Made by a program: the position numbers and the translations under genes
Source: Amoebophrya sp. A120
Taxonomy: Eukaryota > Protista > Dinoflagellata
Direction: 5' to 3'
Assembly (NCBI GenBank): GCA_905178155.1
Contig: CAJINV010000003.1
Span: forward strand, 11,821,105-11,885,104
Length of the DNA stretch: 64,000 bases
Shown: positions 1 to 64,000 of the stretch, piece after piece
Layout: the number at the start of each line of letters is the position of its first letter
Position numbering within the stretch: position 1 is the first letter of the stretch
Notes under the pieces: model-generated
Databases searched by the model: none
Told to the model about the DNA's origin: nothing
Seen by the model: only the letters and a program-made list of their open reading frames with translations

Positions 1-183
1 AGTGAGGCGGCAGACCATGGCCTTTTATTTTAGTTTGTATACGATCACTCAGAATGTCAGAATTGTAATTCGTTTTTATTGATTCTCGGCATCAATCCAC
101 ATTTATCACTGGTGCTGGTCAGGAAAGAATATTATCCTCACATAATCCACAACGTCAGGTGCAAAGTACTAGTAATGCATAAG

Positions 184-2279
184 TTATACCTCATCCAGAA
201 CCGACTCGGAATTGCACACCCGCAACAGCAGGAATTTCGGCGGTTGGATTTCCAAGCCCTCCATTTTCTCCTTCACGCTCGGCCAAAACTCTTCGTAAAA
301 CCGCCGGCAGGTTTCCGAAATCAGCGGGCGGTCAAAGATATGGATCGCAAACGTGTAGCTTCTGTCGCGCAGCTGAATGAGGTGTGGAACAGAAGTAGAC
401 GTATCCGTATGAAGAATCTCTCTCAAATCATATAGATACAAAAAAAGTTTTTGCCATTTCATGCCTTATACGAGCGATATGAAGACGATTCTATCCTGCT
501 GTGCTGTACCACGTTGCGTCTGCGCGAAACAAAAGTTTTAAAGCAAGTCCTTTATTTCCATAAAAGCTCATGATCACGGAGATGTGGTCGAGGTAAAGTT
601 CCGGTTTTTCAGTCAACCGTTGAAAAAACGCGTCGCAAAGTCGCTTCGTTTCCTATCAAGATGAAAGCTCCCCCCTTCCCATATCAAAGTGGACATCTCT
701 GATGCAGGATTTCCGTACACAAATCAGCTCTGTCTTGCAGAAAGGGAAAATAGGCAGATGCAAAGCCTGGGCCGGGATGTTTTGAGCTAGGCGCTTAGAA
801 TAGCAAACGTCTGCCCTTAAGGTCTAACAGCATCACAAACCGCACGCATAGTGCGGCGGGCTTTCGGGACTTACCTTCTTGCAGCGACTTGTGGCCATAA
901 ATCAGCATCACAATTTTTCAGAAGTGTGCCGTTTCAATATGGGAAGGGGGGACTTTTCCGCACAATATTTCCACATCCGCGTCCGGCCCCTGTTCCTGCT
1001 TGATCTCGACTACCATCTTCTTTTTCGGGATGGTGATAATACCCTGCGCGCACTGCAACACCTCCGTTAGGGTCGTTACTCTTATCGCGTTGGAAAACTA
1101 TGATCCAACAGGGAATAAATCAACGTTGGACTTGTCGTTGCGAGTCGAGAGTCTCGATTATTTCGCTGCGAAAAAATGCTAGATGTGCTTTGCGTGAGGT
1201 TGAGCACGAACAAAGTGTAGCAACCCACTAAAAGTGTAGCAGAGCATCAGCTGCATCATACAGTGTTGAATAGGCATATTTTAAGTACAGTTTTGATAAA
1301 AACGCAAGAGAAGTTTTGACGACTGCAACTGGATCATTGTTTCGTTGCAATAAATTGCCCCGACTCCGTCTTCAGCGCCGTGTGTCGCGCAAGGTAGGCT
1401 GTTTTTCAGGTTCAGTTTCTCTTTCTGCATCACCGTGTGCTTCTTCATTGCAATACCGCATCAGAATCTATCTGATCTCCCAAAAAGAATACTAGACCAA
1501 ACTATTACACATGAGCGACGTACGAAAATCTTTTCGATACCGTGTTTCAATTTCGTCAGCGGCGTTTCTTGTGCCTCTTGTTTCACGTGCTGGTTGCTGG
1601 TTCTGGATTTCGGGGACACACTCTCGGCCGTGGCGGTACTCTCCCGATCGCGCTGCGCTGCTTCTTGCTCCCCACCTTCTCCGCCGGGCTTGTTATCCTC
1701 CTCGTCCCCCTCCCGCAAGTTCGGCTTCGACTTGCGAAAGTCGCTCACCAACTCCGACTGCGTTCGGCCCCAGATCCGCTTCACCGTCTCGTCGTGCAGC
1801 AACACCAAGCGGGCGTCTAGTGTCGCGGCGATGTCGCACTCACAGTTCGTGATTCCCGATGTCCACGCGGTTTCGTACGCTTCCAACGAATTTTCCAGGG
1901 GTCGTACCAGTCGGTCGTCGGAAAAGTGGAATCCGCGGTGCGCGACCAGCTTGTGCACGAGCGAAAGTTTGGGAGCTAGTCCTGCTGTCGGGTCCGATTG
2001 TTCACCGGCGGGTTTGTTCTCCTCGGTTTCTTTGCTTATCACTTCTTTCGTGACTGATTTCAACCACTCCGCTTCCTTCGCGCGCATACCCTTGGTGAAT
2101 TTTATGGCCGCGAGGTTGATGTTTCGTGTCATCTTGGTTCTCGCGTCGATATTCTGATTCAACTTCTTCACGATTTCCTCTTGCTTTCCCCCGTTGGACT
2201 GCTTGCTGGGGCTGGGAACGATCGCTTCGCCCTCGTCGGCCGCGCCTTTACCGGCAGCCTTGGAGCCGGTGCAACCCAT
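184..2279 (-). CDS. Glycerophosphodiester phosphodiesterase (GDPD family), multi-exon, probably N-myristoylated/palmitoylated
   Basis: ORF 1461..2279 has VAHRG, ENSLEAY, ECDI and LVLLHD motifs. A downstream exon across the 654-967 element gives MVVEIK...VIMSF. N-terminus is MGCTGSK. The 3' exon structure and end are not fully resolved. Confidence 0.85.
654..967. mobile_element. Introner (non-canonical intron), tatcaa..ccccccttcccatatc family
   Basis: TIRs; perfect TSD tttcc; removal joins DADVE-TKRLCDAFF in frame. Confidence 0.85.
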
Positions 2280-3071
2280 TTTTGCTGTAGTAGCAGGGCT
2301 TTGTGAAGTACGTCCTGCTGCTCTCGCAACCCGAAGGGAGGGAGGCTGCTATACTTCCTTCCAAGAATTAGAATTCAGACAAATCAAGTGAAGCAAATAA
2401 AATTCTCGTCAACCAAGACAGACATGCGAAACGGAAAGAAACTCAAACTGACAATCATTATTTCAGCCCAAGAAGAAAAAGCGTCACAAGCCGCCTGACT
2501 CTCTATCCGCCGTGCTCCTCTCAAGCCCTTTCTGGGCCTCTCAATGTCCTCTCGATCTTGGATCACATGGCTTCGTATTCTCAGCAAAGAAAACAATGGA
2601 CCAAGTGAAGCTCCGGCGTGTTCTGGTATGTGTGCGTCTTGCTGGTGTTATTTCTGGATTCACCCAGAGAACTTCACCATAAATGCACTTTTACCTTCTG
2701 CGCAGACGCACGTGCAGCAAAGAACCTTTATCTACACGAACACAACACTACAGTTTCCTTCTTGCCTTTCACGCCTTCTTGTGAAGCAGTTGAAAAACAC
2801 GTCTCTCTTTTTATTCCCCATCCAAACTTATGTTATAATTATATGCAATCACATTATGACAAGAAAATACCAACGTGTGAGCCCCCGACGGTTGTAATAT
2901 GTGTCGGCAGACACTTTCCTAGTGTCTCGTCTTGCTCTTGCACGCCAAACATTACACGGCAAAGAAGAAAAGTGATGCGCACCCGTTCCGAAAATGTTGA
3001 AAGTTCAAAACTGAAAGCAAACCCACACTGAAACTTCTGAAAGAAAAGGAAAGAAAGAAATTGCTACCCTA

Positions 3072-3171
3072 NNNNNNNNNNNNNNNNNNNNNNNNNNNNN
3101 NNNNNNNNNNNNNNNNNNNNNNNNNNNNNNNNNNNNNNNNNNNNNNNNNNNNNNNNNNNNNNNNNNNNNNN
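3072..3171. other. Assembly gap (100 N)
   Basis: Run of N. Confidence 0.99.
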
Positions 3172-3909
3172 CTGCGCTAAGAAATAAAGAAGAACGACGG
3201 AGCTGCTGGATTTTAGTTTTTTCCCCCATACTGAGTGGAGCGTGTTCACCCTTGTAGTAATTACAAAATCCTACACCTATCATGCGGAGATCCGGTAGGG
3301 CTACGGTTGTAAAATGCTTCTAAATGCAATCGAGCAGGGCAATATGCCTGCAATCCAGGACGCTAGGATAATTCAAAAGTAAAAGATCGTAGAAGATGTG
3401 TTCCTGAACGAAAACCTTCGATTGAAACTTTGTATGTGTAAAATTAAAATTAAGGGTATTAAATGGAGTAACTCAAAAAAACGATTCTCGGAAAAATCAA
3501 CTGAAGAAAGTTCTACTGCGCTCATGCAAATAGTACCCTGCTGCGATACAATGAGTAAACTTGAAATCCTTCCTGTGAATGTAAGAAAACCCGGCTGATA
3601 AAAGTTTAGACTGTGAATGACTGTGAAAACGGTTTTGTCGTTTTGCGTTGTTTTGTATGCGAATTGCCTTGTGCGCTCCCTACAACTAACCAAACTCTTT
3701 ACTGCTCCCCCTCTTCTACGCAGCTTGTTTATTTGGTCTTGTCTTCGGACACGAATACCATACATAGATAGGGTGTTGAAAGCCATGAGCTTAAGCCGTA
3801 AATTCCAGAATGTAAAAATAAGTGACCATAAAACGTGTTTGTCCTGTCGCGTGACTTTGTCAAGTGATCGACACTTGCTGTCTGGGTCCTCTAGCGGCGG
3901 GACTCGTTA

Positions 3910-5102
3910 TCACTGCGTTTGTTCTGCACCTCCTTCTTCTTGCGTTTCTGCCAGGTTGTCCACTTCCTTCAGCGTCGCCGCCGTCTCCTTCTTCAGCTCC
4001 GCTGCCGCGTCTTTCAGCTCCTTCGCAAGCTCTTTCAACTTCTTATCCTTCTCCGCCAGTTCCGCTTCTAGATTTTCCCGTTTCTTCTTGTTGTGCTGTG
4101 CCAGCTGGGCCCCCCCCGTCTCCAATTCCCCCCTGCGCTTCTCAAGCTTTGTGTTGTTCTCCTGTTGCAAATCCTCGTGCGCTTTGTCCGCCACCTCCTT
4201 CTGCTTCTTCTCATCTTCCTCATTCTTTTTTCTCGCGGCTTTCACCTCCTCCTCCAAGGAAGCCACCTCCTTAGCAGCCCTTTTCGTCTCTTTCTCCACC
4301 GCCGCTTTCATTTCCTCCAACTGTTGCGTTCGGCTTTTCATCTCAGCCTCATTTTGTTTTTTTAAGTTCTGCAGTTCCTCGATCTGGGCGTTCTTGTGCT
4401 CCGTGTGTTCTTGTTCATGCTTTTTTTCCAACTTTTTCAGCTCCTTCTCCATATCCGCCTTCTGCTCCTTCTCGGCTAGCGCATCTTTCTTCAACTCGTC
4501 CTCCCGCTTCTTCTTCAAGGCTCCCACTTCCACCTTCAGCAACTGCCACCGACGCTTCCGCGCCCCTAGCTTCTGGACTTGCACTTTGGAAATAGAGGAA
4601 TCAGCATCACCACCAGCACCCGCCCGCTTGCTCTGCATGAACCCAGAAGGCGCGGCTTCACTTCCTTGCCAACGTGTCGAGGGGAAAAGTGGATCCATAC
4701 CGTATCTGGACTGCAAGCATGCGTCTTCAGTAACACAACACACGATTTCCATGAACGGAAAATCAAGAACCGAGCTACAAAAGATGGAAAGAATACTGCG
4801 ATCACGCAGCAGCCTCGTGTGTAGACGCTGCAGACACGGAAGCGCGACTAGTACCACGGCATCGCTTAACTAGCTCAGTTGCCAAGCTGATTTATTACAA
4901 AGGGGCCGCTCAATAATTCTTTTAAGAGCCAGCGACGTCTTTTCAAACGCAAAACGCATGCCAAATGTCGTATGGATGCACAAGTTTCATGAAGGATAAA
5001 GTAATGCGTCGTCGCAGGCTCCTTCTTCTCCTGCTTCACCGCCAAGGCGAACTCGCCCCACAAGGGCTTGGCAGCAGCAACCAGGGTGGCTTTCTTCAGC
5101 AT
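3910..5102 (-). CDS. Putative secreted coiled-coil protein, 2 exons; paralog of 6333-6821
   Basis: Exon 1 MLKKATLVAAA...EPATTH, intron ~4675-4998, exon 2 WQGSEAAPSGFMQ followed by a K/E-rich coiled coil. Confidence 0.7.
4675..4998. mobile_element. Degenerate introner, absent from the paralog
   Basis: Inverted repeat aaaagtggatccatac / gtatggatgcacaagttt; removal plus 5 bp restores H(Y/R)WQGSE. Confidence 0.6.
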
Positions 5103-6332
5103 TTTTTTGCTTCTGACTCGAGTCTTCCTACTCATCTTGCACGAACAGAAATAAGAGGGGCACTACTCAAAGTCAAACAAGGTTTGTCGGCTTACAGTTT
5201 CGTGTAGTTTCGTTGCTTCCTCACAAAGGACAACACAAGGTTGCGCGAATAGATAGAATTTCTCAAAACCCCGGAGAAAAAAACTTTGCACCTGTGGCTC
5301 GAAGAATGAATTCGGAGAATACTATGATGTTTGTACGAATACGAGTTTACCAGTCAACTACATTTTTCCAATGCAGCTGCCTGAGATACGGTTACTAAAG
5401 AAGTAGCAACGTGAAATGCGTCGCGACAACGAAAGGGACGTCGACGAAGAACAGGAACATACTGTTTTTTTTTTCCCTGCTGATGTTGCGCGATGCATAT
5501 TACCACGAGAAGAATTACGGAGCACGATGGGCACGATTAGGTTTTGTTCCAGAACGAGGGGCAGTTTGGTTTATTTTCCGGCACGTCGAGCCTACCCTTT
5601 TCAAATAACATGACGACAACCACGGATTGCCCAGAATGGGCAAGGACGATGGAACAAATCAATAAACTGCATGGCCTTCCTGTGCTTGTTTGTCGTGCTG
5701 TCCGCCATCTACATAAGTGAAGACTAGGCTTTATTTTCGTAAGCTACAGGATATGTAGTGAAGATAGGCTGGAATCCTGCCGTGTTGTCAAATCATACCG
5801 GAAGGGGGTCGAGTCGTCGTCTCATCATACTGTAGAGCTGTCGGCACAGAAAGCCTGGAACGTTGTAGCGCAGTGGACGTCGTGCGGCCACGTTGTTCTT
5901 GAGTACGTCTAGCGTTACGCCGACGAGAGTACTCTATGTCACCACAATTTAGTACGCTAGGCGCGCATGCTGATGTTGTGTAGTGACAGCGAGCCTCAAA
6001 CTCGAACTACTCCATGCTGGAGCAATAGAAACTGACCGTAGTACTTCAAGGGACATTAACGGGGTAAAAAGCAGACTTTTAGGGTAGCAACTTAGTGATG
6101 GAAAATGTTTGCTGGACCTTTGTGGGAATTTTCGGGCTCTTGCTTAGAGAAACTTGCAGTGCACTAAAACGGATTGGTTGCGTTTGAGAAGGTACAGATG
6201 TTGCGCTTGTGAATTGAGAAGAGTCAAGAAGGTGAATATTATAGATAAAAAAAAACTTGTTGTACTGGTGTAAACAAAATCGCAAAAAAATGCGCTGAAA
6301 ACGTTCCCCCGTAGCTGCATCAGGCTTCCTGA

Positions 6333-6821
6333 TCATTCCTCCCGAGGAGAGGTGGTCGGGGGAGACGAGGGAGCCGACGTCGTCTCGGGCACGGGGATGG
6401 CATCGACGCGTTCCAGCATGTTGTCCAGCACGCCCTGCTGCCCCTCCAGCCGCACGATCTCCGCCCTCAGGTTTTCCAGTTTTTCCGCCAAGTCGCGCTT
6501 TGCCGCCGCGATTTTCTTCTTCAGCGCGTTCTTCTTGTCCGAGGCTTCTTTTTGCGTGGTCGCAAACGCATCCACCTCCGCTCGCAGGTCGGCCACATCC
6601 TGAGTGGGCTTCGCGATAGCTTCCGCACCGGTCACATCCACACCGTCGTCGCGCCCCTCGGTAGGTTCCTGCATGAACCCGGACGGCGTGGCCTCGCTTC
6701 CTTGCCAAAAGTGCGTCGCGCCGCGACGGTCCTGCGTCATCGCCCCGGAAACCAGGTGGAGCCCACCCTGTTCCAGGGTGCTGCTGGTAGCAGCGACGAC
6801 GACTGCAGTCTTCTTCAGCAT
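6333..6821 (-). CDS. Putative secreted coiled-coil protein (intronless paralog)
   Basis: MLKKTAVVVAAT...ATHFWQGSEATPSGFMQ followed by a coiled coil; matches the 3910-5102 gene. Confidence 0.7.
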   Translation of the reverse strand: MLKKTAVVVAATSSTLEQGGLHLVSGAMTQDRRGATHFWQGSEATPSGFMQEPTEGRDDGVDVTGAEAIAKPTQDVADLRAEVDAFATTQKEASDKKNALKKKIAAAKRDLAEKLENLRAEIVRLEGQQGVLDNMLERVDAIPVPETTSAPSSPPTTSPREE

Positions 6822-7511
6822 TTTGCGATTTATTTTTGTATGCTTGTCTTTTCCAGAAAGATAAAGCTTCGACTGTTCCGGCGAGGAAGAAGATTTATTT
6901 TCGCTTCTGTCCACAAAATGAAACAAGCCGCACGTAGCTAAATGAAAAAAAAAACTTGGGACCTGTTTGTGGCGAAGTGAGGGTACACGTGAGAGGTTGA
7001 GCTTGAGGCTGATCCTTTGCAGAAATTTCTAGTTAAGGAAAACGGTGTCAGTACTTTACTTCTTCAAGTCCTATCTTACCATGACTTCTCCTCGGTCGTA
7101 AGCACGAGGAAGAATGGCGACGGAAGGGAGGACGAAATCTTTCAGGACGTATGTTTCATTCGCTTCGCAGTAAGTCAAGTGCACGACTTCAACGACAAAT
7201 GGAATTTGATCACGAAGATTGAGGCAAACACAATCAAGCATTATTTCGTCAACAATTTTCCACGATCCACGAATGCCATGACGCAGCACATGAAATGACC
7301 ATTTGCCGACAAATGAAAAAGAACGAGAACGACCTTTCGAGAAGCTTCCTTGTTTATTCATTTTTTCTTCTGTACTATCCTTACAAGGAGCAACTGTTTC
7401 TGTTTCTTTGCAGCAATGTAAACACCTCCAGGGCTTGTGACTAAGTAGACCCTTCACCTTCTAGAGGCAGTCGGACCTCCGATAAATAATTATCAGTGCA
7501 GACGAACATCT

Positions 7512-8909
7512 TCACTTTATCGGCGCCGCGGCCGCTGTCCCCAGCGTGTAGCTAGCAGTAGGAGCAAAAGAATCTCGGAGAAATTTGACATTTACGCTTT
7601 TACCTTTTCTATCTTTTTCCCGACATTTTTCAACATCTGCAAGCACCGGATCCGATTCATTCAGGGTATAACTTCGATCCACGACCAAAAAGGCGTTATA
7701 TTCTTTCATCTGTTTCAGAACGTCGCGCAGCCTCTGCACTTCTGTTCTCCGGTGAAATTCCTTCCACCGCGAAAAACTTTTGGAAAACAACTTCAACCGC
7801 CACTGTCGGTCGAAAACGCGAAGCAAGCCCGTTTCCGTTGCGATATGCACCAGGGTGGCGGTAGTATTCGTAGTGGAGCTTCTTGTAGTACTTCTTTCCG
7901 GTCGTGCAACTACTACAGATGAACGGCCGGCAGAAGAAGTAGAGGTTTTGACCTGAGGCTTCTTCGACGTGCTTAGTTGTACTTCTTGTCCTCTACTTGT
8001 CCTCCCCTGCGCTCCTGGCTTGTTCTTCTCTCTGCCTTCCTCCTGAAAGGTAGCATACAGCTCCTCGACAAAACTCCCAATACGCCGCTCCCGGTCGCGT
8101 TCCCCACGCAGCGCTTCCGAAAATTTCGCCCACACGCGGAAAAAGAAGAGTTGCGCTGCTTTTCTCCGCAAGGGGACGTGAAAGTCAGACATCGAAGTTT
8201 TGAAGTGGTTTATCGACGTCGACGATGCGAGAAAATCCACCATCGGGCGAGCAGAGGAGATATTGTTCCGAAACAGCACCGCCTCCTCCTTTTCGGCCTT
8301 CACCTGCATAGCCCTGTCCTGCAACTGCTCCACCGACGCCGTGAGATTTTTCTGCAGCGCAAGCAGCCGGGCCTTTCGAGTTTTATTTTCCGGGTGGATA
8401 GAAGATGGTGGAACAAGAACACCGGGCGACAAAAATGTACTGGTAAATTCATTTTCATCTACCATAGGCGCAACCTCCTCATCCTCGGGAGCGGTCAGTT
8501 GATCCGTTTGGACCTGCTTGTTGACGTTTCTGGAATAAAGCCCTGTAGATGTTGAAGTAATCGTGGCTGTCGTGGCCTTGGAAAAATGCTGGTGGTGATA
8601 ATTCTCGTCATGATCACGCTGATACTCAGGATCGTGCCGTAGATCCAGTTTACTATTCGCTACTCCCGTGCCGACTTGATTCTTGCTCGTTTTTGTTTCA
8701 GAGTGAAGATCATCATCGCTATAATTTCCGCTGCTCCGTACCCCTGTACCGGAACCCAAAGGAGAATCCGCGGGGAGCACGGGCGACTGTAGCGGAGCGG
8801 TTTGTTTTGATCCCTGGGCGTCCTTTTGTCCGGGGGTGCCAAATCTCAAATCCGTCGGAGTGGCAGCAGTGGTGCCAGAAATTTGGTCGTGGGAAGGGCT
8901 GGACGGCAT
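7512..8909 (-). CDS. Hypothetical protein, 465 aa, low-complexity with coiled coil
   Basis: Long ATG-initiated ORF on the local gene-cluster strand. Confidence 0.7.
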   Translation of the reverse strand: MPSSPSHDQISGTTAATPTDLRFGTPGQKDAQGSKQTAPLQSPVLPADSPLGSGTGVRSSGNYSDDDLHSETKTSKNQVGTGVANSKLDLRHDPEYQRDHDENYHHQHFSKATTATITSTSTGLYSRNVNKQVQTDQLTAPEDEEVAPMVDENEFTSTFLSPGVLVPPSSIHPENKTRKARLLALQKNLTASVEQLQDRAMQVKAEKEEAVLFRNNISSARPMVDFLASSTSINHFKTSMSDFHVPLRRKAAQLFFFRVWAKFSEALRGERDRERRIGSFVEELYATFQEEGREKNKPGAQGRTSRGQEVQLSTSKKPQVKTSTSSAGRSSVVVARPERSTTRSSTTNTTATLVHIATETGLLRVFDRQWRLKLFSKSFSRWKEFHRRTEVQRLRDVLKQMKEYNAFLVVDRSYTLNESDPVLADVEKCREKDRKGKSVNVKFLRDSFAPTASYTLGTAAAAPIK

Positions 8910-9605
8910 GCTACTTTTTCGGTGTGTTGTATCCTGGTTCTAAAAGAAAAACTACTCCTCGTCCTAATCCTATTGCTTTTACTTGCATAATTCTTGCCGT
9001 GCGGTGTAATAAATAAGTCAATCAGTTTTGCCGACGGAAGAATAAGCAAAGTGCCTTCTTTGTCAGGGCGTTTCGTTTCCTCTCGCTCCCGAACAACGAG
9101 TTCGCTCGCGCCTTTGCCAAAAACACTAGGAATGAAAAGCCCCAGACATAACAACTACCTGTAGTCGCGCCAATTGCAGAAAAGAACCTCCTCTCGCATG
9201 GCATCTTCTTCCAGAAGAAGAAGAGGATAGCGTGTGATGGCGTAGCCGGGCACTGACTTTCTTTATCGTCGTAAAGTCTTCATGCTCTTCTGCGTTGGTT
9301 TTTGATACCATTATCTATCAGCATCGTTCATACAAAATTTGCCAATTGCAAAACCTCCGTCAAGGAATCGAATGGTACTAATTAAGACGCAATGTCGCGA
9401 GAGCGGCGTCTTGTCTTTGCGTTCATTTGAAGTAGATAAAGCAAATTTCTTCACAGGAAAAAGCCATGGCCTGTCATGTGCAAAAAAAGCTCTGCGCGAT
9501 CAAAATTCAATGCGGGCAAAATAATAATGCGTAGTGTACTAGCGAATAAGAGGAGGCATCCCACCACAAGCGACGAGGAAAGCACCAAAAAGGCCTCCAA
9601 AAGCA

Positions 9606-12600
9606 TCAGTCAACGACCGTGCCTGTATCGGGTAACACGTTGATTCCCACGTCTAGACAGTCGTCGTTACTCACTTGTCCCGTGCGGTCGAACTCCAGGA
9701 GAGTTTGAAACACCTTCTTTCTCACATTTTGCACCTCCGACTGCTTCTGGCCGACGAACGCGACGAACCGCTTCGGCGTGAATCGATTGGTCAGAACGGA
9801 GAAGCGCACGCTCAGGGCGCAGTTCGTCACGGTGCGGACTTGGTCCTGCTTCGCCCGCTTCCGGACGACGGTTATAGTATGTGGCTTGTTCGTTCCCTTA
9901 ACACTGTGCGGCGTCGCGCCAGAAGCGCAGGAAGCGGCGCTTGTACTAGATTTTGGTGTGGTAGAATTATTTTGCCCGAGCCTCTTCTTGCCGGCCGCGA
10001 CGCCGACACCTCCGCCACTGTAATTGTGAATCGGCAGCTGCTTCAGACTGGGCACTTGGTCCAAAACTTTGCGGTTCCGTTCCCTGTAATCCGCAATCAT
10101 GGACGCTGTCGAGGAACCCGAATCGGCTCTTGGGCGTGTTTTTTGCTCAGCAGGTAACTGGAGATGTTCTTGACCGGCGGCCTCGTGAGTTGTAGTAGGA
10201 ATGGTTTTCTGCCCTTCCAGTCCATGACTTCTCTGATCATCTTCCGTGGCTGCATTAAAAACAGTGCCATTCGGGAAGAATTCCAATTCCACCTTGATTT
10301 TCATACTGGCCGAGGGCTCGTAGTAGAAGGTTGGCGACAGCAAGCAGACCCCCTTCCCGTGCTCGCGGATCTTCAAACTCGCGTTCTCCAGACGCCACAT
10401 TATTTTTTCGGCGTTGTTGCAGTACTTCCGGTATCAACTGCAAAAATGTCTGGGTCTGGAAACTTGTGATGCAAGTCCGTGAACAAAATACTGCTCTGTA
10501 ATGCGCCGCCAAGCATGACAAGTTTTTTCGTGTTTCTGTACTGCGTATTTCGCATGAGAGCCTGCGCTTTTGCATGACAGGCAAGAGGACCTCTTGGTGG
10601 CCACGCAATACAGAGTGCAGAGTCATGCTAGACTAGCATGACAAATCTCGCAATCTTCCAGACCCAGACATTTTTGCATTTGATATCCGGAGGATGATTT
10701 GCGGCCGGGGATACAAATTCTGCTGGCTCGTGTCGTCAATGATCAGACGCTGGACCGGCGGGGACGACGCGGCTATAGTACTGGGCTCTACCTGCGAGAG
10801 CGCTTCCTGTTCTCCTGCCCCGACGGCGAGATCAGTCGCGGTGCTGTAGTGTCTCGAGCCGCCCAGCGGCGAGGCCGCGAGGTTCGGGGGCGCGAAACCA
10901 GGATGATGAAGCGAGGACGGTGAAGATGTTGCTGATGCTGTCAGTATAAAAATATTGAATTGGGTCAAAAGATTTCCCCTGCAGTTATCGTTGTGCTTTC
11001 GACGTCCCTTACAAGTACACCACAGCAACTTTTCAATAAATCATACCTCCTTCCCTCCCAGCTGCTTCTTCCCGGGTGAGAGCCGAGTCGTCCAGCGCAA
11101 TGCCAGCCCCGCTGCCCGGCAACAAGTGCCGCAAACCGTCCTTTTTCGAATCGATCGTGATGGTATGGAACGGACAAAAAGGCGTAAGCCCTGCTAACAC
11201 TAAGCATTTGCATTTGCATGCAAAAATACATTTGCAATCATGATCTATACCCCACATCACGTCCGATGCAATAAAGCGGGAAGACACATCCAAAAATTTA
11301 GCAGCAAACACTGACAAAAAGCAGAAGCCCGCCGTTCCATCTCATACACGTTCGAAGCGTCACAGGGACCACCTTGTGCCAGTTCTTTCGACGCCACACT
11401 GGACAACAAGGTCGCACCACAACTACCGCCGTCGTCTCCCCCGCATGTCGCGACCGTGGTCGCCTTCGAAGGACCACAACTAGTAGCAGTGTTTGAAGTA
11501 GATTTGTTCGCACCCGCAGCCCCGGCCTGCGGTCGCTGGTTCCCGTTGTCGTGTCTCGGGATGGGCGATTTCTCGTTGGGCGAGGGTGCAAGCGGTCGGT
11601 AGAACCCCGCGTTGGACTGGTGCAGCTGACTCGCGCTGCTCACCGCCGTGGTGTCAGGGTCGATGGAAGTTTGCTGCAGCCGCTTCTGCTCTGCGTTTGT
11701 TGCTCTCGGCGTGGCTAGTTCGTCCTGTTCCGCACCGTTCGGGACATGCTCCTCCTGCTGCACGACCATCGTGTCCACGATCTTCAGTTTGCTCGACGGG
11801 GCTTGATGCCCGTCACTCGCGGGAGGAGTCCGCGGAGGGCCTGCGGCACTAGACGATTCCAACTGCGTGCGCGCGACTCTCTCGGTGTCCTGGAAGTTGT
11901 GCGTAGTTGTAGAAGTAGTGGCTCTTGGAGCAGCTGCCAGGACCACAGCGCCACCATCATCTGCCTTCGACTCGGAAGAAGTAGTCACTGCAATGGGATT
12001 GTTTGTCGCTCCTCGGCCATGTCCACCCTGATTCGCCAGGCAACCGGAAGTAGGTCCCTGCGATTGCTCCTGAACTTGGTTCTTCAGATTCTTCCCTGTC
12101 AGCGTTGAGGAATGAGCTGGTGCTGCGTCAGGCTTTGGCCCACGACCTGTAGTTCGGATTTCAGCAGGAGCTGCACCTGCAATGGTTTTGATATCAGTGC
12201 TGCTTTTCCTTCCTGCTATTCTCACATCACGGCCTGCAGTGCTACTGCTGCTCCCACCCCCGACAGAACTGCCCGCTCCCGTGGTCCTAGTTGCCGCACC
12301 AACTTTCGGGACGAGGACTGCACGCCCCTGGCCTTGCCTTTCCGCGGGAGCAGTTTTTACCCGATTTCCCCGTGGGTACTTCACAGCCAACGGACTGCTT
12401 TTCCGCTTGCTCGAATTGGTGTGGGAAGATGAGGAAATAGCTGAAGCTTTAATATCTTTGTTTCCCATCGATGTTGTTGATGCCGCTGTTGATGCACTGC
12501 TGGAGTTTGCAGTTTCTGACAGCCCTCCTCCTCCTCCCGCAAAGCTGCTTCCCAACTGCACCTGCTTCCGGCGGAGTCGTTCCTTGTGCTTCTGGAAACT

Positions 12601-15600
12601 CCGCTCCAGCTGGGAGAGCTCCGGCTCATGTATTTCATCGGGTTGCTCTGCACATTGTACTTGTCCGGAGCAATTATGAGCGCCGCCGTCTGGAGGTATG
12701 AGTCCTGCGGGCCCGTGCTGCTCGCTCGTAGAAAAATTCTGCTCAGTGACACCTCTACGATCGCCCTTGCCGCCAGTAGATGAGCTACTGCTTGGCGTCT
12801 TTCCTTTTGGCGGCACCAGCTCTTCCAACGGCACGATCCGGTACTCCGGAGCGATAGTGCTTTGCTCCACCACCGGCACCAGTGCGGGCGGCCGGAAACT
12901 CACCTGGTCGCACAGTTGCTCCACTTCCTTGCAAATGTCGCGAACCGAAGATGAATTAGCAGGTTCGCATTGGTTGTTTGGTACTGCCGATGATGTAGCC
13001 ACCTGTGCGACTCGCTCGATGGTCGCGTTGGTACTTCCAACAGGATCCTGTCGCGTGCGAGTCGGCGGCGCGAAGGCCGGAAGGTCCGAAGCGATCGTGG
13101 AACAGGCAGCTGCAGTAGAGCGTGGCTTTCCAAGTTGTTCCGCCTGCTGTAGTTCTTTAGAGCTGGATGCTGCAGGCGGTGGTACAAAGGATGCGGGTTC
13201 TACATTTCCGGAACCCGCCGTAGTGAGACCACTTTCATCTCCGGTGCGCTCTGCCTGGTGCTGTTGCTTTGCAAGAGCGAGTTGCTGCTGCAACTTCTGC
13301 AGATCCTGGAGCTGGCGTTTGCACTGGCTCTCCAAACGATCTGGTAAGTTCAAAAATGTTGAGTTTTATCGGACAAAAACGACAACCTAAATTTTACCTG
13401 TCACAATGACAATTTTACCATTCGTCTTTTTCCAGCTGAACCAAATTTCTCGTCCACGCAAAAACTTTTGACAGTACGCAGGTCCTGTTCCTGTCGTTCG
13501 TATTGCTTCCGCCCTTCCGCCACCTCCTTCGCCCGCAAGTCGTATGGATGTGTCAGGTTTGAAATCGTCAAAGTTGAAATAGTTTGTCATGCATAAAACG
13601 GATACCAGCTAGACCTACAGTTTGTAGTCGGTGCATGACAAATTTTCCCGGTCCTGGAAGCGAGTCTGTCATGCGGTTTAGGGCAGAACAGCTGCCTTCT
13701 GTCATGCTAGTTAGCAGTCCACCTTTTGACCCTTGCCAGGACTATAATCTGCCTCCCGTGGGTCCTCTGCAATAGAGTCACTTTTTGTGTAGCATTTTAT
13801 GCATTACAAATTCTTTCAACTCTGACGATTTCAAACCTGACGCTTCCATAAGTCGTGTGCCTCGGTCAAATCCGCAATCCGCTTCTCGTACACGAGTTAT
13901 CAAATGTAAAAATGTCTGGCTCTGGTAGAATGCAACTTGTGATGCTAACTTTGGAGTCTAAAAAAATCTGTATTGCATGAGCAGCATTAGGCGTCCAGTT
14001 TGTGCTACGCGGGGAGGGCACTTGTCATGCGGGATAGGCATCAGGGAGGCCTCGAGAAATATGTGATGCTAGATCATGCATTACAGACAACCTGAGTCAT
14101 GCAAAATATGCATGACAAACCTGGTAACCTTCCAGACCCAGACATTTTTACATTTGATACGAGTCTTTCCTGCGCAAATTCGTCGTAAACTGACTTCGCG
14201 AAGGCGCCCGACTGTAAAGCCTGCTCCTCCAGCTGCTGCTCCAATCTGGCGCACCGGTCGGTGTAGTAGGTGAGTAAATCCTGCTTCTTCTGCTTATCTT
14301 TCTCCGCCACCGCCTTCAGCAGGCTCGCCGCGGCATACAGCTTGCCCCCGCCGTCGCTGTCGACGGACAAGTTTAGCTGCTCCAGCTCTTTACCGACCGA
14401 CTCGGCCGACAAAATTTCTTCGCGCGAAGGCGAGGGGAACGCGATGGGATTTTTTAGTCCTTCCGCGGTCCCGACGAGTCTTGAATAAAGTGCATTTTGT
14501 TCTCCGTCCCTTCGCGTTGTACCACAAGCTACCGGCGCGGGAGATTGGTCCTCTACTTCTTTTTGCTGATAATCATCGGCATGTGTGACGTTCGTGCCTT
14601 TTTCAATTCCGTTCGTGCCGGAGAAATTCCCAGGAGCAGGAGGAGCTGAGGCTATACTTGGAGCTGCTCGCTCTGATCCTGTGGCACTTCCCGCGGCCTC
14701 TATTTTCCCAGGAGCAGCGGCAGCAGCAGTTCCATCGGCAATAGCACCAAGGCTACTCTGTGAGTTAGTTGTAGGCTGGTCCAGCTGCACATCTACTTGC
14801 CCCTCACTCCCCGGGGCTGGCAAAACAATGCTCTGGTCGAGTGCAATCGCGTCCGGGATTCTTGCGACCTCCTCGTCGGGAAGGTGCCGCTCCGTCTTGT
14901 TTTCCAACTTCCCCGCAGCTGTGTCAGTCACTTCTCCTGTGCCGCCCGCCGCTGCGGTTTCTGTCGTTGCTCTTGCAAGAACATGATCTCTGCCTTGGGA
15001 AATATAAAAGTCCGGCTTCCTCCTGCTCTCCGTGTCTTCGAAACCGTCGGCCACTTTAATACTGGCATCGGCTTCATTGCCATCAATTATACCGGTGCAT
15101 GAATACAGCGGCCGTGCTGAAGGAGAAATTTGCTGCTCTGCAGGTGGCAGGAATGGATTTGCGTAGATTTTATCCTGCTTTTCCTCCAGCGATACCACCT
15201 CTTCTTCCTCACTGTGGTACTGCCGCAGAAAATACCGTGGCGCTCCTGCCGGACCTGATTCAATTTCCGAAGATGAACTATTTTCGCAGCTTAGGTGGTC
15301 TACATTTGTGCACACAGAAAGATGTTGAAAGCTAGCTGTACATATTGCAACAATCAACAAAAAACCTGCTCCACCACCATTCCGGCGACTTGCTGGCGTC
15401 GAAGATGAGGAAGAGCAAGAACTTTGCTGCTGGTAGTAGCTTCGCAAGGCCGAAATCGAGGCTTCCAGAGAGTTGTTTTCTTCGCGAGACGTTTCTTGCG
15501 TGGAATTGGAAGTTACGGCTCTTTTGTTTCCCGCGGTCGCATCCATTATGCGAGACTCATCCACTGCTTCTTCTTCACGCAACGGTTCAGTCGACGACCG

Positions 15601-15687
15601 CATATGGTCCATGGTACGGTGCGTTGAACATGATCCCAGTGGTGCGGCAGAGATAACTGAAGCGCCGACGCCGTCATCGAACGACAT
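9606..15687 (-). CDS. Large (~1,700 aa) multi-exon low-complexity/coiled-coil protein with possible C-terminal MATH/TRAF-like domain
   Basis: ORFs 14074..15687, 11257..13353, 10633..11028 and 9606..10400 join in frame across three introners and three GT-AG introns. C-terminal WRLENASLK...SPTF...LEFFPNG resembles MATH strands. Confidence 0.65.
10432..10685. mobile_element. Introner, tatcaaatgyaaaaatgtctgggtctgga family
   Basis: ~29-bp TIR; perfect TSD tccgg; joins QIILR-KYCNNAEKIMWRL. Confidence 0.92.
13543..13850. mobile_element. Introner, tatgga..tcaggtttgaaatcg family
   Basis: ~50-bp TIR; perfect TSD agtcg; joins EAHD-LRAKEV. Confidence 0.92.
13898..14159. mobile_element. Introner, young 262-bp family
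   Basis: TIR; perfect TSD cgagt; joins QERL-VYEKRIAD. Confidence 0.93.
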
Positions 15688-17054
15688 GGTAGTACCTCGT
15701 CTCAGTAAAACCTAGAGTCGCATGAGAACTTGAACTACAAGAACGAAGAACTAAATAAAATCAGTTTTAAGCAAGAAAACCGTCCAGCCTGCCGGCGTGG
15801 TCCTCATACAACACAACCTCTCATACCACGGACGGCCTCAGTCGCTCCGAAAAGAGCACAATAAACAAGTACTGAAACGTAACTTGTCTTTTTGTGGAAA
15901 AGGGAGTTCCTTGAAGGGAAGAGGACAAAAAAATCGTTTATTTGATTCTTCCCTGTAGATCTTCTAACACGTAGTTCAGACACTAGGCCCTTTGGAAATT
16001 CTCTCAGCATTTTTGGCGCCAAAGCTTTGGCAATAGAACGCGATGCAGTACTTGCTTCTACTGCTTGATGTTCATGTTTTTCGCTCAGGGAACCTCTACA
16101 ACCAACCTCATCTTCCAGCAGAGAGAAACATCAAAGGGAACAGATGGTGAAAACAAGCCACGACAAATAAAAATAGGAACATGAACGATACAAACCCTTT
16201 TGTTTCCCCGCACCAACACGTCGCACCGTGCTCCTCCACGAAAGCGGAAACTCAATAGCCTCCCCTTTGCTTTTTTGCAGCACTATGCAATCAAATAGTT
16301 TTTTGTGCCGATTCGAAAATTAGGCAAACAGGAGAAACATCAATGAGTAGAGAAAAAACCCTCAAATTCAGCCTCGAAGGTGCTTTATTTTCCTTGATTC
16401 TCCGGCACGATGAAAAATAAGCTACTTCAGATTCTTCCGAAAAAAATCCTACGTTTGTAGAGTGTCGCGTGCTCCTCAGTTGGTTGAAGCGATAGTGCGG
16501 AATTCATTGTACAGGACAAGAAAAGGAAATAAATCATGAGTGAGTGAATGAGTGAGTGCATGATCTACTCTTTTTACGAGGAAATAATTAAAAGGGCGAC
16601 CACAATAAGCGAAACGCCAAAATACTGTCTCGCGCAGCTGCGTGTCGAGCATGTTTTACGTCGATATTTTTGATTTGAATAGCTCCGGCAAAAAGATGAA
16701 TCTCTTCAACCAGATAGTTCGTCCAGTGCATTCACTCTTCAGCGCATATAATGGAACATCCGTATCGGTTTGACGAGCTGCAAATTCTTAGTTATCATAC
16801 ACGTGTACAAGTTATCAAAAATCTAAGTTCGTCCCCTAGGACCTCCGTGAAGCCCATACTCTTCCAATTTCCTCGAATACTCCGTTAGGTCTGCCGAATC
16901 CACGCAATACGCCGCGGCGCCCCGCTTCTCTCGCGTATCCATTGCAAAACTATGTCTTGGTGTTCTGGAAGGTGAAGATAAGATGCCAGGTCTGATCGAC
17001 GAGGACACACAAACCTGTTCTTTTGCAGAAGCAGCAAAAGCGAGTCACTTTCGG

Positions 17055-20000
17055 TCACGTAAACGCGACCACGTTTCTCGTGCAGAACGGGCATCGAGCA
17101 GACTTGCTCCCAAAACTTGTGATGCCAGGCCCTGCAATATATATCGCGGACCTGCTCCTGGGCCATGCAAAACCTGGATGACAAAGAACCTCCGAAAGAC
17201 TTTTATTCCAGACCAAGACATACAAAATTTGCAGTGGATATCGCAGCCAGGGGGGCAGTCTGCTCGAGATGTTGCCCTCGTGCACCACAACTCGTCTCTG
17301 GTTTCGCAGCTTCGCCGTGATCTCAAACTGAAACGCCAGACTGTGGTACTGGTGTCCCAGTTGGAAAGCCGTGTCGTAATAGTAGCTCTGCGCGTGCGCG
17401 GTCAGTGTGCGGGCCACCACAGCAAAGAAAAAACTATGCTCCCACCAGACGCGCTTCAACGGGAACGAATCGGGCGTTGTGGCCGACGTCCTTGCTAACC
17501 GTCTTGATGCCAGGGAGGCGAATTCCCAGGTGAGTTGGTGCTCCAGCTTAGCAAACGAGCGCATCAAATGCTGCAACGGAGCGTGGTCGAAGGGCCGCAC
17601 GTGGTCTTGCACCGCCACCGCCCCCCGCGCTGGGGTCTGCTTTCCGTACTGCGTCTTCAGATCGGGGCCGGTCCAGGCGGGACCCTTGCTTCGGTACTGA
17701 AGATCAAATGCCAGCGTTCGGACATATTTTAGGTCAAACTCGTGCTGCTTGCGCGTCTCGTCTCCGCAGTTCTCGGCCTCCTCCAGCAAACTCGACAAAT
17801 TCCCGTCGCTGCGAACTTTCTGCCGCACCAAACCAAGGAAAAAGTCGCCATGGGGCGAGAGAAAGGTGGTTTTCACAACAGGCGTACTACTACCTTCCAA
17901 GAGTTTCTTTTCAACCGCATCGATGTAGTGCACCGCGCCCCCGGTTAGGTACGCTGCGGAGCCGAGCCCGTGGTGAATATCACTGTGCCCCGGGCCGTGC
18001 GGCCCGGGTCGGCCGCTCAATCCCGCGGCAGTGCCGTCGCTCGAAACTTGGACAATGTCCTCCTCGGCGAGATAGTTGATTTTTTGCGCGTCTGTCCATT
18101 GCCCCATGAATTCCCCCAATCTGCCCGCCTGCTCCTGCAGAAAGGATTTTCGTACAGGTTCTTCCAGCCCTTTGAGCGCGTGTGAATCCAACGGATAGTC
18201 TCTCCGGGCCCGCCGGTTCACCGCTTGCTCAAACAACTGCTGGAACCGGCCACGACCATTATCCGCTCCCATTTCTTGCCGCCTCCTCAGGTTTTCAAAA
18301 AAATTCGGGTCGCGCCCCTCGTCGAGTAGAAACTCGCAACTGTCAGCCGCCTGTGCGGGCAGGCGTAAGGCAGCCACTTTCATCAGAGCGTCCGTTTGGT
18401 TCTTTTGGCCCTGCTTCCTATTTTTACCCTTTTTGGAAGTACTTCCGCCTTCCGACGCCGGCGCTGGCTGACCTGCGATGATGATGTTCGTAGAAACTTT
18501 TCGCTCGTGAATGGACACATGCGCGACCAACGCGCGCAGCACCGCCCAGGCGGGGCGGTAGTTCGTGTTCAGGACCACCAGCGACAAAACCGTTTTCGGG
18601 GACTGCATCTGGGTTTTGGCTGCGAATTTCGCGAAACCAGCTTCAAGGCGATCTTTCACAGCCTTCCTGCCTGCAGTGTGTTCAATTTGCCTCGGTTGTG
18701 CCGCGTTTGCACGCAATTTGCTGTACGCCTCTTCCCAATCTATTAGCTTGTTCATAGGAAGTAGGTTCTCCTTCTCGGCGTAGTTGTAAGCTAAAAAATC
18801 TTGCATCTCCTCGGTATACGTGTAAGGTTCCTTATCCTTTTTCCGCTTCCGGTCCTTCTTTTTCTTCTCTATCTGGGGCACGAATTCCAATGCCTTCTGG
18901 GCGCGCTCCACCAGCTCCACGACAAAAGCGTTGTCGGCTCTTTCTTCTTCGGTTAGCGATAAAACACGACCATGGGGGTCTTCTAGTACCTCTTCATTTC
19001 CCACCGCAGCTGGGTCCTCTTGGAGTACAGAAGATCGTGCTCTTGAAAAGTCTGTGCGCAATCTGGACACCACCAGGAGCGCCATTCCGGCCGATTCCAA
19101 CGACGCGAGGTGGGCCCGCAGCCGGTCCGTCCAGGCCGTGTTCGCCAGCAGCTCCGCCTTGGCAGCAGCGACTTGCTCCTGCGCCACCAGCAGGCGGCGT
19201 TTGTTCGCCTCCCGTTCCTCTGTAGTTCCCATCGCGGCGCCACGACCCCCTGCGATCTTCTTTTTCACCTCCAGCGAGACGAAGTGGGCGGTTTTCATTT
19301 TCAGAAAAATCTTTTTGTTGTCCCCCACCGCCGCTTCCACCTCCCGCATTACGAGGTTGCCACGTCGATACAACATATCCAAGGCAAGCTCCACGTGCAG
19401 CCGCCCGCGCGTGACAGCTCTCATCGCCGCGGAGGTTGAAGAAGGTACTAGTCCTGTACGACGATCAAGAGCCGCCTGTTCGTCTTCGTGCTTCCGGAAC
19501 AACTCCTTGCACGCCGCCGGGGTATACTCTTCCCGCTGCCACTCTTCCTGCAAAAACTTGTCCAAAGCCGCGCCCTCGTCCTCGGAGCTGGCGGTGTCCT
19601 CCGTGCGAGCAGGAGTCGACGGTTGCTGGCCGCGTTTAGAAGCTTTCGTACTCTTCTTGGTGGAAGCTCTACTGCTACTTCCTTCCGGCCCGAGTGTCAT
19701 CGCTCTGGTCTCCTCGACAAGTCCCTCCAGTGTGTCGCCCGAATCTTCTTCCTCCTCGTCCGCCGCGTCCTGGCCCAACGGGCCAAAACCGGTCCGTTGT
19801 GTTGCCGACGCGACCAGCAAGACTGGAACCTGCTGCTGGATAGAGTCTTTTGAAGCCGCGGGCTGCAGCGGCGCTCCGGAGCGAACATCAGAATCTTTAC
19901 TAGCAACACCCCCCTCGACGTCCTCCTCCCGCCACAACTCCCCTTCCGCCACCGGCGGTGCCACCCGGTGGCACGCTCGCGCCTGGTCGCGCGCAAACTG

Positions 20001-20879
20001 CGTCATTTGGGCGTGGCCCGCGTTAGGCGTAAGAAACAAGCCCAGTTTCGTATACACAAGCTCCCGGAACAGCCCGCAACTGGTCCAGCTGTCCGCAAAA
20101 AACTGAAAAATTCGGGGGGACGAGGAATTATTTTGTCGCGGACTCGTCGGTGCTGCTTGTCGGAGGTGCTGTTCATCATCTTTCGCAGAAACATTTGGCG
20201 TCTTCGGACATTGATGGATATTCTTGTCGAGCGGCATGCTGTTTGACGAACTACTCGTCCCGCGTACCATGTAATTTGCGCCGTAGAACACTTTGCAGTA
20301 CTTCGCTTTGAGTTCGCGATACCTTTTGTCAAAAACCGCTTTTCTACTCGGGCAAAGCTCCCCCACATCTGATATTCCGTCGATGCTCCGACGGCAACCA
20401 GGACCATTCGTGCAGTTGGGACGCAGAAATGCTGCACCAAAACCGTGGGCTGCCGCACCAGGAGAGTGTTGCTGAACACTACAGGGCCCACCTCCACCTG
20501 TCGCCGGCTCGCGCATCAGGGTCCGAAACGCGCGCAAGTCTGCTTCCATACCGTACAGCGTGTCGTGTAGTGTCTTCGTCATGCGTAGCTCCACAACGCT
20601 GCGGCTCAAAATTTTCTCCTGGTACACATCGAGCACAGATTTCCGGGCACGATCCGAGGCAAGAAAGCTCTGGTTCTGGGCTGAAAGACGCAGACGCCGG
20701 ACATCTTCCAGTGTCTGTGCAACAAAAAAATCAGGTGCTGGCGCAGGCGCTTCATCATGCTGGCTTGTTACCCCAGGAGAGCCTGGTTGTGGTGTAGCTG
20801 CCCCTGCGAAATGGAGGATGCAGGTTGCGGTGAAAAGATAGACCGCGGCGGTCAGAAAAGCGTGAGTGACCGCTCGCAT
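17055..20879 (-). CDS. Large secreted hypothetical protein (~1,270 aa), apparently a single long exon
   Basis: Uninterrupted ORF; MRAVTHAFLTAAVYLFTATCILHFAGA looks like a signal peptide; 3' end uncertain. Confidence 0.75.
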   Translation of the reverse strand: MRAVTHAFLTAAVYLFTATCILHFAGAATPQPGSPGVTSQHDEAPAPAPDFFVAQTLEDVRRLRLSAQNQSFLASDRARKSVLDVYQEKILSRSVVELRMTKTLHDTLYGMEADLRAFRTLMREPATGGGGPCSVQQHSPGAAAHGFGAAFLRPNCTNGPGCRRSIDGISDVGELCPSRKAVFDKRYRELKAKYCKVFYGANYMVRGTSSSSNSMPLDKNIHQCPKTPNVSAKDDEQHLRQAAPTSPRQNNSSSPRIFQFFADSWTSCGLFRELVYTKLGLFLTPNAGHAQMTQFARDQARACHRVAPPVAEGELWREEDVEGGVASKDSDVRSGAPLQPAASKDSIQQQVPVLLVASATQRTGFGPLGQDAADEEEEDSGDTLEGLVEETRAMTLGPEGSSSRASTKKSTKASKRGQQPSTPARTEDTASSEDEGAALDKFLQEEWQREEYTPAACKELFRKHEDEQAALDRRTGLVPSSTSAAMRAVTRGRLHVELALDMLYRRGNLVMREVEAAVGDNKKIFLKMKTAHFVSLEVKKKIAGGRGAAMGTTEEREANKRRLLVAQEQVAAAKAELLANTAWTDRLRAHLASLESAGMALLVVSRLRTDFSRARSSVLQEDPAAVGNEEVLEDPHGRVLSLTEEERADNAFVVELVERAQKALEFVPQIEKKKKDRKRKKDKEPYTYTEEMQDFLAYNYAEKENLLPMNKLIDWEEAYSKLRANAAQPRQIEHTAGRKAVKDRLEAGFAKFAAKTQMQSPKTVLSLVVLNTNYRPAWAVLRALVAHVSIHERKVSTNIIIAGQPAPASEGGSTSKKGKNRKQGQKNQTDALMKVAALRLPAQAADSCEFLLDEGRDPNFFENLRRRQEMGADNGRGRFQQLFEQAVNRRARRDYPLDSHALKGLEEPVRKSFLQEQAGRLGEFMGQWTDAQKINYLAEEDIVQVSSDGTAAGLSGRPGPHGPGHSDIHHGLGSAAYLTGGAVHYIDAVEKKLLEGSSTPVVKTTFLSPHGDFFLGLVRQKVRSDGNLSSLLEEAENCGDETRKQHEFDLKYVRTLAFDLQYRSKGPAWTGPDLKTQYGKQTPARGAVAVQDHVRPFDHAPLQHLMRSFAKLEHQLTWEFASLASRRLARTSATTPDSFPLKRVWWEHSFFFAVVARTLTAHAQSYYYDTAFQLGHQYHSLAFQFEITAKLRNQRRVVVHEGNISSRLPPWLRYPLQILYVLVWNKSLSEVLCHPGFAWPRSRSAIYIAGPGITSFGSKSARCPFCTRNVVAFT

Positions 20880-21706
20880 TTTGATTTTTTGTGTGCGATA
20901 TGGAGAAAATTTAGATGAAAGAGCGTACTTAAAACACGACGTCGTTCCCAACGTTGCAAATATCGAATCGAAGTATTGAAGAGCGTCCTCTTCTAAAGTC
21001 AAAGTCGTGGATAAAAAAGGTAATAAAGTACATACTAGGTGAACAAAAAGCTAAAAGTTTTCGCACACCTAGAAAGTAAGTTACAGCTGACGAAGAGCGC
21101 AAAAGAGAGTAATGCTCTATTTCGTGTACTTTTGATCTTGATCCCGAAATTATTCTATTCACTTTCGCTGCTTCATACCAGCAGCATGTGGATCTGCATC
21201 ACTATGATGAAGATCTTCTTACAGAAATAATGGATCTCCTTCTACTATGAAATCCACGTGACCAGAAAGTACAAGTAGATGATCAGGGATTGCTAGCACT
21301 ATTTAGGCTGGCCTTTCGCTTTCGCGACCAGTCGAGTCCTGATCTGCGGTCTGAAATCATTCTTTTAGAGTAAGTGAGTAGGAGCAGAGGAGCTTCACCA
21401 GCCACGTCCTTTTTTTCTCCTGTGTGCATCGTCACGGATTCTTCTTCCACCGAAAATTGTACTTTCACGACACGACATCTTGATCTTCATAGATAAAACG
21501 ACCACATGCTGCGCAAACCTGACGCTGAACAATTTCGACAACAGTTTGGTCAGCAGGATGTTTCTGCGTCTGGGGGCATTTCTGCATTCAGCTCCGTCAG
21601 CTTTGAGACTGATTTGATATCAACACGACGACTACACTAACTGTACGTCCGAGCAACTTCAGAAGCGAGGACGAGGAAGAACAATCGAAAGAAAATCCCT
21701 TTCATC

Positions 21707-24700
21707 TCACAGCTCCGGCGGGGTGTGCAAATGGCAAGTTGGGCCGACCACGAATCCCCTCTTCGCTTCCTGGTGCATGCACCACAGCGCAGACAGGTTT
21801 CGGAACGAGTTGATCGCTACCGGAAATTCCGAGAAAGCGAGCGCAGGGAACCCGCGAGTGTTGACTCGAACGTCCGGCAGGTGTCGCAAGAACATGTGCT
21901 CCGTCATCGGCGCTTTGTTTCTGGGGTGATTCGGGTCGGTTTCAAGGGGATACGATTCGTGCGGTGCGGGCGGAGGTCTTCTAGATGCTGTTGTAGTACT
22001 CGCTGGCATCGTCGCATTTCGTGTTTCTATCGTCCCAACATCCTGATCATCCGGGTCGTGTTTGATATTGTTCTGCTGAAAAAATTCCTCCGCTTCACTC
22101 CCTTCCGAAGATTTTATTGCTTCCGGTCGATGTTCTCCTCCTCGTCGTCCTTCAAGTAAATTCAGCGCACTGCAGTGCAAGTGGTGGTGCAGCCGCCCCT
22201 TGACGTAGTGCCAATTGTGCCGTTGCAGCAGCGTCTCCCGCTCTGCGTTACTCAACCACCCAAACGACAGCCGCCACACTTTGTCCACGCCGGAGGGCTC
22301 GCGCTTCAGCGCCCGCGCCCCTTCCAGGAAGGTTTTCACGGGGTGGAGCGCCAACCGCGTCTCGTACAGGAAGGGCCGGTTGGAAATGACAAATTTGTCG
22401 CGCCCGAACTTGTCCACCACGTTTGTCTTGTCGGGCCGGATTTTCAGCTCGCCCAGGCAGGCGCCCAGCAACCGGTCATCCTGGTGTCCCGCGAAAAACG
22501 CCTTGCACAGGTCGTTGCTCCCCGGCTGCAACCCGTTCTGGTCCGCCGGAAACCGGTCCTGGGCCCACCACCGCGACGTCCGCAGCTCTTTCAAGTACAG
22601 GCTCAGCCGCCTTAACACCGTGTTGGAAAAGCAGGTCGCCGGTCCCCCGTCGTTGAACGGCCGCTGCCCGTCGCGGCTGGCGTGGTACAGTGTGTGGCCC
22701 AGGAAGTGCGGCTCCCGCGCGTCCATGAACTTCACCATCTTCCGGAAATGCTGCGGAAGGAAATACGCGTCGCGGTCCAGGCGGCAGACCCAGGAATCCT
22801 GGGGAAAAAACTTCGCCAAATACGCGTACATCAGGAACATTTTCGCCTGGGTATTGTACACTTTTGCCTGCTTCTTTGCAAGAACTGGCGAGGAATTTCT
22901 AGCGTCTGGATCCGGTGGTGTGGTCCCACCGCCGGTTGACGTTTGGTCATCTCCTCGAAGATTCTCGCTTAATGCAGCTTTTCTCGCTGATGTTGTTCCG
23001 ACGTTCATCTCTTCTGCTTCACCTGCTACACCAGCCTCCCCACTTGCCGCAGCCCCCGCACTAGTTCCGCCTGCCGCTTCCGCCGCCTGCTCAACAGCCT
23101 TTTTAGTGCCCACGACCTGGTGCTTCGTTTTGGAATCGTAGTGCAGGTTGCTCTGGTCCGGCGGCAGATCACTCGGGAAAAATCGCCGCAAATCAATCAC
23201 GTCGGGCGGGAGATAGTACCTGCGCTTCCAGTGCGCGTGCTTACTGTCCCAAATGAAGTCGAAAAAACCGTCGCTTCCGTTCTTGTCGTTGTGAATCGGG
23301 TTAGTATTATTCTCAACAAACTTTCTGCTTGATACCGATGTCGCGGGTTCGCCTGTAGAAGAAGTGCCGTCTGCTTCTTCTTCGACTGCTTCCCCGTCTA
23401 TAAACGTCTTCACGGTGTAGCTGAGCGGGTCTTTGGTACTATTTTCGCTGTCCTCAACATCTCCCCTTCCATGCAAGTGCTTCCGCTGCTCCGTTTCTAA
23501 AATCTCTAGTTCCGTGAATTTTTTGTCGTAGGTCTGCCGCAGTTCGTCCAGATCTTTCCACCAGACAGTGTACTCTTCATCCGGGATCGCCACGAAAAAC
23601 AGCAACCGATCGCACCCGCCCTGGTCCCGCTTGAAACTGCCCCAGGTTTGCAAAATCTTCCGCCTGGTTTCCGCCTGGGCCGGCCAAACCAACGGGACGG
23701 CGCAGATGAGAGGAGGCGAACGCGTTTGCTGTTGATCGACGTCGTGGTCCACTAGTACTTCTTGTCGCGCCTCCTGCTGGTGCTCTCCGTCCTGTAATAA
23801 AACTGCGGCTCTTGTTCCAGTTGTTCCACCTGCGCTGTTGCGAACATCGATCTCATAAAGGCTCAACCTGTTATGCCGGGGCTCCACAACCGGGCAGACG
23901 CGCCAGTGGACAGTTCCCGCCCTTCTATCCAGCTCGAGTGCCGTGCTCCTCGCGAGGCCGCCGAAGGCAAACCGGAAATCGGACAGCAAGGTGGAGGCTG
24001 CGATGGAAGATGTTCCTCCTGCGCTGGTGTTCATTTCACCATCATCTCCAAGAGCAGGACCACCACCTGCGGCAAGAAGCAGTAACCTCTTCGCAAATTC
24101 GTTTGGTCTCTGATCGACATAGTAGGTGTCTGTATCTACGTTTGATGTGTCCTCTTGTTCTGCGGATACTTTGGTGTCCGATAATTTGGTGTCCTGCATC
24201 TTCAACGAGTTCTCGACGACGTCCTTCCCGTTATAATTCCCCAGTTCCTGCTGCACCACCTGGTCCACTACGGCGCTTTTCAAATCCCCCAACCGGATCC
24301 ACCTGCCGTACAACGGAAAGTCGTAGATGCTGTCCCGGTGCGCCATGAATTCGATGTTCGCCTCGTAATTCAGCAGAATCTCCCTCGCGGGAATCAATCG
24401 CTCATACCGACTCATTTCGTAGCACTGCACCCCCGCCGCGGCCAGTTGCTCCACCGCCGCGTCGAGCAAAATGTTGTGCAGCCGGTGGTTCTTATTCCAC
24501 AGAAAAAAGCCGGCTGCCGGCAGTAATGCAAAAATAAATACACAAGAAAATCTGTATTGCGTATCCTAAACAGCATGCTATGAGGCCGCCCATGACAGAT
24601 TTTTCAGTGTATTTATCTTTGCATTACAAATATGCCCGGCCAGCTTTTTTCTGTGGGATAGTTCTCGGCGACCACGCAGTCGGCCAGGAAGAACGCAAGA

Positions 24701-25062
24701 TCCGCCGGGCACTTCGCAGTATTTGCCGCATCAATCATCTGCATCGGGTACATTGCGGACAAGCCCAGGGGGTCCATCTCGATGTAGCGGTCGCAGAGTA
24801 GGGGGGCCTCCGGGTCGACCGAGGTGTCGGGTGGGTCGGGGGGAAATTTCTTGTCGTTGTAGGGCGGGGGTGTGGTCCGGTGCTCCAAGACCCACGCGAG
24901 GTCGCAGGCGCAGGCGGATGTTGAAGTAGGGGGAAGTTCTTGTAGATCTGCATCTGCGGCTTCTACTGAGAGAGTTCTTTCACGCGGCAAGAGAAATAAA
25001 ATCTCTGCTAGAAGACGACAAACCAGAGCAGCAGTTCGCATTTGCGGCATTCTTGCGGACAT
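21707..25062 (-). CDS. GT31 family glycosyltransferase (core-1 beta-1,3-galactosyltransferase/Fringe-like)
   Basis: ILQTWG..CDRLLFF, WVCRLDRDAYF (DxD), EPHFLG, FNDGGPATCFS, DDRLLGACL and VDKFGRDKF parallel C1GALT1 motifs. 5' exon 24627..25062 carries a signal/anchor. Confidence 0.8.
24524..24626. mobile_element. Short (103 bp) introner-like hairpin intron
   Basis: ~35-bp TIR taatgcaaaaataaatacac / gtgtatttatctttgcatta; TSD unclear. Confidence 0.7.
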
Positions 25063-25362
25063 CTTTTTTTCTACTTTCCGCGCACGGCGGCGAGGAAATG
25101 GACGACCCTCACACCACCTTCCGGCCGTGCTTCATTCATCTGTAGTGAATGCCGGGTCTTTGTTCTTACGTGCTGCTCCTTGCTTCTTTCTATCACTTGT
25201 TGTTCGCTTGCAGCGAAATAAACTTCTTCACACGCAGAAACAAACATGTGAGCTGACGCGAGGAAGGAACGAACATGCGTGAAGCGAACACCTTTATCAG
25301 TTCGCCAAGGAAAGACGCAACTACTCGAGGAGCCCTCCATGGTACAAGCGAGCAGCACCACG

Positions 25363-28300
25363 CTAGTTTGGCTCGGGCGGGCTACGGCTGGCACTCGGCT
25401 CCTTCGTTTTATTCGTGTTGCCCATCGGTGCTGCAATAGTTGCCGCGGTGGGTTGTACTGCTACCGGTGTCACCGTGTGTCTTCCGTCGTCTGTATGCGT
25501 TGTGATAACACTGGCACCGCTAAAAACTACCCCACCGTTGCCCGCGTGATTAGTTCGATGGTCCCTGCTACTGCCATTGCTCCTCTTCTCTTGCATTTTC
25601 TTAAACCCGTAGACCGCGAAAATCGGGCCGATTACCTGGTTCACGCACACCACCGCGATCACCACATCGCAAACCTCCTGGCCCCAGTTCGGAAAAATCG
25701 CGACCGTTTCCAGTGCCAGACCCAGACTGACCCCTGCCTGCGAAAGCATGGTGAACCCGAGGTACTGGCGCAGTTTTGGATCAGAGTTGTTATTTCGCAC
25801 GTTGTTCCCTGCTGCAGCTGGACCTGCTTGACCCCCGTTATTCAAAAACGCTCCTGCTTCATTCAAATTGCTGTAGCCGTTGGTTGTGCCACTATTGCCG
25901 TAAAAAAACGTCGCCTCCGAGACCGCCACACCTAAGTTGCAGGCAACTAAAATCGCCACAGTTCGCAAGGCGAAGACGACCAGCGCCGTGTCCAGCAGGG
26001 AGGCCATCACCAGCAGTCGCAAGCTTGCTCCGGTAACCGTGAAAAAAGGCAGAAACACGTGCGGGGTGAAGGTGGTGATCACTTCGGCAACCTCCGCGCG
26101 GATCTCCGGGTCGTGGCCGACCACGCAGGCGAGTATCGAGCAGATCAGCAGGGGCTCCAGCCGCAAAACCCCCTCCGTCGCTGCGCTACCGCGGTCGCAA
26201 ATCTCAAACACCGCCACAACGAACAGGAAAAAGGATGACGCGCGGGGGTACAGCCAGCGGTTTTGGGAAGCCTGCTGCCCGGCCGTCTCGCTGTTAGTCA
26301 GGCTGTCACGGCGGAAGGTGGCGCGCAGATTACCGATCTGCGCGGTGTCGTCGTTGAAAGCAGTGGTAGGGTCGGCCATCTGATACAGTGTTACGAAGAT
26401 TTTTTGGTCATAGCAAAATCGATTTTATCCTGATCATGCTGTACAGACAATGATACTTGCGCGAACATCAAATGCATGATGCAAACACACAACGTTTAGG
26501 AAAAAATCTTGCCAAAATTTCATACCAGACTCCCCTCCCGACTGGTCGGCGCTTGCGGTTGCTGGGACAAAAAAGCGCCGAGATTTGCCTCCAATCGCGC
26601 TCTCTCCTCTTCGGTAAAATGCTGGGACAGGGCTGTCAGCCTCGCCCGGTCGTATTCCCCTGCTGGTTCGCCTGCTCCCGTGGTGTCGCTCCCCGGCGCC
26701 TCTTGCCGCTGCAATTTGCCCGCAATTCGCTTGTACAGGAGCTCGTCGTGGTCCTCGCGAAAGTCGAGCTGCGTTATCGGCGGAAAGATGGTCAAATTTG
26801 TCGCATCGAAGTCCTCCTCTTCCTGTCCCTCTTCCTCGCTCGAGGCTATCGCGAGCAACGCGCGGTCTTGCTCCTTCCGCTCCCTGGTTGGTCGGCTGCT
26901 TTCGGGGTGGTTCGTTTCGGACTCTCCGTTTCTTGTGCCTTTTTCATCTCCTTTCTGCACAAGAGCCCCAGCACCAGTTGATGTAGTTGTTCCTTTTACC
27001 TTGCTGCTCCGCCGCGCCTTACTTACGGTTTTTCGCAGCTCTGATCCAGACGAGGTCGTTCGAAACAACAGCACCCGGTACATTTTGCGAAACAAAAACC
27101 CGAATACAACGCCGATGAGAACCGAGCCGCCAATGGTGATGGTCAAATCGCGGCACAAATGCAGCGACGCTTGCCCGAAATCTTTCGTCGTCCACTTGTG
27201 CGGCTTCGGCAGTCGAAAATTCTTCACCGGTTTAGGCGGCGGGGCGCGGGTGTTGTGGAAAGGAAGGAGGTTGGAGAAAAACGACATCTCTACTCCTGTG
27301 CCGGATTCGGAAGGGCCGGCCGCGGTTCGAGTTGGTTGCTCAACTTGAAGAACCTTCCCGGAGCCAGCGGCCTCTTGCTGCAGCGATAGCAAGCTCATAG
27401 AACTTGATGTCGATGCGTCGCCGCTTTCGCCTCCCGAACTGCTCTTCCCCGAATGCTTCTCCGATCGACGTAGCTTTGCGTCTTTCTGTTCCTTCGATTT
27501 CACTTGCTTTTCCGTAGTGCCGCTGTTGCTCTGCTCGATGATGGGCGTCTGCTTCTTTTTCCTTCCTGATTTAGAAGAAGCTGTTGAATCTCCACGACCT
27601 GGCGCTTCCGTACTACTCGCTGTAGTTTCCTCCTCTACTTCTTCCTGCACCTCTTCCGGTGGGGGCGACGCCACCTCGGCCACCTCGACGTCTTTGTGTT
27701 TGTTCGCACTGGAGCTGCTGCCCGCCGAGGAGGATCCAGCTTCTTTCTCACCCGACTCTCCTCCGCTGCCACTTCCACTCGCGCCGTCTTCGCGCCCATT
27801 CGCTAAACTCACCTCGTGGGCCATCGCGACGCGGATGATACTGCACACCATGGAGAACACGAACAAGACCGCTAAATCCGAAGCGATGGCCGTGACCAGC
27901 ACGATCCGCAGTCTCTCCCGCTCGAACTCCAGCGGGTCGAACAGTTTCAGCTGGTTGCAGATCGCGAACAAAGTGGTCGGACTCCTCGCCACCATAATCG
28001 CCCCCATCAGCATGCACGCGAGCATCCCGGGCGGCTTGGTGCTGTCGTAGGGGGAGTAGGGGAACAGGTGCAACAGCCACCCGCCGAGTCCGACGATCAG
28101 GACCGTGAAAATGGTCATGGAAAAGACCAACACTAAGACCGTTTTCCCGACCTTCCCCTGCATTTTCGGCAGATACACCTCGAGACCAGCAGTAATGGCG
28201 ATGAAACTTAAACAAATCCGGTTCAAATCCCGCTGGATCAAGTACACTGCAAACCGGGACAGCAAATTGGTTCCGAACGGGCCCAGGACGATGCCCATTA

Positions 28301-29333
28301 AGAGGAAGCCCGTGATCTCGGGCAGGAGTCCGTAGGTCGCCGGGTTGATGTACTGCCCCAAAACGAAGCTGCTCGACGAAGCGACGATAAACGCGAGGAT
28401 GACGTCGCGGTAGTCGCCTAACGCTGTGAAGTGTCCGGTGCAAAAGGATCCTCGCGCTCGTTTCTTTTTTACCAGTCGCTCAATACAGCAAAGCAAATTC
28501 CTTCCCTTCTACTGCTTTTTTGAACATGGCAAGTCATTTCATTTTGGTTCTTCTTCAGCTTGCAAACATACCTTTTGTGTCGTGTATGCAATTGATCCTC
28601 GAGTACGATTGAGATTGTTTTGCACTTTTCATACGAACGTCTCCCCAGCGGTGATGGTCACGTCTTCCACCCAGAAGCAGCTGTCTTCCAAAAAGATCTG
28701 CAAGTCGTAGGTGCCCCGAAATACGTCGACGGGAATGGGTTCGGACCGCGTGAATTCCAACGCGAAGGGCTCGAAGAAGTCGAGGGAGCAGTCTTTGGGC
28801 TGGCTCGTAGACGATCCTTCTGACCCCATACCGGATGAAGTAGGTGCTGCGAGTAGTGAAGATCCTTGTTCGGAGTCTCCAGCTGCTGCTCCTTGTGACC
28901 CACTAGAGGTGCTTCCATAAGTAGAAGTCTCTCGTCCACCCGCATCTCCTTCTGCGGTCGTTGTCAACAAATCGCACAGCGAGCCCGTGAAGTCGTACAC
29001 ACTCATGCAGTCTTGGTAGCGGCGGCAGAAGAAGACGTGGACGTGGAACTTGCCGAGTTTGTCGATGCGCTCGTTGGAAATGCCGAAAAGCTTGATCCGC
29101 AAATCCTGGGCGGTCTGAATCGTGCTCGGCTCGTGCTCCACGCGTACCAACCGGAGCTTCGGCGCGTACAACGCGCCCGTGGTGTGGCACGGGGTCACGT
29201 GCATCGCCGGGAGCAGCATAGGGAACAGGCATAGCACCAGGACGTGGCGGAGGGGCGGCGGACGGGAAGTTGGGGAGGTGCGCATTTTGATCTTGTGTTG
29301 GGGTTGGGTTCTTGGTGAAATAACTGGCATCAC
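25363..29333 (-). CDS. Cation:proton antiporter (Na+/H+ exchanger, CPA2-like) with N-terminal extension
   Basis: LPEITGFLLMGIVLGP, ARSPT, FLPFFTVTGASL, MLSQAGVSLGLA and VNQVIGP motifs. GT-AG intron 26380-26525. 5' exon 28634..29333 joins via degenerate element 28432-28633. Confidence 0.8.
28432..28633. mobile_element. Degenerate introner
   Basis: Partial TIR (gtgcaaaa..atc); flanks tgaag/cgaac; removal plus 5 bp gives GETF-TALGDY in frame. Confidence 0.5.
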
Positions 29334-29689
29334 GATAAACCGAGCCAGTAGTCAGCACTAGCCATTTCGGCAACACTCGAACAGGAGAAGCTCCCTCAGA
29401 CTCGCACCGAGGAAGATTATCACGCCTTCGCTCGTGTGATGTTTCATTCCGCGCACAGAATACTGAGCTCTCTGTCTTTTGTGCTCTGATTCCCCCCTCC
29501 CGGAACTCTCTCTTGGCAGCCTGGTTGTGGTTGCACACAAGCACACCAGTTTTTTTTTACACGGAATCGCGATGCAATGTGTGCGTGTGCGCGGTGCTAC
29601 ATCTTCGAGCCAAGCAGGATATTGGAAAGCGCGCTGTGCCGCGCAAAAAGACTGCGCAACCAGCTCCGCAGGAGCCGCAGTGTGCCGCG

Positions 29690-30650
29690 CGCCCACGCGC
29701 CAAAAATGACCCGGACCGCCCGAAAAGTGACCAGGGTCGAGCGAGACCAAAACGCCCCCGCCCGGCGCGCAACCGGCCCGGCGGTCGGTTCTGCCTTTAA
29801 AGGCCCCGGCGGGTACTTACTGCGGCCCGGCACTTTCTGTGGGTGCGCCGCGCTCCGCGAAGCTCGGGGCCGGCGCGAAGCGCTTCGGCGGCCCTAGGAC
29901 TTCCCGGGCCCTGGGAAAAGCCACCGGGCGCCCGCCAGCAGCCAAAGGGCGGCGCGCCTCTTACTGTGCGTGGCGCGGCTGCGGCAATGCGGCGGGGAGG
30001 GGGTCTGACCCTTCTCCTCCGTCGGTTTCTCCGCGCTCTGACTGCTTGCGCAGTTGCGGACTGCGTCTCCGAAATCGACGCGCCGCGCAGGACGCTCTGC
30101 AAGAAAGGCCGAAGCGCCTAAGGTCTCGGAGCGGCGCCGCGCCACAATCATCGCTGCCCGGTCGCGCCCGGGGCGGCCGCGAGGTGCGCTGCGCCCCCTT
30201 TGCGGAGAGACAGGAAAGCGCGAGCACGCGTGAGGGCGTGCTCGCCCACACAGCGAGCAGAAGCTCAGCGGGCCTTCCGATGCCTGCGTGCGCGCGGTGC
30301 GCGGGCTTCATAGGGCGCCACCTTGGGAAAGGCTTCCAGGGGAATGGGCAGAAAGGGCGCCGGGCAATTCGCCGGGCCGCGAAATTCAAAGAGGGCGCAG
30401 GGCCGCAGGCCGTCGCGCTGTGGCGGGGTTGCCGGTTACGGAAATTGCAATCACAATTGGTAAAAAAGCTGCGGGCTGCAAAGCGATGCGCTTGCTTGTC
30501 GCCCGCGCCGCTTCCCGGGTGCGCCCGTCGGCGGCCCGATCATCCTTTTCTTCTGCGAAGCGTGCCGCAACCGTTGCCCCCGGCAACCCCCAGAAACAGA
30601 ACAAGCCTGCGCGCAGCAGTTTCGAAAAGCGACGCGCCGCACCTCGAGCG
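29690..30650. repeat. Very GC-rich, non-coding, probable transposon-derived segment
   Basis: Abrupt GC rise; overlapping Arg/Ala/Pro ORFs in all frames with no motifs; short motif shared in inverted orientation with 33291. Confidence 0.35.
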
Positions 30651-31030
30651 CCGCGCTTGGTTGCCATCTTGATACCGTTGACGCCTAAGTACTTGCGCTT
30701 GTAAACAAGGCGAGTGCAGCTGTTCCTGATCCTGTTGTCACGGTGCTCATTAAATAAACGTAGCAACAACGCTTCACGAAAAAACGCACTCCTCTACTCC
30801 GCACCGAACCAGATGACTGCAACAACATGCGGAATGATTTCGCACACGCCACCAGGTTGCTACGACCACTGTCAAACACCGCTCTGCTTGTATCCGCCTT
30901 GGGAAACATACATGTACCGCCTCACGTCGGAATTCTCAGACTGCCCGCTCCGCGATTGCACCTCTTGAAGTAGAAGTCTCCTCAATCACACCTCTCTTCG
31001 TCGTTGCGTACCACTACGCAGCTGAAGCAT
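30640..31030 (-). pseudogene. Possible degenerate histone H4-like relic
   Basis: Translation QRRREV*LR...DVRRY..GGYKQSG...DNRIRNSCT...KRK...ATKRGAR is colinear with H4 motifs; in-frame TGA. Confidence 0.35.
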
Positions 31031-31276
31031 TGATCGGAGTCTCCGAACACATAGACCACCCGCGAAGAGCCAGCGTCCACTTTGCACAGCCGTGCTAACT
31101 AACTAAAGCATCTTTTATTCAAGATTGCTTTTTTAAGGCGTATTCATTGCCACGCAGAAAAACAACTTCCACTATTTATTTGTTGCGTGTGCTGCGGCTT
31201 CATTTCGTCCTTCCGTCATTGAGCAACCGGCGCACATCAACAAAATGAGTTCCGACAGCCATTCTCCCCTGCCCCG

Positions 31277-32988
31277 TCACACCGTTTCACCCAGCCTCTG
31301 CCCGGCGCCTGCGAAGGGTTGAAACTGCGTCCCGCCAGCCCCCGGAAGCATCGGCTGTTGCGCCGGAACGTTGTTGCCTGTTTGCGACGGTGCACCTCCG
31401 GATCCACCTCCCACGCCTGACGAAGCAGCGGCTGCGCCACTTGGTCCGCTAGTCGGCGGCCCGCCGTCTAGTCTCTGGCCCGTCCCTCCAAAGAGGCCGG
31501 ACACGCCGGTGAGCTGCCCGGGAACTGGCTGGTACGGCGTTTGGCCACTTGGCTGCACAATGCCGACTATGCATTGCAAACACGTCTGGGTCTCGAGGAA
31601 TGTCATGCCGACGCTTCGCTATCTGTCTTGCACGACCAGCACGAAGTCCTCACATTTCGCGTGGCGAAATGGCATAGTTCTCTCATGCGTAGCAGTAGCC
31701 AGAAAGATGTCTTCTTGAAACTGGACATACTCATGCGTGCATCACAGAAAACCATCGGAGAAATGGAAAAGCTGTTTCACGAACCAGCAACACACTCTTC
31801 CGGACCCAATCATTTTTCAAGTTCATCTTCATACCGTTCTGGACGTAGGCGCCCGGTCGGCTTTGCGGTGACACCGGCATGTCCAGCACGTTGGGGAATT
31901 GGGGCTGCATCGCGATGTGCAGTTTAATCACCTGCCAGCCGTGGTAGCACGCGAACACCTGCACCAGTCCCGCAACAAGAATGATAATCGGTTCGAAGCA
32001 GAGGATGGAAAAGGTGCAAGGTACGAGCGACCCGAGCTTGCTGATCAGACTGAACGTCAGCGCGAGGTCGCAGAAACCGCTGCGGTATGGAATGCAAACA
32101 ACTACTCAAGGTCAGGAAAGCTGTCTCGCGAAGTTTCAATCACTTGCAGAGAATTCTACTTGATCCGCAAGTTTTGAAGCACCGACGGAGAATTTTAGCA
32201 CGGTACAGCTTTTTATTGCAAAGACCGCTTCATCACAAATGATCGTGTCCGTAGTACATGAACGCTCAAGTTGTACCAGGAAAGATTCATTGGGCCCTAG
32301 TGTGAGACGGCTATTTTCGAACTTTTTACCCTTTTGCAAACCGGGATGTAGACACCGCTTCCTTCCAGACGAGCTAAGCGCACACGACCACGAGTCATGT
32401 TTGCATGGTTGCATACGAATCCCCAAATGATACAGCACCAGGGCAGGCAACGCATACCGCCGCCGTAGAAAAACTGAAGGCAGCCGTCCTTGAAAAGTGT
32501 GTTCCAGCAGCCAATGAAAGTCTCGTCATCTTTCAAGAGGAATACACCTGGGTGAGACAAATTTTTTCCAAGTTATTACATGTATCGCATGCCTCCGACG
32601 GATATGAAAGCAAAAGTGCGTCAGCGACAAGTGGGGTGTGTCTAAGTTTGGCACTTACCTGCAACGGAGCTGAGCAGCAGATTGAGAAAGCCCGCGACAT
32701 CGGCGGACAGGATTCGTAGTACCGCGAGAACCCACATGAGCAACTATCGAAGCGCAACGTGGAGTCAAGTCACGTAAAGACCCTGTGAATCTTCGTGCAC
32801 GGAGCTCATGAGCGAAAACTGGCGCTGCAAAGTTAGTACATACTCCTCCTGCATCGCATGAAGTGACTTGACTCAAGATTTTGCTTCGATAGTAGGACGA
32901 GGTACTTCAGATACTTGAAGCGCTCAACCACCTCCGGTGTCATGGGCCCATCCGGTAGCCCCCCGCCGAGAGACAGCGGAACGACCAT
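31277..32988 (-). CDS. Multi-exon small membrane protein with two C-terminal SHP (p97/Cdc48-binding) boxes
   Basis: Exons MVVPLSL..., LLMWVLAVLRIL...VAG|gtaagt, cag|GVFLLKDD...CIIWGF|gtatg, ...IIILVAGLVQVF...; C-terminus FGGTGQRL and FAGAGQRLG. Confidence 0.65.
32745..32891. mobile_element. Introner-derived intron
   Basis: TIR tatcgaagc....gagtcaagtcac at both ends; TSD lost; GT-AG reading possible. Confidence 0.6.
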
Positions 32989-33239
32989 TATTCCGCACGC
33001 CCGGCCGTGGTGCTGCGTATGAGCCACTCCGCACTCTATTGTGCTGAGAAATACGATCACGCTCCAGGTCCGCGCAAATCAGTCACGCGCTCTGCCACCA
33101 AGCCCTTTCCTCATCAAAACTTGGCGAACGAATCCTACCGCTCAACCGCGCTCTCCACGAGCTAGCATTAACTCTCGGAGAAAACGCGCCCGCGCCAGCC
33201 CCCGGCATTAATAATCGGGATCTTGACTTACTTTCCTCT

Positions 33240-36180
33240 CAAGCGGCGCGCGAGCCACTCTTTACGCCGTGCCGAGATGACGCGCCGACACAGTAAATGT
33301 ACGCGCCCCCCGGCCTTAAAGCGGCCCGGCCTGGCGCACGCGCAAAGGAGGGGCGCGGGGGCGGCGGCCGCAGGGGGGTAATACCGGGCGGGACCGGTGT
33401 GCAACCGTGTGCGCGCGGAAGCGGCCGGCTAGGCCGCGGTCTTGCAAAAAGGCCGGCGGGCGCGGAGGAAAGCGCTTGGCGGCGGCGCGACCGGCCCCGG
33501 GCCGTTGGTGAATTCCTCGAGGGTGTCTGGCCGCCTGTATTGGGCCATGTCGTGCTGCGCCGCCGGCTCGCCCGCGCGCTTTTTCCGGGGCGCTTGCTCT
33601 CGGAGGCCGCACTAAATCCCGCCGGCGGTTGGCGCCGATGCTGCCACTCATTCGGGCGCGCAGCAAGCGCGCGGCGTTTCGTGTATCGCCCCACAGCGGA
33701 AGGGCCCTTGCGCTGCGTGCGGTTGGCCCGGAGAAACTCGGGCCGCAAAGCTTGGCGGCGAGCAAGGGGGCACCGCCCAGGTTGTTTGATAACACTGCGC
33801 ACATAGACCCCCAAGTGCGGCGCCCGTATTGGGTGCAGAATCTACTAAAAACGCAAACGATGCAAAGCAGGGCTAGGAGCCGCCTTTCCCGGATTGTTAA
33901 GCCCATTTGCGGTGGGCGGGCACAGGGCGTGCAGAAAAGGAAGGACGGAAACAGCTGCGGCTGGCGCGTCCTCCGCGAGACGCGAACTGAGCAGTCCTGC
34001 GGTAGGCTGCGCATTTACGATCCTGGCCTGTCAAAGGGAAAGGGAAGGACTAGGGGGGGGGGGGTCCACCAAGCAAATCGGACAAAGGAACCAAAGACGC
34101 ACTTTCTGGATGGGTAGAGTAGGGCTGTGATGAGCTAACGTAGCACACTTAGGGGCCCGGTCTACTTTGGACAAGGGCACACACTGGAAGACGATGGAGA
34201 GTGCACTACTTCAATAAAAAACAAAAAAAGTCGAAAAGTGCCAAACTGGAAAAAACTTCTGAAAAACGTTCAGAAAAGGTCGCGCGTGTTTATATCAGTG
34301 GATTGCTCCAGGTCAAAGGCGTTTCATATTGCACACTTTTCCAGCTTGCTAATTTTTTCAGATTTTTCTAAATTCTGAAAAATAATTATTTATTTTTTAA
34401 ATTTGAGAAAAGTAGCAAATGCCTATAATTTACCAGTAATATAATAGGTAAAAAATCTGACACAGTGAGCACTTGGCGCATGCTGTTCATACTATGTGCC
34501 CAATTAGCAAAGTTTCAAGCTCCCACAAAAATACACAAAAAAAAATTGCACTGATCAAAGTTGGCGGAAGTCACTTAAAAGCAGCATGGAAGCAGGTTAA
34601 TATAGGTCAATCTGTATGGTTTTAGCTATTTGCCCTATATTAGAAGCGCGACGCTCCTTGAAATCTGGCAAACATCTCCTGACTTCTTAAATTCAAAAAA
34701 TATTAAAAAATGGGAACTATGAAAAAATGCAAAAAAATCCCAATTTTGCATGCGTGTGAGCCTGCGAATGCGCGGGGTTTGATTGGCCCAGGCCGGGCCA
34801 GATCCGCAGCCGGCTGGTGCCCAGGGGGGGCAAGCGGATGCGCAGGGGCGGGCAGTCTATTGCCCGGGGCGGTCTATGGTTGACCCCTTCGGGGCCATGT
34901 TCGTCGGGCTGGCTTGCCCCGGGGCCTTCTGGCCCTTCCATGGATGCTGGTCGCCCTGCTTTGTGTTGCAGGCTTCTGATCCCAGGACGGCCTGCCCCAT
35001 CGCAGGCATCCTGGTGATTCCGATCCCCGGATCGGGCTTGCAAGATCGGGCGCGGAGCTCGATCTCGATGGGCAGCAGGGAAAGCTGTTCCAGATGCATT
35101 CGTGCTCTGGCCGGTTTTCGTTTTTTCCCCACCCACCCTGCCCTGTTTGTCGTGGTCCTTTTGCTGAGGTTCGTTTCGCAGGACTTGTTGCGCCCCGGTG
35201 GCTTGTCCACCGCGGGGTGCGCAGTGCAGTGCCCTTTGGCAGCGTCTTGGCGCGCTCGCTTTCGCCCGTTTGCGATGTTTTTGCTGGGGCCTTTTGGTGC
35301 TCTCTGGTTTGAGTTTTGCCCCACCGCCGGGACGCGGCTTTGGAGCCGTCCCGGCCTTCGCGTGTTCGCGTTCGGGCGACCGCGACTGCGCTTCGGCGCT
35401 GCCATCGGGCGCTGTGCTTATTCGGGACCAGACGGTCCTGCGGACTGTGCCACGGCTGGAGCCAATAAAAGCTAAGACAATACAGACTATATAGGAAAGT
35501 GATGGGATAATTTGGAGCGTTTAGTCATCTTACAGAGTCAAGCTCCAAAGTATATTAAAGATTTTTCAAAATTCAGGAAATTGCGAAAAATTCCAAAAAT
35601 TCATGAACTACCATAGTGGGCAAATATATCAACGAATATCGGAGATTATGGATTTGCGAAGGTATCTTAGTGCAATGACAAAGCTTGCTGCTGCTGAGTG
35701 TTCGTTATTTAATTGGGCATGATATAAGCTACGGGATCCTGGAAAAGTCCAAAAATTTCGAACGTCAGTTTTACAGAAAATATCACAAAGCATCCTTCCA
35801 GATATGGGCTCATGGATGGCCCAAGGGGCCACAGTGCCAGTTTTTTGCATGTTACAAGCGCAATCTGCCTTGCATGTGTCCCATTTCCGCGCCTCCGTCC
35901 TCGCCTGGCTCTCCGGATCGACGACCCCGCCGCCCTCCTCATCCCTCTTCCCCCCCCCCCCCCCTCTCTCCCGCCGCCGTGCATGGCGAAAAAACTGGCG
36001 GCGTCGGTGCGGAATCCCAGGAGAGAGGCGTCTTCCGGGTGTCGCCCGCGGTCCGCCGGAAGGGCGGCCTGCGGGGCCCATCCCGCGTGATATCTCGAAA
36101 CGACGGAACCAACCCACAGTCGATAGCGCCGCGCGTAGGTAGCGCGGGGCCCCACCTTGAACGCGGACCGGCATGGCCTT
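33240..36180. repeat. Non-coding mosaic of GC-rich and AT-rich blocks; probable DNA-transposon relics at the strand switch
   Basis: Alternating extreme composition; imperfect inverted ends ggggcccggtctac (~34152) / gtagcgcggggcccc (~36139); no credible ORF. Confidence 0.35.
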
Positions 36181-37126
36181 TCCCGTGCATTGTGGATCCA
36201 CTGCTCTCGTCTGGTCGTTTCGTTTCACGTGCGCCGGACGCTATGATGGATTGTCGCTTTTACCTGTTGTACACTGGACACTACTCTCGGTCGCATCAAC
36301 AGAAAGTGGAACGTCGCAAAAGATCGGTGACTGTGTCGGTAACAATAGTGTAGCTGCGAGACAATCAAAGGCAGTGCGTGTACGGCGTGGCGCACTTCGT
36401 GTCAGTACGACGTCGGTGCTTTCTGAATCGAGTCCTTGTCGTGGCGAAAAGAAAGGTCGTGGCTCCAGTCGCCTGTCTCATCATGATCATCTATCCGGCC
36501 CTGTGGTCTTTTGGCGTTTCGTGCAACGGGTGGTGGATTCGTTCTACAGGAGATGCTGCTAGTAGGCGTGTCTTCTTATACTGGCTTGTGATACTTGTGA
36601 CACTGTTGAAAATTCTGGGTGAGCCACCGGATTCTTGCGCTACCTTTGTAAGGTTGATGAGTGACTATGCGCCGCCTGCGGGGGGTGAGGCTAGAGGAGA
36701 GCGAATGTAAAGCACAAGACCTACATAACTCACAAAAAAGTCTTGGCAGTCTTTGGATTTGAGGTGAACAGCTACAGGAATAAAAAGACACCGTATTACT
36801 TTTACGGGAGGCCGCTCCGTGCTTTTCAGGTTGAGGGCTAGTGCTGGTCAGGCGGGATAGATATATTCTTTCTGAAGTTGGCCGGCACGCCGTTATTGGC
36901 AGGCAGGCTTGTACGCAGGGGCACTTACCTAGCAACTGCTGTTCATTGTGCGGCTCATGTAATTTAGATGCGAGGGCACAAGAGACCCCCGGTCGGGGGT
37001 AAAAAAACATACGGTGCGCGGGCAATGAAAACTCGTGCCCACTCTGGATGTCGCAGGACAGGACCGCCGCACGACGACCGGCAGTGAGGATCAAACCTGG
37101 CTGCATGCGCGAGCAGCGACACCCGC

Positions 37127-40100
37127 ATGGCGCCGTCGACGCGATGCGAGGCACGAGGTTCGCCGGGGCTGCGGACGAGGACTGCGGTGTCGCTGTACAT
37201 TGGATCGTCCGCTTGCTCGAGCACGAGCAACAGCGTCGTGCAAGCTGCTGCTCCACCACCACTGCACAGGAAGAGTTTCTTTTCTTATCTCGGCACAACT
37301 GCGGCACTCCACCTGCTAACTGCGCAGGGAATTCTGCAGAGAAGGGAAGAGGCGGGAGTGGGCGTAAGGATCGCGGGAGATGCGCCGGATGCCGACGCTG
37401 TTCTCGGGACTTCTGCAGCATCTGAATACTACAAAGCTTTCGCAGAGGGAGCTCAGCACCTGCTTGCGCGAAAAGATGAGGAGGAAGGACGTTCGGATGG
37501 CGCGGGTGGTTCTCCTGGCGCAGCAGACGCAGCACCGAAAAAGGTTGAAGAAGAGTACGACAGGGCAGACCCTGCGCTCCCGGAAACCAGCCGCGGTCGG
37601 ATGCGTGACCCGCGGGGAGTAGAAGGCACCGGACACGGCAAAGGTGAGAGTGAAATAATTTCGAAAAAGCACTATGGGGAGACATCAAAGGTGGTTACAA
37701 GAAGTTCTCGCAGTACCGGCACAGCGGACGACGAACCTTTCAGTCATGATCCCAACGACAACGCGCCCGCGGACACGCCATCCCCTTTTGCCGCCCTCCA
37801 GGAACGCGAGCGAGAAAGCCGGACGAACAAGCAGCAACTACTAGCAGCCGGAGAGAACGCTGCTCCCGCCCCGCCCGAAACAGCGGAGGCCACCCCTCCT
37901 CCTCCTGCAAAGGCAGCCGCCCTTCCCGCCTCGACGTCCGCCGCGCCGGGGGCGAAGAAAAAGAAGACCACGGAGGCGGCCGAGAAAAAAGCGACGACGA
38001 AACAGAAGGGCGAGGAGGAACGCGAAGCCACGCTGCGGCGAAACCGTGCCCAGGTGCAACTGCTGCACGAGGCCAAGCGCTGCCCGGTCATGTTCGATGC
38101 GGAATACGTGAAGACGCTCAACTGGGGCGGAAAATTCGTCCCGAGGCCGTTGGACCCCCCGGCCAGCAAAGACGGCGCGGACTTTCCGGATAATGAGGTC
38201 CCGGCCTGCCAGAACAGCGAGAAGAACGACCCGTTTGCATATGCAGGGAAAATATTCTTTCGGGGTCGGGATTTCTGGCAGCACGAAAGTTGATTAGCAA
38301 AACAAGATCTGTGAAGATGCTTGTTGAATAGCGGTGGGTCAATTTTTTGTCGTGCTGGGTGGCAGGATTTTGCCACGCGAAGTAGGGTTGTACGTAGAAC
38401 TCGCAGTAAGACTTTTTGATGCGTGTTTGTCCTTCTACAAAATGCCGCCATGCAAGACTCAGCTTGGCAAATCGCTAAGCGCGCCTTTATCCAGACCCAA
38501 TCACGATTTTTGCATTTGATATTGCCGCCATGGTCGCGAATCTGGCTTGGATGCAGAAGCTGGATAGCTGGGTGCGGACCGGGAATGTAGCGGGCGGAAC
38601 GCCAACCTTGTCGACGACACTGGAGAACCAGTGGAAGGTGGACCTGGATACGGAAACGGAGCGGCTGCGCAAGGACGCGAGGGCGGTGCGGCAAAATTTG
38701 CTGGACAAAGTCGTGAACGAAGCCGACGAAAGTCGAAGCGCGGTATGGGGGAGGACGAGCGGAGGCCGGGATAGTCACGTTGCGGTTTTTTGCATACTTC
38801 TGTAGTTGTAGCTCCTTCACAATTCGAGAATTGGCTCCTTTCCTGTGCGTAGGATAAGGGGGGCATATGCCAGCGTCCGCGATGTTTATTTTGTGATGCA
38901 ATTACATACAGAGAAGCCAAGATGTGAATGAAAGTTGTACTTCGGCATGATGTGAAACAAGTAGCAGAGCAACGTAAAGACACCGTGGTAGGATTTTTTC
39001 GTCTCTACATCGGGCGAAAAAGGACGACTGCAAGACGGCGACGGAATTTCAAGGATTGCTCAAGAACGCCAAGGCCTTTTGGGACAAAAAGTAAAGAAAA
39101 ATACGTTTTTTTTTGTGTAGGGTCTTATTTGTTCTTTGTGTAAGTAGTCATGTAGACAGATCAGCATTATTGAACTCAAAGTCGGCGCTTGCAGTTGCAC
39201 AGTGCAAAACATCCACACAGAACCTGATCGTTCTTTAAGTCCAACACCTACGTCTCACCAGGGTCCCGGAGCTGATGGAGAAAACCCCCGAGTCGATCAA
39301 CCTGGATTTCCCCCCCTCGGAGTGGGCCACCATATTTAACCTTCACCCGCTGGAGGGCGCGCACACGCAGCAGGCGCAGGAGGTGGAGAACCTATCTGCC
39401 GAAGACCAGAAAGATTTGGAGCTGCTGGAGGCGCAGGCGGGCAAAACGGTGAAGCGCAACTTCGGTCTCTCCGCGTTTCTGAAAAGGATCCAACCCTCGG
39501 TGGTAGAAGAAGCCGAACCTAGTACTGGCGAGGGGGGGACCACGAGCGGCGTCGCTACTGTAGTATCAGTGCTAGAGCAGATGAAAACATCAACCGAAAA
39601 GAAAAATGGCGGTACTTCTAGGACGAGTGCATCAGCTTCTACTTCTGCGGTTGAAAAAAAACAAGCAACCAGTGCGGACGAAGATATCCTTCTCGAGGAC
39701 ATTCTCCTCGGCGACACGATCGGCGAGGACGGCGAAGCGGTGCTGACAGTCGGGGAGGGAGATGCGTCTAAAAGGGAGGCCAGGGTGGAAAACAGTGCAG
39801 AAAGCACCTCTTCACCCTCGTCTTCAACAAGCTCGTCCTATTCTTCCCTGCAAGCCGCGCCTTCCACGACGCCGGACCCCGAAACCGGTTTAAAAAACGC
39901 AGACGGGAAGAAAGCAGACCACAGCGCAGAAGGTCTGTCTGGACGACGAGAAGAGGGTGACAATTCCGCCGCGCTCCAGGTGCAGGTCGGGGGCAAGCCC
40001 GCGCCGACGTCCGCCGACCCCCAAAAACAGCTGACGTCGGCGTATAACTTCGTGAAAGAGCGGCTGAACCTCGATGCCATTCTATCCTGAGTAAAAACGT

Positions 40101-41260
40101 ACCCACGCCAGAGTTGTAATGCAGGTTTGCAAAGACAGGAAGACTTGTAATGCGCATCCCCATGAGAGCCGTTTCCAGTCGTGTTTTGGAATTTGTGATG
40201 CTGTGAACAGGATGAGCAGATGAATCTGTGATGCGGCTGCACTTGCTAACCTGCACTATGTTGCAAAATCCCCATCCTGACTCTGGTGTGGGTACGTTTT
40301 TACTCAGAATACATCCTCGACAAGGGGCGACAGATTATGGCGGCGCGGAAGGAGGCGCGGTGTCCGAAAAACCAAAAAAAGTGGAAAAAAGTCACGGGGG
40401 AATACAGCAGCAAGGTGGACGGGTTCCAGAATAATTTGAAGAAATGGGACTTGGTGGCGAAGAATAATGTGGAGGCTGTGGCGTATGGGACGAGGAAAAT
40501 GAGTAACTTTGAGGCAGGAGTGCATCTTCAAATTGATTTTTACACTTGCATCTAATCCCACAAGAAACGGATTGAAAGTCATTCCCTTTGTCGCTGTGAA
40601 AATGGGACATGTTGGTAAAGACCCCCTCAGAATCTTACTCTTCCTGTTCATATTCCAAGTTCCTTAGCGAATCGCTTATCGGAAACCGATAGCGGAGATC
40701 ACGCGAAGCTCTGGGTCCGGTTGCAGAAGGACACGGGGGGAAATTTGCAGGTACAGGCTGCACGATTGATGTTATTTCGGGACAGCTAGCATGAGGAGGT
40801 CGTTGTTTTAGTTGCATGAGAATCTTCACTGAGGTCGTTGTTTTTATTGCAGAATGAGAGACCACGTCGAAACTGTTGACTTCTTACTGCCATCGCTTCA
40901 CACGACAAAAAAACACAGATTACCCGCGCCAAAGCTATGGAGGTCCTTGCGCCGCTGAAGAGCACGTTTCCTGACTACGTATCGCGTGCGTCAGAGTTGG
41001 ATATCGCGAGCAACCCGAGCTTGGACGAGGAGCGCCAGGATTATAGCACAAGCATGCGGCAAATGCCGGGGACGGAACTGCTGCAACTGCTGGTTGACTG
41101 CAGTGAAAGGAGAAACCACCTCGAGAAGCTGTCGGAAGAATCTCTGACGCTGGTCGCTTTGCAGGAGCTAATCCTGCCACTCTGCATGGCCGGAGCGAGT
41201 TCTCTGGGTAGCGACTTTCCAACTTTTACCGCACAGAAACAAGTTGCTACCCGCGTGTAG
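37127..41260 (+). CDS. 5' exons of a large putatively secreted protein (probably the same gene as 41540-64000)
   Basis: ORFs 37127, 38530, 39275, 40286 and 40937 link via elements 38240, 40083, 40484 and GT-AG introns 39091-39261 and 40751-40918. Junctions near 38744-39008 and 41258-41430 are not resolved. Confidence 0.6.
38240..38521. mobile_element. Introner (aged)
   Basis: TSD ttgca/ttgcc; joins DPFA-AMVANL. Confidence 0.75.
40083..40311. mobile_element. Introner, tatcctgagtaaaaacgt family
   Basis: ~31-bp TIR; TSD cattc/catcc; joins DAI-LDKGRQ. Confidence 0.88.
40484..40652. mobile_element. Degenerate introner
   Basis: tatgggacgaggaaaatgagtaa / ttactcttcctgttcata; frame restored; right end could instead be ~40666. 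Confidence 0.5.
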
Positions 41261-41539
41261 TCAGTACCACTATTGTACTATGCAATCCAAAGATGTTGGA
41301 TCCAGGCACTGTCTCAGTTGCTTTATATCGGAAGCGGTCTGGTGCGGTGGGCCAATAAGAATCCCTATCCGTGAGGACAGATTTTTCATCTAGTCTGTTT
41401 ATTTCTTTGCCTAAAACGACCAATAGTGTGAAGGCTCCATGCGGGGGTCACTTTTTTCCCCTTCACACGCTCGGGGCAGTGCGAGGATCTGGAAAAGATA
41501 AAGAAGAAAGCGCGACAGGCGGCCGACATCGAAATCAAT

Positions 41540-44500
41540 GTGTCCAAAAACCAGGCGAAAATTTTGAGCGCCATCGACTGGGAGCACGGGCAGATTTTGG
41601 ACGAGTACCAGACCCTGTTGAAGGATATCGAAAATGTCAGTTTCGACCGCGTGCACCGGCACTTGTTGCGGGACACGGGAGCGAATCTGTTGCAGCTAGG
41701 AGGTGGTAAGAAAAAGCAGCTGTCAGCTTCTTTAGCGTCCTCTTCTTCTGTGGAAATCTTCGCTCCGGGCCCTCGCGCGGGAGGCGACAAGAAGATTTTG
41801 GAAAATACTCCGGTTCTTTTGCCGCCGAGAACGCCGTTGAAACGGGTGGTCGAGTTTCAATTTGACGTGGAAAAAATTCTTGCCGACAGTGATGAAAAGT
41901 TGCGGCTTTTGGACAGAGAAAACGGGCTACGAGAAGATGAACTGCGGCTGGACCACGCAGCAGAAGATCGCGCAGGTGTTGAAACTTCTTCCTTTCAAAG
42001 TGCTTCGGGCTTGGAAGTGGGAAGCGGCCCGCCGCTTCGGCCCAAGAAAAGCCAACCGGGAATTATACAGGACGCCTTCGACGCCAGTGGGGCGCTGCTT
42101 GAGGAGGGCTCAATGGAGGAGAAAAACAACATCAATCCGGTTGTCCACCAATCTGAAATAGCAAAGCCGAATAGAGTTGGGAGCCTACTGGAAGAAGAGG
42201 AAATCGAAACGACCGAGGCAGAAGCAGAATACGGTGGGATAAAAACAGCAGCGCCAAGACCTTCTACTTCCGGTCCCCCGGGAAGATCATCCCGAGATGA
42301 AACCGCGGGCTCGCTGTCGGACGTGGTTCGGGAAGATGAAAGCAACAACCTCCCGGCCGCCGCCGACCCGGACGACTATTTGCCGACGCCCGAGGAGGAG
42401 GCTGCGGAGATTGTGGAGGGGAATTTCGAGGACATGACGGAGTACGATAAGGCGACAAGTAACCTCTTCGACGTTTCGAAGGACGAAAGCTACGAGCTGA
42501 TAAAACAGAAGCAGCGGGAAAGGAGGAGGGCGCAGCAGAAGGACGGAAGAAGTCAAGATTCTAGAAGTAGTACTAGTGCCAGTGAGGACTCGTCCACTCT
42601 TGATGGAAACACCAATGCGCTGGTTCAAATTGGAACATCAACTACTTCGGCAACAGCAGCAGGCTCTGGAGGTGGTAGAAAAGGCAAGCCGGCAGGCGGG
42701 AAAGGAAAGGACGCAGACGGTGACGAGGAACAAGATTTTGACTCATTAGACGAAGCCGACGACGCAGACCCGGAGGCGGTGAAAGACGGCATCAACCTCC
42801 ACCGCAGCTGGCACACGCTCGTCGAGACCTGGAACGAGTACCACCACGCCCAGGAGAGTTTGGACCGCTTAAAGCGTCGCCACACGCAATTCCAGCAGCA
42901 CGCCGAGGCGCAGGCCAAGCGGTTGGAGGAAAAGGTGGCGGAGATAGAACGAAATTCGGGCGGGGGAGAGCAGGTGGGGGCTGCGGGCAAGGGATCGTTC
43001 TTGCAGCAAGAGGAAGAAGAAAAACCGGTTTTCAAGCGAAGAAAGGCAAAGGACGGCGCGGGTGGCAACGGGAAGAACGAGCAAGAAACGGCAGGAGCTA
43101 GTACAACTGCAGGAGGAGCTGGTAAAAAGAGGTCGTCGTCGTCCGTGACGCAAGCGCTGAATTGGGACTCCAAAATGGATAAATTGCGAAAAGCTTTGCG
43201 CGAGAAGGACCAGGACGCGGGCAAGATTGAGCCCCTGTTAGAAGAATTTCGAAAGACGCAAGTGGAGGACGTGGCGAAAGATCTGCAGGAAAAAGCGAAA
43301 GAAGCGTACGGCAAGATGGTGAAGGTGCTGGACCAGGCCGCGAAGTTGCTCAGCGCGAAGGCGTCCGCGACACAAGAACTGGAGGACTTTCTGAAGACCA
43401 CTCTGTCGCAGCAGTCTTCCAGCAGCATGGCAACCATGGTGGACGCGAAGCACGAACTCGAGTTGCTGCACAAGCAGATCTATCAAATGTAAAAATGTCT
43501 GGGTCTGGAAGAATGCATGCTTGTCATGCTTGTCTGGCATGACTCTTAAATCTGTCATGCACGCTACCCAAGAGCCCCATTTTTCTGTGATGCAGAAACG
43601 CAGTTTGTCATGCAGAATAGGCAACACCTAGAAGCTCAGAAACTTGTCATGCTGAGCCAGCACTTGTGGCCTCATCATGAGACGCCACCCAGCATCACAA
43701 GTTTCCAGACCCAGACAGCTTTACATTTGATAAGATCGCGCGGATGCGGCCCAAGCCGGGGAATATCAAATGTAAAAATGTCTGGGTCTGGAAGATTGGA
43801 ACTTGTGATGCTAACTTTGGACTCTAGAAAAATCTGCAATGCATGACCAGCGACAGGAGTCTACTTTGTGCTACGCGGGGAGGGCGTTTGTCATGCGGAG
43901 TAGGCATCAGGCAGCCCGCTCAAAATCTGTGATGCGCGGTTGTGCATTACAGACATCCTGGGTCATGCAGAACATGCATGACAGATCTCAGAATCTTCCA
44001 GACCCAGACATTTTTACATTTGATAGGGAACGAGGTGCTGCAAAAATCGAAGCGGCCCGTGCTTCTGGCCGCGCAGGCCGCGAACACCAATTTTAACAAA
44101 ATCGGGGCGGAATTGCTGAAAGTGCTCACTTCGATGGACGAAGAAAAGGACACGTTGATGACCCAGGTGAAGGAAGCCGCCCCTGGCGGCGCGGGCTTGT
44201 CCGTGTCTGGGTGGTACGCGCAACTGCCCAACACCGCTGACTTCGAATCGGCAAACGGGGCGACGTTGCAAGCCTTCCGGAATTTCGAGCACCACCACAG
44301 CCGCGCCCAGCAGTTTGAGGCCAAGTATTGCTTGGTGGTTCCCGTGCTGCGGTCTTTCTACGACCAGGTCACCCCGAAGGAGCACCACGTGTGGCCCGAC
44401 GTGATCGAATTGTCGGAGGAATTGACGCAGAAAGCGGACAGCGTGCGGCGAGCCATTCCCCGGCGGGTGGCCGCGATCGCGCAGCTGGCGGACCGCCGCT

Positions 44501-47500
44501 TCGAAATTCCGCAGAACGGGGCGGGGGCGCTGCGGCTGCTGCGCCAGGCCTCGATGACCATGGACCGGATCATCCTGGGCTGGAAAGAAGCGACGAGCAA
44601 GTCGAAGTCGTTCGCGGCCGGCAAGCTGACCGCGCGGTACACCGGGTTGAAGCGCGCGTTCGACGCCAAGCTGTGGCAGTTGGAGGACAGAATATGAGAG
44701 TGCCCAACTCCCCCTCCCCCTCATTTGTAATGCAAAATACCCAGTCCACATCTTGATCTTGCCTCTAAGCACAGTTGGCATCACAAATTTTGGAGCCTCA
44801 AACAGTACCACAATCTGTGTGCAGGTTTGTCATGCGGAGCCCACATTTCTGGCGTTGCTTGTGTTGCTGCTCATGCCATTCAAATGAGGGGGAAGGGGAG
44901 TTGTGCACTGTCACACAGAAACCGGCGGCACTTGAACGCGATGGAGCAGGACATTGAGACGTTTTCCCACGACACGCAGGGGCTTCGCGACTGGGTCGAG
45001 TCGGAGCGGAAACGAGACGAGTTAGACGACGTGATTCGGGAGCAAATGCAGCTCGCCGAGGACCAAGCGGAGCAGAAGGAATTGGAAAAACTCAGTAACA
45101 TCGCGAAGGGCATTATGGGAGCGTCAGCGATTTGAAATCGATAGAAAAAGGCGAGAGAATCTGTCATGCATAAAATGCAAGGCACAGGATTATGTCCACT
45201 GCTGTATTGGAGAGCAGGCTAGTGAGACCGAGTGTGGGCCTGTTTATTGTTGGAGATAGAGCTGCTGAAGTATAGCACTTGTAAAAGCGAAGTTTTCTTT
45301 TCCCAAACAGCGTCACAAATTGGATTCGGGTGCTTTCAAAATTTGTCATGCGCCACTTAGAGCCGGAGCCCCCGGCCCGGGGGCTCAAAGTGGTATCGAT
45401 TCTATGCATTTCGCATCACTTCGACTGTGTCGATTTCACGCCTGGCACTACCATACGCATCGGGGCTGGAAAAAGTGATGCGCAACAAAACGGTGCAACT
45501 CCTGCAGCGGAAAACGAAAAATCCAGCTCCTCCTCTTCCCTTCAGCTGATGACACAACGGAAGATGGGCAGCTTTTTCAACAGAGGCAGTGGTGCAGAAG
45601 AGAAAAAAGAAGACCCAGCTGCTGGTGCAGCTGACGCCGAAGGACAAGTCGCGGCTCCTGCGGCCGCGGGGAATACTAATGCAGAAGGTACTAGTACAGA
45701 ACCAGAAGCTGTAGCTGCCCCCCCTACTACAGAAGCTGTAGCTGCCCCCCCTACAGCAACCACCGGGAAGACGAGGAGCGGCAAAATCGATTTCGAAAAG
45801 GACAAACAAAAGTTGGAACAACAATCTTCGGGGGACAAGGCGCTCGACGATTTGATGGATAAGCGCGCCGACCTGCTGAACATGCCCCACTACCAGCTGA
45901 AGTCCGACGTGGCGCCCAGCCAGACCGGGTTTTACGAACAAATCCGCTACCTGCCGCAAACCTGCAATAAGGCGACCGAAGATCTAGCCGCCCACTACGA
46001 GGGCCTGCGGCGGCTGCCCGGGTTTGAAGCCGGGGGCAAGGTCTCGATGGTCACCGTGGCGTCGCGGAAACAGGCCGTAGAATTCGAGAAAATCTTTGAA
46101 GCCGCCGCCGGGGTGGGCGAGGGGGAGACGCACTTCACCCCACCAGCCGGGTGTTCCGTGTGGACCCCGCAGGGTCGGCAGACCAAATATTTCGTTCCCG
46201 TGTTCTCCTGGCTGCCAGGGGCCGGCGCCTCGTCGGATTTTGAATCGGTGCTGGAAAAGCGACGGAAATCGTCGGCGGAGGGCCGGCTGGACAACATCGA
46301 ACGGTTGTCGAACCGCTACAAGGGCCTGGAGGAGCGACTGAATGCCGGGATTGAAAAGGTGCAGCAATCAGGAATTTCCACCGCGCAACCGTCGGAGAAG
46401 GCGGAGCAGGTCGTCGGCGGCGACAACCATGTCGCGAAAGAGGCGTTGGAGGAAACGACGGCGACGGCGAGGTTACAGACCCAGAAGGAAGCGGTATCGC
46501 AAGAAAAAACTGTAAACTCGTATATGAATATGTACTAGAAAATGTATGTCAGAACCAGAAGTTTTTGTCTTACGACACATGATGCGAGAGAATGGATGTT
46601 TAGCCGTGTTTTAAGGGACTGCCTCGCATGATGGCAAATTTCCTCTTCATGTGGAGCAAACTTGTGATGCAAAAGTGGCAAAATGCTATACCGTGAGTAG
46701 CACAACTTTTTTCGTACGATACGCGGTGAAGACGAATTTTGATAAACTGGTTTCCGAGTGGCTCCGACTCATGCTGAAGAAGGTAACCCGGCTAAACGAC
46801 GCGGTTCGAATTTACACGGACAAGCGGTTTTCGGGCACGACGAGAAGCGCGTTTGCGCCGCAAAGTGCGGACACAGCCTTGTCGGACAGTAAAAAGTTGA
46901 CCAGTTTTCGCCTTGGTTTAGAGCATATGGACGATAAGTTGAAACCCCTGAAAACGCGCGCCAACGTATCCTGCTTGAAAAAGTCCCCGCCCCAGAGTTG
47001 TCATGCAAATCCGGATGATGCTTGAAATGTCTCGCATGCGGAGCCCAATGTTGAGAGCCGTTTTCTCGCGGTGTTTTTGAAGTTGTAATGCTCGAATCGG
47101 CATAATATGCTAGTAGATCATCTGTGACGCCTCTGAACTTGATAAACGCGACTACACTGCGCAACATCCAAACTTGTCCTGCGCGACAGCCAAAGCTTGT
47201 TGATTTGATGTCTACGCAGATTTATTCCAATCTTGCCTCTGGGGTGAAGACCACGTTTTCGCACCGCATACAGTGACGTGCTGCAGCTGCTGCGGCAGTT
47301 TCCCCCCATCTCTGAAAACGCGGGGCGGGACCCGACGGACGAAAAAGCGGCCATGTATAACAGCTTTTTGCAGACCTGGCAGACCTGCCAGAGGTTGCTG
47401 AAGGAGAAGTTTTTGGAGCCGCTGGCCCAGGAACTTCGGGTGCTGGACGGGCGCATGTTGAAAGTGACAAGCGAACTGCAACGAGGGGCGAAGAAAAAAA

Positions 47501-50500
47501 TTGAGGCCACGGACAACGCAGTCGCGGCCGCGAACTATTTGGGGCAGCAACAGCGGCTGTACGCGGACTTGGAGGAGGAGAAAATTCTGAAAGCGTTGAA
47601 AGGAATGCTGTACTTCGACCCGATCAACGACCCGGTGGACCTCGAAACGGCACTGGACGAGACAGAAGACGATGAAACCGCCCCGCCGGGGAAGGGCCAG
47701 GCGCCCCCCGTTTCCGCCGTGCCTGAGCAGAGTGAAACCTCGCTGCGGGCGTTGGTGGAAGACACCGAGGACCAGATGCAAAAGGTGAAGATGCGGACCA
47801 TGGGCGAGTTAGTCGACGGCAACGCGGAGCACATCACCGTCGCCATGCACAACGAGCTTCTCGCCGGCCTGCAGTTATCAAATGTAAAAGTGTCTGGGTC
47901 TGGAAGGTTGGAGCTTGTGATGCGAACTTTGGACTCTAAAAAAATCTGTCTTGCATGATCAGCAAGAGGAGTCTAGTTTGTGCTACGCGGGGAGGGCATT
48001 TGTCATGCGGAGTGGGCATCAGGAAGCCCTCTACAAATCTGTGATGCTAGGTCATGCATTACAGACATCCCGGGTCATGTAAAATATGCATGAGAAACCC
48101 GGCAACATTCCAGACCCAGACATTTTTACATTTGATGGCAGTCGCTCGGCAGCAATTTTGACGCCCAGTCCTCGGTGGTAGGCCTGTCCTCCGTGTCCAG
48201 TCGCCACGGCGATTCGCAGGAGCGCAAATCCAACGAGGCCGCGAAAATTACGGAGACAAACATCGAGCACGGCGAGGAGATTGGGACGCTGACGGAGGAG
48301 GATCAGAAGAGGTGGGGGCGGTCGGTGGAGAGTGCGAAGAAGTTTTTCACGTACTTGGCGCAGGACTTCCGGGAGCTGTTCGCCTCGATTAAGATTATCG
48401 ACAATTACCTTTCCAAGGCGGTCGCGAAAGATGACCGGTCGACGCTGGGAAAGATTTTCGTCGGCGGGGCGGACCCGAGCGGGAAGGACCTGAAGATTGA
48501 AAACCAGGACTCGCCCCTGAATTTTCTCCACGCGGAACGTTTTGTCCGGTACTTGGAACAAGTAGAAGGGAAATACGCCGCGGCCGGGCACCCCTACTAC
48601 ATCTGCCACGTTGCCACCTCCGGGCAACTACTGCTGCAAATTTTTGACGCGCTGAGCAAGGGCGACCCGAAAGCACTCAAGGCGGCCGTCGACAAGCACC
48701 AGGGGCTGCAGCCGGCGGAGCGCGGGTGGTTTGGGGGAATGAGTATGGGAGATCTGTTCAAGAAAAACCCGTTCAAAATCAGCGACCCGGAGATGACGGA
48801 GGCGATGCGACAAGCGAAGGAGGTACTGGACGCGTTTCAGAAACTATCGCAGGAAAAAACTGTTTCTCTGTGAACTTGTGATGCAGAGAATGGAGCGCAG
48901 AACGATTTGTCTTGCCACACCTGCAAGACCTTGACTCTTTAACGGTGTTTTCCCTTTGGAAGCGCGCATGGCAAATTTTCTGTGTCATGTGTAGCAAACT
49001 TGTGATGCAGATCTTGCAAAATCATCACAGTGAAACAGTTTTTTCGTAGGATAGCAACCCGACACGTTTTTGAACGTATCAACTGTAAAAATGTCTGGGT
49101 CTGGAAGAATCCAACTTGTCATGCTGATTTTGGATTCTAAGAAAATCTGTATTGCATGAGCAGCAAAGAGAGTCCAAATTTTGCAGCACGGAAAGAGCAT
49201 TTGTCATGCGGAATAGGCATCGGGAAGCCCTCTAAAAATCTGTGATGCTAGGGCATGCATCACAGACCTGAGGAGTCATGCAAAATGTGCATGACAAACC
49301 CGGCAATCTTCCAGACCCAGACATTTTTACATTTGATAGAACGACCAGTACTACAAATTGCCGAAGGAAGTTCCGGAGGAGCAGAAGAAAAAGTTCAAAG
49401 AGCAGGCGGAGAAGCTGCAGCAAGCCGCGGCCGCGAGTGCAACTTCTAAGGGCGAGACCACGGGAAAGGCCCTGGCCGCCGCGGGGATGGCGTCCAAGGC
49501 CGAACCCTACTGCCTGGAGTACGCCACCTGGTCTCAGATGGCGCGCGGCCGGCACCAGGAGGCCAGCATGAAGGTGAAGCAGGCCTGGGATGGCGAGGTG
49601 GTGCAGCCGTTGAAGCAGATCGAGCAACGGTACGCGGTGGCCGGCGCGTTGCCCAAGATGGCAGAACGCATGAAGGACAGCGAGTACCTGGCCCGCCACG
49701 CCGCCTTGGTGGAAAAAGTGGAAACGGACTACTTGGCGAAGAACGAACAGAAGGGGGAATTGAACCCGGCGCTGCTGCTCTGGGTGCAGAACTCCGACAT
49801 CGGGAAAGAGCCAATCTACTACATCGTCGGGAATATCAAAAACTTCAATCCCGGCCCGCTGCTCGCGGATACGGTGGAAAAGGACACCATTTTCAAGAAA
49901 GAAGGCCCGACCTTGGAAACCGTGCGGCAGCTCGTGTCCGCAACCCAGGCGGCGTCCGGGTCCGGGCGGGAGGCGCGGTGGGCGCTGCCCCTGATCTGGC
50001 ACGCGGCGACGAAATTAGACCGCCAACTGGACCGGTTGCGGAGGAAGGTTGCGAGCACGGCTACCATGGACGCCGTAGACAGCTTGATCGACACGGTCGC
50101 CCCCCGGTGGAAGCAGTTAGCGCACACGCAGGAGGTGAATTTAGACTGCGACACCAAGTTCCAACCAGAAGACGGCGACAAGAAGGCGGTGCACTACTTG
50201 AGTAAGTTCGAGCGAAAGGATGTGGAGAACCAACTGCGCGCTGGGGGAGGCGCAAGGTGGACGTATTTGACCACGCAACCCCGGTTAGTCGGCATGGCGG
50301 CATTGGCATACGCGGACAATGAGGTGCTGCCCGTTGCGGAGGCGGATGAAAATACCATTCCGGTCGAAGCCTTGACGGACGAGCACACCATGACGCTGCG
50401 GACCCGGGCGCAGAGCACGCAGAAGCGGGCGGAGCTGACGCGGGTCGAAGCTTCGTTGGCCCAGAAGGCATGGACGCACTACGTGATGCACGAGGTGTAC

Positions 50501-53500
50501 CAGATGAAAAAAACCTGGGATAATTTGCTAGTTCCCGCCAAAATCCCGGACCGAAAAGTCCTCCCCAACCTGGCGCCGGAAAACATCCGCAAGAAGCTCC
50601 GGCGGGCCTTTCAACACTTCCGGGAGGCGGCGGACTCGCAAGCGCCGCGATTCGACCACTGGCAGGCGATGTTCTTTTATGCAGTGCAAATACTGATCTG
50701 GGCTTGGGCAGCTACTGGAAGAGCTGCTGACACGCTTGTCATGCATTTCTTGGATCTGCGAGAAGGTGGGCTGGAATTATGCACGCAGAGCACGGCAAGA
50801 TGATCCGCGGAGTCTCGTCCATTTCCCTTGGCCTGCATGAGAGACGCCTTCTTCGGCTGACAAAAAGCGCACACATTTTGTTCTTGCCTACTTTATGCAA
50901 CTCAGGTTTTTGTCGACTTCTCATTCTCCAGACGCAGTCGTAGCATCACAAGTCGGAGTTTTCCAGACGTCCAGGAATATTTGCAATTATGCATATATTT
51001 TCGAACGATGCCGCGTGGGACGAACCGATCGAGGATCGGGCGACCTGTAGCTACACCCGGATGATGAGCACTTTGCCCGTGTTGAAGCCAAGTGAGCAGA
51101 ACATGGACCCTTTTCTATGAGACGAGTCCACAAGAACAACTCCCCTCCGCTCCTTCATTACTTCTAGCAGGGCATGAACAGCTGCAATAGAAAGAAAGAC
51201 GAACGAACCTGGTGCCTGCGCATCGCAAGTTCGTCCGCCAGGCTCCTTCCAGAGCTGGTGCTGCAACCTCCGCCACAAGGCAGCAACGGGATTTTGCATT
51301 TAGCGGGACAGGAAACGAGGGGGGGCGGAATTGTGCACTCGCATACGATTTCCGCGAAGTCTACACCGCGGAAGAGCAACAGGCAAAGGAGGCCGAGGCC
51401 ATAAAAAACCAGGACACGGAGGTCCGGGGTGGAAACAGTTTCTGTTTCGGCGCCATCTTGCCGGACGATTATTGGCGCGACCCGGTGTGTATCCTGTGCA
51501 AGAGTATAATTATCGTACCCCCAGCACACTAATTGCAGTACGTTTTTAAGTACTTAATTTTGCATCCCAATAAATCGGTTCTTTTTTCCGGAGTCCGCAT
51601 GTTAACTTGAAGTTTTTCTTCTCCTGCAATTTGTACTACTGCGATATTGATGGTCCTTATCTTTTGCAATGCATAGCGAGCCAGATGCGGGAGCTACGGG
51701 AGGGAGAATGGGAAAGCATGTGCGACTCGTACAAAAAGTTCCACTCCCTCTGGATGCACGACCTGGACACCGCGGCGAGTGCCATCAGTATTGTCCAACT
51801 CCAGGCACTGAACAAGGCGAGGGATTACGCTAAACAGGTGAAGGGCTGGCAGGACAAGAAAAACCTGGTGAAGGTCGATTTCAGCGAGGTGCCGGTGCTG
51901 CAACAGAAGAAGGCCCCGCGGAAGGGAAAAAGTGGAAGTGCAGGAAATAGTGGCCGCGACATGGATGAAGATCAGGCACTGAGCCTCCGCACCCGCTGGT
52001 CCCGAAGTTTGGAGCGAGTGCAGCAGAGAAAAGCGAAGTTCATGGCGGGGTTCAAAAATTTCAAGAAGTGGGCCACCGTTTTCAACGACTGCAAAGAGGA
52101 CTACGTGCAGGATCTGCGGTCGGCGAGTCAGACCTTCAGCCGGATTTTCGAAAAGCAGCAGTGTGGGATTCCGGAGGATGACAGCAGTGGGCCGTCCGCC
52201 ACGGCGCAGGGCGGCACGAGTGCCGTGGAGGGAGGGAAGAAAGTGGAAGCGTCGGTTATGACGTGCTCAGAAAGATGTTACAATCTCAACTGTTACAATA
52301 AGATCTGGATTTTGTCTTGCATGAACAGCGTGCGGAACATACAGAGCCCCCTTGCGCTTTGCGCAGTACAAATTTCGCCGGACGATAATTCTAGTGCAGT
52401 TTTAGGGCTCCTGAACTTGTCATGTGCATGTCTATAAGTGCACCTGTTGCATCATAAATCTTCTTTGTTTTATCAATGTTGCCAGTTACTAGAGAGATTG
52501 TAACACCTGAGTCGGCTATATCGGTGTTGAACGACCTTCGCAAGGACGCGGAAGAGAAGAAGTCGGAGAAGTTTCTGGCATTAATGAAGCGGATCGAGAA
52601 CAAGGAAATGCCGAGTGAACATGACCCCGAGGCGCTGCTGGGTCGGTGGAAGCAGATGGAAAGGGATAACGAACAGGATATCAAGGAAAGGTTCCGCGCG
52701 AAGGTGCTGACCCCGATGAAGCAGCAGTGCCAGGAACTCCTCGGAGGCATTGCCGCAGCGACCACCGATAAGAAGGAGGCGAGGAGGAAGCTGCGCGCTT
52801 CCCGGCAAAGTAGCAGTTCATCGTCGTTTCTAGAAATTGAGAAAGAGTCCGTAGTGGCGGATCTGGATACGGTGCCATCATCTCCAGGAGAAAATACAAA
52901 TGAAAATGACGCTGCTGCAGGAGGTGCTCTTCCAGCTCCCCCTTCCGCGCCAGCACAGGACCCGACTGGAGAGGGCGACGGCGCGAGTCCCACTCCTACC
53001 GGTGAAGTGGATGAGTTTTCCTCGGGGTCGGGAAGAAGCAAGGCGAAGAACGCGGTGGACAAGGTTGCGGAGGAAGCAAAACTGACGGCGATTCCCGAAG
53101 GGGTGGAGCGGGGGATGGCGCACGTGATTAAATGGCAGCGGTACTTGCTCCACAACGGCGTCAACTTTGACCAGAAAGAGACCGACGTGGCTCCTTTGGG
53201 CGCGGAAGATCCTTGCGAGGTGGTTCCGCCGGAGGCGACCGAAGTTGCCTCGGACGACGACGGGGATTCATCGGGCTCCCGCGGCCCCACCGTCCGGTGG
53301 AGCGTGCGGGTGCTCCGCGATCTGCAGTCGGCCAGCCGGAAGGTGTTTCGGAACTGCTGCGGCAAAGTCGTCAGCAGCGTGCAGATTCTGATGCAGAACC
53401 CCACCAAGTCGGTCGACGACGTGCTAGGGGAGCACTGTGCCACCCTGGAGAAGGAGATCACGAAATATCCAGGAAAAAACACCCATCCCCATCCAATTTG

Positions 53501-56500
53501 TCATGCAAAACACGTATAAAATCCTGTGTTTGTCATGCAAAAAATGGATGTGGATGGGTTTTTTTCTGTGGATACGAAAACCCGGAAAACGCCGGCCGGA
53601 CTCGAGGAAATGGAGCGGCGGTTCGCAGAGGAAGTGGTGAAGCTGTATCAAAAGAAAAATTCCCCCCTCGCCATATCGAAATGGAAATCTGTGATGCGGG
53701 ACATGTGTATACATATCAAATTTGTCTAGCAGTAGAGGACTGCAGACAGATACAAAGCCGGACTATGGATGCTTTGGTGTAGGCGCCTAGCAAGGCAGGC
53801 ATATCCTCCGTAGGCCATACAGCATTACAAATTGCCTGCAGAACGCGGCGGGGTTTTTGGATTTGCCTTCTAGCAATACAGAGGCGACTTGTGGCCTCGC
53901 ATCAGCATCACAAATTTTGAGAAGTGTCCCGTTTTGGTATGGGGGGAGGGAGGATTCATTTTTCCTCACAATAAGCTGTCGGAATTGGAGGCCAAGGCAA
54001 GCGAGGTGATGAAGTCCGTGGACCGGTCGGTTGCGCCGGAGGACGAGTATACCAAACTCCTGAGTGGCGGGGGCGACGAGGAAGCAGAGCGGGAGCGGCG
54101 AAAGGCGAAGCGCGGGAATTGCGCGTTGCTCCGGGGGGAGCTGCGATTGACCTACGACCTGATGAGCGATGTCGCCGGCCCCCTGCACCGGGGCGCCGTG
54201 AAGGCGATAGCCTTTCGGAAGAGTCCGCCCAAGGCCGTCGTTCTGGCGTACCCGAGCGAAGTGAACGAGAGAGCGGCGGACGCCGAGGAGGCGGCGGGGC
54301 TGGAAGCCGCGGAAGGGACGGAAGCGCCTGCGACGGCGGCGGAGAGTGGCGGGAAAACGAGTGCTGCGCCGGCGGGGGCGGAGAAAAAGCAATCTTTTGT
54401 CGAGCTGACCGAGGAGGAGAAACTGGAGCAGCTGGAGCTTGAAACAGAGGCATTTTCCTCTCTGCAAGAGGGGGTCGGCGAAACCACGGGCCTGTCCGCA
54501 ACCAACGCGCTGATGGTCGTGCACCCGACGAGATTGCGCTCCTTTGTGCTGGAGTGCCGGCGACTGGACCGGTTGCTGGAAGATTTGAAGTACCGCACGG
54601 GGGAAATGAAGAAGGTCCAGGAGGTATTGTGAGTAAAAACAGTCTTGCCACGACCCCCAAGTTGTCATGCGATTGCGCATGACTAAAATGCTTCTCATGC
54701 GCAGCCCCACGAGGAGCAAGATCATAATGCTCGTACCCGTGGGAGCTTGCTTGTCATGCTGCAATCAGCATAAGATGATCGATTTGTGAAGATGCGGCTT
54801 GCCAGGCTAAACACCAGTGTAAGAGGACTGCGAGTCCGAAGTAGAGCCTTTCATGCACAACAGCCAAATGAACTTATTGATTTGTATAGCGAAGCGTTAA
54901 GTCCATCTTCTTGACGCTTGACTCGTGTGGGCCCCGTTTTTACACAGGATAGGAGGAGAAAGCGAAAACAGGGGAGGAGCAGAAGAGCTTTACAGTCGTT
55001 GACCACCACCTGGACCAGGCGGGAAAGAAGCAAGGTGAGCTGTGTATCACACAGATGAAAAAAGCTAGCACATCACATTTGTACAATTGTGCAAAAATAA
55101 GTACAGCAGCGCAGACACGACGTACTCTGTTACGGACGAGCTTCCCGTGATATGGTTTATTTGTAGCATGCGCATAGAACACTGGTGGTTTTTGTGTGCT
55201 GATTTGTAGTTTTTGCAATGCAAGAACTATGCCGCGCTACTAGCTTTTATCTCTGGGTCGATACTGTGGAGGGACTCTGTGAAGCACTGGGCGGATAAAG
55301 CGATGGAGTTTCGGACCCAGATGTTGCAGGACATGGGCCAGACGTTCGATAAGTTAAAGAACCTCCCCCCACCCAAAGCCGCCGCGGTCGACGAGGCGGC
55401 AAAAGACTGGCCGGCGGAGGAGCCGCCCGTGCCGAACGAAAAGAAAGCTCCGGCCAGGTTTGTGCGGATAAAGTCCGGCACGTTCACCACTTCAATCGAG
55501 CCGAAAAACATCGGAATCGAGGCGCTGCGGCTGCTAGACCGGTTGCACGAGCTGGGGCGCGCGTGGCGGGCGCACAACCCCGTGGGGTTCGAAACTTCCG
55601 TTGACAGCACGACCTCGGTCGGCGGCGCCTTCTACAATTTGAAGCAGGGCCTGCGGCGGCAGACCGGCAACACGATGGCGCTCGCGGTGCCGGACTTGAC
55701 GGTGGATGCGCTCCAGTCCTACTGGAACGGCCACGCCCCGAAGAAAGCGGACCAGACCCCCGCGGACAAGGACGTGGAGGGCTGGGTGGGGGCCAGCGGC
55801 ACGAGCGCAAGCGCCACCGAGCTGGGGAAAAAAGCGACCGCGATTGACGCAAAGTGGAAGGAAATTAGCAAGTGGACCTTTGACCACGCGCAAGCCGCGT
55901 ACAACGACTTGGTGGAACTGAGCAACGACGACACAAAAAAGCTGCAAGCGGTGTTTATCAAATGCAAATATCTTGTTCGATGGTCTGGGTCGGGAAGATT
56001 GCATAAGACTTGTCGGGCAGGTTTATTTCGATGAGCCGTCCTCAGGTCGTGTGGCATGTAGGACGTAGCATGACAGATCACTCTGTGAGATCTGTATCAT
56101 GCCCCTCCTCCATGAGAAACTTTGTCTAAACTCAGTCGAAAGTGGACGACTATAGTTGGCACACTCCTAAAGCACAGATTTTTGCACGACCCAGAGGACT
56201 TAGCATGACAGGTTGCAATGTAATATTTCCAGACCCAGATCGATATTTGCGTTTGATAGTGTTGGCCGGCGTGCAAAAAGCGAAGGAAACCAGGTCTAGC
56301 TTCTTCGGCACCGCCATTGACATTGACAGCATCGTGAAACGGAAGGCCGCGCTGGACGAATATCAAATGCAAATATGTCTCGGTCTGGAAAGATGCAAGG
56401 TTTGTCATGCTTGTCTGGCATGACTGATGCGTGTCCAAGACGAGATTCTTTTGCTTGTCATGCAAAAAGCAGTTGGTCATGCTGAAAGCGCAACACTATG

Positions 56501-59500
56501 CCGCGCAGATATTTCTCATGCTTGGCCGTGCATTACAGAGAGTTCACTATTCACAACTCAGCATTACAAGTTTCCAGACCCAGACAACATATTTGCATTT
56601 GATAACGAACTGGAGAAAACAATGCGGACCCCCCGGCTGGACGAGCTGAAAACCATGAAACAGTTCGGTTTGATATCCTGAGCAAAAACGATCCCACCCC
56701 ATAGTCAAAATGGGAAATCTGCTACACAAATTGGCCAGCTTTGGTTGTTGCGCATGACAAGTTTGGCTTTGCAGTGTAGTCCTGTTTAGCTTGTTCAGTA
56801 GCGTCACAGCTCTAGCCTATTATGCAGATTGGAGCACTACAAACCCGAAAACACAGCTAGGGCATGCGTGTCGTGGGGCTCCGCATAAGAAACATCTTGA
56901 GCATGCAGATACGCACGAATGGTCCAGCCTCCCCTGTCCGGGTGGGGTTGCGGCTTAAGGGAGAGTCTCGCCCCTTAGCCCAAAGGGGTTACGTCGTCTC
57001 TTCCGTGAGAACAAAAACTTATGGCGTAAAATGGGTCGGGTCCTGGATCGTTCTGTATGTTGGGCTGTCGCGCTCGGCTAGCTGGCTGGGCTGTACTGAT
57101 CAGGTGTGGTGGGTAGCTCCCGACTGGTTGGCACTTTTCTTGGGGCGACTTGCCGTGGTAGCGCTCGGCTATTGTATGATGAGGTCGCCGAAAGTGCTTC
57201 CTCGCCCACCCCCCGGGGAGGGGATCCTTGACCTGTGGCGCTGGGAGCGGGTGTCCACATCATGATGATGATGACGCACGACAGCTATGGAGTGGGGACG
57301 TTTTTACATAGCAGATTTGATCACTTCTGCGGAGGCCGAGGCTTTTTTCGACCGTTTCCAGGACGTTTTTCTCGGGAAGGACTTTCTCGATTATCGCACC
57401 ACCGTTGCGGGTAGCTACACCGCCGACAGCGGCCAGCGAATGGAGAAGTTTTATGCCCGGCCGACCTACGTAGCCACCTACCCCGCGACGCAGGTGCCGA
57501 AGCAGATGCTGCTCGTGGGAACGGGGTACGGGAAGGGTGGGCAGGAAACCGGAAACGCGCTCATGAAGCTGGGGAGGAAGTTGCTAGCCACCAGCACGGA
57601 ATTAGAAGGCGAGCCGGTCTATCCCTAGCGAGAACGTCCTCACTTCATCATCTCCCGAGTCAACTACAGCGTGAAACTTTTCTTGCTACACAAATCAACA
57701 ACTTTTGGCTGTTGCGCACGACGCAATCCAATCTTCTTGTCCAGCTGTAGCAGTCGCATCGCAAATCTATCCTCTTTTATATCCTGATTCTAGCATGAGA
57801 ACAAGCTCCTCTGAGACATAGCACAATACAAATTTCTTGTCCTGTTGTGGCTGCGCATGAGAAACATTTTAGTTGTGCAGTGATTTGCATGCCTCCATTG
57901 GGGACGTTTTTACTCAGGATAAGGTGGGCGACTTGTTCTTGCGCCTCGCGCGGTTGCGCATGGACATCCAGGCGCAGAAGGCGGACCTGTACCAAGTTAC
58001 CCCGTGCAAAAGTATCGTGGGTGCTCGGGCAAGTTATTTTTGCATGCCGGAACAATGACAGACGTGGTTCCTGTACCTGAAGCTCCTGCGTGACAATAAA
58101 TCTATCTTTCTCTTTGTCATGGAATTTACACTAGTACTACGATGCTTTTGAAATGCATACAGCACATGGCGAATTGGATGACAGGGTACGTTAGGGCTCC
58201 GAAGGACGTCGAAGACGAAGAATCTGCTTCCACCGGCGCGAGCTTTTTGCAGCAACAGACAAAGAAGAATCCGCATGAGGTAGAAGTTCCAGCGGTCCTG
58301 CACCAGGTTTCAACAACATCTGCAGGACGAGGACCTCAACATCCCCCTCCGCATGTAGTGTCTGAAGAGCAAGATCCTGCGGCGTCATCAACAGCAGACG
58401 TAGTCCGCCGACCTGCAGGAGGGCGAGCCAGTGTAGTCGCCGCGAATGAGAATTCGTTCCTAGCCCTTGAAGAAAAAAAAATGTTTTCCAGTAGTACAAA
58501 AACACCTGCTCAGAGTGCCGCGGACAAAGTGACACTGCTGAAAGCCACTTCCGCGATTCTGAACGATTGGAATGCTGGGTTGGCACAGGAAACCGAGGAC
58601 GGTCTGGGAAAAGTGGAGGGTCTGGTGGCAGAAGACATCGAGAAGATGGTCAACGGCGACGGATTTTCCCTCGGCATTTCCCCCAGAACCGATATCGAGC
58701 GGGACATTCGGAAGTTTTCGCTGGATGCGGGCGACTTACGGGAGTTGCGGCTGCTGTTCATTTATGGATTGCAAATATGTCTGGGTCTGGAAATTTGTAA
58801 TGCTAAAAGTGAATGATAAACGCACTGCAATACGCAGCTATGCATGACAATTTTTTTGGCTGCCATGTCTTACGTATTCCGCATGGCAAACTGCGTTTTT
58901 GCATGACAGGTAAGAGGGCCTTTTCGTGGCTATGCAACACAGATTCTCGAGTCATGCCAGACAAGCATGACAAACTTGCATTCTTCCAGACCCAGACATT
59001 TTTGCATTTGATATCATTCCCGTTTTGCAGTTCCTCACTGCAGCGTCGATTCAGCACGGGTACGTGGAGCACCTGCAGCTCGAGAGAAGCCGGGGCGGCT
59101 TCCGATATGCATTGCAAATATTTGGGAGGGCGTCTAGAGGAGCAAGAGTGACAGTTGTATTTTTGCTAGATCTGGATCTTCACACATGTATTTGTTGCAT
59201 GAACTACGCCAAAAGTTAGTTGCCCACGACTTCTTGCTTACGCAAAGCGGGAACTATTTCTCATGCGAGAGAGGCATGAAGAGCAAGAAGCTTTCGCGAA
59301 TAGAAGATCTGTAATTCTTTTGTGTGCATTCCAGACCGTCTGTGTTGTAATTCAAAAGATGTACTATGGCAAACAAATGCTGCAGTGCCCCCCAGACATC
59401 ATATTTGCAGTTGATATCCCAGACTATTTAAGGAACCTGGCGAAGTCCGGCGCCTCGGACAAAACAGAATCGGGGGAGAAGGCGGAGGTTTTGTCCGATT

Positions 59501-62500
59501 TGGAAAAGAAAATCCAAACCATTTATCCGGGCTGCAACAGTGGAGACCAAGGAGGTGGCGATACTGCTAGCACTGCCGCGCCTCCCGGCGCCACCCCGCC
59601 GGGGCAAGTGCCGAGAAAGCGGAAGCCGCCGTGTCTCGTCTATCAAAATGAAAAATCCCCCCTCCCCATATCGAGCCGGAAAGTTCTGTTGCTGGATTTG
59701 TGTACACAAATTAGCTCTGTCTTGCAGTGGAGGACGGCAGGCCCATATCATGCCAATTTAGAGAGGTTTTGGCCTAGGCAATTAGCATGAGGGATGTCTA
59801 TGCTGTAGGCCCAACAGCATTACAAACCGCCTGCATAATGGGGCGGAGCATATGCCGTTGCTTTCTTGCAAGGCACACGCGATTTGTGGTCACAAATCAG
59901 CATCACAAATTCTCTGAGCCGCGGAGGCTTGCCTCCCCAGCGATGCTGGACAAAGGCAATGTCGGCGCGGTTGTTTTAGCATCACAAGTTCTCTGAGGCG
60001 TGCCTTTTCGATATGGGGAAGGGGGATTTTTCTTTACGATATCGTTGCGGGGGGAAACACGGAACTGCCGCTCCAGTTGATGGAGTCCTACGCAATGCAA
60101 AAGCATATCGTACTAGTACTACTTGCATTAAAAATTTTCTCAAGAACAAAAGTGCAATTTTTCGTGCTAGCTCAGGTAGAGAGATCGACCTGTAATGCAG
60201 GACTGCGATTTAGATTTTCGTATACGACGAGCGCGATACTGCTTTTTCAGATGATAAATTCTCCAAGGGCGACGCGGAAATGCTCAAGGACCTCCTGCTA
60301 GATGCCGCGAAGGCACGCAGCGTGGGTCCCTTACAGCAGGACCTGACGGGTATTTTTCAGAACATCGAGCGCGTGAGCCGGGAGGTGAAGGAAGTCTGGA
60401 AGTCCTCCGACCCGGTCATCGCCCCGGAGTTTGTCAAGGCGACCGCGGATAGCGCCCTGGAGCTGCGGGGCACGGCTTTGTACAATTTGGACGACCTGGC
60501 GGCAGTGCAAACCAAGACCCAGGACCTGGTCGCCTGGTTCGACCGGGCGGAGGCGCTGACCCAGAAAATGGTGGATATCAAATGCAAAAATGTCTTGGTC
60601 TGGAAGATTCTGAGACTTGTGATGCACGTCTTGCATGAGCCATGATGTCTGTGATGCACGCCCTAGCATCACAGATTTTTGAGGGCACCTGGATGCTTAT
60701 TCCGCATGACAAATGCCCTATCCTTGTAGCAAAAATTATACTCCTTTTGCTACTCATGCAATACAGATTTTTTTGGAATCCAAATGCAGCATCACAAGTT
60801 GCATTCTTCCAGACCCAGACATTTTTGCAATCCATAGTGCAAAAAGAGGCAAAAATCGGGGGCGCTTCGGTGCTTGGGATCTTCGGGGGGGCGAGTGGGG
60901 GGCCGGACGCGCTCGCGACCTTCATATGCATTTCGCAAACATGTGGTCAACATCTGGGTCTCGTCTCCTGGGTCTCCTGGCATAAAGTTCTGTTGCTGAA
61001 GATACTCGCTTTTATCTTCGTACTACAGATGATCTTTAAAAACCGTAGTACGTGAGATCTGTCGCCTAACAAATCCAGACCGCCCAGATCGATGTTTGCA
61101 AAAGTGCATACTTCAACAAGGCGTACGACAACGCGCAGGCGTTTAACGTGAACCCGCTGCTGGCAGACCGGCTGAAGATGAAAAAGGTCAACGTCGCTGA
61201 GTACGCGCAGCACGACGTGGAGTTTGCGCGCAATCTGCAGGCCGCCGTGCACCGGAGGAGCAAGGACTACTTGGAGCGACTGTACCACGGTCCGCCCGTG
61301 AGGCCCGCGAGCGGAGACGAGGGCTACTGGTCGGAGCCCGAGGTTCGGACCACGCGGGTGTCCCTGAAACAGAACCTGATGCAACGCAGAGAAGCGACGT
61401 CGCAGGAGCGGGAGGGCTTGAAGGACGGGAGCCGGATTGAGGAGCTCTACTCGCTCGCGGCGGGGGCGCTCCCCGAGTTTTGTATCGCCTTTCCCCGGAA
61501 GGCGGACAACGACGGCAGCTGTCAGAGCAAGCTATGCATTTTTGCAAAAGCATCGGTCTTCTACTACGCATTGCATGACAAATATATTTTCCGTAAGCAA
61601 AAAAGGAATTCGTCATGCAGGTTATCCGGTATTCGCACGCAGACCTGTGATGTTGCCAGACTGCAATTCGTACGAAAGCGATCATGCCTTTGCAGCTGAT
61701 AGAAGCAGCTCCGGTACGATTACGAGAAACAGAAAATGGCCGTCGACGCGGATTTGAAAGAAGTGCGGGGCAAAATCGCGGTGGGGCCCAGCGACGAGAC
61801 CAACCAGATTGAAGGGAAGCTGCAGAAAGCCTTCGCCCGGTACGACGTGCTGCGCAAGGCTTTTGCCACGAAACTGGTCGCGTTCGCAAAGACCGCGTGG
61901 ACTGCCCTGAGCACGTTTGACACCAACGCCGGCATGGCAGGGCCGTCGTCGTTTGTGCAAACAGGTAGAGACCAACCACATGGTCTCCGGAGTAAAAAGA
62001 AAGCAACGGAGCAGCTGGCGCACGGTGAACAACTGCGCTTTGACGACCCTTCTGACCGTTCTGATTTGAAACTACTTGGGTCGTCCACCACTTCCGGCAG
62101 CGCTTCCCCTCGTCCTGCCGGGGCCTTGCAAAAGGAGGAACGGGTCGTGGAGCTGCGAAAATCTGACGACCGAAAACAAGGTCCGCCCCCTCATAGGGAC
62201 CTGTTCACCGTCGCGGCGGGCTTGCTACAAATGGCGAACGTGGAGCAGAAGGTCATGCTGAATTATTACGACCACACGGACGTGGGACTGTCCACCGAGA
62301 TGGAGGCAAAAGGCAACGAGTTGTTGCAGGACCCGTTGCAGCTGCACCCGTTTGCCTACAACAACCGGAACACGGCCACGACAACCGTCGGCGCCGCCTT
62401 TGTCACCGTGCCGACGGACCCCCAGACGCAGGTGGAGCCCGCGGAAGACATGACGTCGAGGACGCGGGCTTGGAAGAAGTGGAAGCAGGACACGCTGCAG

Positions 62501-64000
62501 GTCTTCCCGCAACTTGCGTTGCGCGTGCGCCAGCTCGCGCGGCTCGGCGACGGGCTGTACGGGCTGGGCAAACTCTTGGGCGCGGTTCCGCCGGGGGGCG
62601 GCCCGGGCGCCGGGGCCCCGGCCCTTGGGCCGACAATTGTCTCCAAGATAGGAAGCCGACTGGACACGCACCGAGCCGCGGCGGCGGCGCTGCTGAACCA
62701 GGACGGAGGGCAAACGCCGGGGATTCTGGCCCAGCGGAAGAGCGTTCTCGGTTGCTCCCCGGATTCGGCCCCGTCAGCGGAGGAGAAGGACGACGCACAG
62801 CTGGCGCCGCTGAGCAAGGTCGAGAAGCTCTGCCCCGTGCTATTCGAGGGGACGCCAACGGACGAAGCCGCTGGAGGCTCGGTAGGGGTCGCGCTTGATA
62901 AGATGAAGGCGTTTGTAGGAACCTTCGGTCAAGAGACGCGCCGCGATTGGAAGAAGAAGTGTCCCTGCTTCGAGAAGCCGTTCGAGGAGAATCCGAATGC
63001 AGACGATTGGTATCCAAGAAAAAAACGCTGATAGTGTATGGTAAAAAAAACTTTGTGTTGGAAACGATGCAAGACAGCTACTCTTCGTCGTGTTGTTGAT
63101 TACTTATGCGTCATAGGCTAGCACTAGCTCCATTCTAAGTGCGCGTTTCTTTTCACGAAGCGCTCGCGCATGACAAGTTTTTGCTGTCATGCCAGGCAGC
63201 TCTATCATCGACTTTTTCCTCCAAAGGGTTAATACACTATTTACACAGTTTTGTTTTCTCGGCATAAGTGGGCGAGGAAGTCTGAGGGGTCAAAGCCCGT
63301 ACGGACGGCGCTGCCGTTCTTCCAATTCAGTGACAACTTAGCGGTGATGGACGACCGCCTGGCGCAGTTTTTTGCCTCGGCGAAAGGAAACACGATAAGC
63401 ACCTCGGTGGCCGGGTACGACGGGCGGCCGGAGACCTTTTGGGAGGCGTCCGACGACAAGCGCTACCCGTTCAACCTTCCGGATTATCTCACCTTTGCGG
63501 ACAATTTACTGTCGGAAAAATTCAAGGCAAACGCGGCCGGGTTTCACGCGTGGCCGTCCTTGAAGCAGCATTGCGGGAAAACCGGGTCGGACGAGTCCCG
63601 GTCCGGCTGTCCGGGCGCGGTCTTGCGCATGCTGCTCAACTATGCATTGCAAATATGTCATCTGGGTCCGCAGGAGTGTCCGACGATTTTGTCATGCCAA
63701 ATTTGATCGACACAAAAATCTGTATTCCGTGACCAGGAACAAGAGTCCCCACTTTTGGTTCTTACCAGAAGGCGGCATTCCTCATTCGGATTCAGCATTG
63801 CGGAGCCTTCTCGAAACTTGTGATGCTGGAGCCGACATTCCAGGCCTTCTGGGTCATGCAGAAGCTGCATGACAAAGCTCGCACTTTCCAGACCCAGACA
63901 TATTTGCTTTTGATATCAACCCGCGGTACGGGGTCTCCCCGCGCGCGGCGCCGACCTTCAAGGTCAAGTCCGCGCCCAGGTCCTACGACATTCCCGAAGC
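41540..64000 (+). CDS. Giant hypothetical helical/coiled-coil protein (>4,600 aa in this span), ~31 introns, truncated by the window end
   Basis: Continuous frame rebuilt by removing each element plus one TSD copy; G/C-ending codons in exons; no recognisable enzyme motif. Confidence 0.85.
43481..43732. mobile_element. Introner
   Basis: TIR; perfect TSD agatc; joins KQI-ARMRPK. Confidence 0.93.
43764..44025. mobile_element. Introner, young 262-bp family
   Basis: ~34-bp TIR; perfect TSD gggaa; joins KPG-NEVLQK. Confidence 0.95.
44693..44915. mobile_element. Introner
   Basis: TIR aactccccctccccctcatttg; perfect TSD cagaa; joins EDR-NRRHL. Confidence 0.9.
45114..45455. mobile_element. Introner (related to 13543)
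   Basis: tatgg..tgaaatcga TIR; TSD ggcat/cgcat; joins KGI-GAGKS. Confidence 0.8.
45703..45754 (+). repeat. 27-bp coding tandem duplication (EAVAAPPT x2)
   Basis: cagaagctgtagctgccccccctac occurs twice. Confidence 0.85.
46495..46721. mobile_element. Introner, tatcgcargaaaaaactgt family
   Basis: TSD agcgg/cgcgg; joins KEAV-KTNFD. Confidence 0.82.
46967..47270. mobile_element. Aged introner
   Basis: tatcc..gcata; flanks caacg/cagtg; frame restored. Confidence 0.65.
47876..48137. mobile_element. Introner, young 262-bp family
   Basis: TIR (terminal A>G); perfect TSD gcagt; joins GLQS-LGSNF. Confidence 0.93.
48845..49053. mobile_element. Introner (related to 46495)
   Basis: TIR gaaaaaactgtttc; TSD gaaac/gcaac. 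Confidence 0.85.
49077..49338. mobile_element. Introner, young 262-bp family
   Basis: TIR; perfect TSD gaacg; joins FLN-DQYYKLPK. Confidence 0.95.
50678..50995. mobile_element. Introner
   Basis: tatgca..tgcaaata TIR; TSD tcttt/tattt. Confidence 0.78.
51490..51675. mobile_element. Aged introner
   Basis: tatcctgtgcaaga / cttttgcaatgcata; frame restored (PVC-QMREL). Confidence 0.6.
52257..52520. mobile_element. Introner
   Basis: TIR ctcag..tgttacaatctc; perfect TSD tcggt. Confidence 0.85.
53466..53574. mobile_element. Minimal 109-bp introner
   Basis: Mostly TIR hairpin; perfect TSD cgaaa. Confidence 0.88.
53646..53973. mobile_element. Introner (family of 654 and 59641)
   Basis: Perfect TSD agctg; joins VKL-SELEAK. 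Confidence 0.88.
54625..54951. mobile_element. Introner
   Basis: gtaaaaac TIR; perfect TSD ggagg. Confidence 0.85.
55045..55263. mobile_element. Introner
   Basis: TIR ..aaaagctag; perfect TSD ctgtg; joins GEL-WRDSV. Confidence 0.85.
55956..56258. mobile_element. Introner
   Basis: tatcaaatgcaaatatc TIR; perfect TSD gtgtt. Confidence 0.9.
56361..56604. mobile_element. Introner
   Basis: tatcaaatgcaaatatgt TIR; perfect TSD acgaa. Confidence 0.92.
56674..57315. mobile_element. Introner carrying a nested insertion
   Basis: tatcctgagcaaaaacg family; perfect TSD tttga; joins FGL-ITSAE. Confidence 0.82.
56860..57280 (+). mobile_element. Nested 421-bp insertion, possibly a truncated non-LTR retroelement/SINE
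   Basis: Flanked by 7-bp direct repeat acagcta; (ATG)n tract near the 3' end; lacks introner motifs. Confidence 0.6.
57620..57921. mobile_element. Introner
   Basis: aacgtcc / gggacgtttttactcaggata; flanks cggtc/aggtg; frame restored. Confidence 0.78.
57998..58159. mobile_element. Aged introner now readable as GT-AG intron 57996-58162
   Basis: TIR caaaagtatcgt / acgatgcttttg; CAA|gt...ag|CAC. Confidence 0.65.
58763..59013. mobile_element. Introner (related to 10432 and 43481)
   Basis: TIR; perfect TSD tcatt. Confidence 0.92.
59106..59416. mobile_element. Introner
   Basis: tgcaaatat TIR; TSD tccga/tccca. Confidence 0.8.
59641..60041. mobile_element. Introner (family of 654)
   Basis: ~33-bp TIR; TSD tcgtc/tcgtt. 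Confidence 0.88.
60089..60256. mobile_element. Aged introner
   Basis: aaaagcatatcg / cgatactgcttttt; frame restored. Confidence 0.6.
60576..60836. mobile_element. Introner, 262-bp family in reverse orientation
   Basis: Interior is the reverse complement of the 49077 copy; TSD gtgga/gtgca. Confidence 0.92.
60925..61110. mobile_element. Introner
   Basis: tatgca..gcaaacat TIR; perfect TSD cttca. Confidence 0.88.
61533..61701. mobile_element. Introner
   Basis: TSD caagc/gaagc; joins SK-QLRYDY. Confidence 0.78.
63011..63266. mobile_element. Introner
   Basis: TSD attgg/agtgg; joins DDW-ARKSE. Confidence 0.78.
63641..63915. mobile_element. Introner
   Basis: TIR gcaaatatgtc..tgggtc; perfect TSD tcaac; joins LLN-PRYGV. 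Confidence 0.9.

What the first reader, a model, noticed from the sequence alone, without database searches (positions are those of the whole stretch)
654..63915. About 40 TA-ended, 5-bp-TSD mini-transposons that must be removed precisely without GT-AG signals
Seen: about 40 insertions interrupt coding frames. Nearly all start TA(T) and end (A)TA, with long TIRs. Twenty have a perfect 5-bp TSD, each a different sequence. At nearly all, deleting the element plus one TSD copy restores the ORF. For 43481 (agatc) and 43764 (gggaa), no register within the TSD gives GT-AG, GC-AG or AT-AC. Established: non-canonical introns with inverted and direct repeats have been reported in Amoebophrya, so the class is known, but I know of no established removal mechanism. 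Inference: junctions are set by the TIR hairpin plus the direct repeat, via a modified spliceosome or a non-spliceosomal cut-and-ligate pathway. Stage-specific DNA excision, as for TA-bounded ciliate IESs, is an alternative.
Basis: partly seen in the sequence, partly recalled or inferred. Interest (0 to 1): 0.92.

Follow-up and report, generated by a model that had tools for sequence, protein, structure and literature searches.

The report
Hairpin-measured transposon introns in Amoebophrya
Dozens of small transposons sit inside the genes of the marine parasite Amoebophrya and are missing exactly from its transcript-based sequences without normal splice signals; this class is already published, but the cut falls at a fixed distance from each element's hairpin ends wherever it can be read, which likely points to a modified spliceosome and would be directly testable.

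Summary
In detail: 41 elements, 21 with a perfect 5-bp target duplication, each different. The window is Amoebophrya sp. A120, and these are the published introner elements of Farhat et al. 2021, so the class is known. A transcript-type contig skips element plus one repeat exactly; DNA-type contigs retain 12 elements. Public gene models remove 14 of 14 elements they cross. Best model (0.5): a relaxed spliceosome using the hairpin as ruler, with that A as branch point. Main rival (0.33): SOS-like cut-and-ligate. DNA excision is unlikely. The scan noted similar single elements in two other dinoflagellate genomes (unchecked notes).

The parts
654..967 (.). introner, repeat TTTCC/TTTCC (+ strand letters); host strand not settled
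10432..10685 (-). introner, perfect repeat CCGGA
13543..13850 (-). introner, perfect repeat CGACT
13898..14159 (-). introner, main family, perfect repeat ACTCG
16936..17240 (-). introner, repeat TGCGA/CGCGA
24493..24660 (-). introner, perfect repeat AGAAC
28432..28633 (-). decayed introner, GTTCG/CTTCA, ends ACA
31568..31833 (-). decayed introner, AACGG/GTCGG; an in-frame GT-AG at -1/+1 is possible
32745..32891 (-). TAT..ATA inverted-repeat element, repeat only 2/5 (doubtful junction)
38240..38521 (+). introner, TTGCA/TTGCC
40083..40311 (+). introner, CATTC/CATCC
43481..43732 (+). introner, main family, perfect repeat AGATC; no canonical register
43764..44025 (+). introner, main family, perfect repeat GGGAA; 34-bp perfect stem, fold z = -8.8
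44693..44915 (+). introner, perfect repeat CAGAA, ends ACA
45114..45455 (+). introner, GGCAT/CGCAT; retained in a DNA-type contig
46495..46721 (+). introner, AGCGG/CGCGG; retained in a DNA-type contig
46967..47270 (+). decayed introner, CAACG/CAGTG; retained in a DNA-type contig
47876..48137 (+). introner, main family, perfect repeat GCAGT, ends ATG
48845..49053 (+). introner, GAAAC/GCAAC
49077..49338 (+). introner, main family, perfect repeat GAACG
50678..50995 (+). introner, TCTTT/TATTT; retained in a DNA-type contig
51490..51675 (+). decayed introner, GTGTG/GCGAG; nearby in-frame GT-AG options
52257..52520 (+). introner, perfect repeat TCGGT; skipped exactly (269 nt) in an X5 contig, retained in an X1 contig
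53466..53574 (+). shortest introner (109 nt), perfect repeat CGAAA
53646..53973 (+). introner, perfect repeat AGCTG; X6 contig piece starts where exact removal predicts
54625..54951 (+). introner, perfect repeat GGAGG; GT-AG at the -1/+4 cut; removed in the gene model
55045..55263 (+). introner, perfect repeat CTGTG; removed in the gene model
55956..56258 (+). introner, perfect repeat GTGTT; X5 and X6 pieces end where exact removal predicts
56361..56604 (+). introner, perfect repeat ACGAA; removed in the gene model
56674..57315 (+). introner, repeat TTTGA, 642 nt with a nested insert; removed in the gene model
56919..57273 (.). nested repeat inside the introner, flanked by an 8-nt direct repeat and ending in an ATG-repeat tail (retroposon-like)
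57620..57921 (+). decayed introner, CGGTC/AGGTG; cut keeps 1-4 letters of the left repeat
57998..58159 (+). decayed introner TAC..ATA, CAAGT/CAGCA; cut keeps 4 letters (intron TT..GC) although GT-AG lies one base away
58763..59013 (+). introner, perfect repeat TCATT; removed in the gene model
59106..59416 (+). introner, TCCGA/TCCCA; cut keeps 4-5 letters
59641..60041 (+). introner, TCGTC/TCGTT; removed in the gene model (mismatch is silent)
60089..60256 (+). decayed introner TAC..ATA, AGTCC/AATTC; cut keeps 4-5 letters
60576..60836 (+). introner, main family reversed, GTGGA/GTGCA; cut keeps 4-5 letters
60925..61110 (+). introner, perfect repeat CTTCA
61533..61701 (+). introner, CAAGC/GAAGC
63011..63266 (+). 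introner, ATTGG/AGTGG; cut keeps 2-5 letters
63641..63915 (+). introner, perfect repeat TCAAC; removed in the gene model
54384..60887 (+). span of public partial gene model CAD7943318.1 (P0002, 951 aa, Amoebophrya sp. A120), crossing 12 elements
62903..63998 (+). start of public gene model CAD7943320.1 (P0001), crossing 2 elements

Best explanation
These are non-coding DNA-transposon-like elements with TAT...ATA inverted ends and a 5-bp target duplication that are missing exactly from transcript-based sequences, and they are likely removed from pre-mRNA by a relaxed spliceosome that uses the terminal hairpin as a ruler. Shown here: the anatomy; exact loss of element plus 5 nt; retention in DNA-type contigs; no sequence preference in the duplication; both orientations tolerated; a common cut 1 nt before and 4 nt after the inverted repeat at six readable junctions. 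Inferred: a cut-and-paste transposase with a 5-nt staggered cut inserts the elements at random in exons, binding the shared subterminal TGT(C/G/A)ATGC repeats. In the RNA the arms would pair and define the intron in place of U1. The intron would then read N-TAT(C/G)...A-T-A-NNNN, with the element supplying +2U/+3A of the donor and the invariant A at -7 as branch point, from which the 3' cut is measured. Because 1+4 equals the 5-nt duplication, the original exon is restored whatever the target. Odds by step: published introner class 0.97; RNA-level exact removal 0.93; fixed -1/+4 cut 0.8; spliceosomal lariat chemistry 0.5.
For: Organism and class; PMC7789003 sections 10-12 and 16 (TAT + 7 nt + AAA ends in A120, RNA-seq-supported non-canonical introns, U1 not found, U2/U4/U5/U6 found). 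Exact skip: X5 contig 51834-52251 + 52521-52926; the other piece ends at 53973, 54618, 55950 (two runs), 57615 and 58164 fit removal of element+5. Gene models remove 14 of 14 elements they cross. An element in another assembly lies between the equivalents of yeast Rpb1 residues 830 and 831 with no canonical register. Retention would stop or shift the frame in 196 of 197. Register: 57998 only k=4; 59106, 60089, 60576 k=4-5; 63011 k=2-5; 57620 k=1-4. All 9 predominant A120 non-canonical motifs in Table S4 of PMC7789003 have T at +2. No target bias: canonical register possible in 14 of 148 against 16.6 expected; orientation 30:29. Strand asymmetry: 3' A at -7 unchanged in 209 of 209, partner T changed 6 times; last A changed 6 times, first T once; Fisher p = 0.005. 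Precedent: Giardia introns start VTATGTT and have a branch point fused at a fixed distance to the 3' site (PMC6679479). At k=4, 69 of 148 junctions fall between codons (p = 0.003).
Against: No lariat, circle or protein factor was observed. Terminal G-G or A-C pairs, which spliceosomes favour, are not enriched at any register (k=4: 25 vs 24.0). The base two before the candidate branch A is T in only 93 of 197, so there is no U2-type consensus, and that A is paired in the stem (191 of 197) rather than bulged. The asymmetry test is post hoc and rests on 13 deviants. The register comes from six junctions in one stretch; the gene models were built from transcript alignments, so they are probably not independent of the contigs, and the 74-nt middle piece of the key contig was not displayed. 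A codon-fit test of the register on 64 mismatches was null. In annotated large A120 families about 30% of 3' ends are AG (PMC12130899 supplement), against 14 of 148 expected from a pure k=4 cut; this may be aligner sliding or a second route. PMC7789003 calls splice sites variable relative to the hairpin. Decayed elements have an in-frame GT-AG within 5 nt more often (6 of 14 vs 16 of 148, p = 0.005), suggesting some are spliced canonically. No transposase was found.
Confidence: 0.5

Rival explanations
1. A non-spliceosomal, structure-directed pathway: a nuclease would cut the paired ends in a staggered way (-1/+4) and an RNA ligase such as RTCB would join the exons, a precise version of SOS splicing or of euglenid nonconventional splicing.
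For: No terminal-dinucleotide or terminal-pair preference; orientation 30:29; a ready GT-AG ignored at 57998. In PMC12779559, pairing of inverted repeats is necessary and sufficient for SOS splicing and sites rarely map to GU-AG. Euglenid nonconventional introns leave as circles (review PMC11282704).
Against: SOS splicing is described as imprecise, leaving indels, while removal here is exact. The strand-specific invariance of +2U and of the A at -7 and the continuum to GT-AG ends fit a spliceosome more simply. RTCB, AKAP17A and CAAP1 could not be looked for, since no genome is held.
Confidence: 0.33
2. The element RNA would splice itself or with a dedicated protein, group II-like, using the A seven bases from the 3' cut as branch nucleophile.
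For: Invariant A at -7; group II introns have a bulged A 7-8 nt from the 3' end (recalled, not from a call).
Against: No Rfam match in the window; elements as short as 109 nt; internal sequence works in both orientations; families share little beyond the ends and an 8-nt motif.
Confidence: 0.06
3. The elements are spliced by the ordinary spliceosome at nearby GT-AG sites.
For: In-frame GT-AG within 12 nt of both ends exists at 11 of 21 perfect window elements, counting those inside the repeat, and within 5 nt at 6 of 14 decayed ones.
Against: 10 of 21 have none. At 52257, 53646 and 54625 the contig ends fit exact removal and not the shifted alternatives, and at 57998 the GT-AG is passed over.
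Confidence: 0.04
4. The skips are reverse-transcriptase jumps across hairpins between direct repeats, and the real mRNA keeps the element, perhaps bypassed by the ribosome.
For: Hairpin plus direct repeat is the known substrate for such jumps (recalled); all RNA evidence here is cDNA-derived; any 5-nt repeat holds one whole matching codon.
Against: Exact removal also occurs where the repeat matches 2 of 5 (57998) and where the whole-region fold is no better than shuffles (52257, z = -0.43). The X5 contig crosses 52257 unbroken. Retention would break RPB1.
Confidence: 0.03
5. Stage-specific excision from DNA, as for ciliate IESs.
For: TA ends; X5 and X6 are only guessed to be RNA.
Against: X1 has flat depth (46-54 in bins without repeats) and unbroken contigs across 12 of the 24 elements in the laid stretch, with no differences; X5 and X6 depth is uneven, as for transcripts. 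No separate germline nucleus is known in this lineage (recalled). Contigs drop rare variants, and only one DNA-type run was laid.
Confidence: 0.02

Closest known systems
Introner elements / non-canonical introns of Amoebophrya sp. A120 (Farhat et al. 2021, PMC7789003; Gozashti et al. 2025, PMC12130899)
   Same: Same organism, TAT + 7 nt + AAA ends, short direct repeats (Fig. S19 legend shows 5 bp), about 250 nt, RNA-supported non-canonical splicing, thousands of copies.
   Different: Not a different system. The paper gives repeats of 3-5 nt and variable splice positions; here the repeat is uniformly 5 nt, the cut is -1/+4 wherever readable, and an A at -7 is invariant.
SOS splicing (PMC12779559)
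   Same: Transposon removed from mRNA, triggered by paired inverted ends, no GU-AG needed.
   Different: SOS is imprecise and cuts in or near the repeats; here removal is exact and outside the repeats. Its factors were not testable.
Giardia/Trichomonas spliceosomal introns (PMC6679479)
   Same: Donor VTATGTT with a relaxed first base; branch point at a fixed short distance from the 3' site; pairing within long introns.
   Different: They keep a branch consensus and AG, are few, and are not mobile.
Introners of Polarella, Symbiodinium and Aureococcus (bioRxiv 10.1101/2020.10.14.339549; PMC9860276)
   Same: DNA-transposon-derived introns with target duplications.
   Different: Those recruit GT/GC/GA and AG from the duplication or element, so targets are biased; here no bias is seen.
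Euglenid nonconventional introns (PMC12501133; review PMC11282704)
   Same: Hairpin-joined ends, direct repeats, likely MITE origin, unknown machinery.
   Different: Different end motifs (CAG/CTG) and an unrelated lineage; circular products are reported there and unknown here.
IS3EU/GingerRoot DNA transposons (PMC10045372)
   Same: TA..TA termini.
   Different: Their duplication is usually 6 bp, here 5; no transposase in hand.

Membership tests
Amoebophrya A120 introner elements | Found in Amoebophrya sp. A120 | tested here: met
   Two A120 proteins match window exons letter for letter
Amoebophrya A120 introner elements | Inverted repeat TAT + 7 variable nt + A run | tested here: met
   Position counts
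Amoebophrya A120 introner elements | 3-5 nt direct repeat at the borders | tested here: met
   5 nt in 181 of 225
Amoebophrya A120 introner elements | Removed from transcripts at non-GT-AG ends | tested here: met
   the run type RNA is a guess of the tool
Amoebophrya A120 introner elements | Repeated in the genome | tested here: met
   Depth up to about 5,000-fold over unique bins in X1; at least 136 loci with the exact end pattern in another assembly
MITE (non-autonomous TIR transposon) | Short, inverted ends, fixed-length duplication of varying sequence | tested here: met
   134 different sequences among 148 duplications
MITE (non-autonomous TIR transposon) | Autonomous partner with the same ends | tested here: inconclusive
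   No transposase among 33 window and 70 locus reading frames; long copies carry nested repeats; whole genome not held
MITE (non-autonomous TIR transposon) | Empty orthologous site with one copy of the duplication | not testable with these tools
   No fetched locus overlaps window exons
IS3EU/GingerRoot | TA..TA termini | tested here: met
IS3EU/GingerRoot | 6-bp target duplication | tested here: not met
   0 of 225 with 6 bp
IS3EU/GingerRoot | IS3-related DDE transposase | not testable with these tools
   No autonomous copy in hand
Standard U2 spliceosomal intron | GT/GC-AG (or AT-AC) ends | tested here: not met
   1 of 41 window elements is GT-AG at the -1/+4 cut; 14 of 148 at any register
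Standard U2 spliceosomal intron | Branch-point adenosine with U2-pairing consensus | tested here: inconclusive
   Invariant A at -7 without flanking consensus
Standard U2 spliceosomal intron | Lariat product, snRNA dependence | not testable with these tools
   Needs raw reads of this strain or experiments
SOS splicing substrate | Paired inverted ends, no GU-AG, either orientation | tested here: met
SOS splicing substrate | Imprecise excision leaving indels | tested here: not met
   Exact in contigs and models; contigs hide minor forms
SOS splicing substrate | Needs AKAP17A, CAAP1, RTCB | not testable with these tools
   No genome held
Splice-site-recruiting introners (Polarella, Symbiodinium, Aureococcus) | Duplication biased to supply GT/GC/GA or AG | tested here: not met
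   AGG at positions 3-5: 4 seen, 3.1 expected; base use matches coding background
Ciliate IES | Excised from somatic DNA | tested here: not met
   12 elements spanned intact in X1; other life stages not tested
Euglenid nonconventional intron | CAG/CTG motifs near the ends | tested here: not met
   Ends are TAT(C/G)..(G/C)ATA; motif from the review

The most novel reading that the evidence does not exclude
Amoebophrya A120 runs a dedicated, sequence-blind and exact RNA-splicing system for transposons: it measures one base before and four bases after a transposon hairpin, matched to the 5-bp cut of one transposase family, so any exonic insertion, even in RNA polymerase II's catalytic core, is erased from the message. 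It may branch at a stem-embedded A without U1 or AG, or be a precise cut-and-ligate counterpart of SOS splicing.
Probability: 0.45. Interest if true: 0.85.

Novelty: already known. Interest (0 to 1): 0.5.

Why it matters
More than 60% of A120 introns are non-canonical and their removal was left open in the genome paper (PMC7789003). A fixed -1/+4 rule with a candidate branch A at -7 turns that question into specific tests on existing RNA-seq and simple RT-PCR. If it holds, it shows how a genome can make exonic transposon insertion nearly harmless, and it would fix gene annotation in this lineage. The elements themselves are not a new discovery.

Tried and rejected
No whole genome is held, so snRNAs, RTCB and transposases could not be inventoried. 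No run holding the stretch is on record as RNA ('no RNA holder listed'); X5 and X6 are guesses. Raw-read run X8 gave 145 reads, nearly all on element ends of another locus and none forming exon coverage, so it tests nothing here; X2-X4, X7 and X9-X11 were never laid. Read-level junctions for 59.9-64 kb are missing. A codon-fit test of the register on 64 mismatches was null. Terminal-pair enrichment was null. No Rfam match. No exact end pattern in viral contigs. No public protein model was found for the 41-51 kb gene within the lengths searched. Pfam named only 2 of 33 window frames above cut-off (GDPD, Na/H exchanger). Candidate 34383-34705 was rejected as AT-rich chance. A candidate near 26.4 kb was entered with wrong ends and left out of all counts. 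IS3EU membership was rejected on duplication length. Roy et al. 2023 (Curr Biol) is not held; passages of its preprint do not mention Amoebophrya. Figures S19-S25 of PMC7789003 were seen as legends only and may already show the -1/+4 offset.

Full report
Observation. A plain scan for TA-ended inverted repeats, a profile scan and reading of the whole window gave 41 elements of 109-642 nt. All start TA and 35 are TAT...ATA. The flanking 5-nt repeat is perfect in 21 (all different), 4/5 in 12, 3/5 in 6 and 2/5 in 2. Terminal arms pair better than shuffles in 41 of 41. Removing element+5 nt gives the best coding frame in 41 of 41. The window list was hand-curated and partly used the repeat, so the unbiased control is: of 225 elements defined by ends only, 181 have a perfect 5-nt repeat and none a 6-nt one, against 0.28 by chance. 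With frames called independently on each side, 59 of 62 confident cases (of 186 with flanks) imply the same removal.

Organism and prior work. Two public proteins labelled Amoebophrya sp. A120 match window exons letter for letter. Farhat et al. 2021 (PMC7789003; I read the abstract, sections 10-12, 16, 20, 25, 32, 35, 36, parts 1-2 of 5 of the supplement and passages of Tables S4-S7) describe these elements: inverted repeats starting TAT with an A run, 3-5-nt direct repeats, over 60% non-canonical RNA-supported introns, U1 not found, no transposase found in A120. Gozashti et al. 2025 (PMC12130899; passages, and 19 of 58 A120 rows of one supplementary table) class most listed families as TIR DNA elements and report one family with integrase-like reading frames. 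The class is therefore known. Four searches listed no paper on how these introns are removed.

RNA versus DNA. In one search (40001-59900), run X1 has flat depth and its eight listed contigs span 12 of the 24 elements there with no differences. Runs X5 and X6, guessed RNA, have uneven depth. One X5 contig skips 52252-52520, the element plus one repeat. Six other piece ends fall where removal of element+5 predicts. Only 8 pieces per run were displayed. The two gene models, built from transcript alignments, remove 14 of 14 elements they cross. In another assembly (136 loci; no exon overlap with the window), an element sits in RNA polymerase II's largest subunit between the equivalents of yeast residues 830 and 831, with no canonical register, so exact removal appears essential. 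Retention would stop or shift the frame in 196 of 197 elements.

Where the cut falls. Imperfect repeats show how many letters (k) of the left copy stay in the message. 57998 allows only k=4 in both contig and model; 59106, 60089 and 60576 allow 4-5; 63011 allows 2-5; 57620 allows 1-4. The only common value is 4: the intron begins one base before the inverted repeat and ends four bases after it. At 57998 this gives TT..GC although GT..AG lies one base away. All nine predominant A120 motifs in Table S4 have T at +2, as this rule predicts. Against it: six junctions in one stretch, models probably not independent of the contigs, a null codon-fit test, about 30% AG 3' ends in annotated families, and the paper's statement that sites vary.

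What is and is not read. Among 148 perfect repeats with a called strand (from 197 elements: 158 of 258 locus elements and 39 of 41 window elements), base use matches coding background. A canonical register is possible in 14 against 16.6 expected, and G-G or A-C terminal pairs are not enriched. The main family lies 30:29 with and against the gene. So targets are not chosen for splice signals, unlike Polarella and Symbiodinium introners (passages of bioRxiv 10.1101/2020.10.14.339549 and PMC9860276). The ends, however, are asymmetric on the transcribed strand. In 209 strand-called elements (of 255), the A third from the 3' end never varies while its 5' partner changes 6 times; the last A changes 6 times and the first T once (Fisher p = 0.005; at a stricter threshold 187 elements, p = 0.015; post hoc). 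With k=4 these are intron positions -7 and +2. An internal motif, TGT(C/G/A)ATGC, occurs in 186 of 197 elements in both directions (11.9 per kb, none in 26 kb of coding sequence); I read it as a transposase binding site.

Mechanism. I favour a relaxed spliceosome (0.5): the hairpin would define the intron without U1, N-TAT would act as donor, and the A at -7 would be the branch point from which the 3' cut is measured. [quoted passage not shown] Decayed copies gain in-frame GT-AG more often (6 of 14 vs 16 of 148), and 69 of 148 junctions fall between codons at k=4, both as in spliceosomal introns. The main rival (0.33) is a precise cut-and-ligate pathway like SOS splicing (PMC12779559; abstract, passages, discussion), which fits the lack of terminal preference but is reported to be imprecise. 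Self-splicing, nearby GT-AG, reverse-transcriptase artefact and DNA excision together get about 0.15. No product or factor was observed.

Transposon type. TA..TA ends match IS3EU/GingerRoot, but those usually make 6-bp duplications (passages of PMC10045372). No transposase was found in 103 reading frames. This is a lead only. Other papers seen: PMC11282704, PMC12005148 and PMC12501133 (passages; discussion of the last), bioRxiv 10.1101/2025.08.15.670264 (abstract, section 14).

Verdict. Real, and already known as a class. Interest 0.5, for a concrete and testable cutting rule on an open mechanism.

Noticed in passing
window 56919-57273: A second repeat nested in the introner 56674-57315, with an 8-nt direct repeat and an ATG-repeat tail; similar contigs lie on it in X1, X5 and X6. 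The enlarged element is still removed in the gene model.
   Followed up: partly
L043 1501-2472; L005, L028, L066, L068: Introners carrying larger nested insertions (one of 972 nt in the RPB1 gene with a perfect repeat), suggesting introners shelter other mobile DNA.
   Followed up: partly
148 perfect elements, window and loci: Codon-phase bias 69:40:39 (p = 0.003) with no clear target-sequence bias to explain it; weaker in the window alone (15:15:9).
   Followed up: partly
window 26384-26524 (-): Intron-like insert starting TAT, with repeat TCTGG/TCAGA and GT-AG at the -1/+4 cut, but weak inverted ends and G where other elements have the invariant A; possibly an old introner turned canonical, and a counter-case to that invariance.
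   Followed up: partly
run X8 on window 43763-43814: About 137 raw RNA reads carry a related element end joined to one foreign flank, so an element-containing transcript from another locus or strain is abundant there.
   Followed up: no
imperfect repeats, position 4: Left copy G against right non-G in 9 cases, the reverse in 1; would fit a preferred G as last exon base; not corrected for multiple tests.
   Followed up: partly
window 37300-64000 (+): One or more very long coding regions with 32 introners and no Pfam match; public models cover it only in fragments.
   Followed up: partly
window 29400-30700 and 33000-36900: Long GC-rich and AT-rich non-coding stretches where gene direction switches; no similarity between them by blastn, no Rfam match.
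   Followed up: no
window 3913-4662 and 6378-6851 (-): Two neighbouring small genes share a short peptide motif near their starts (seen), possibly a diverged tandem pair.
   Followed up: no
window 3072-3171: Assembly gap of 100 N.
   Followed up: no
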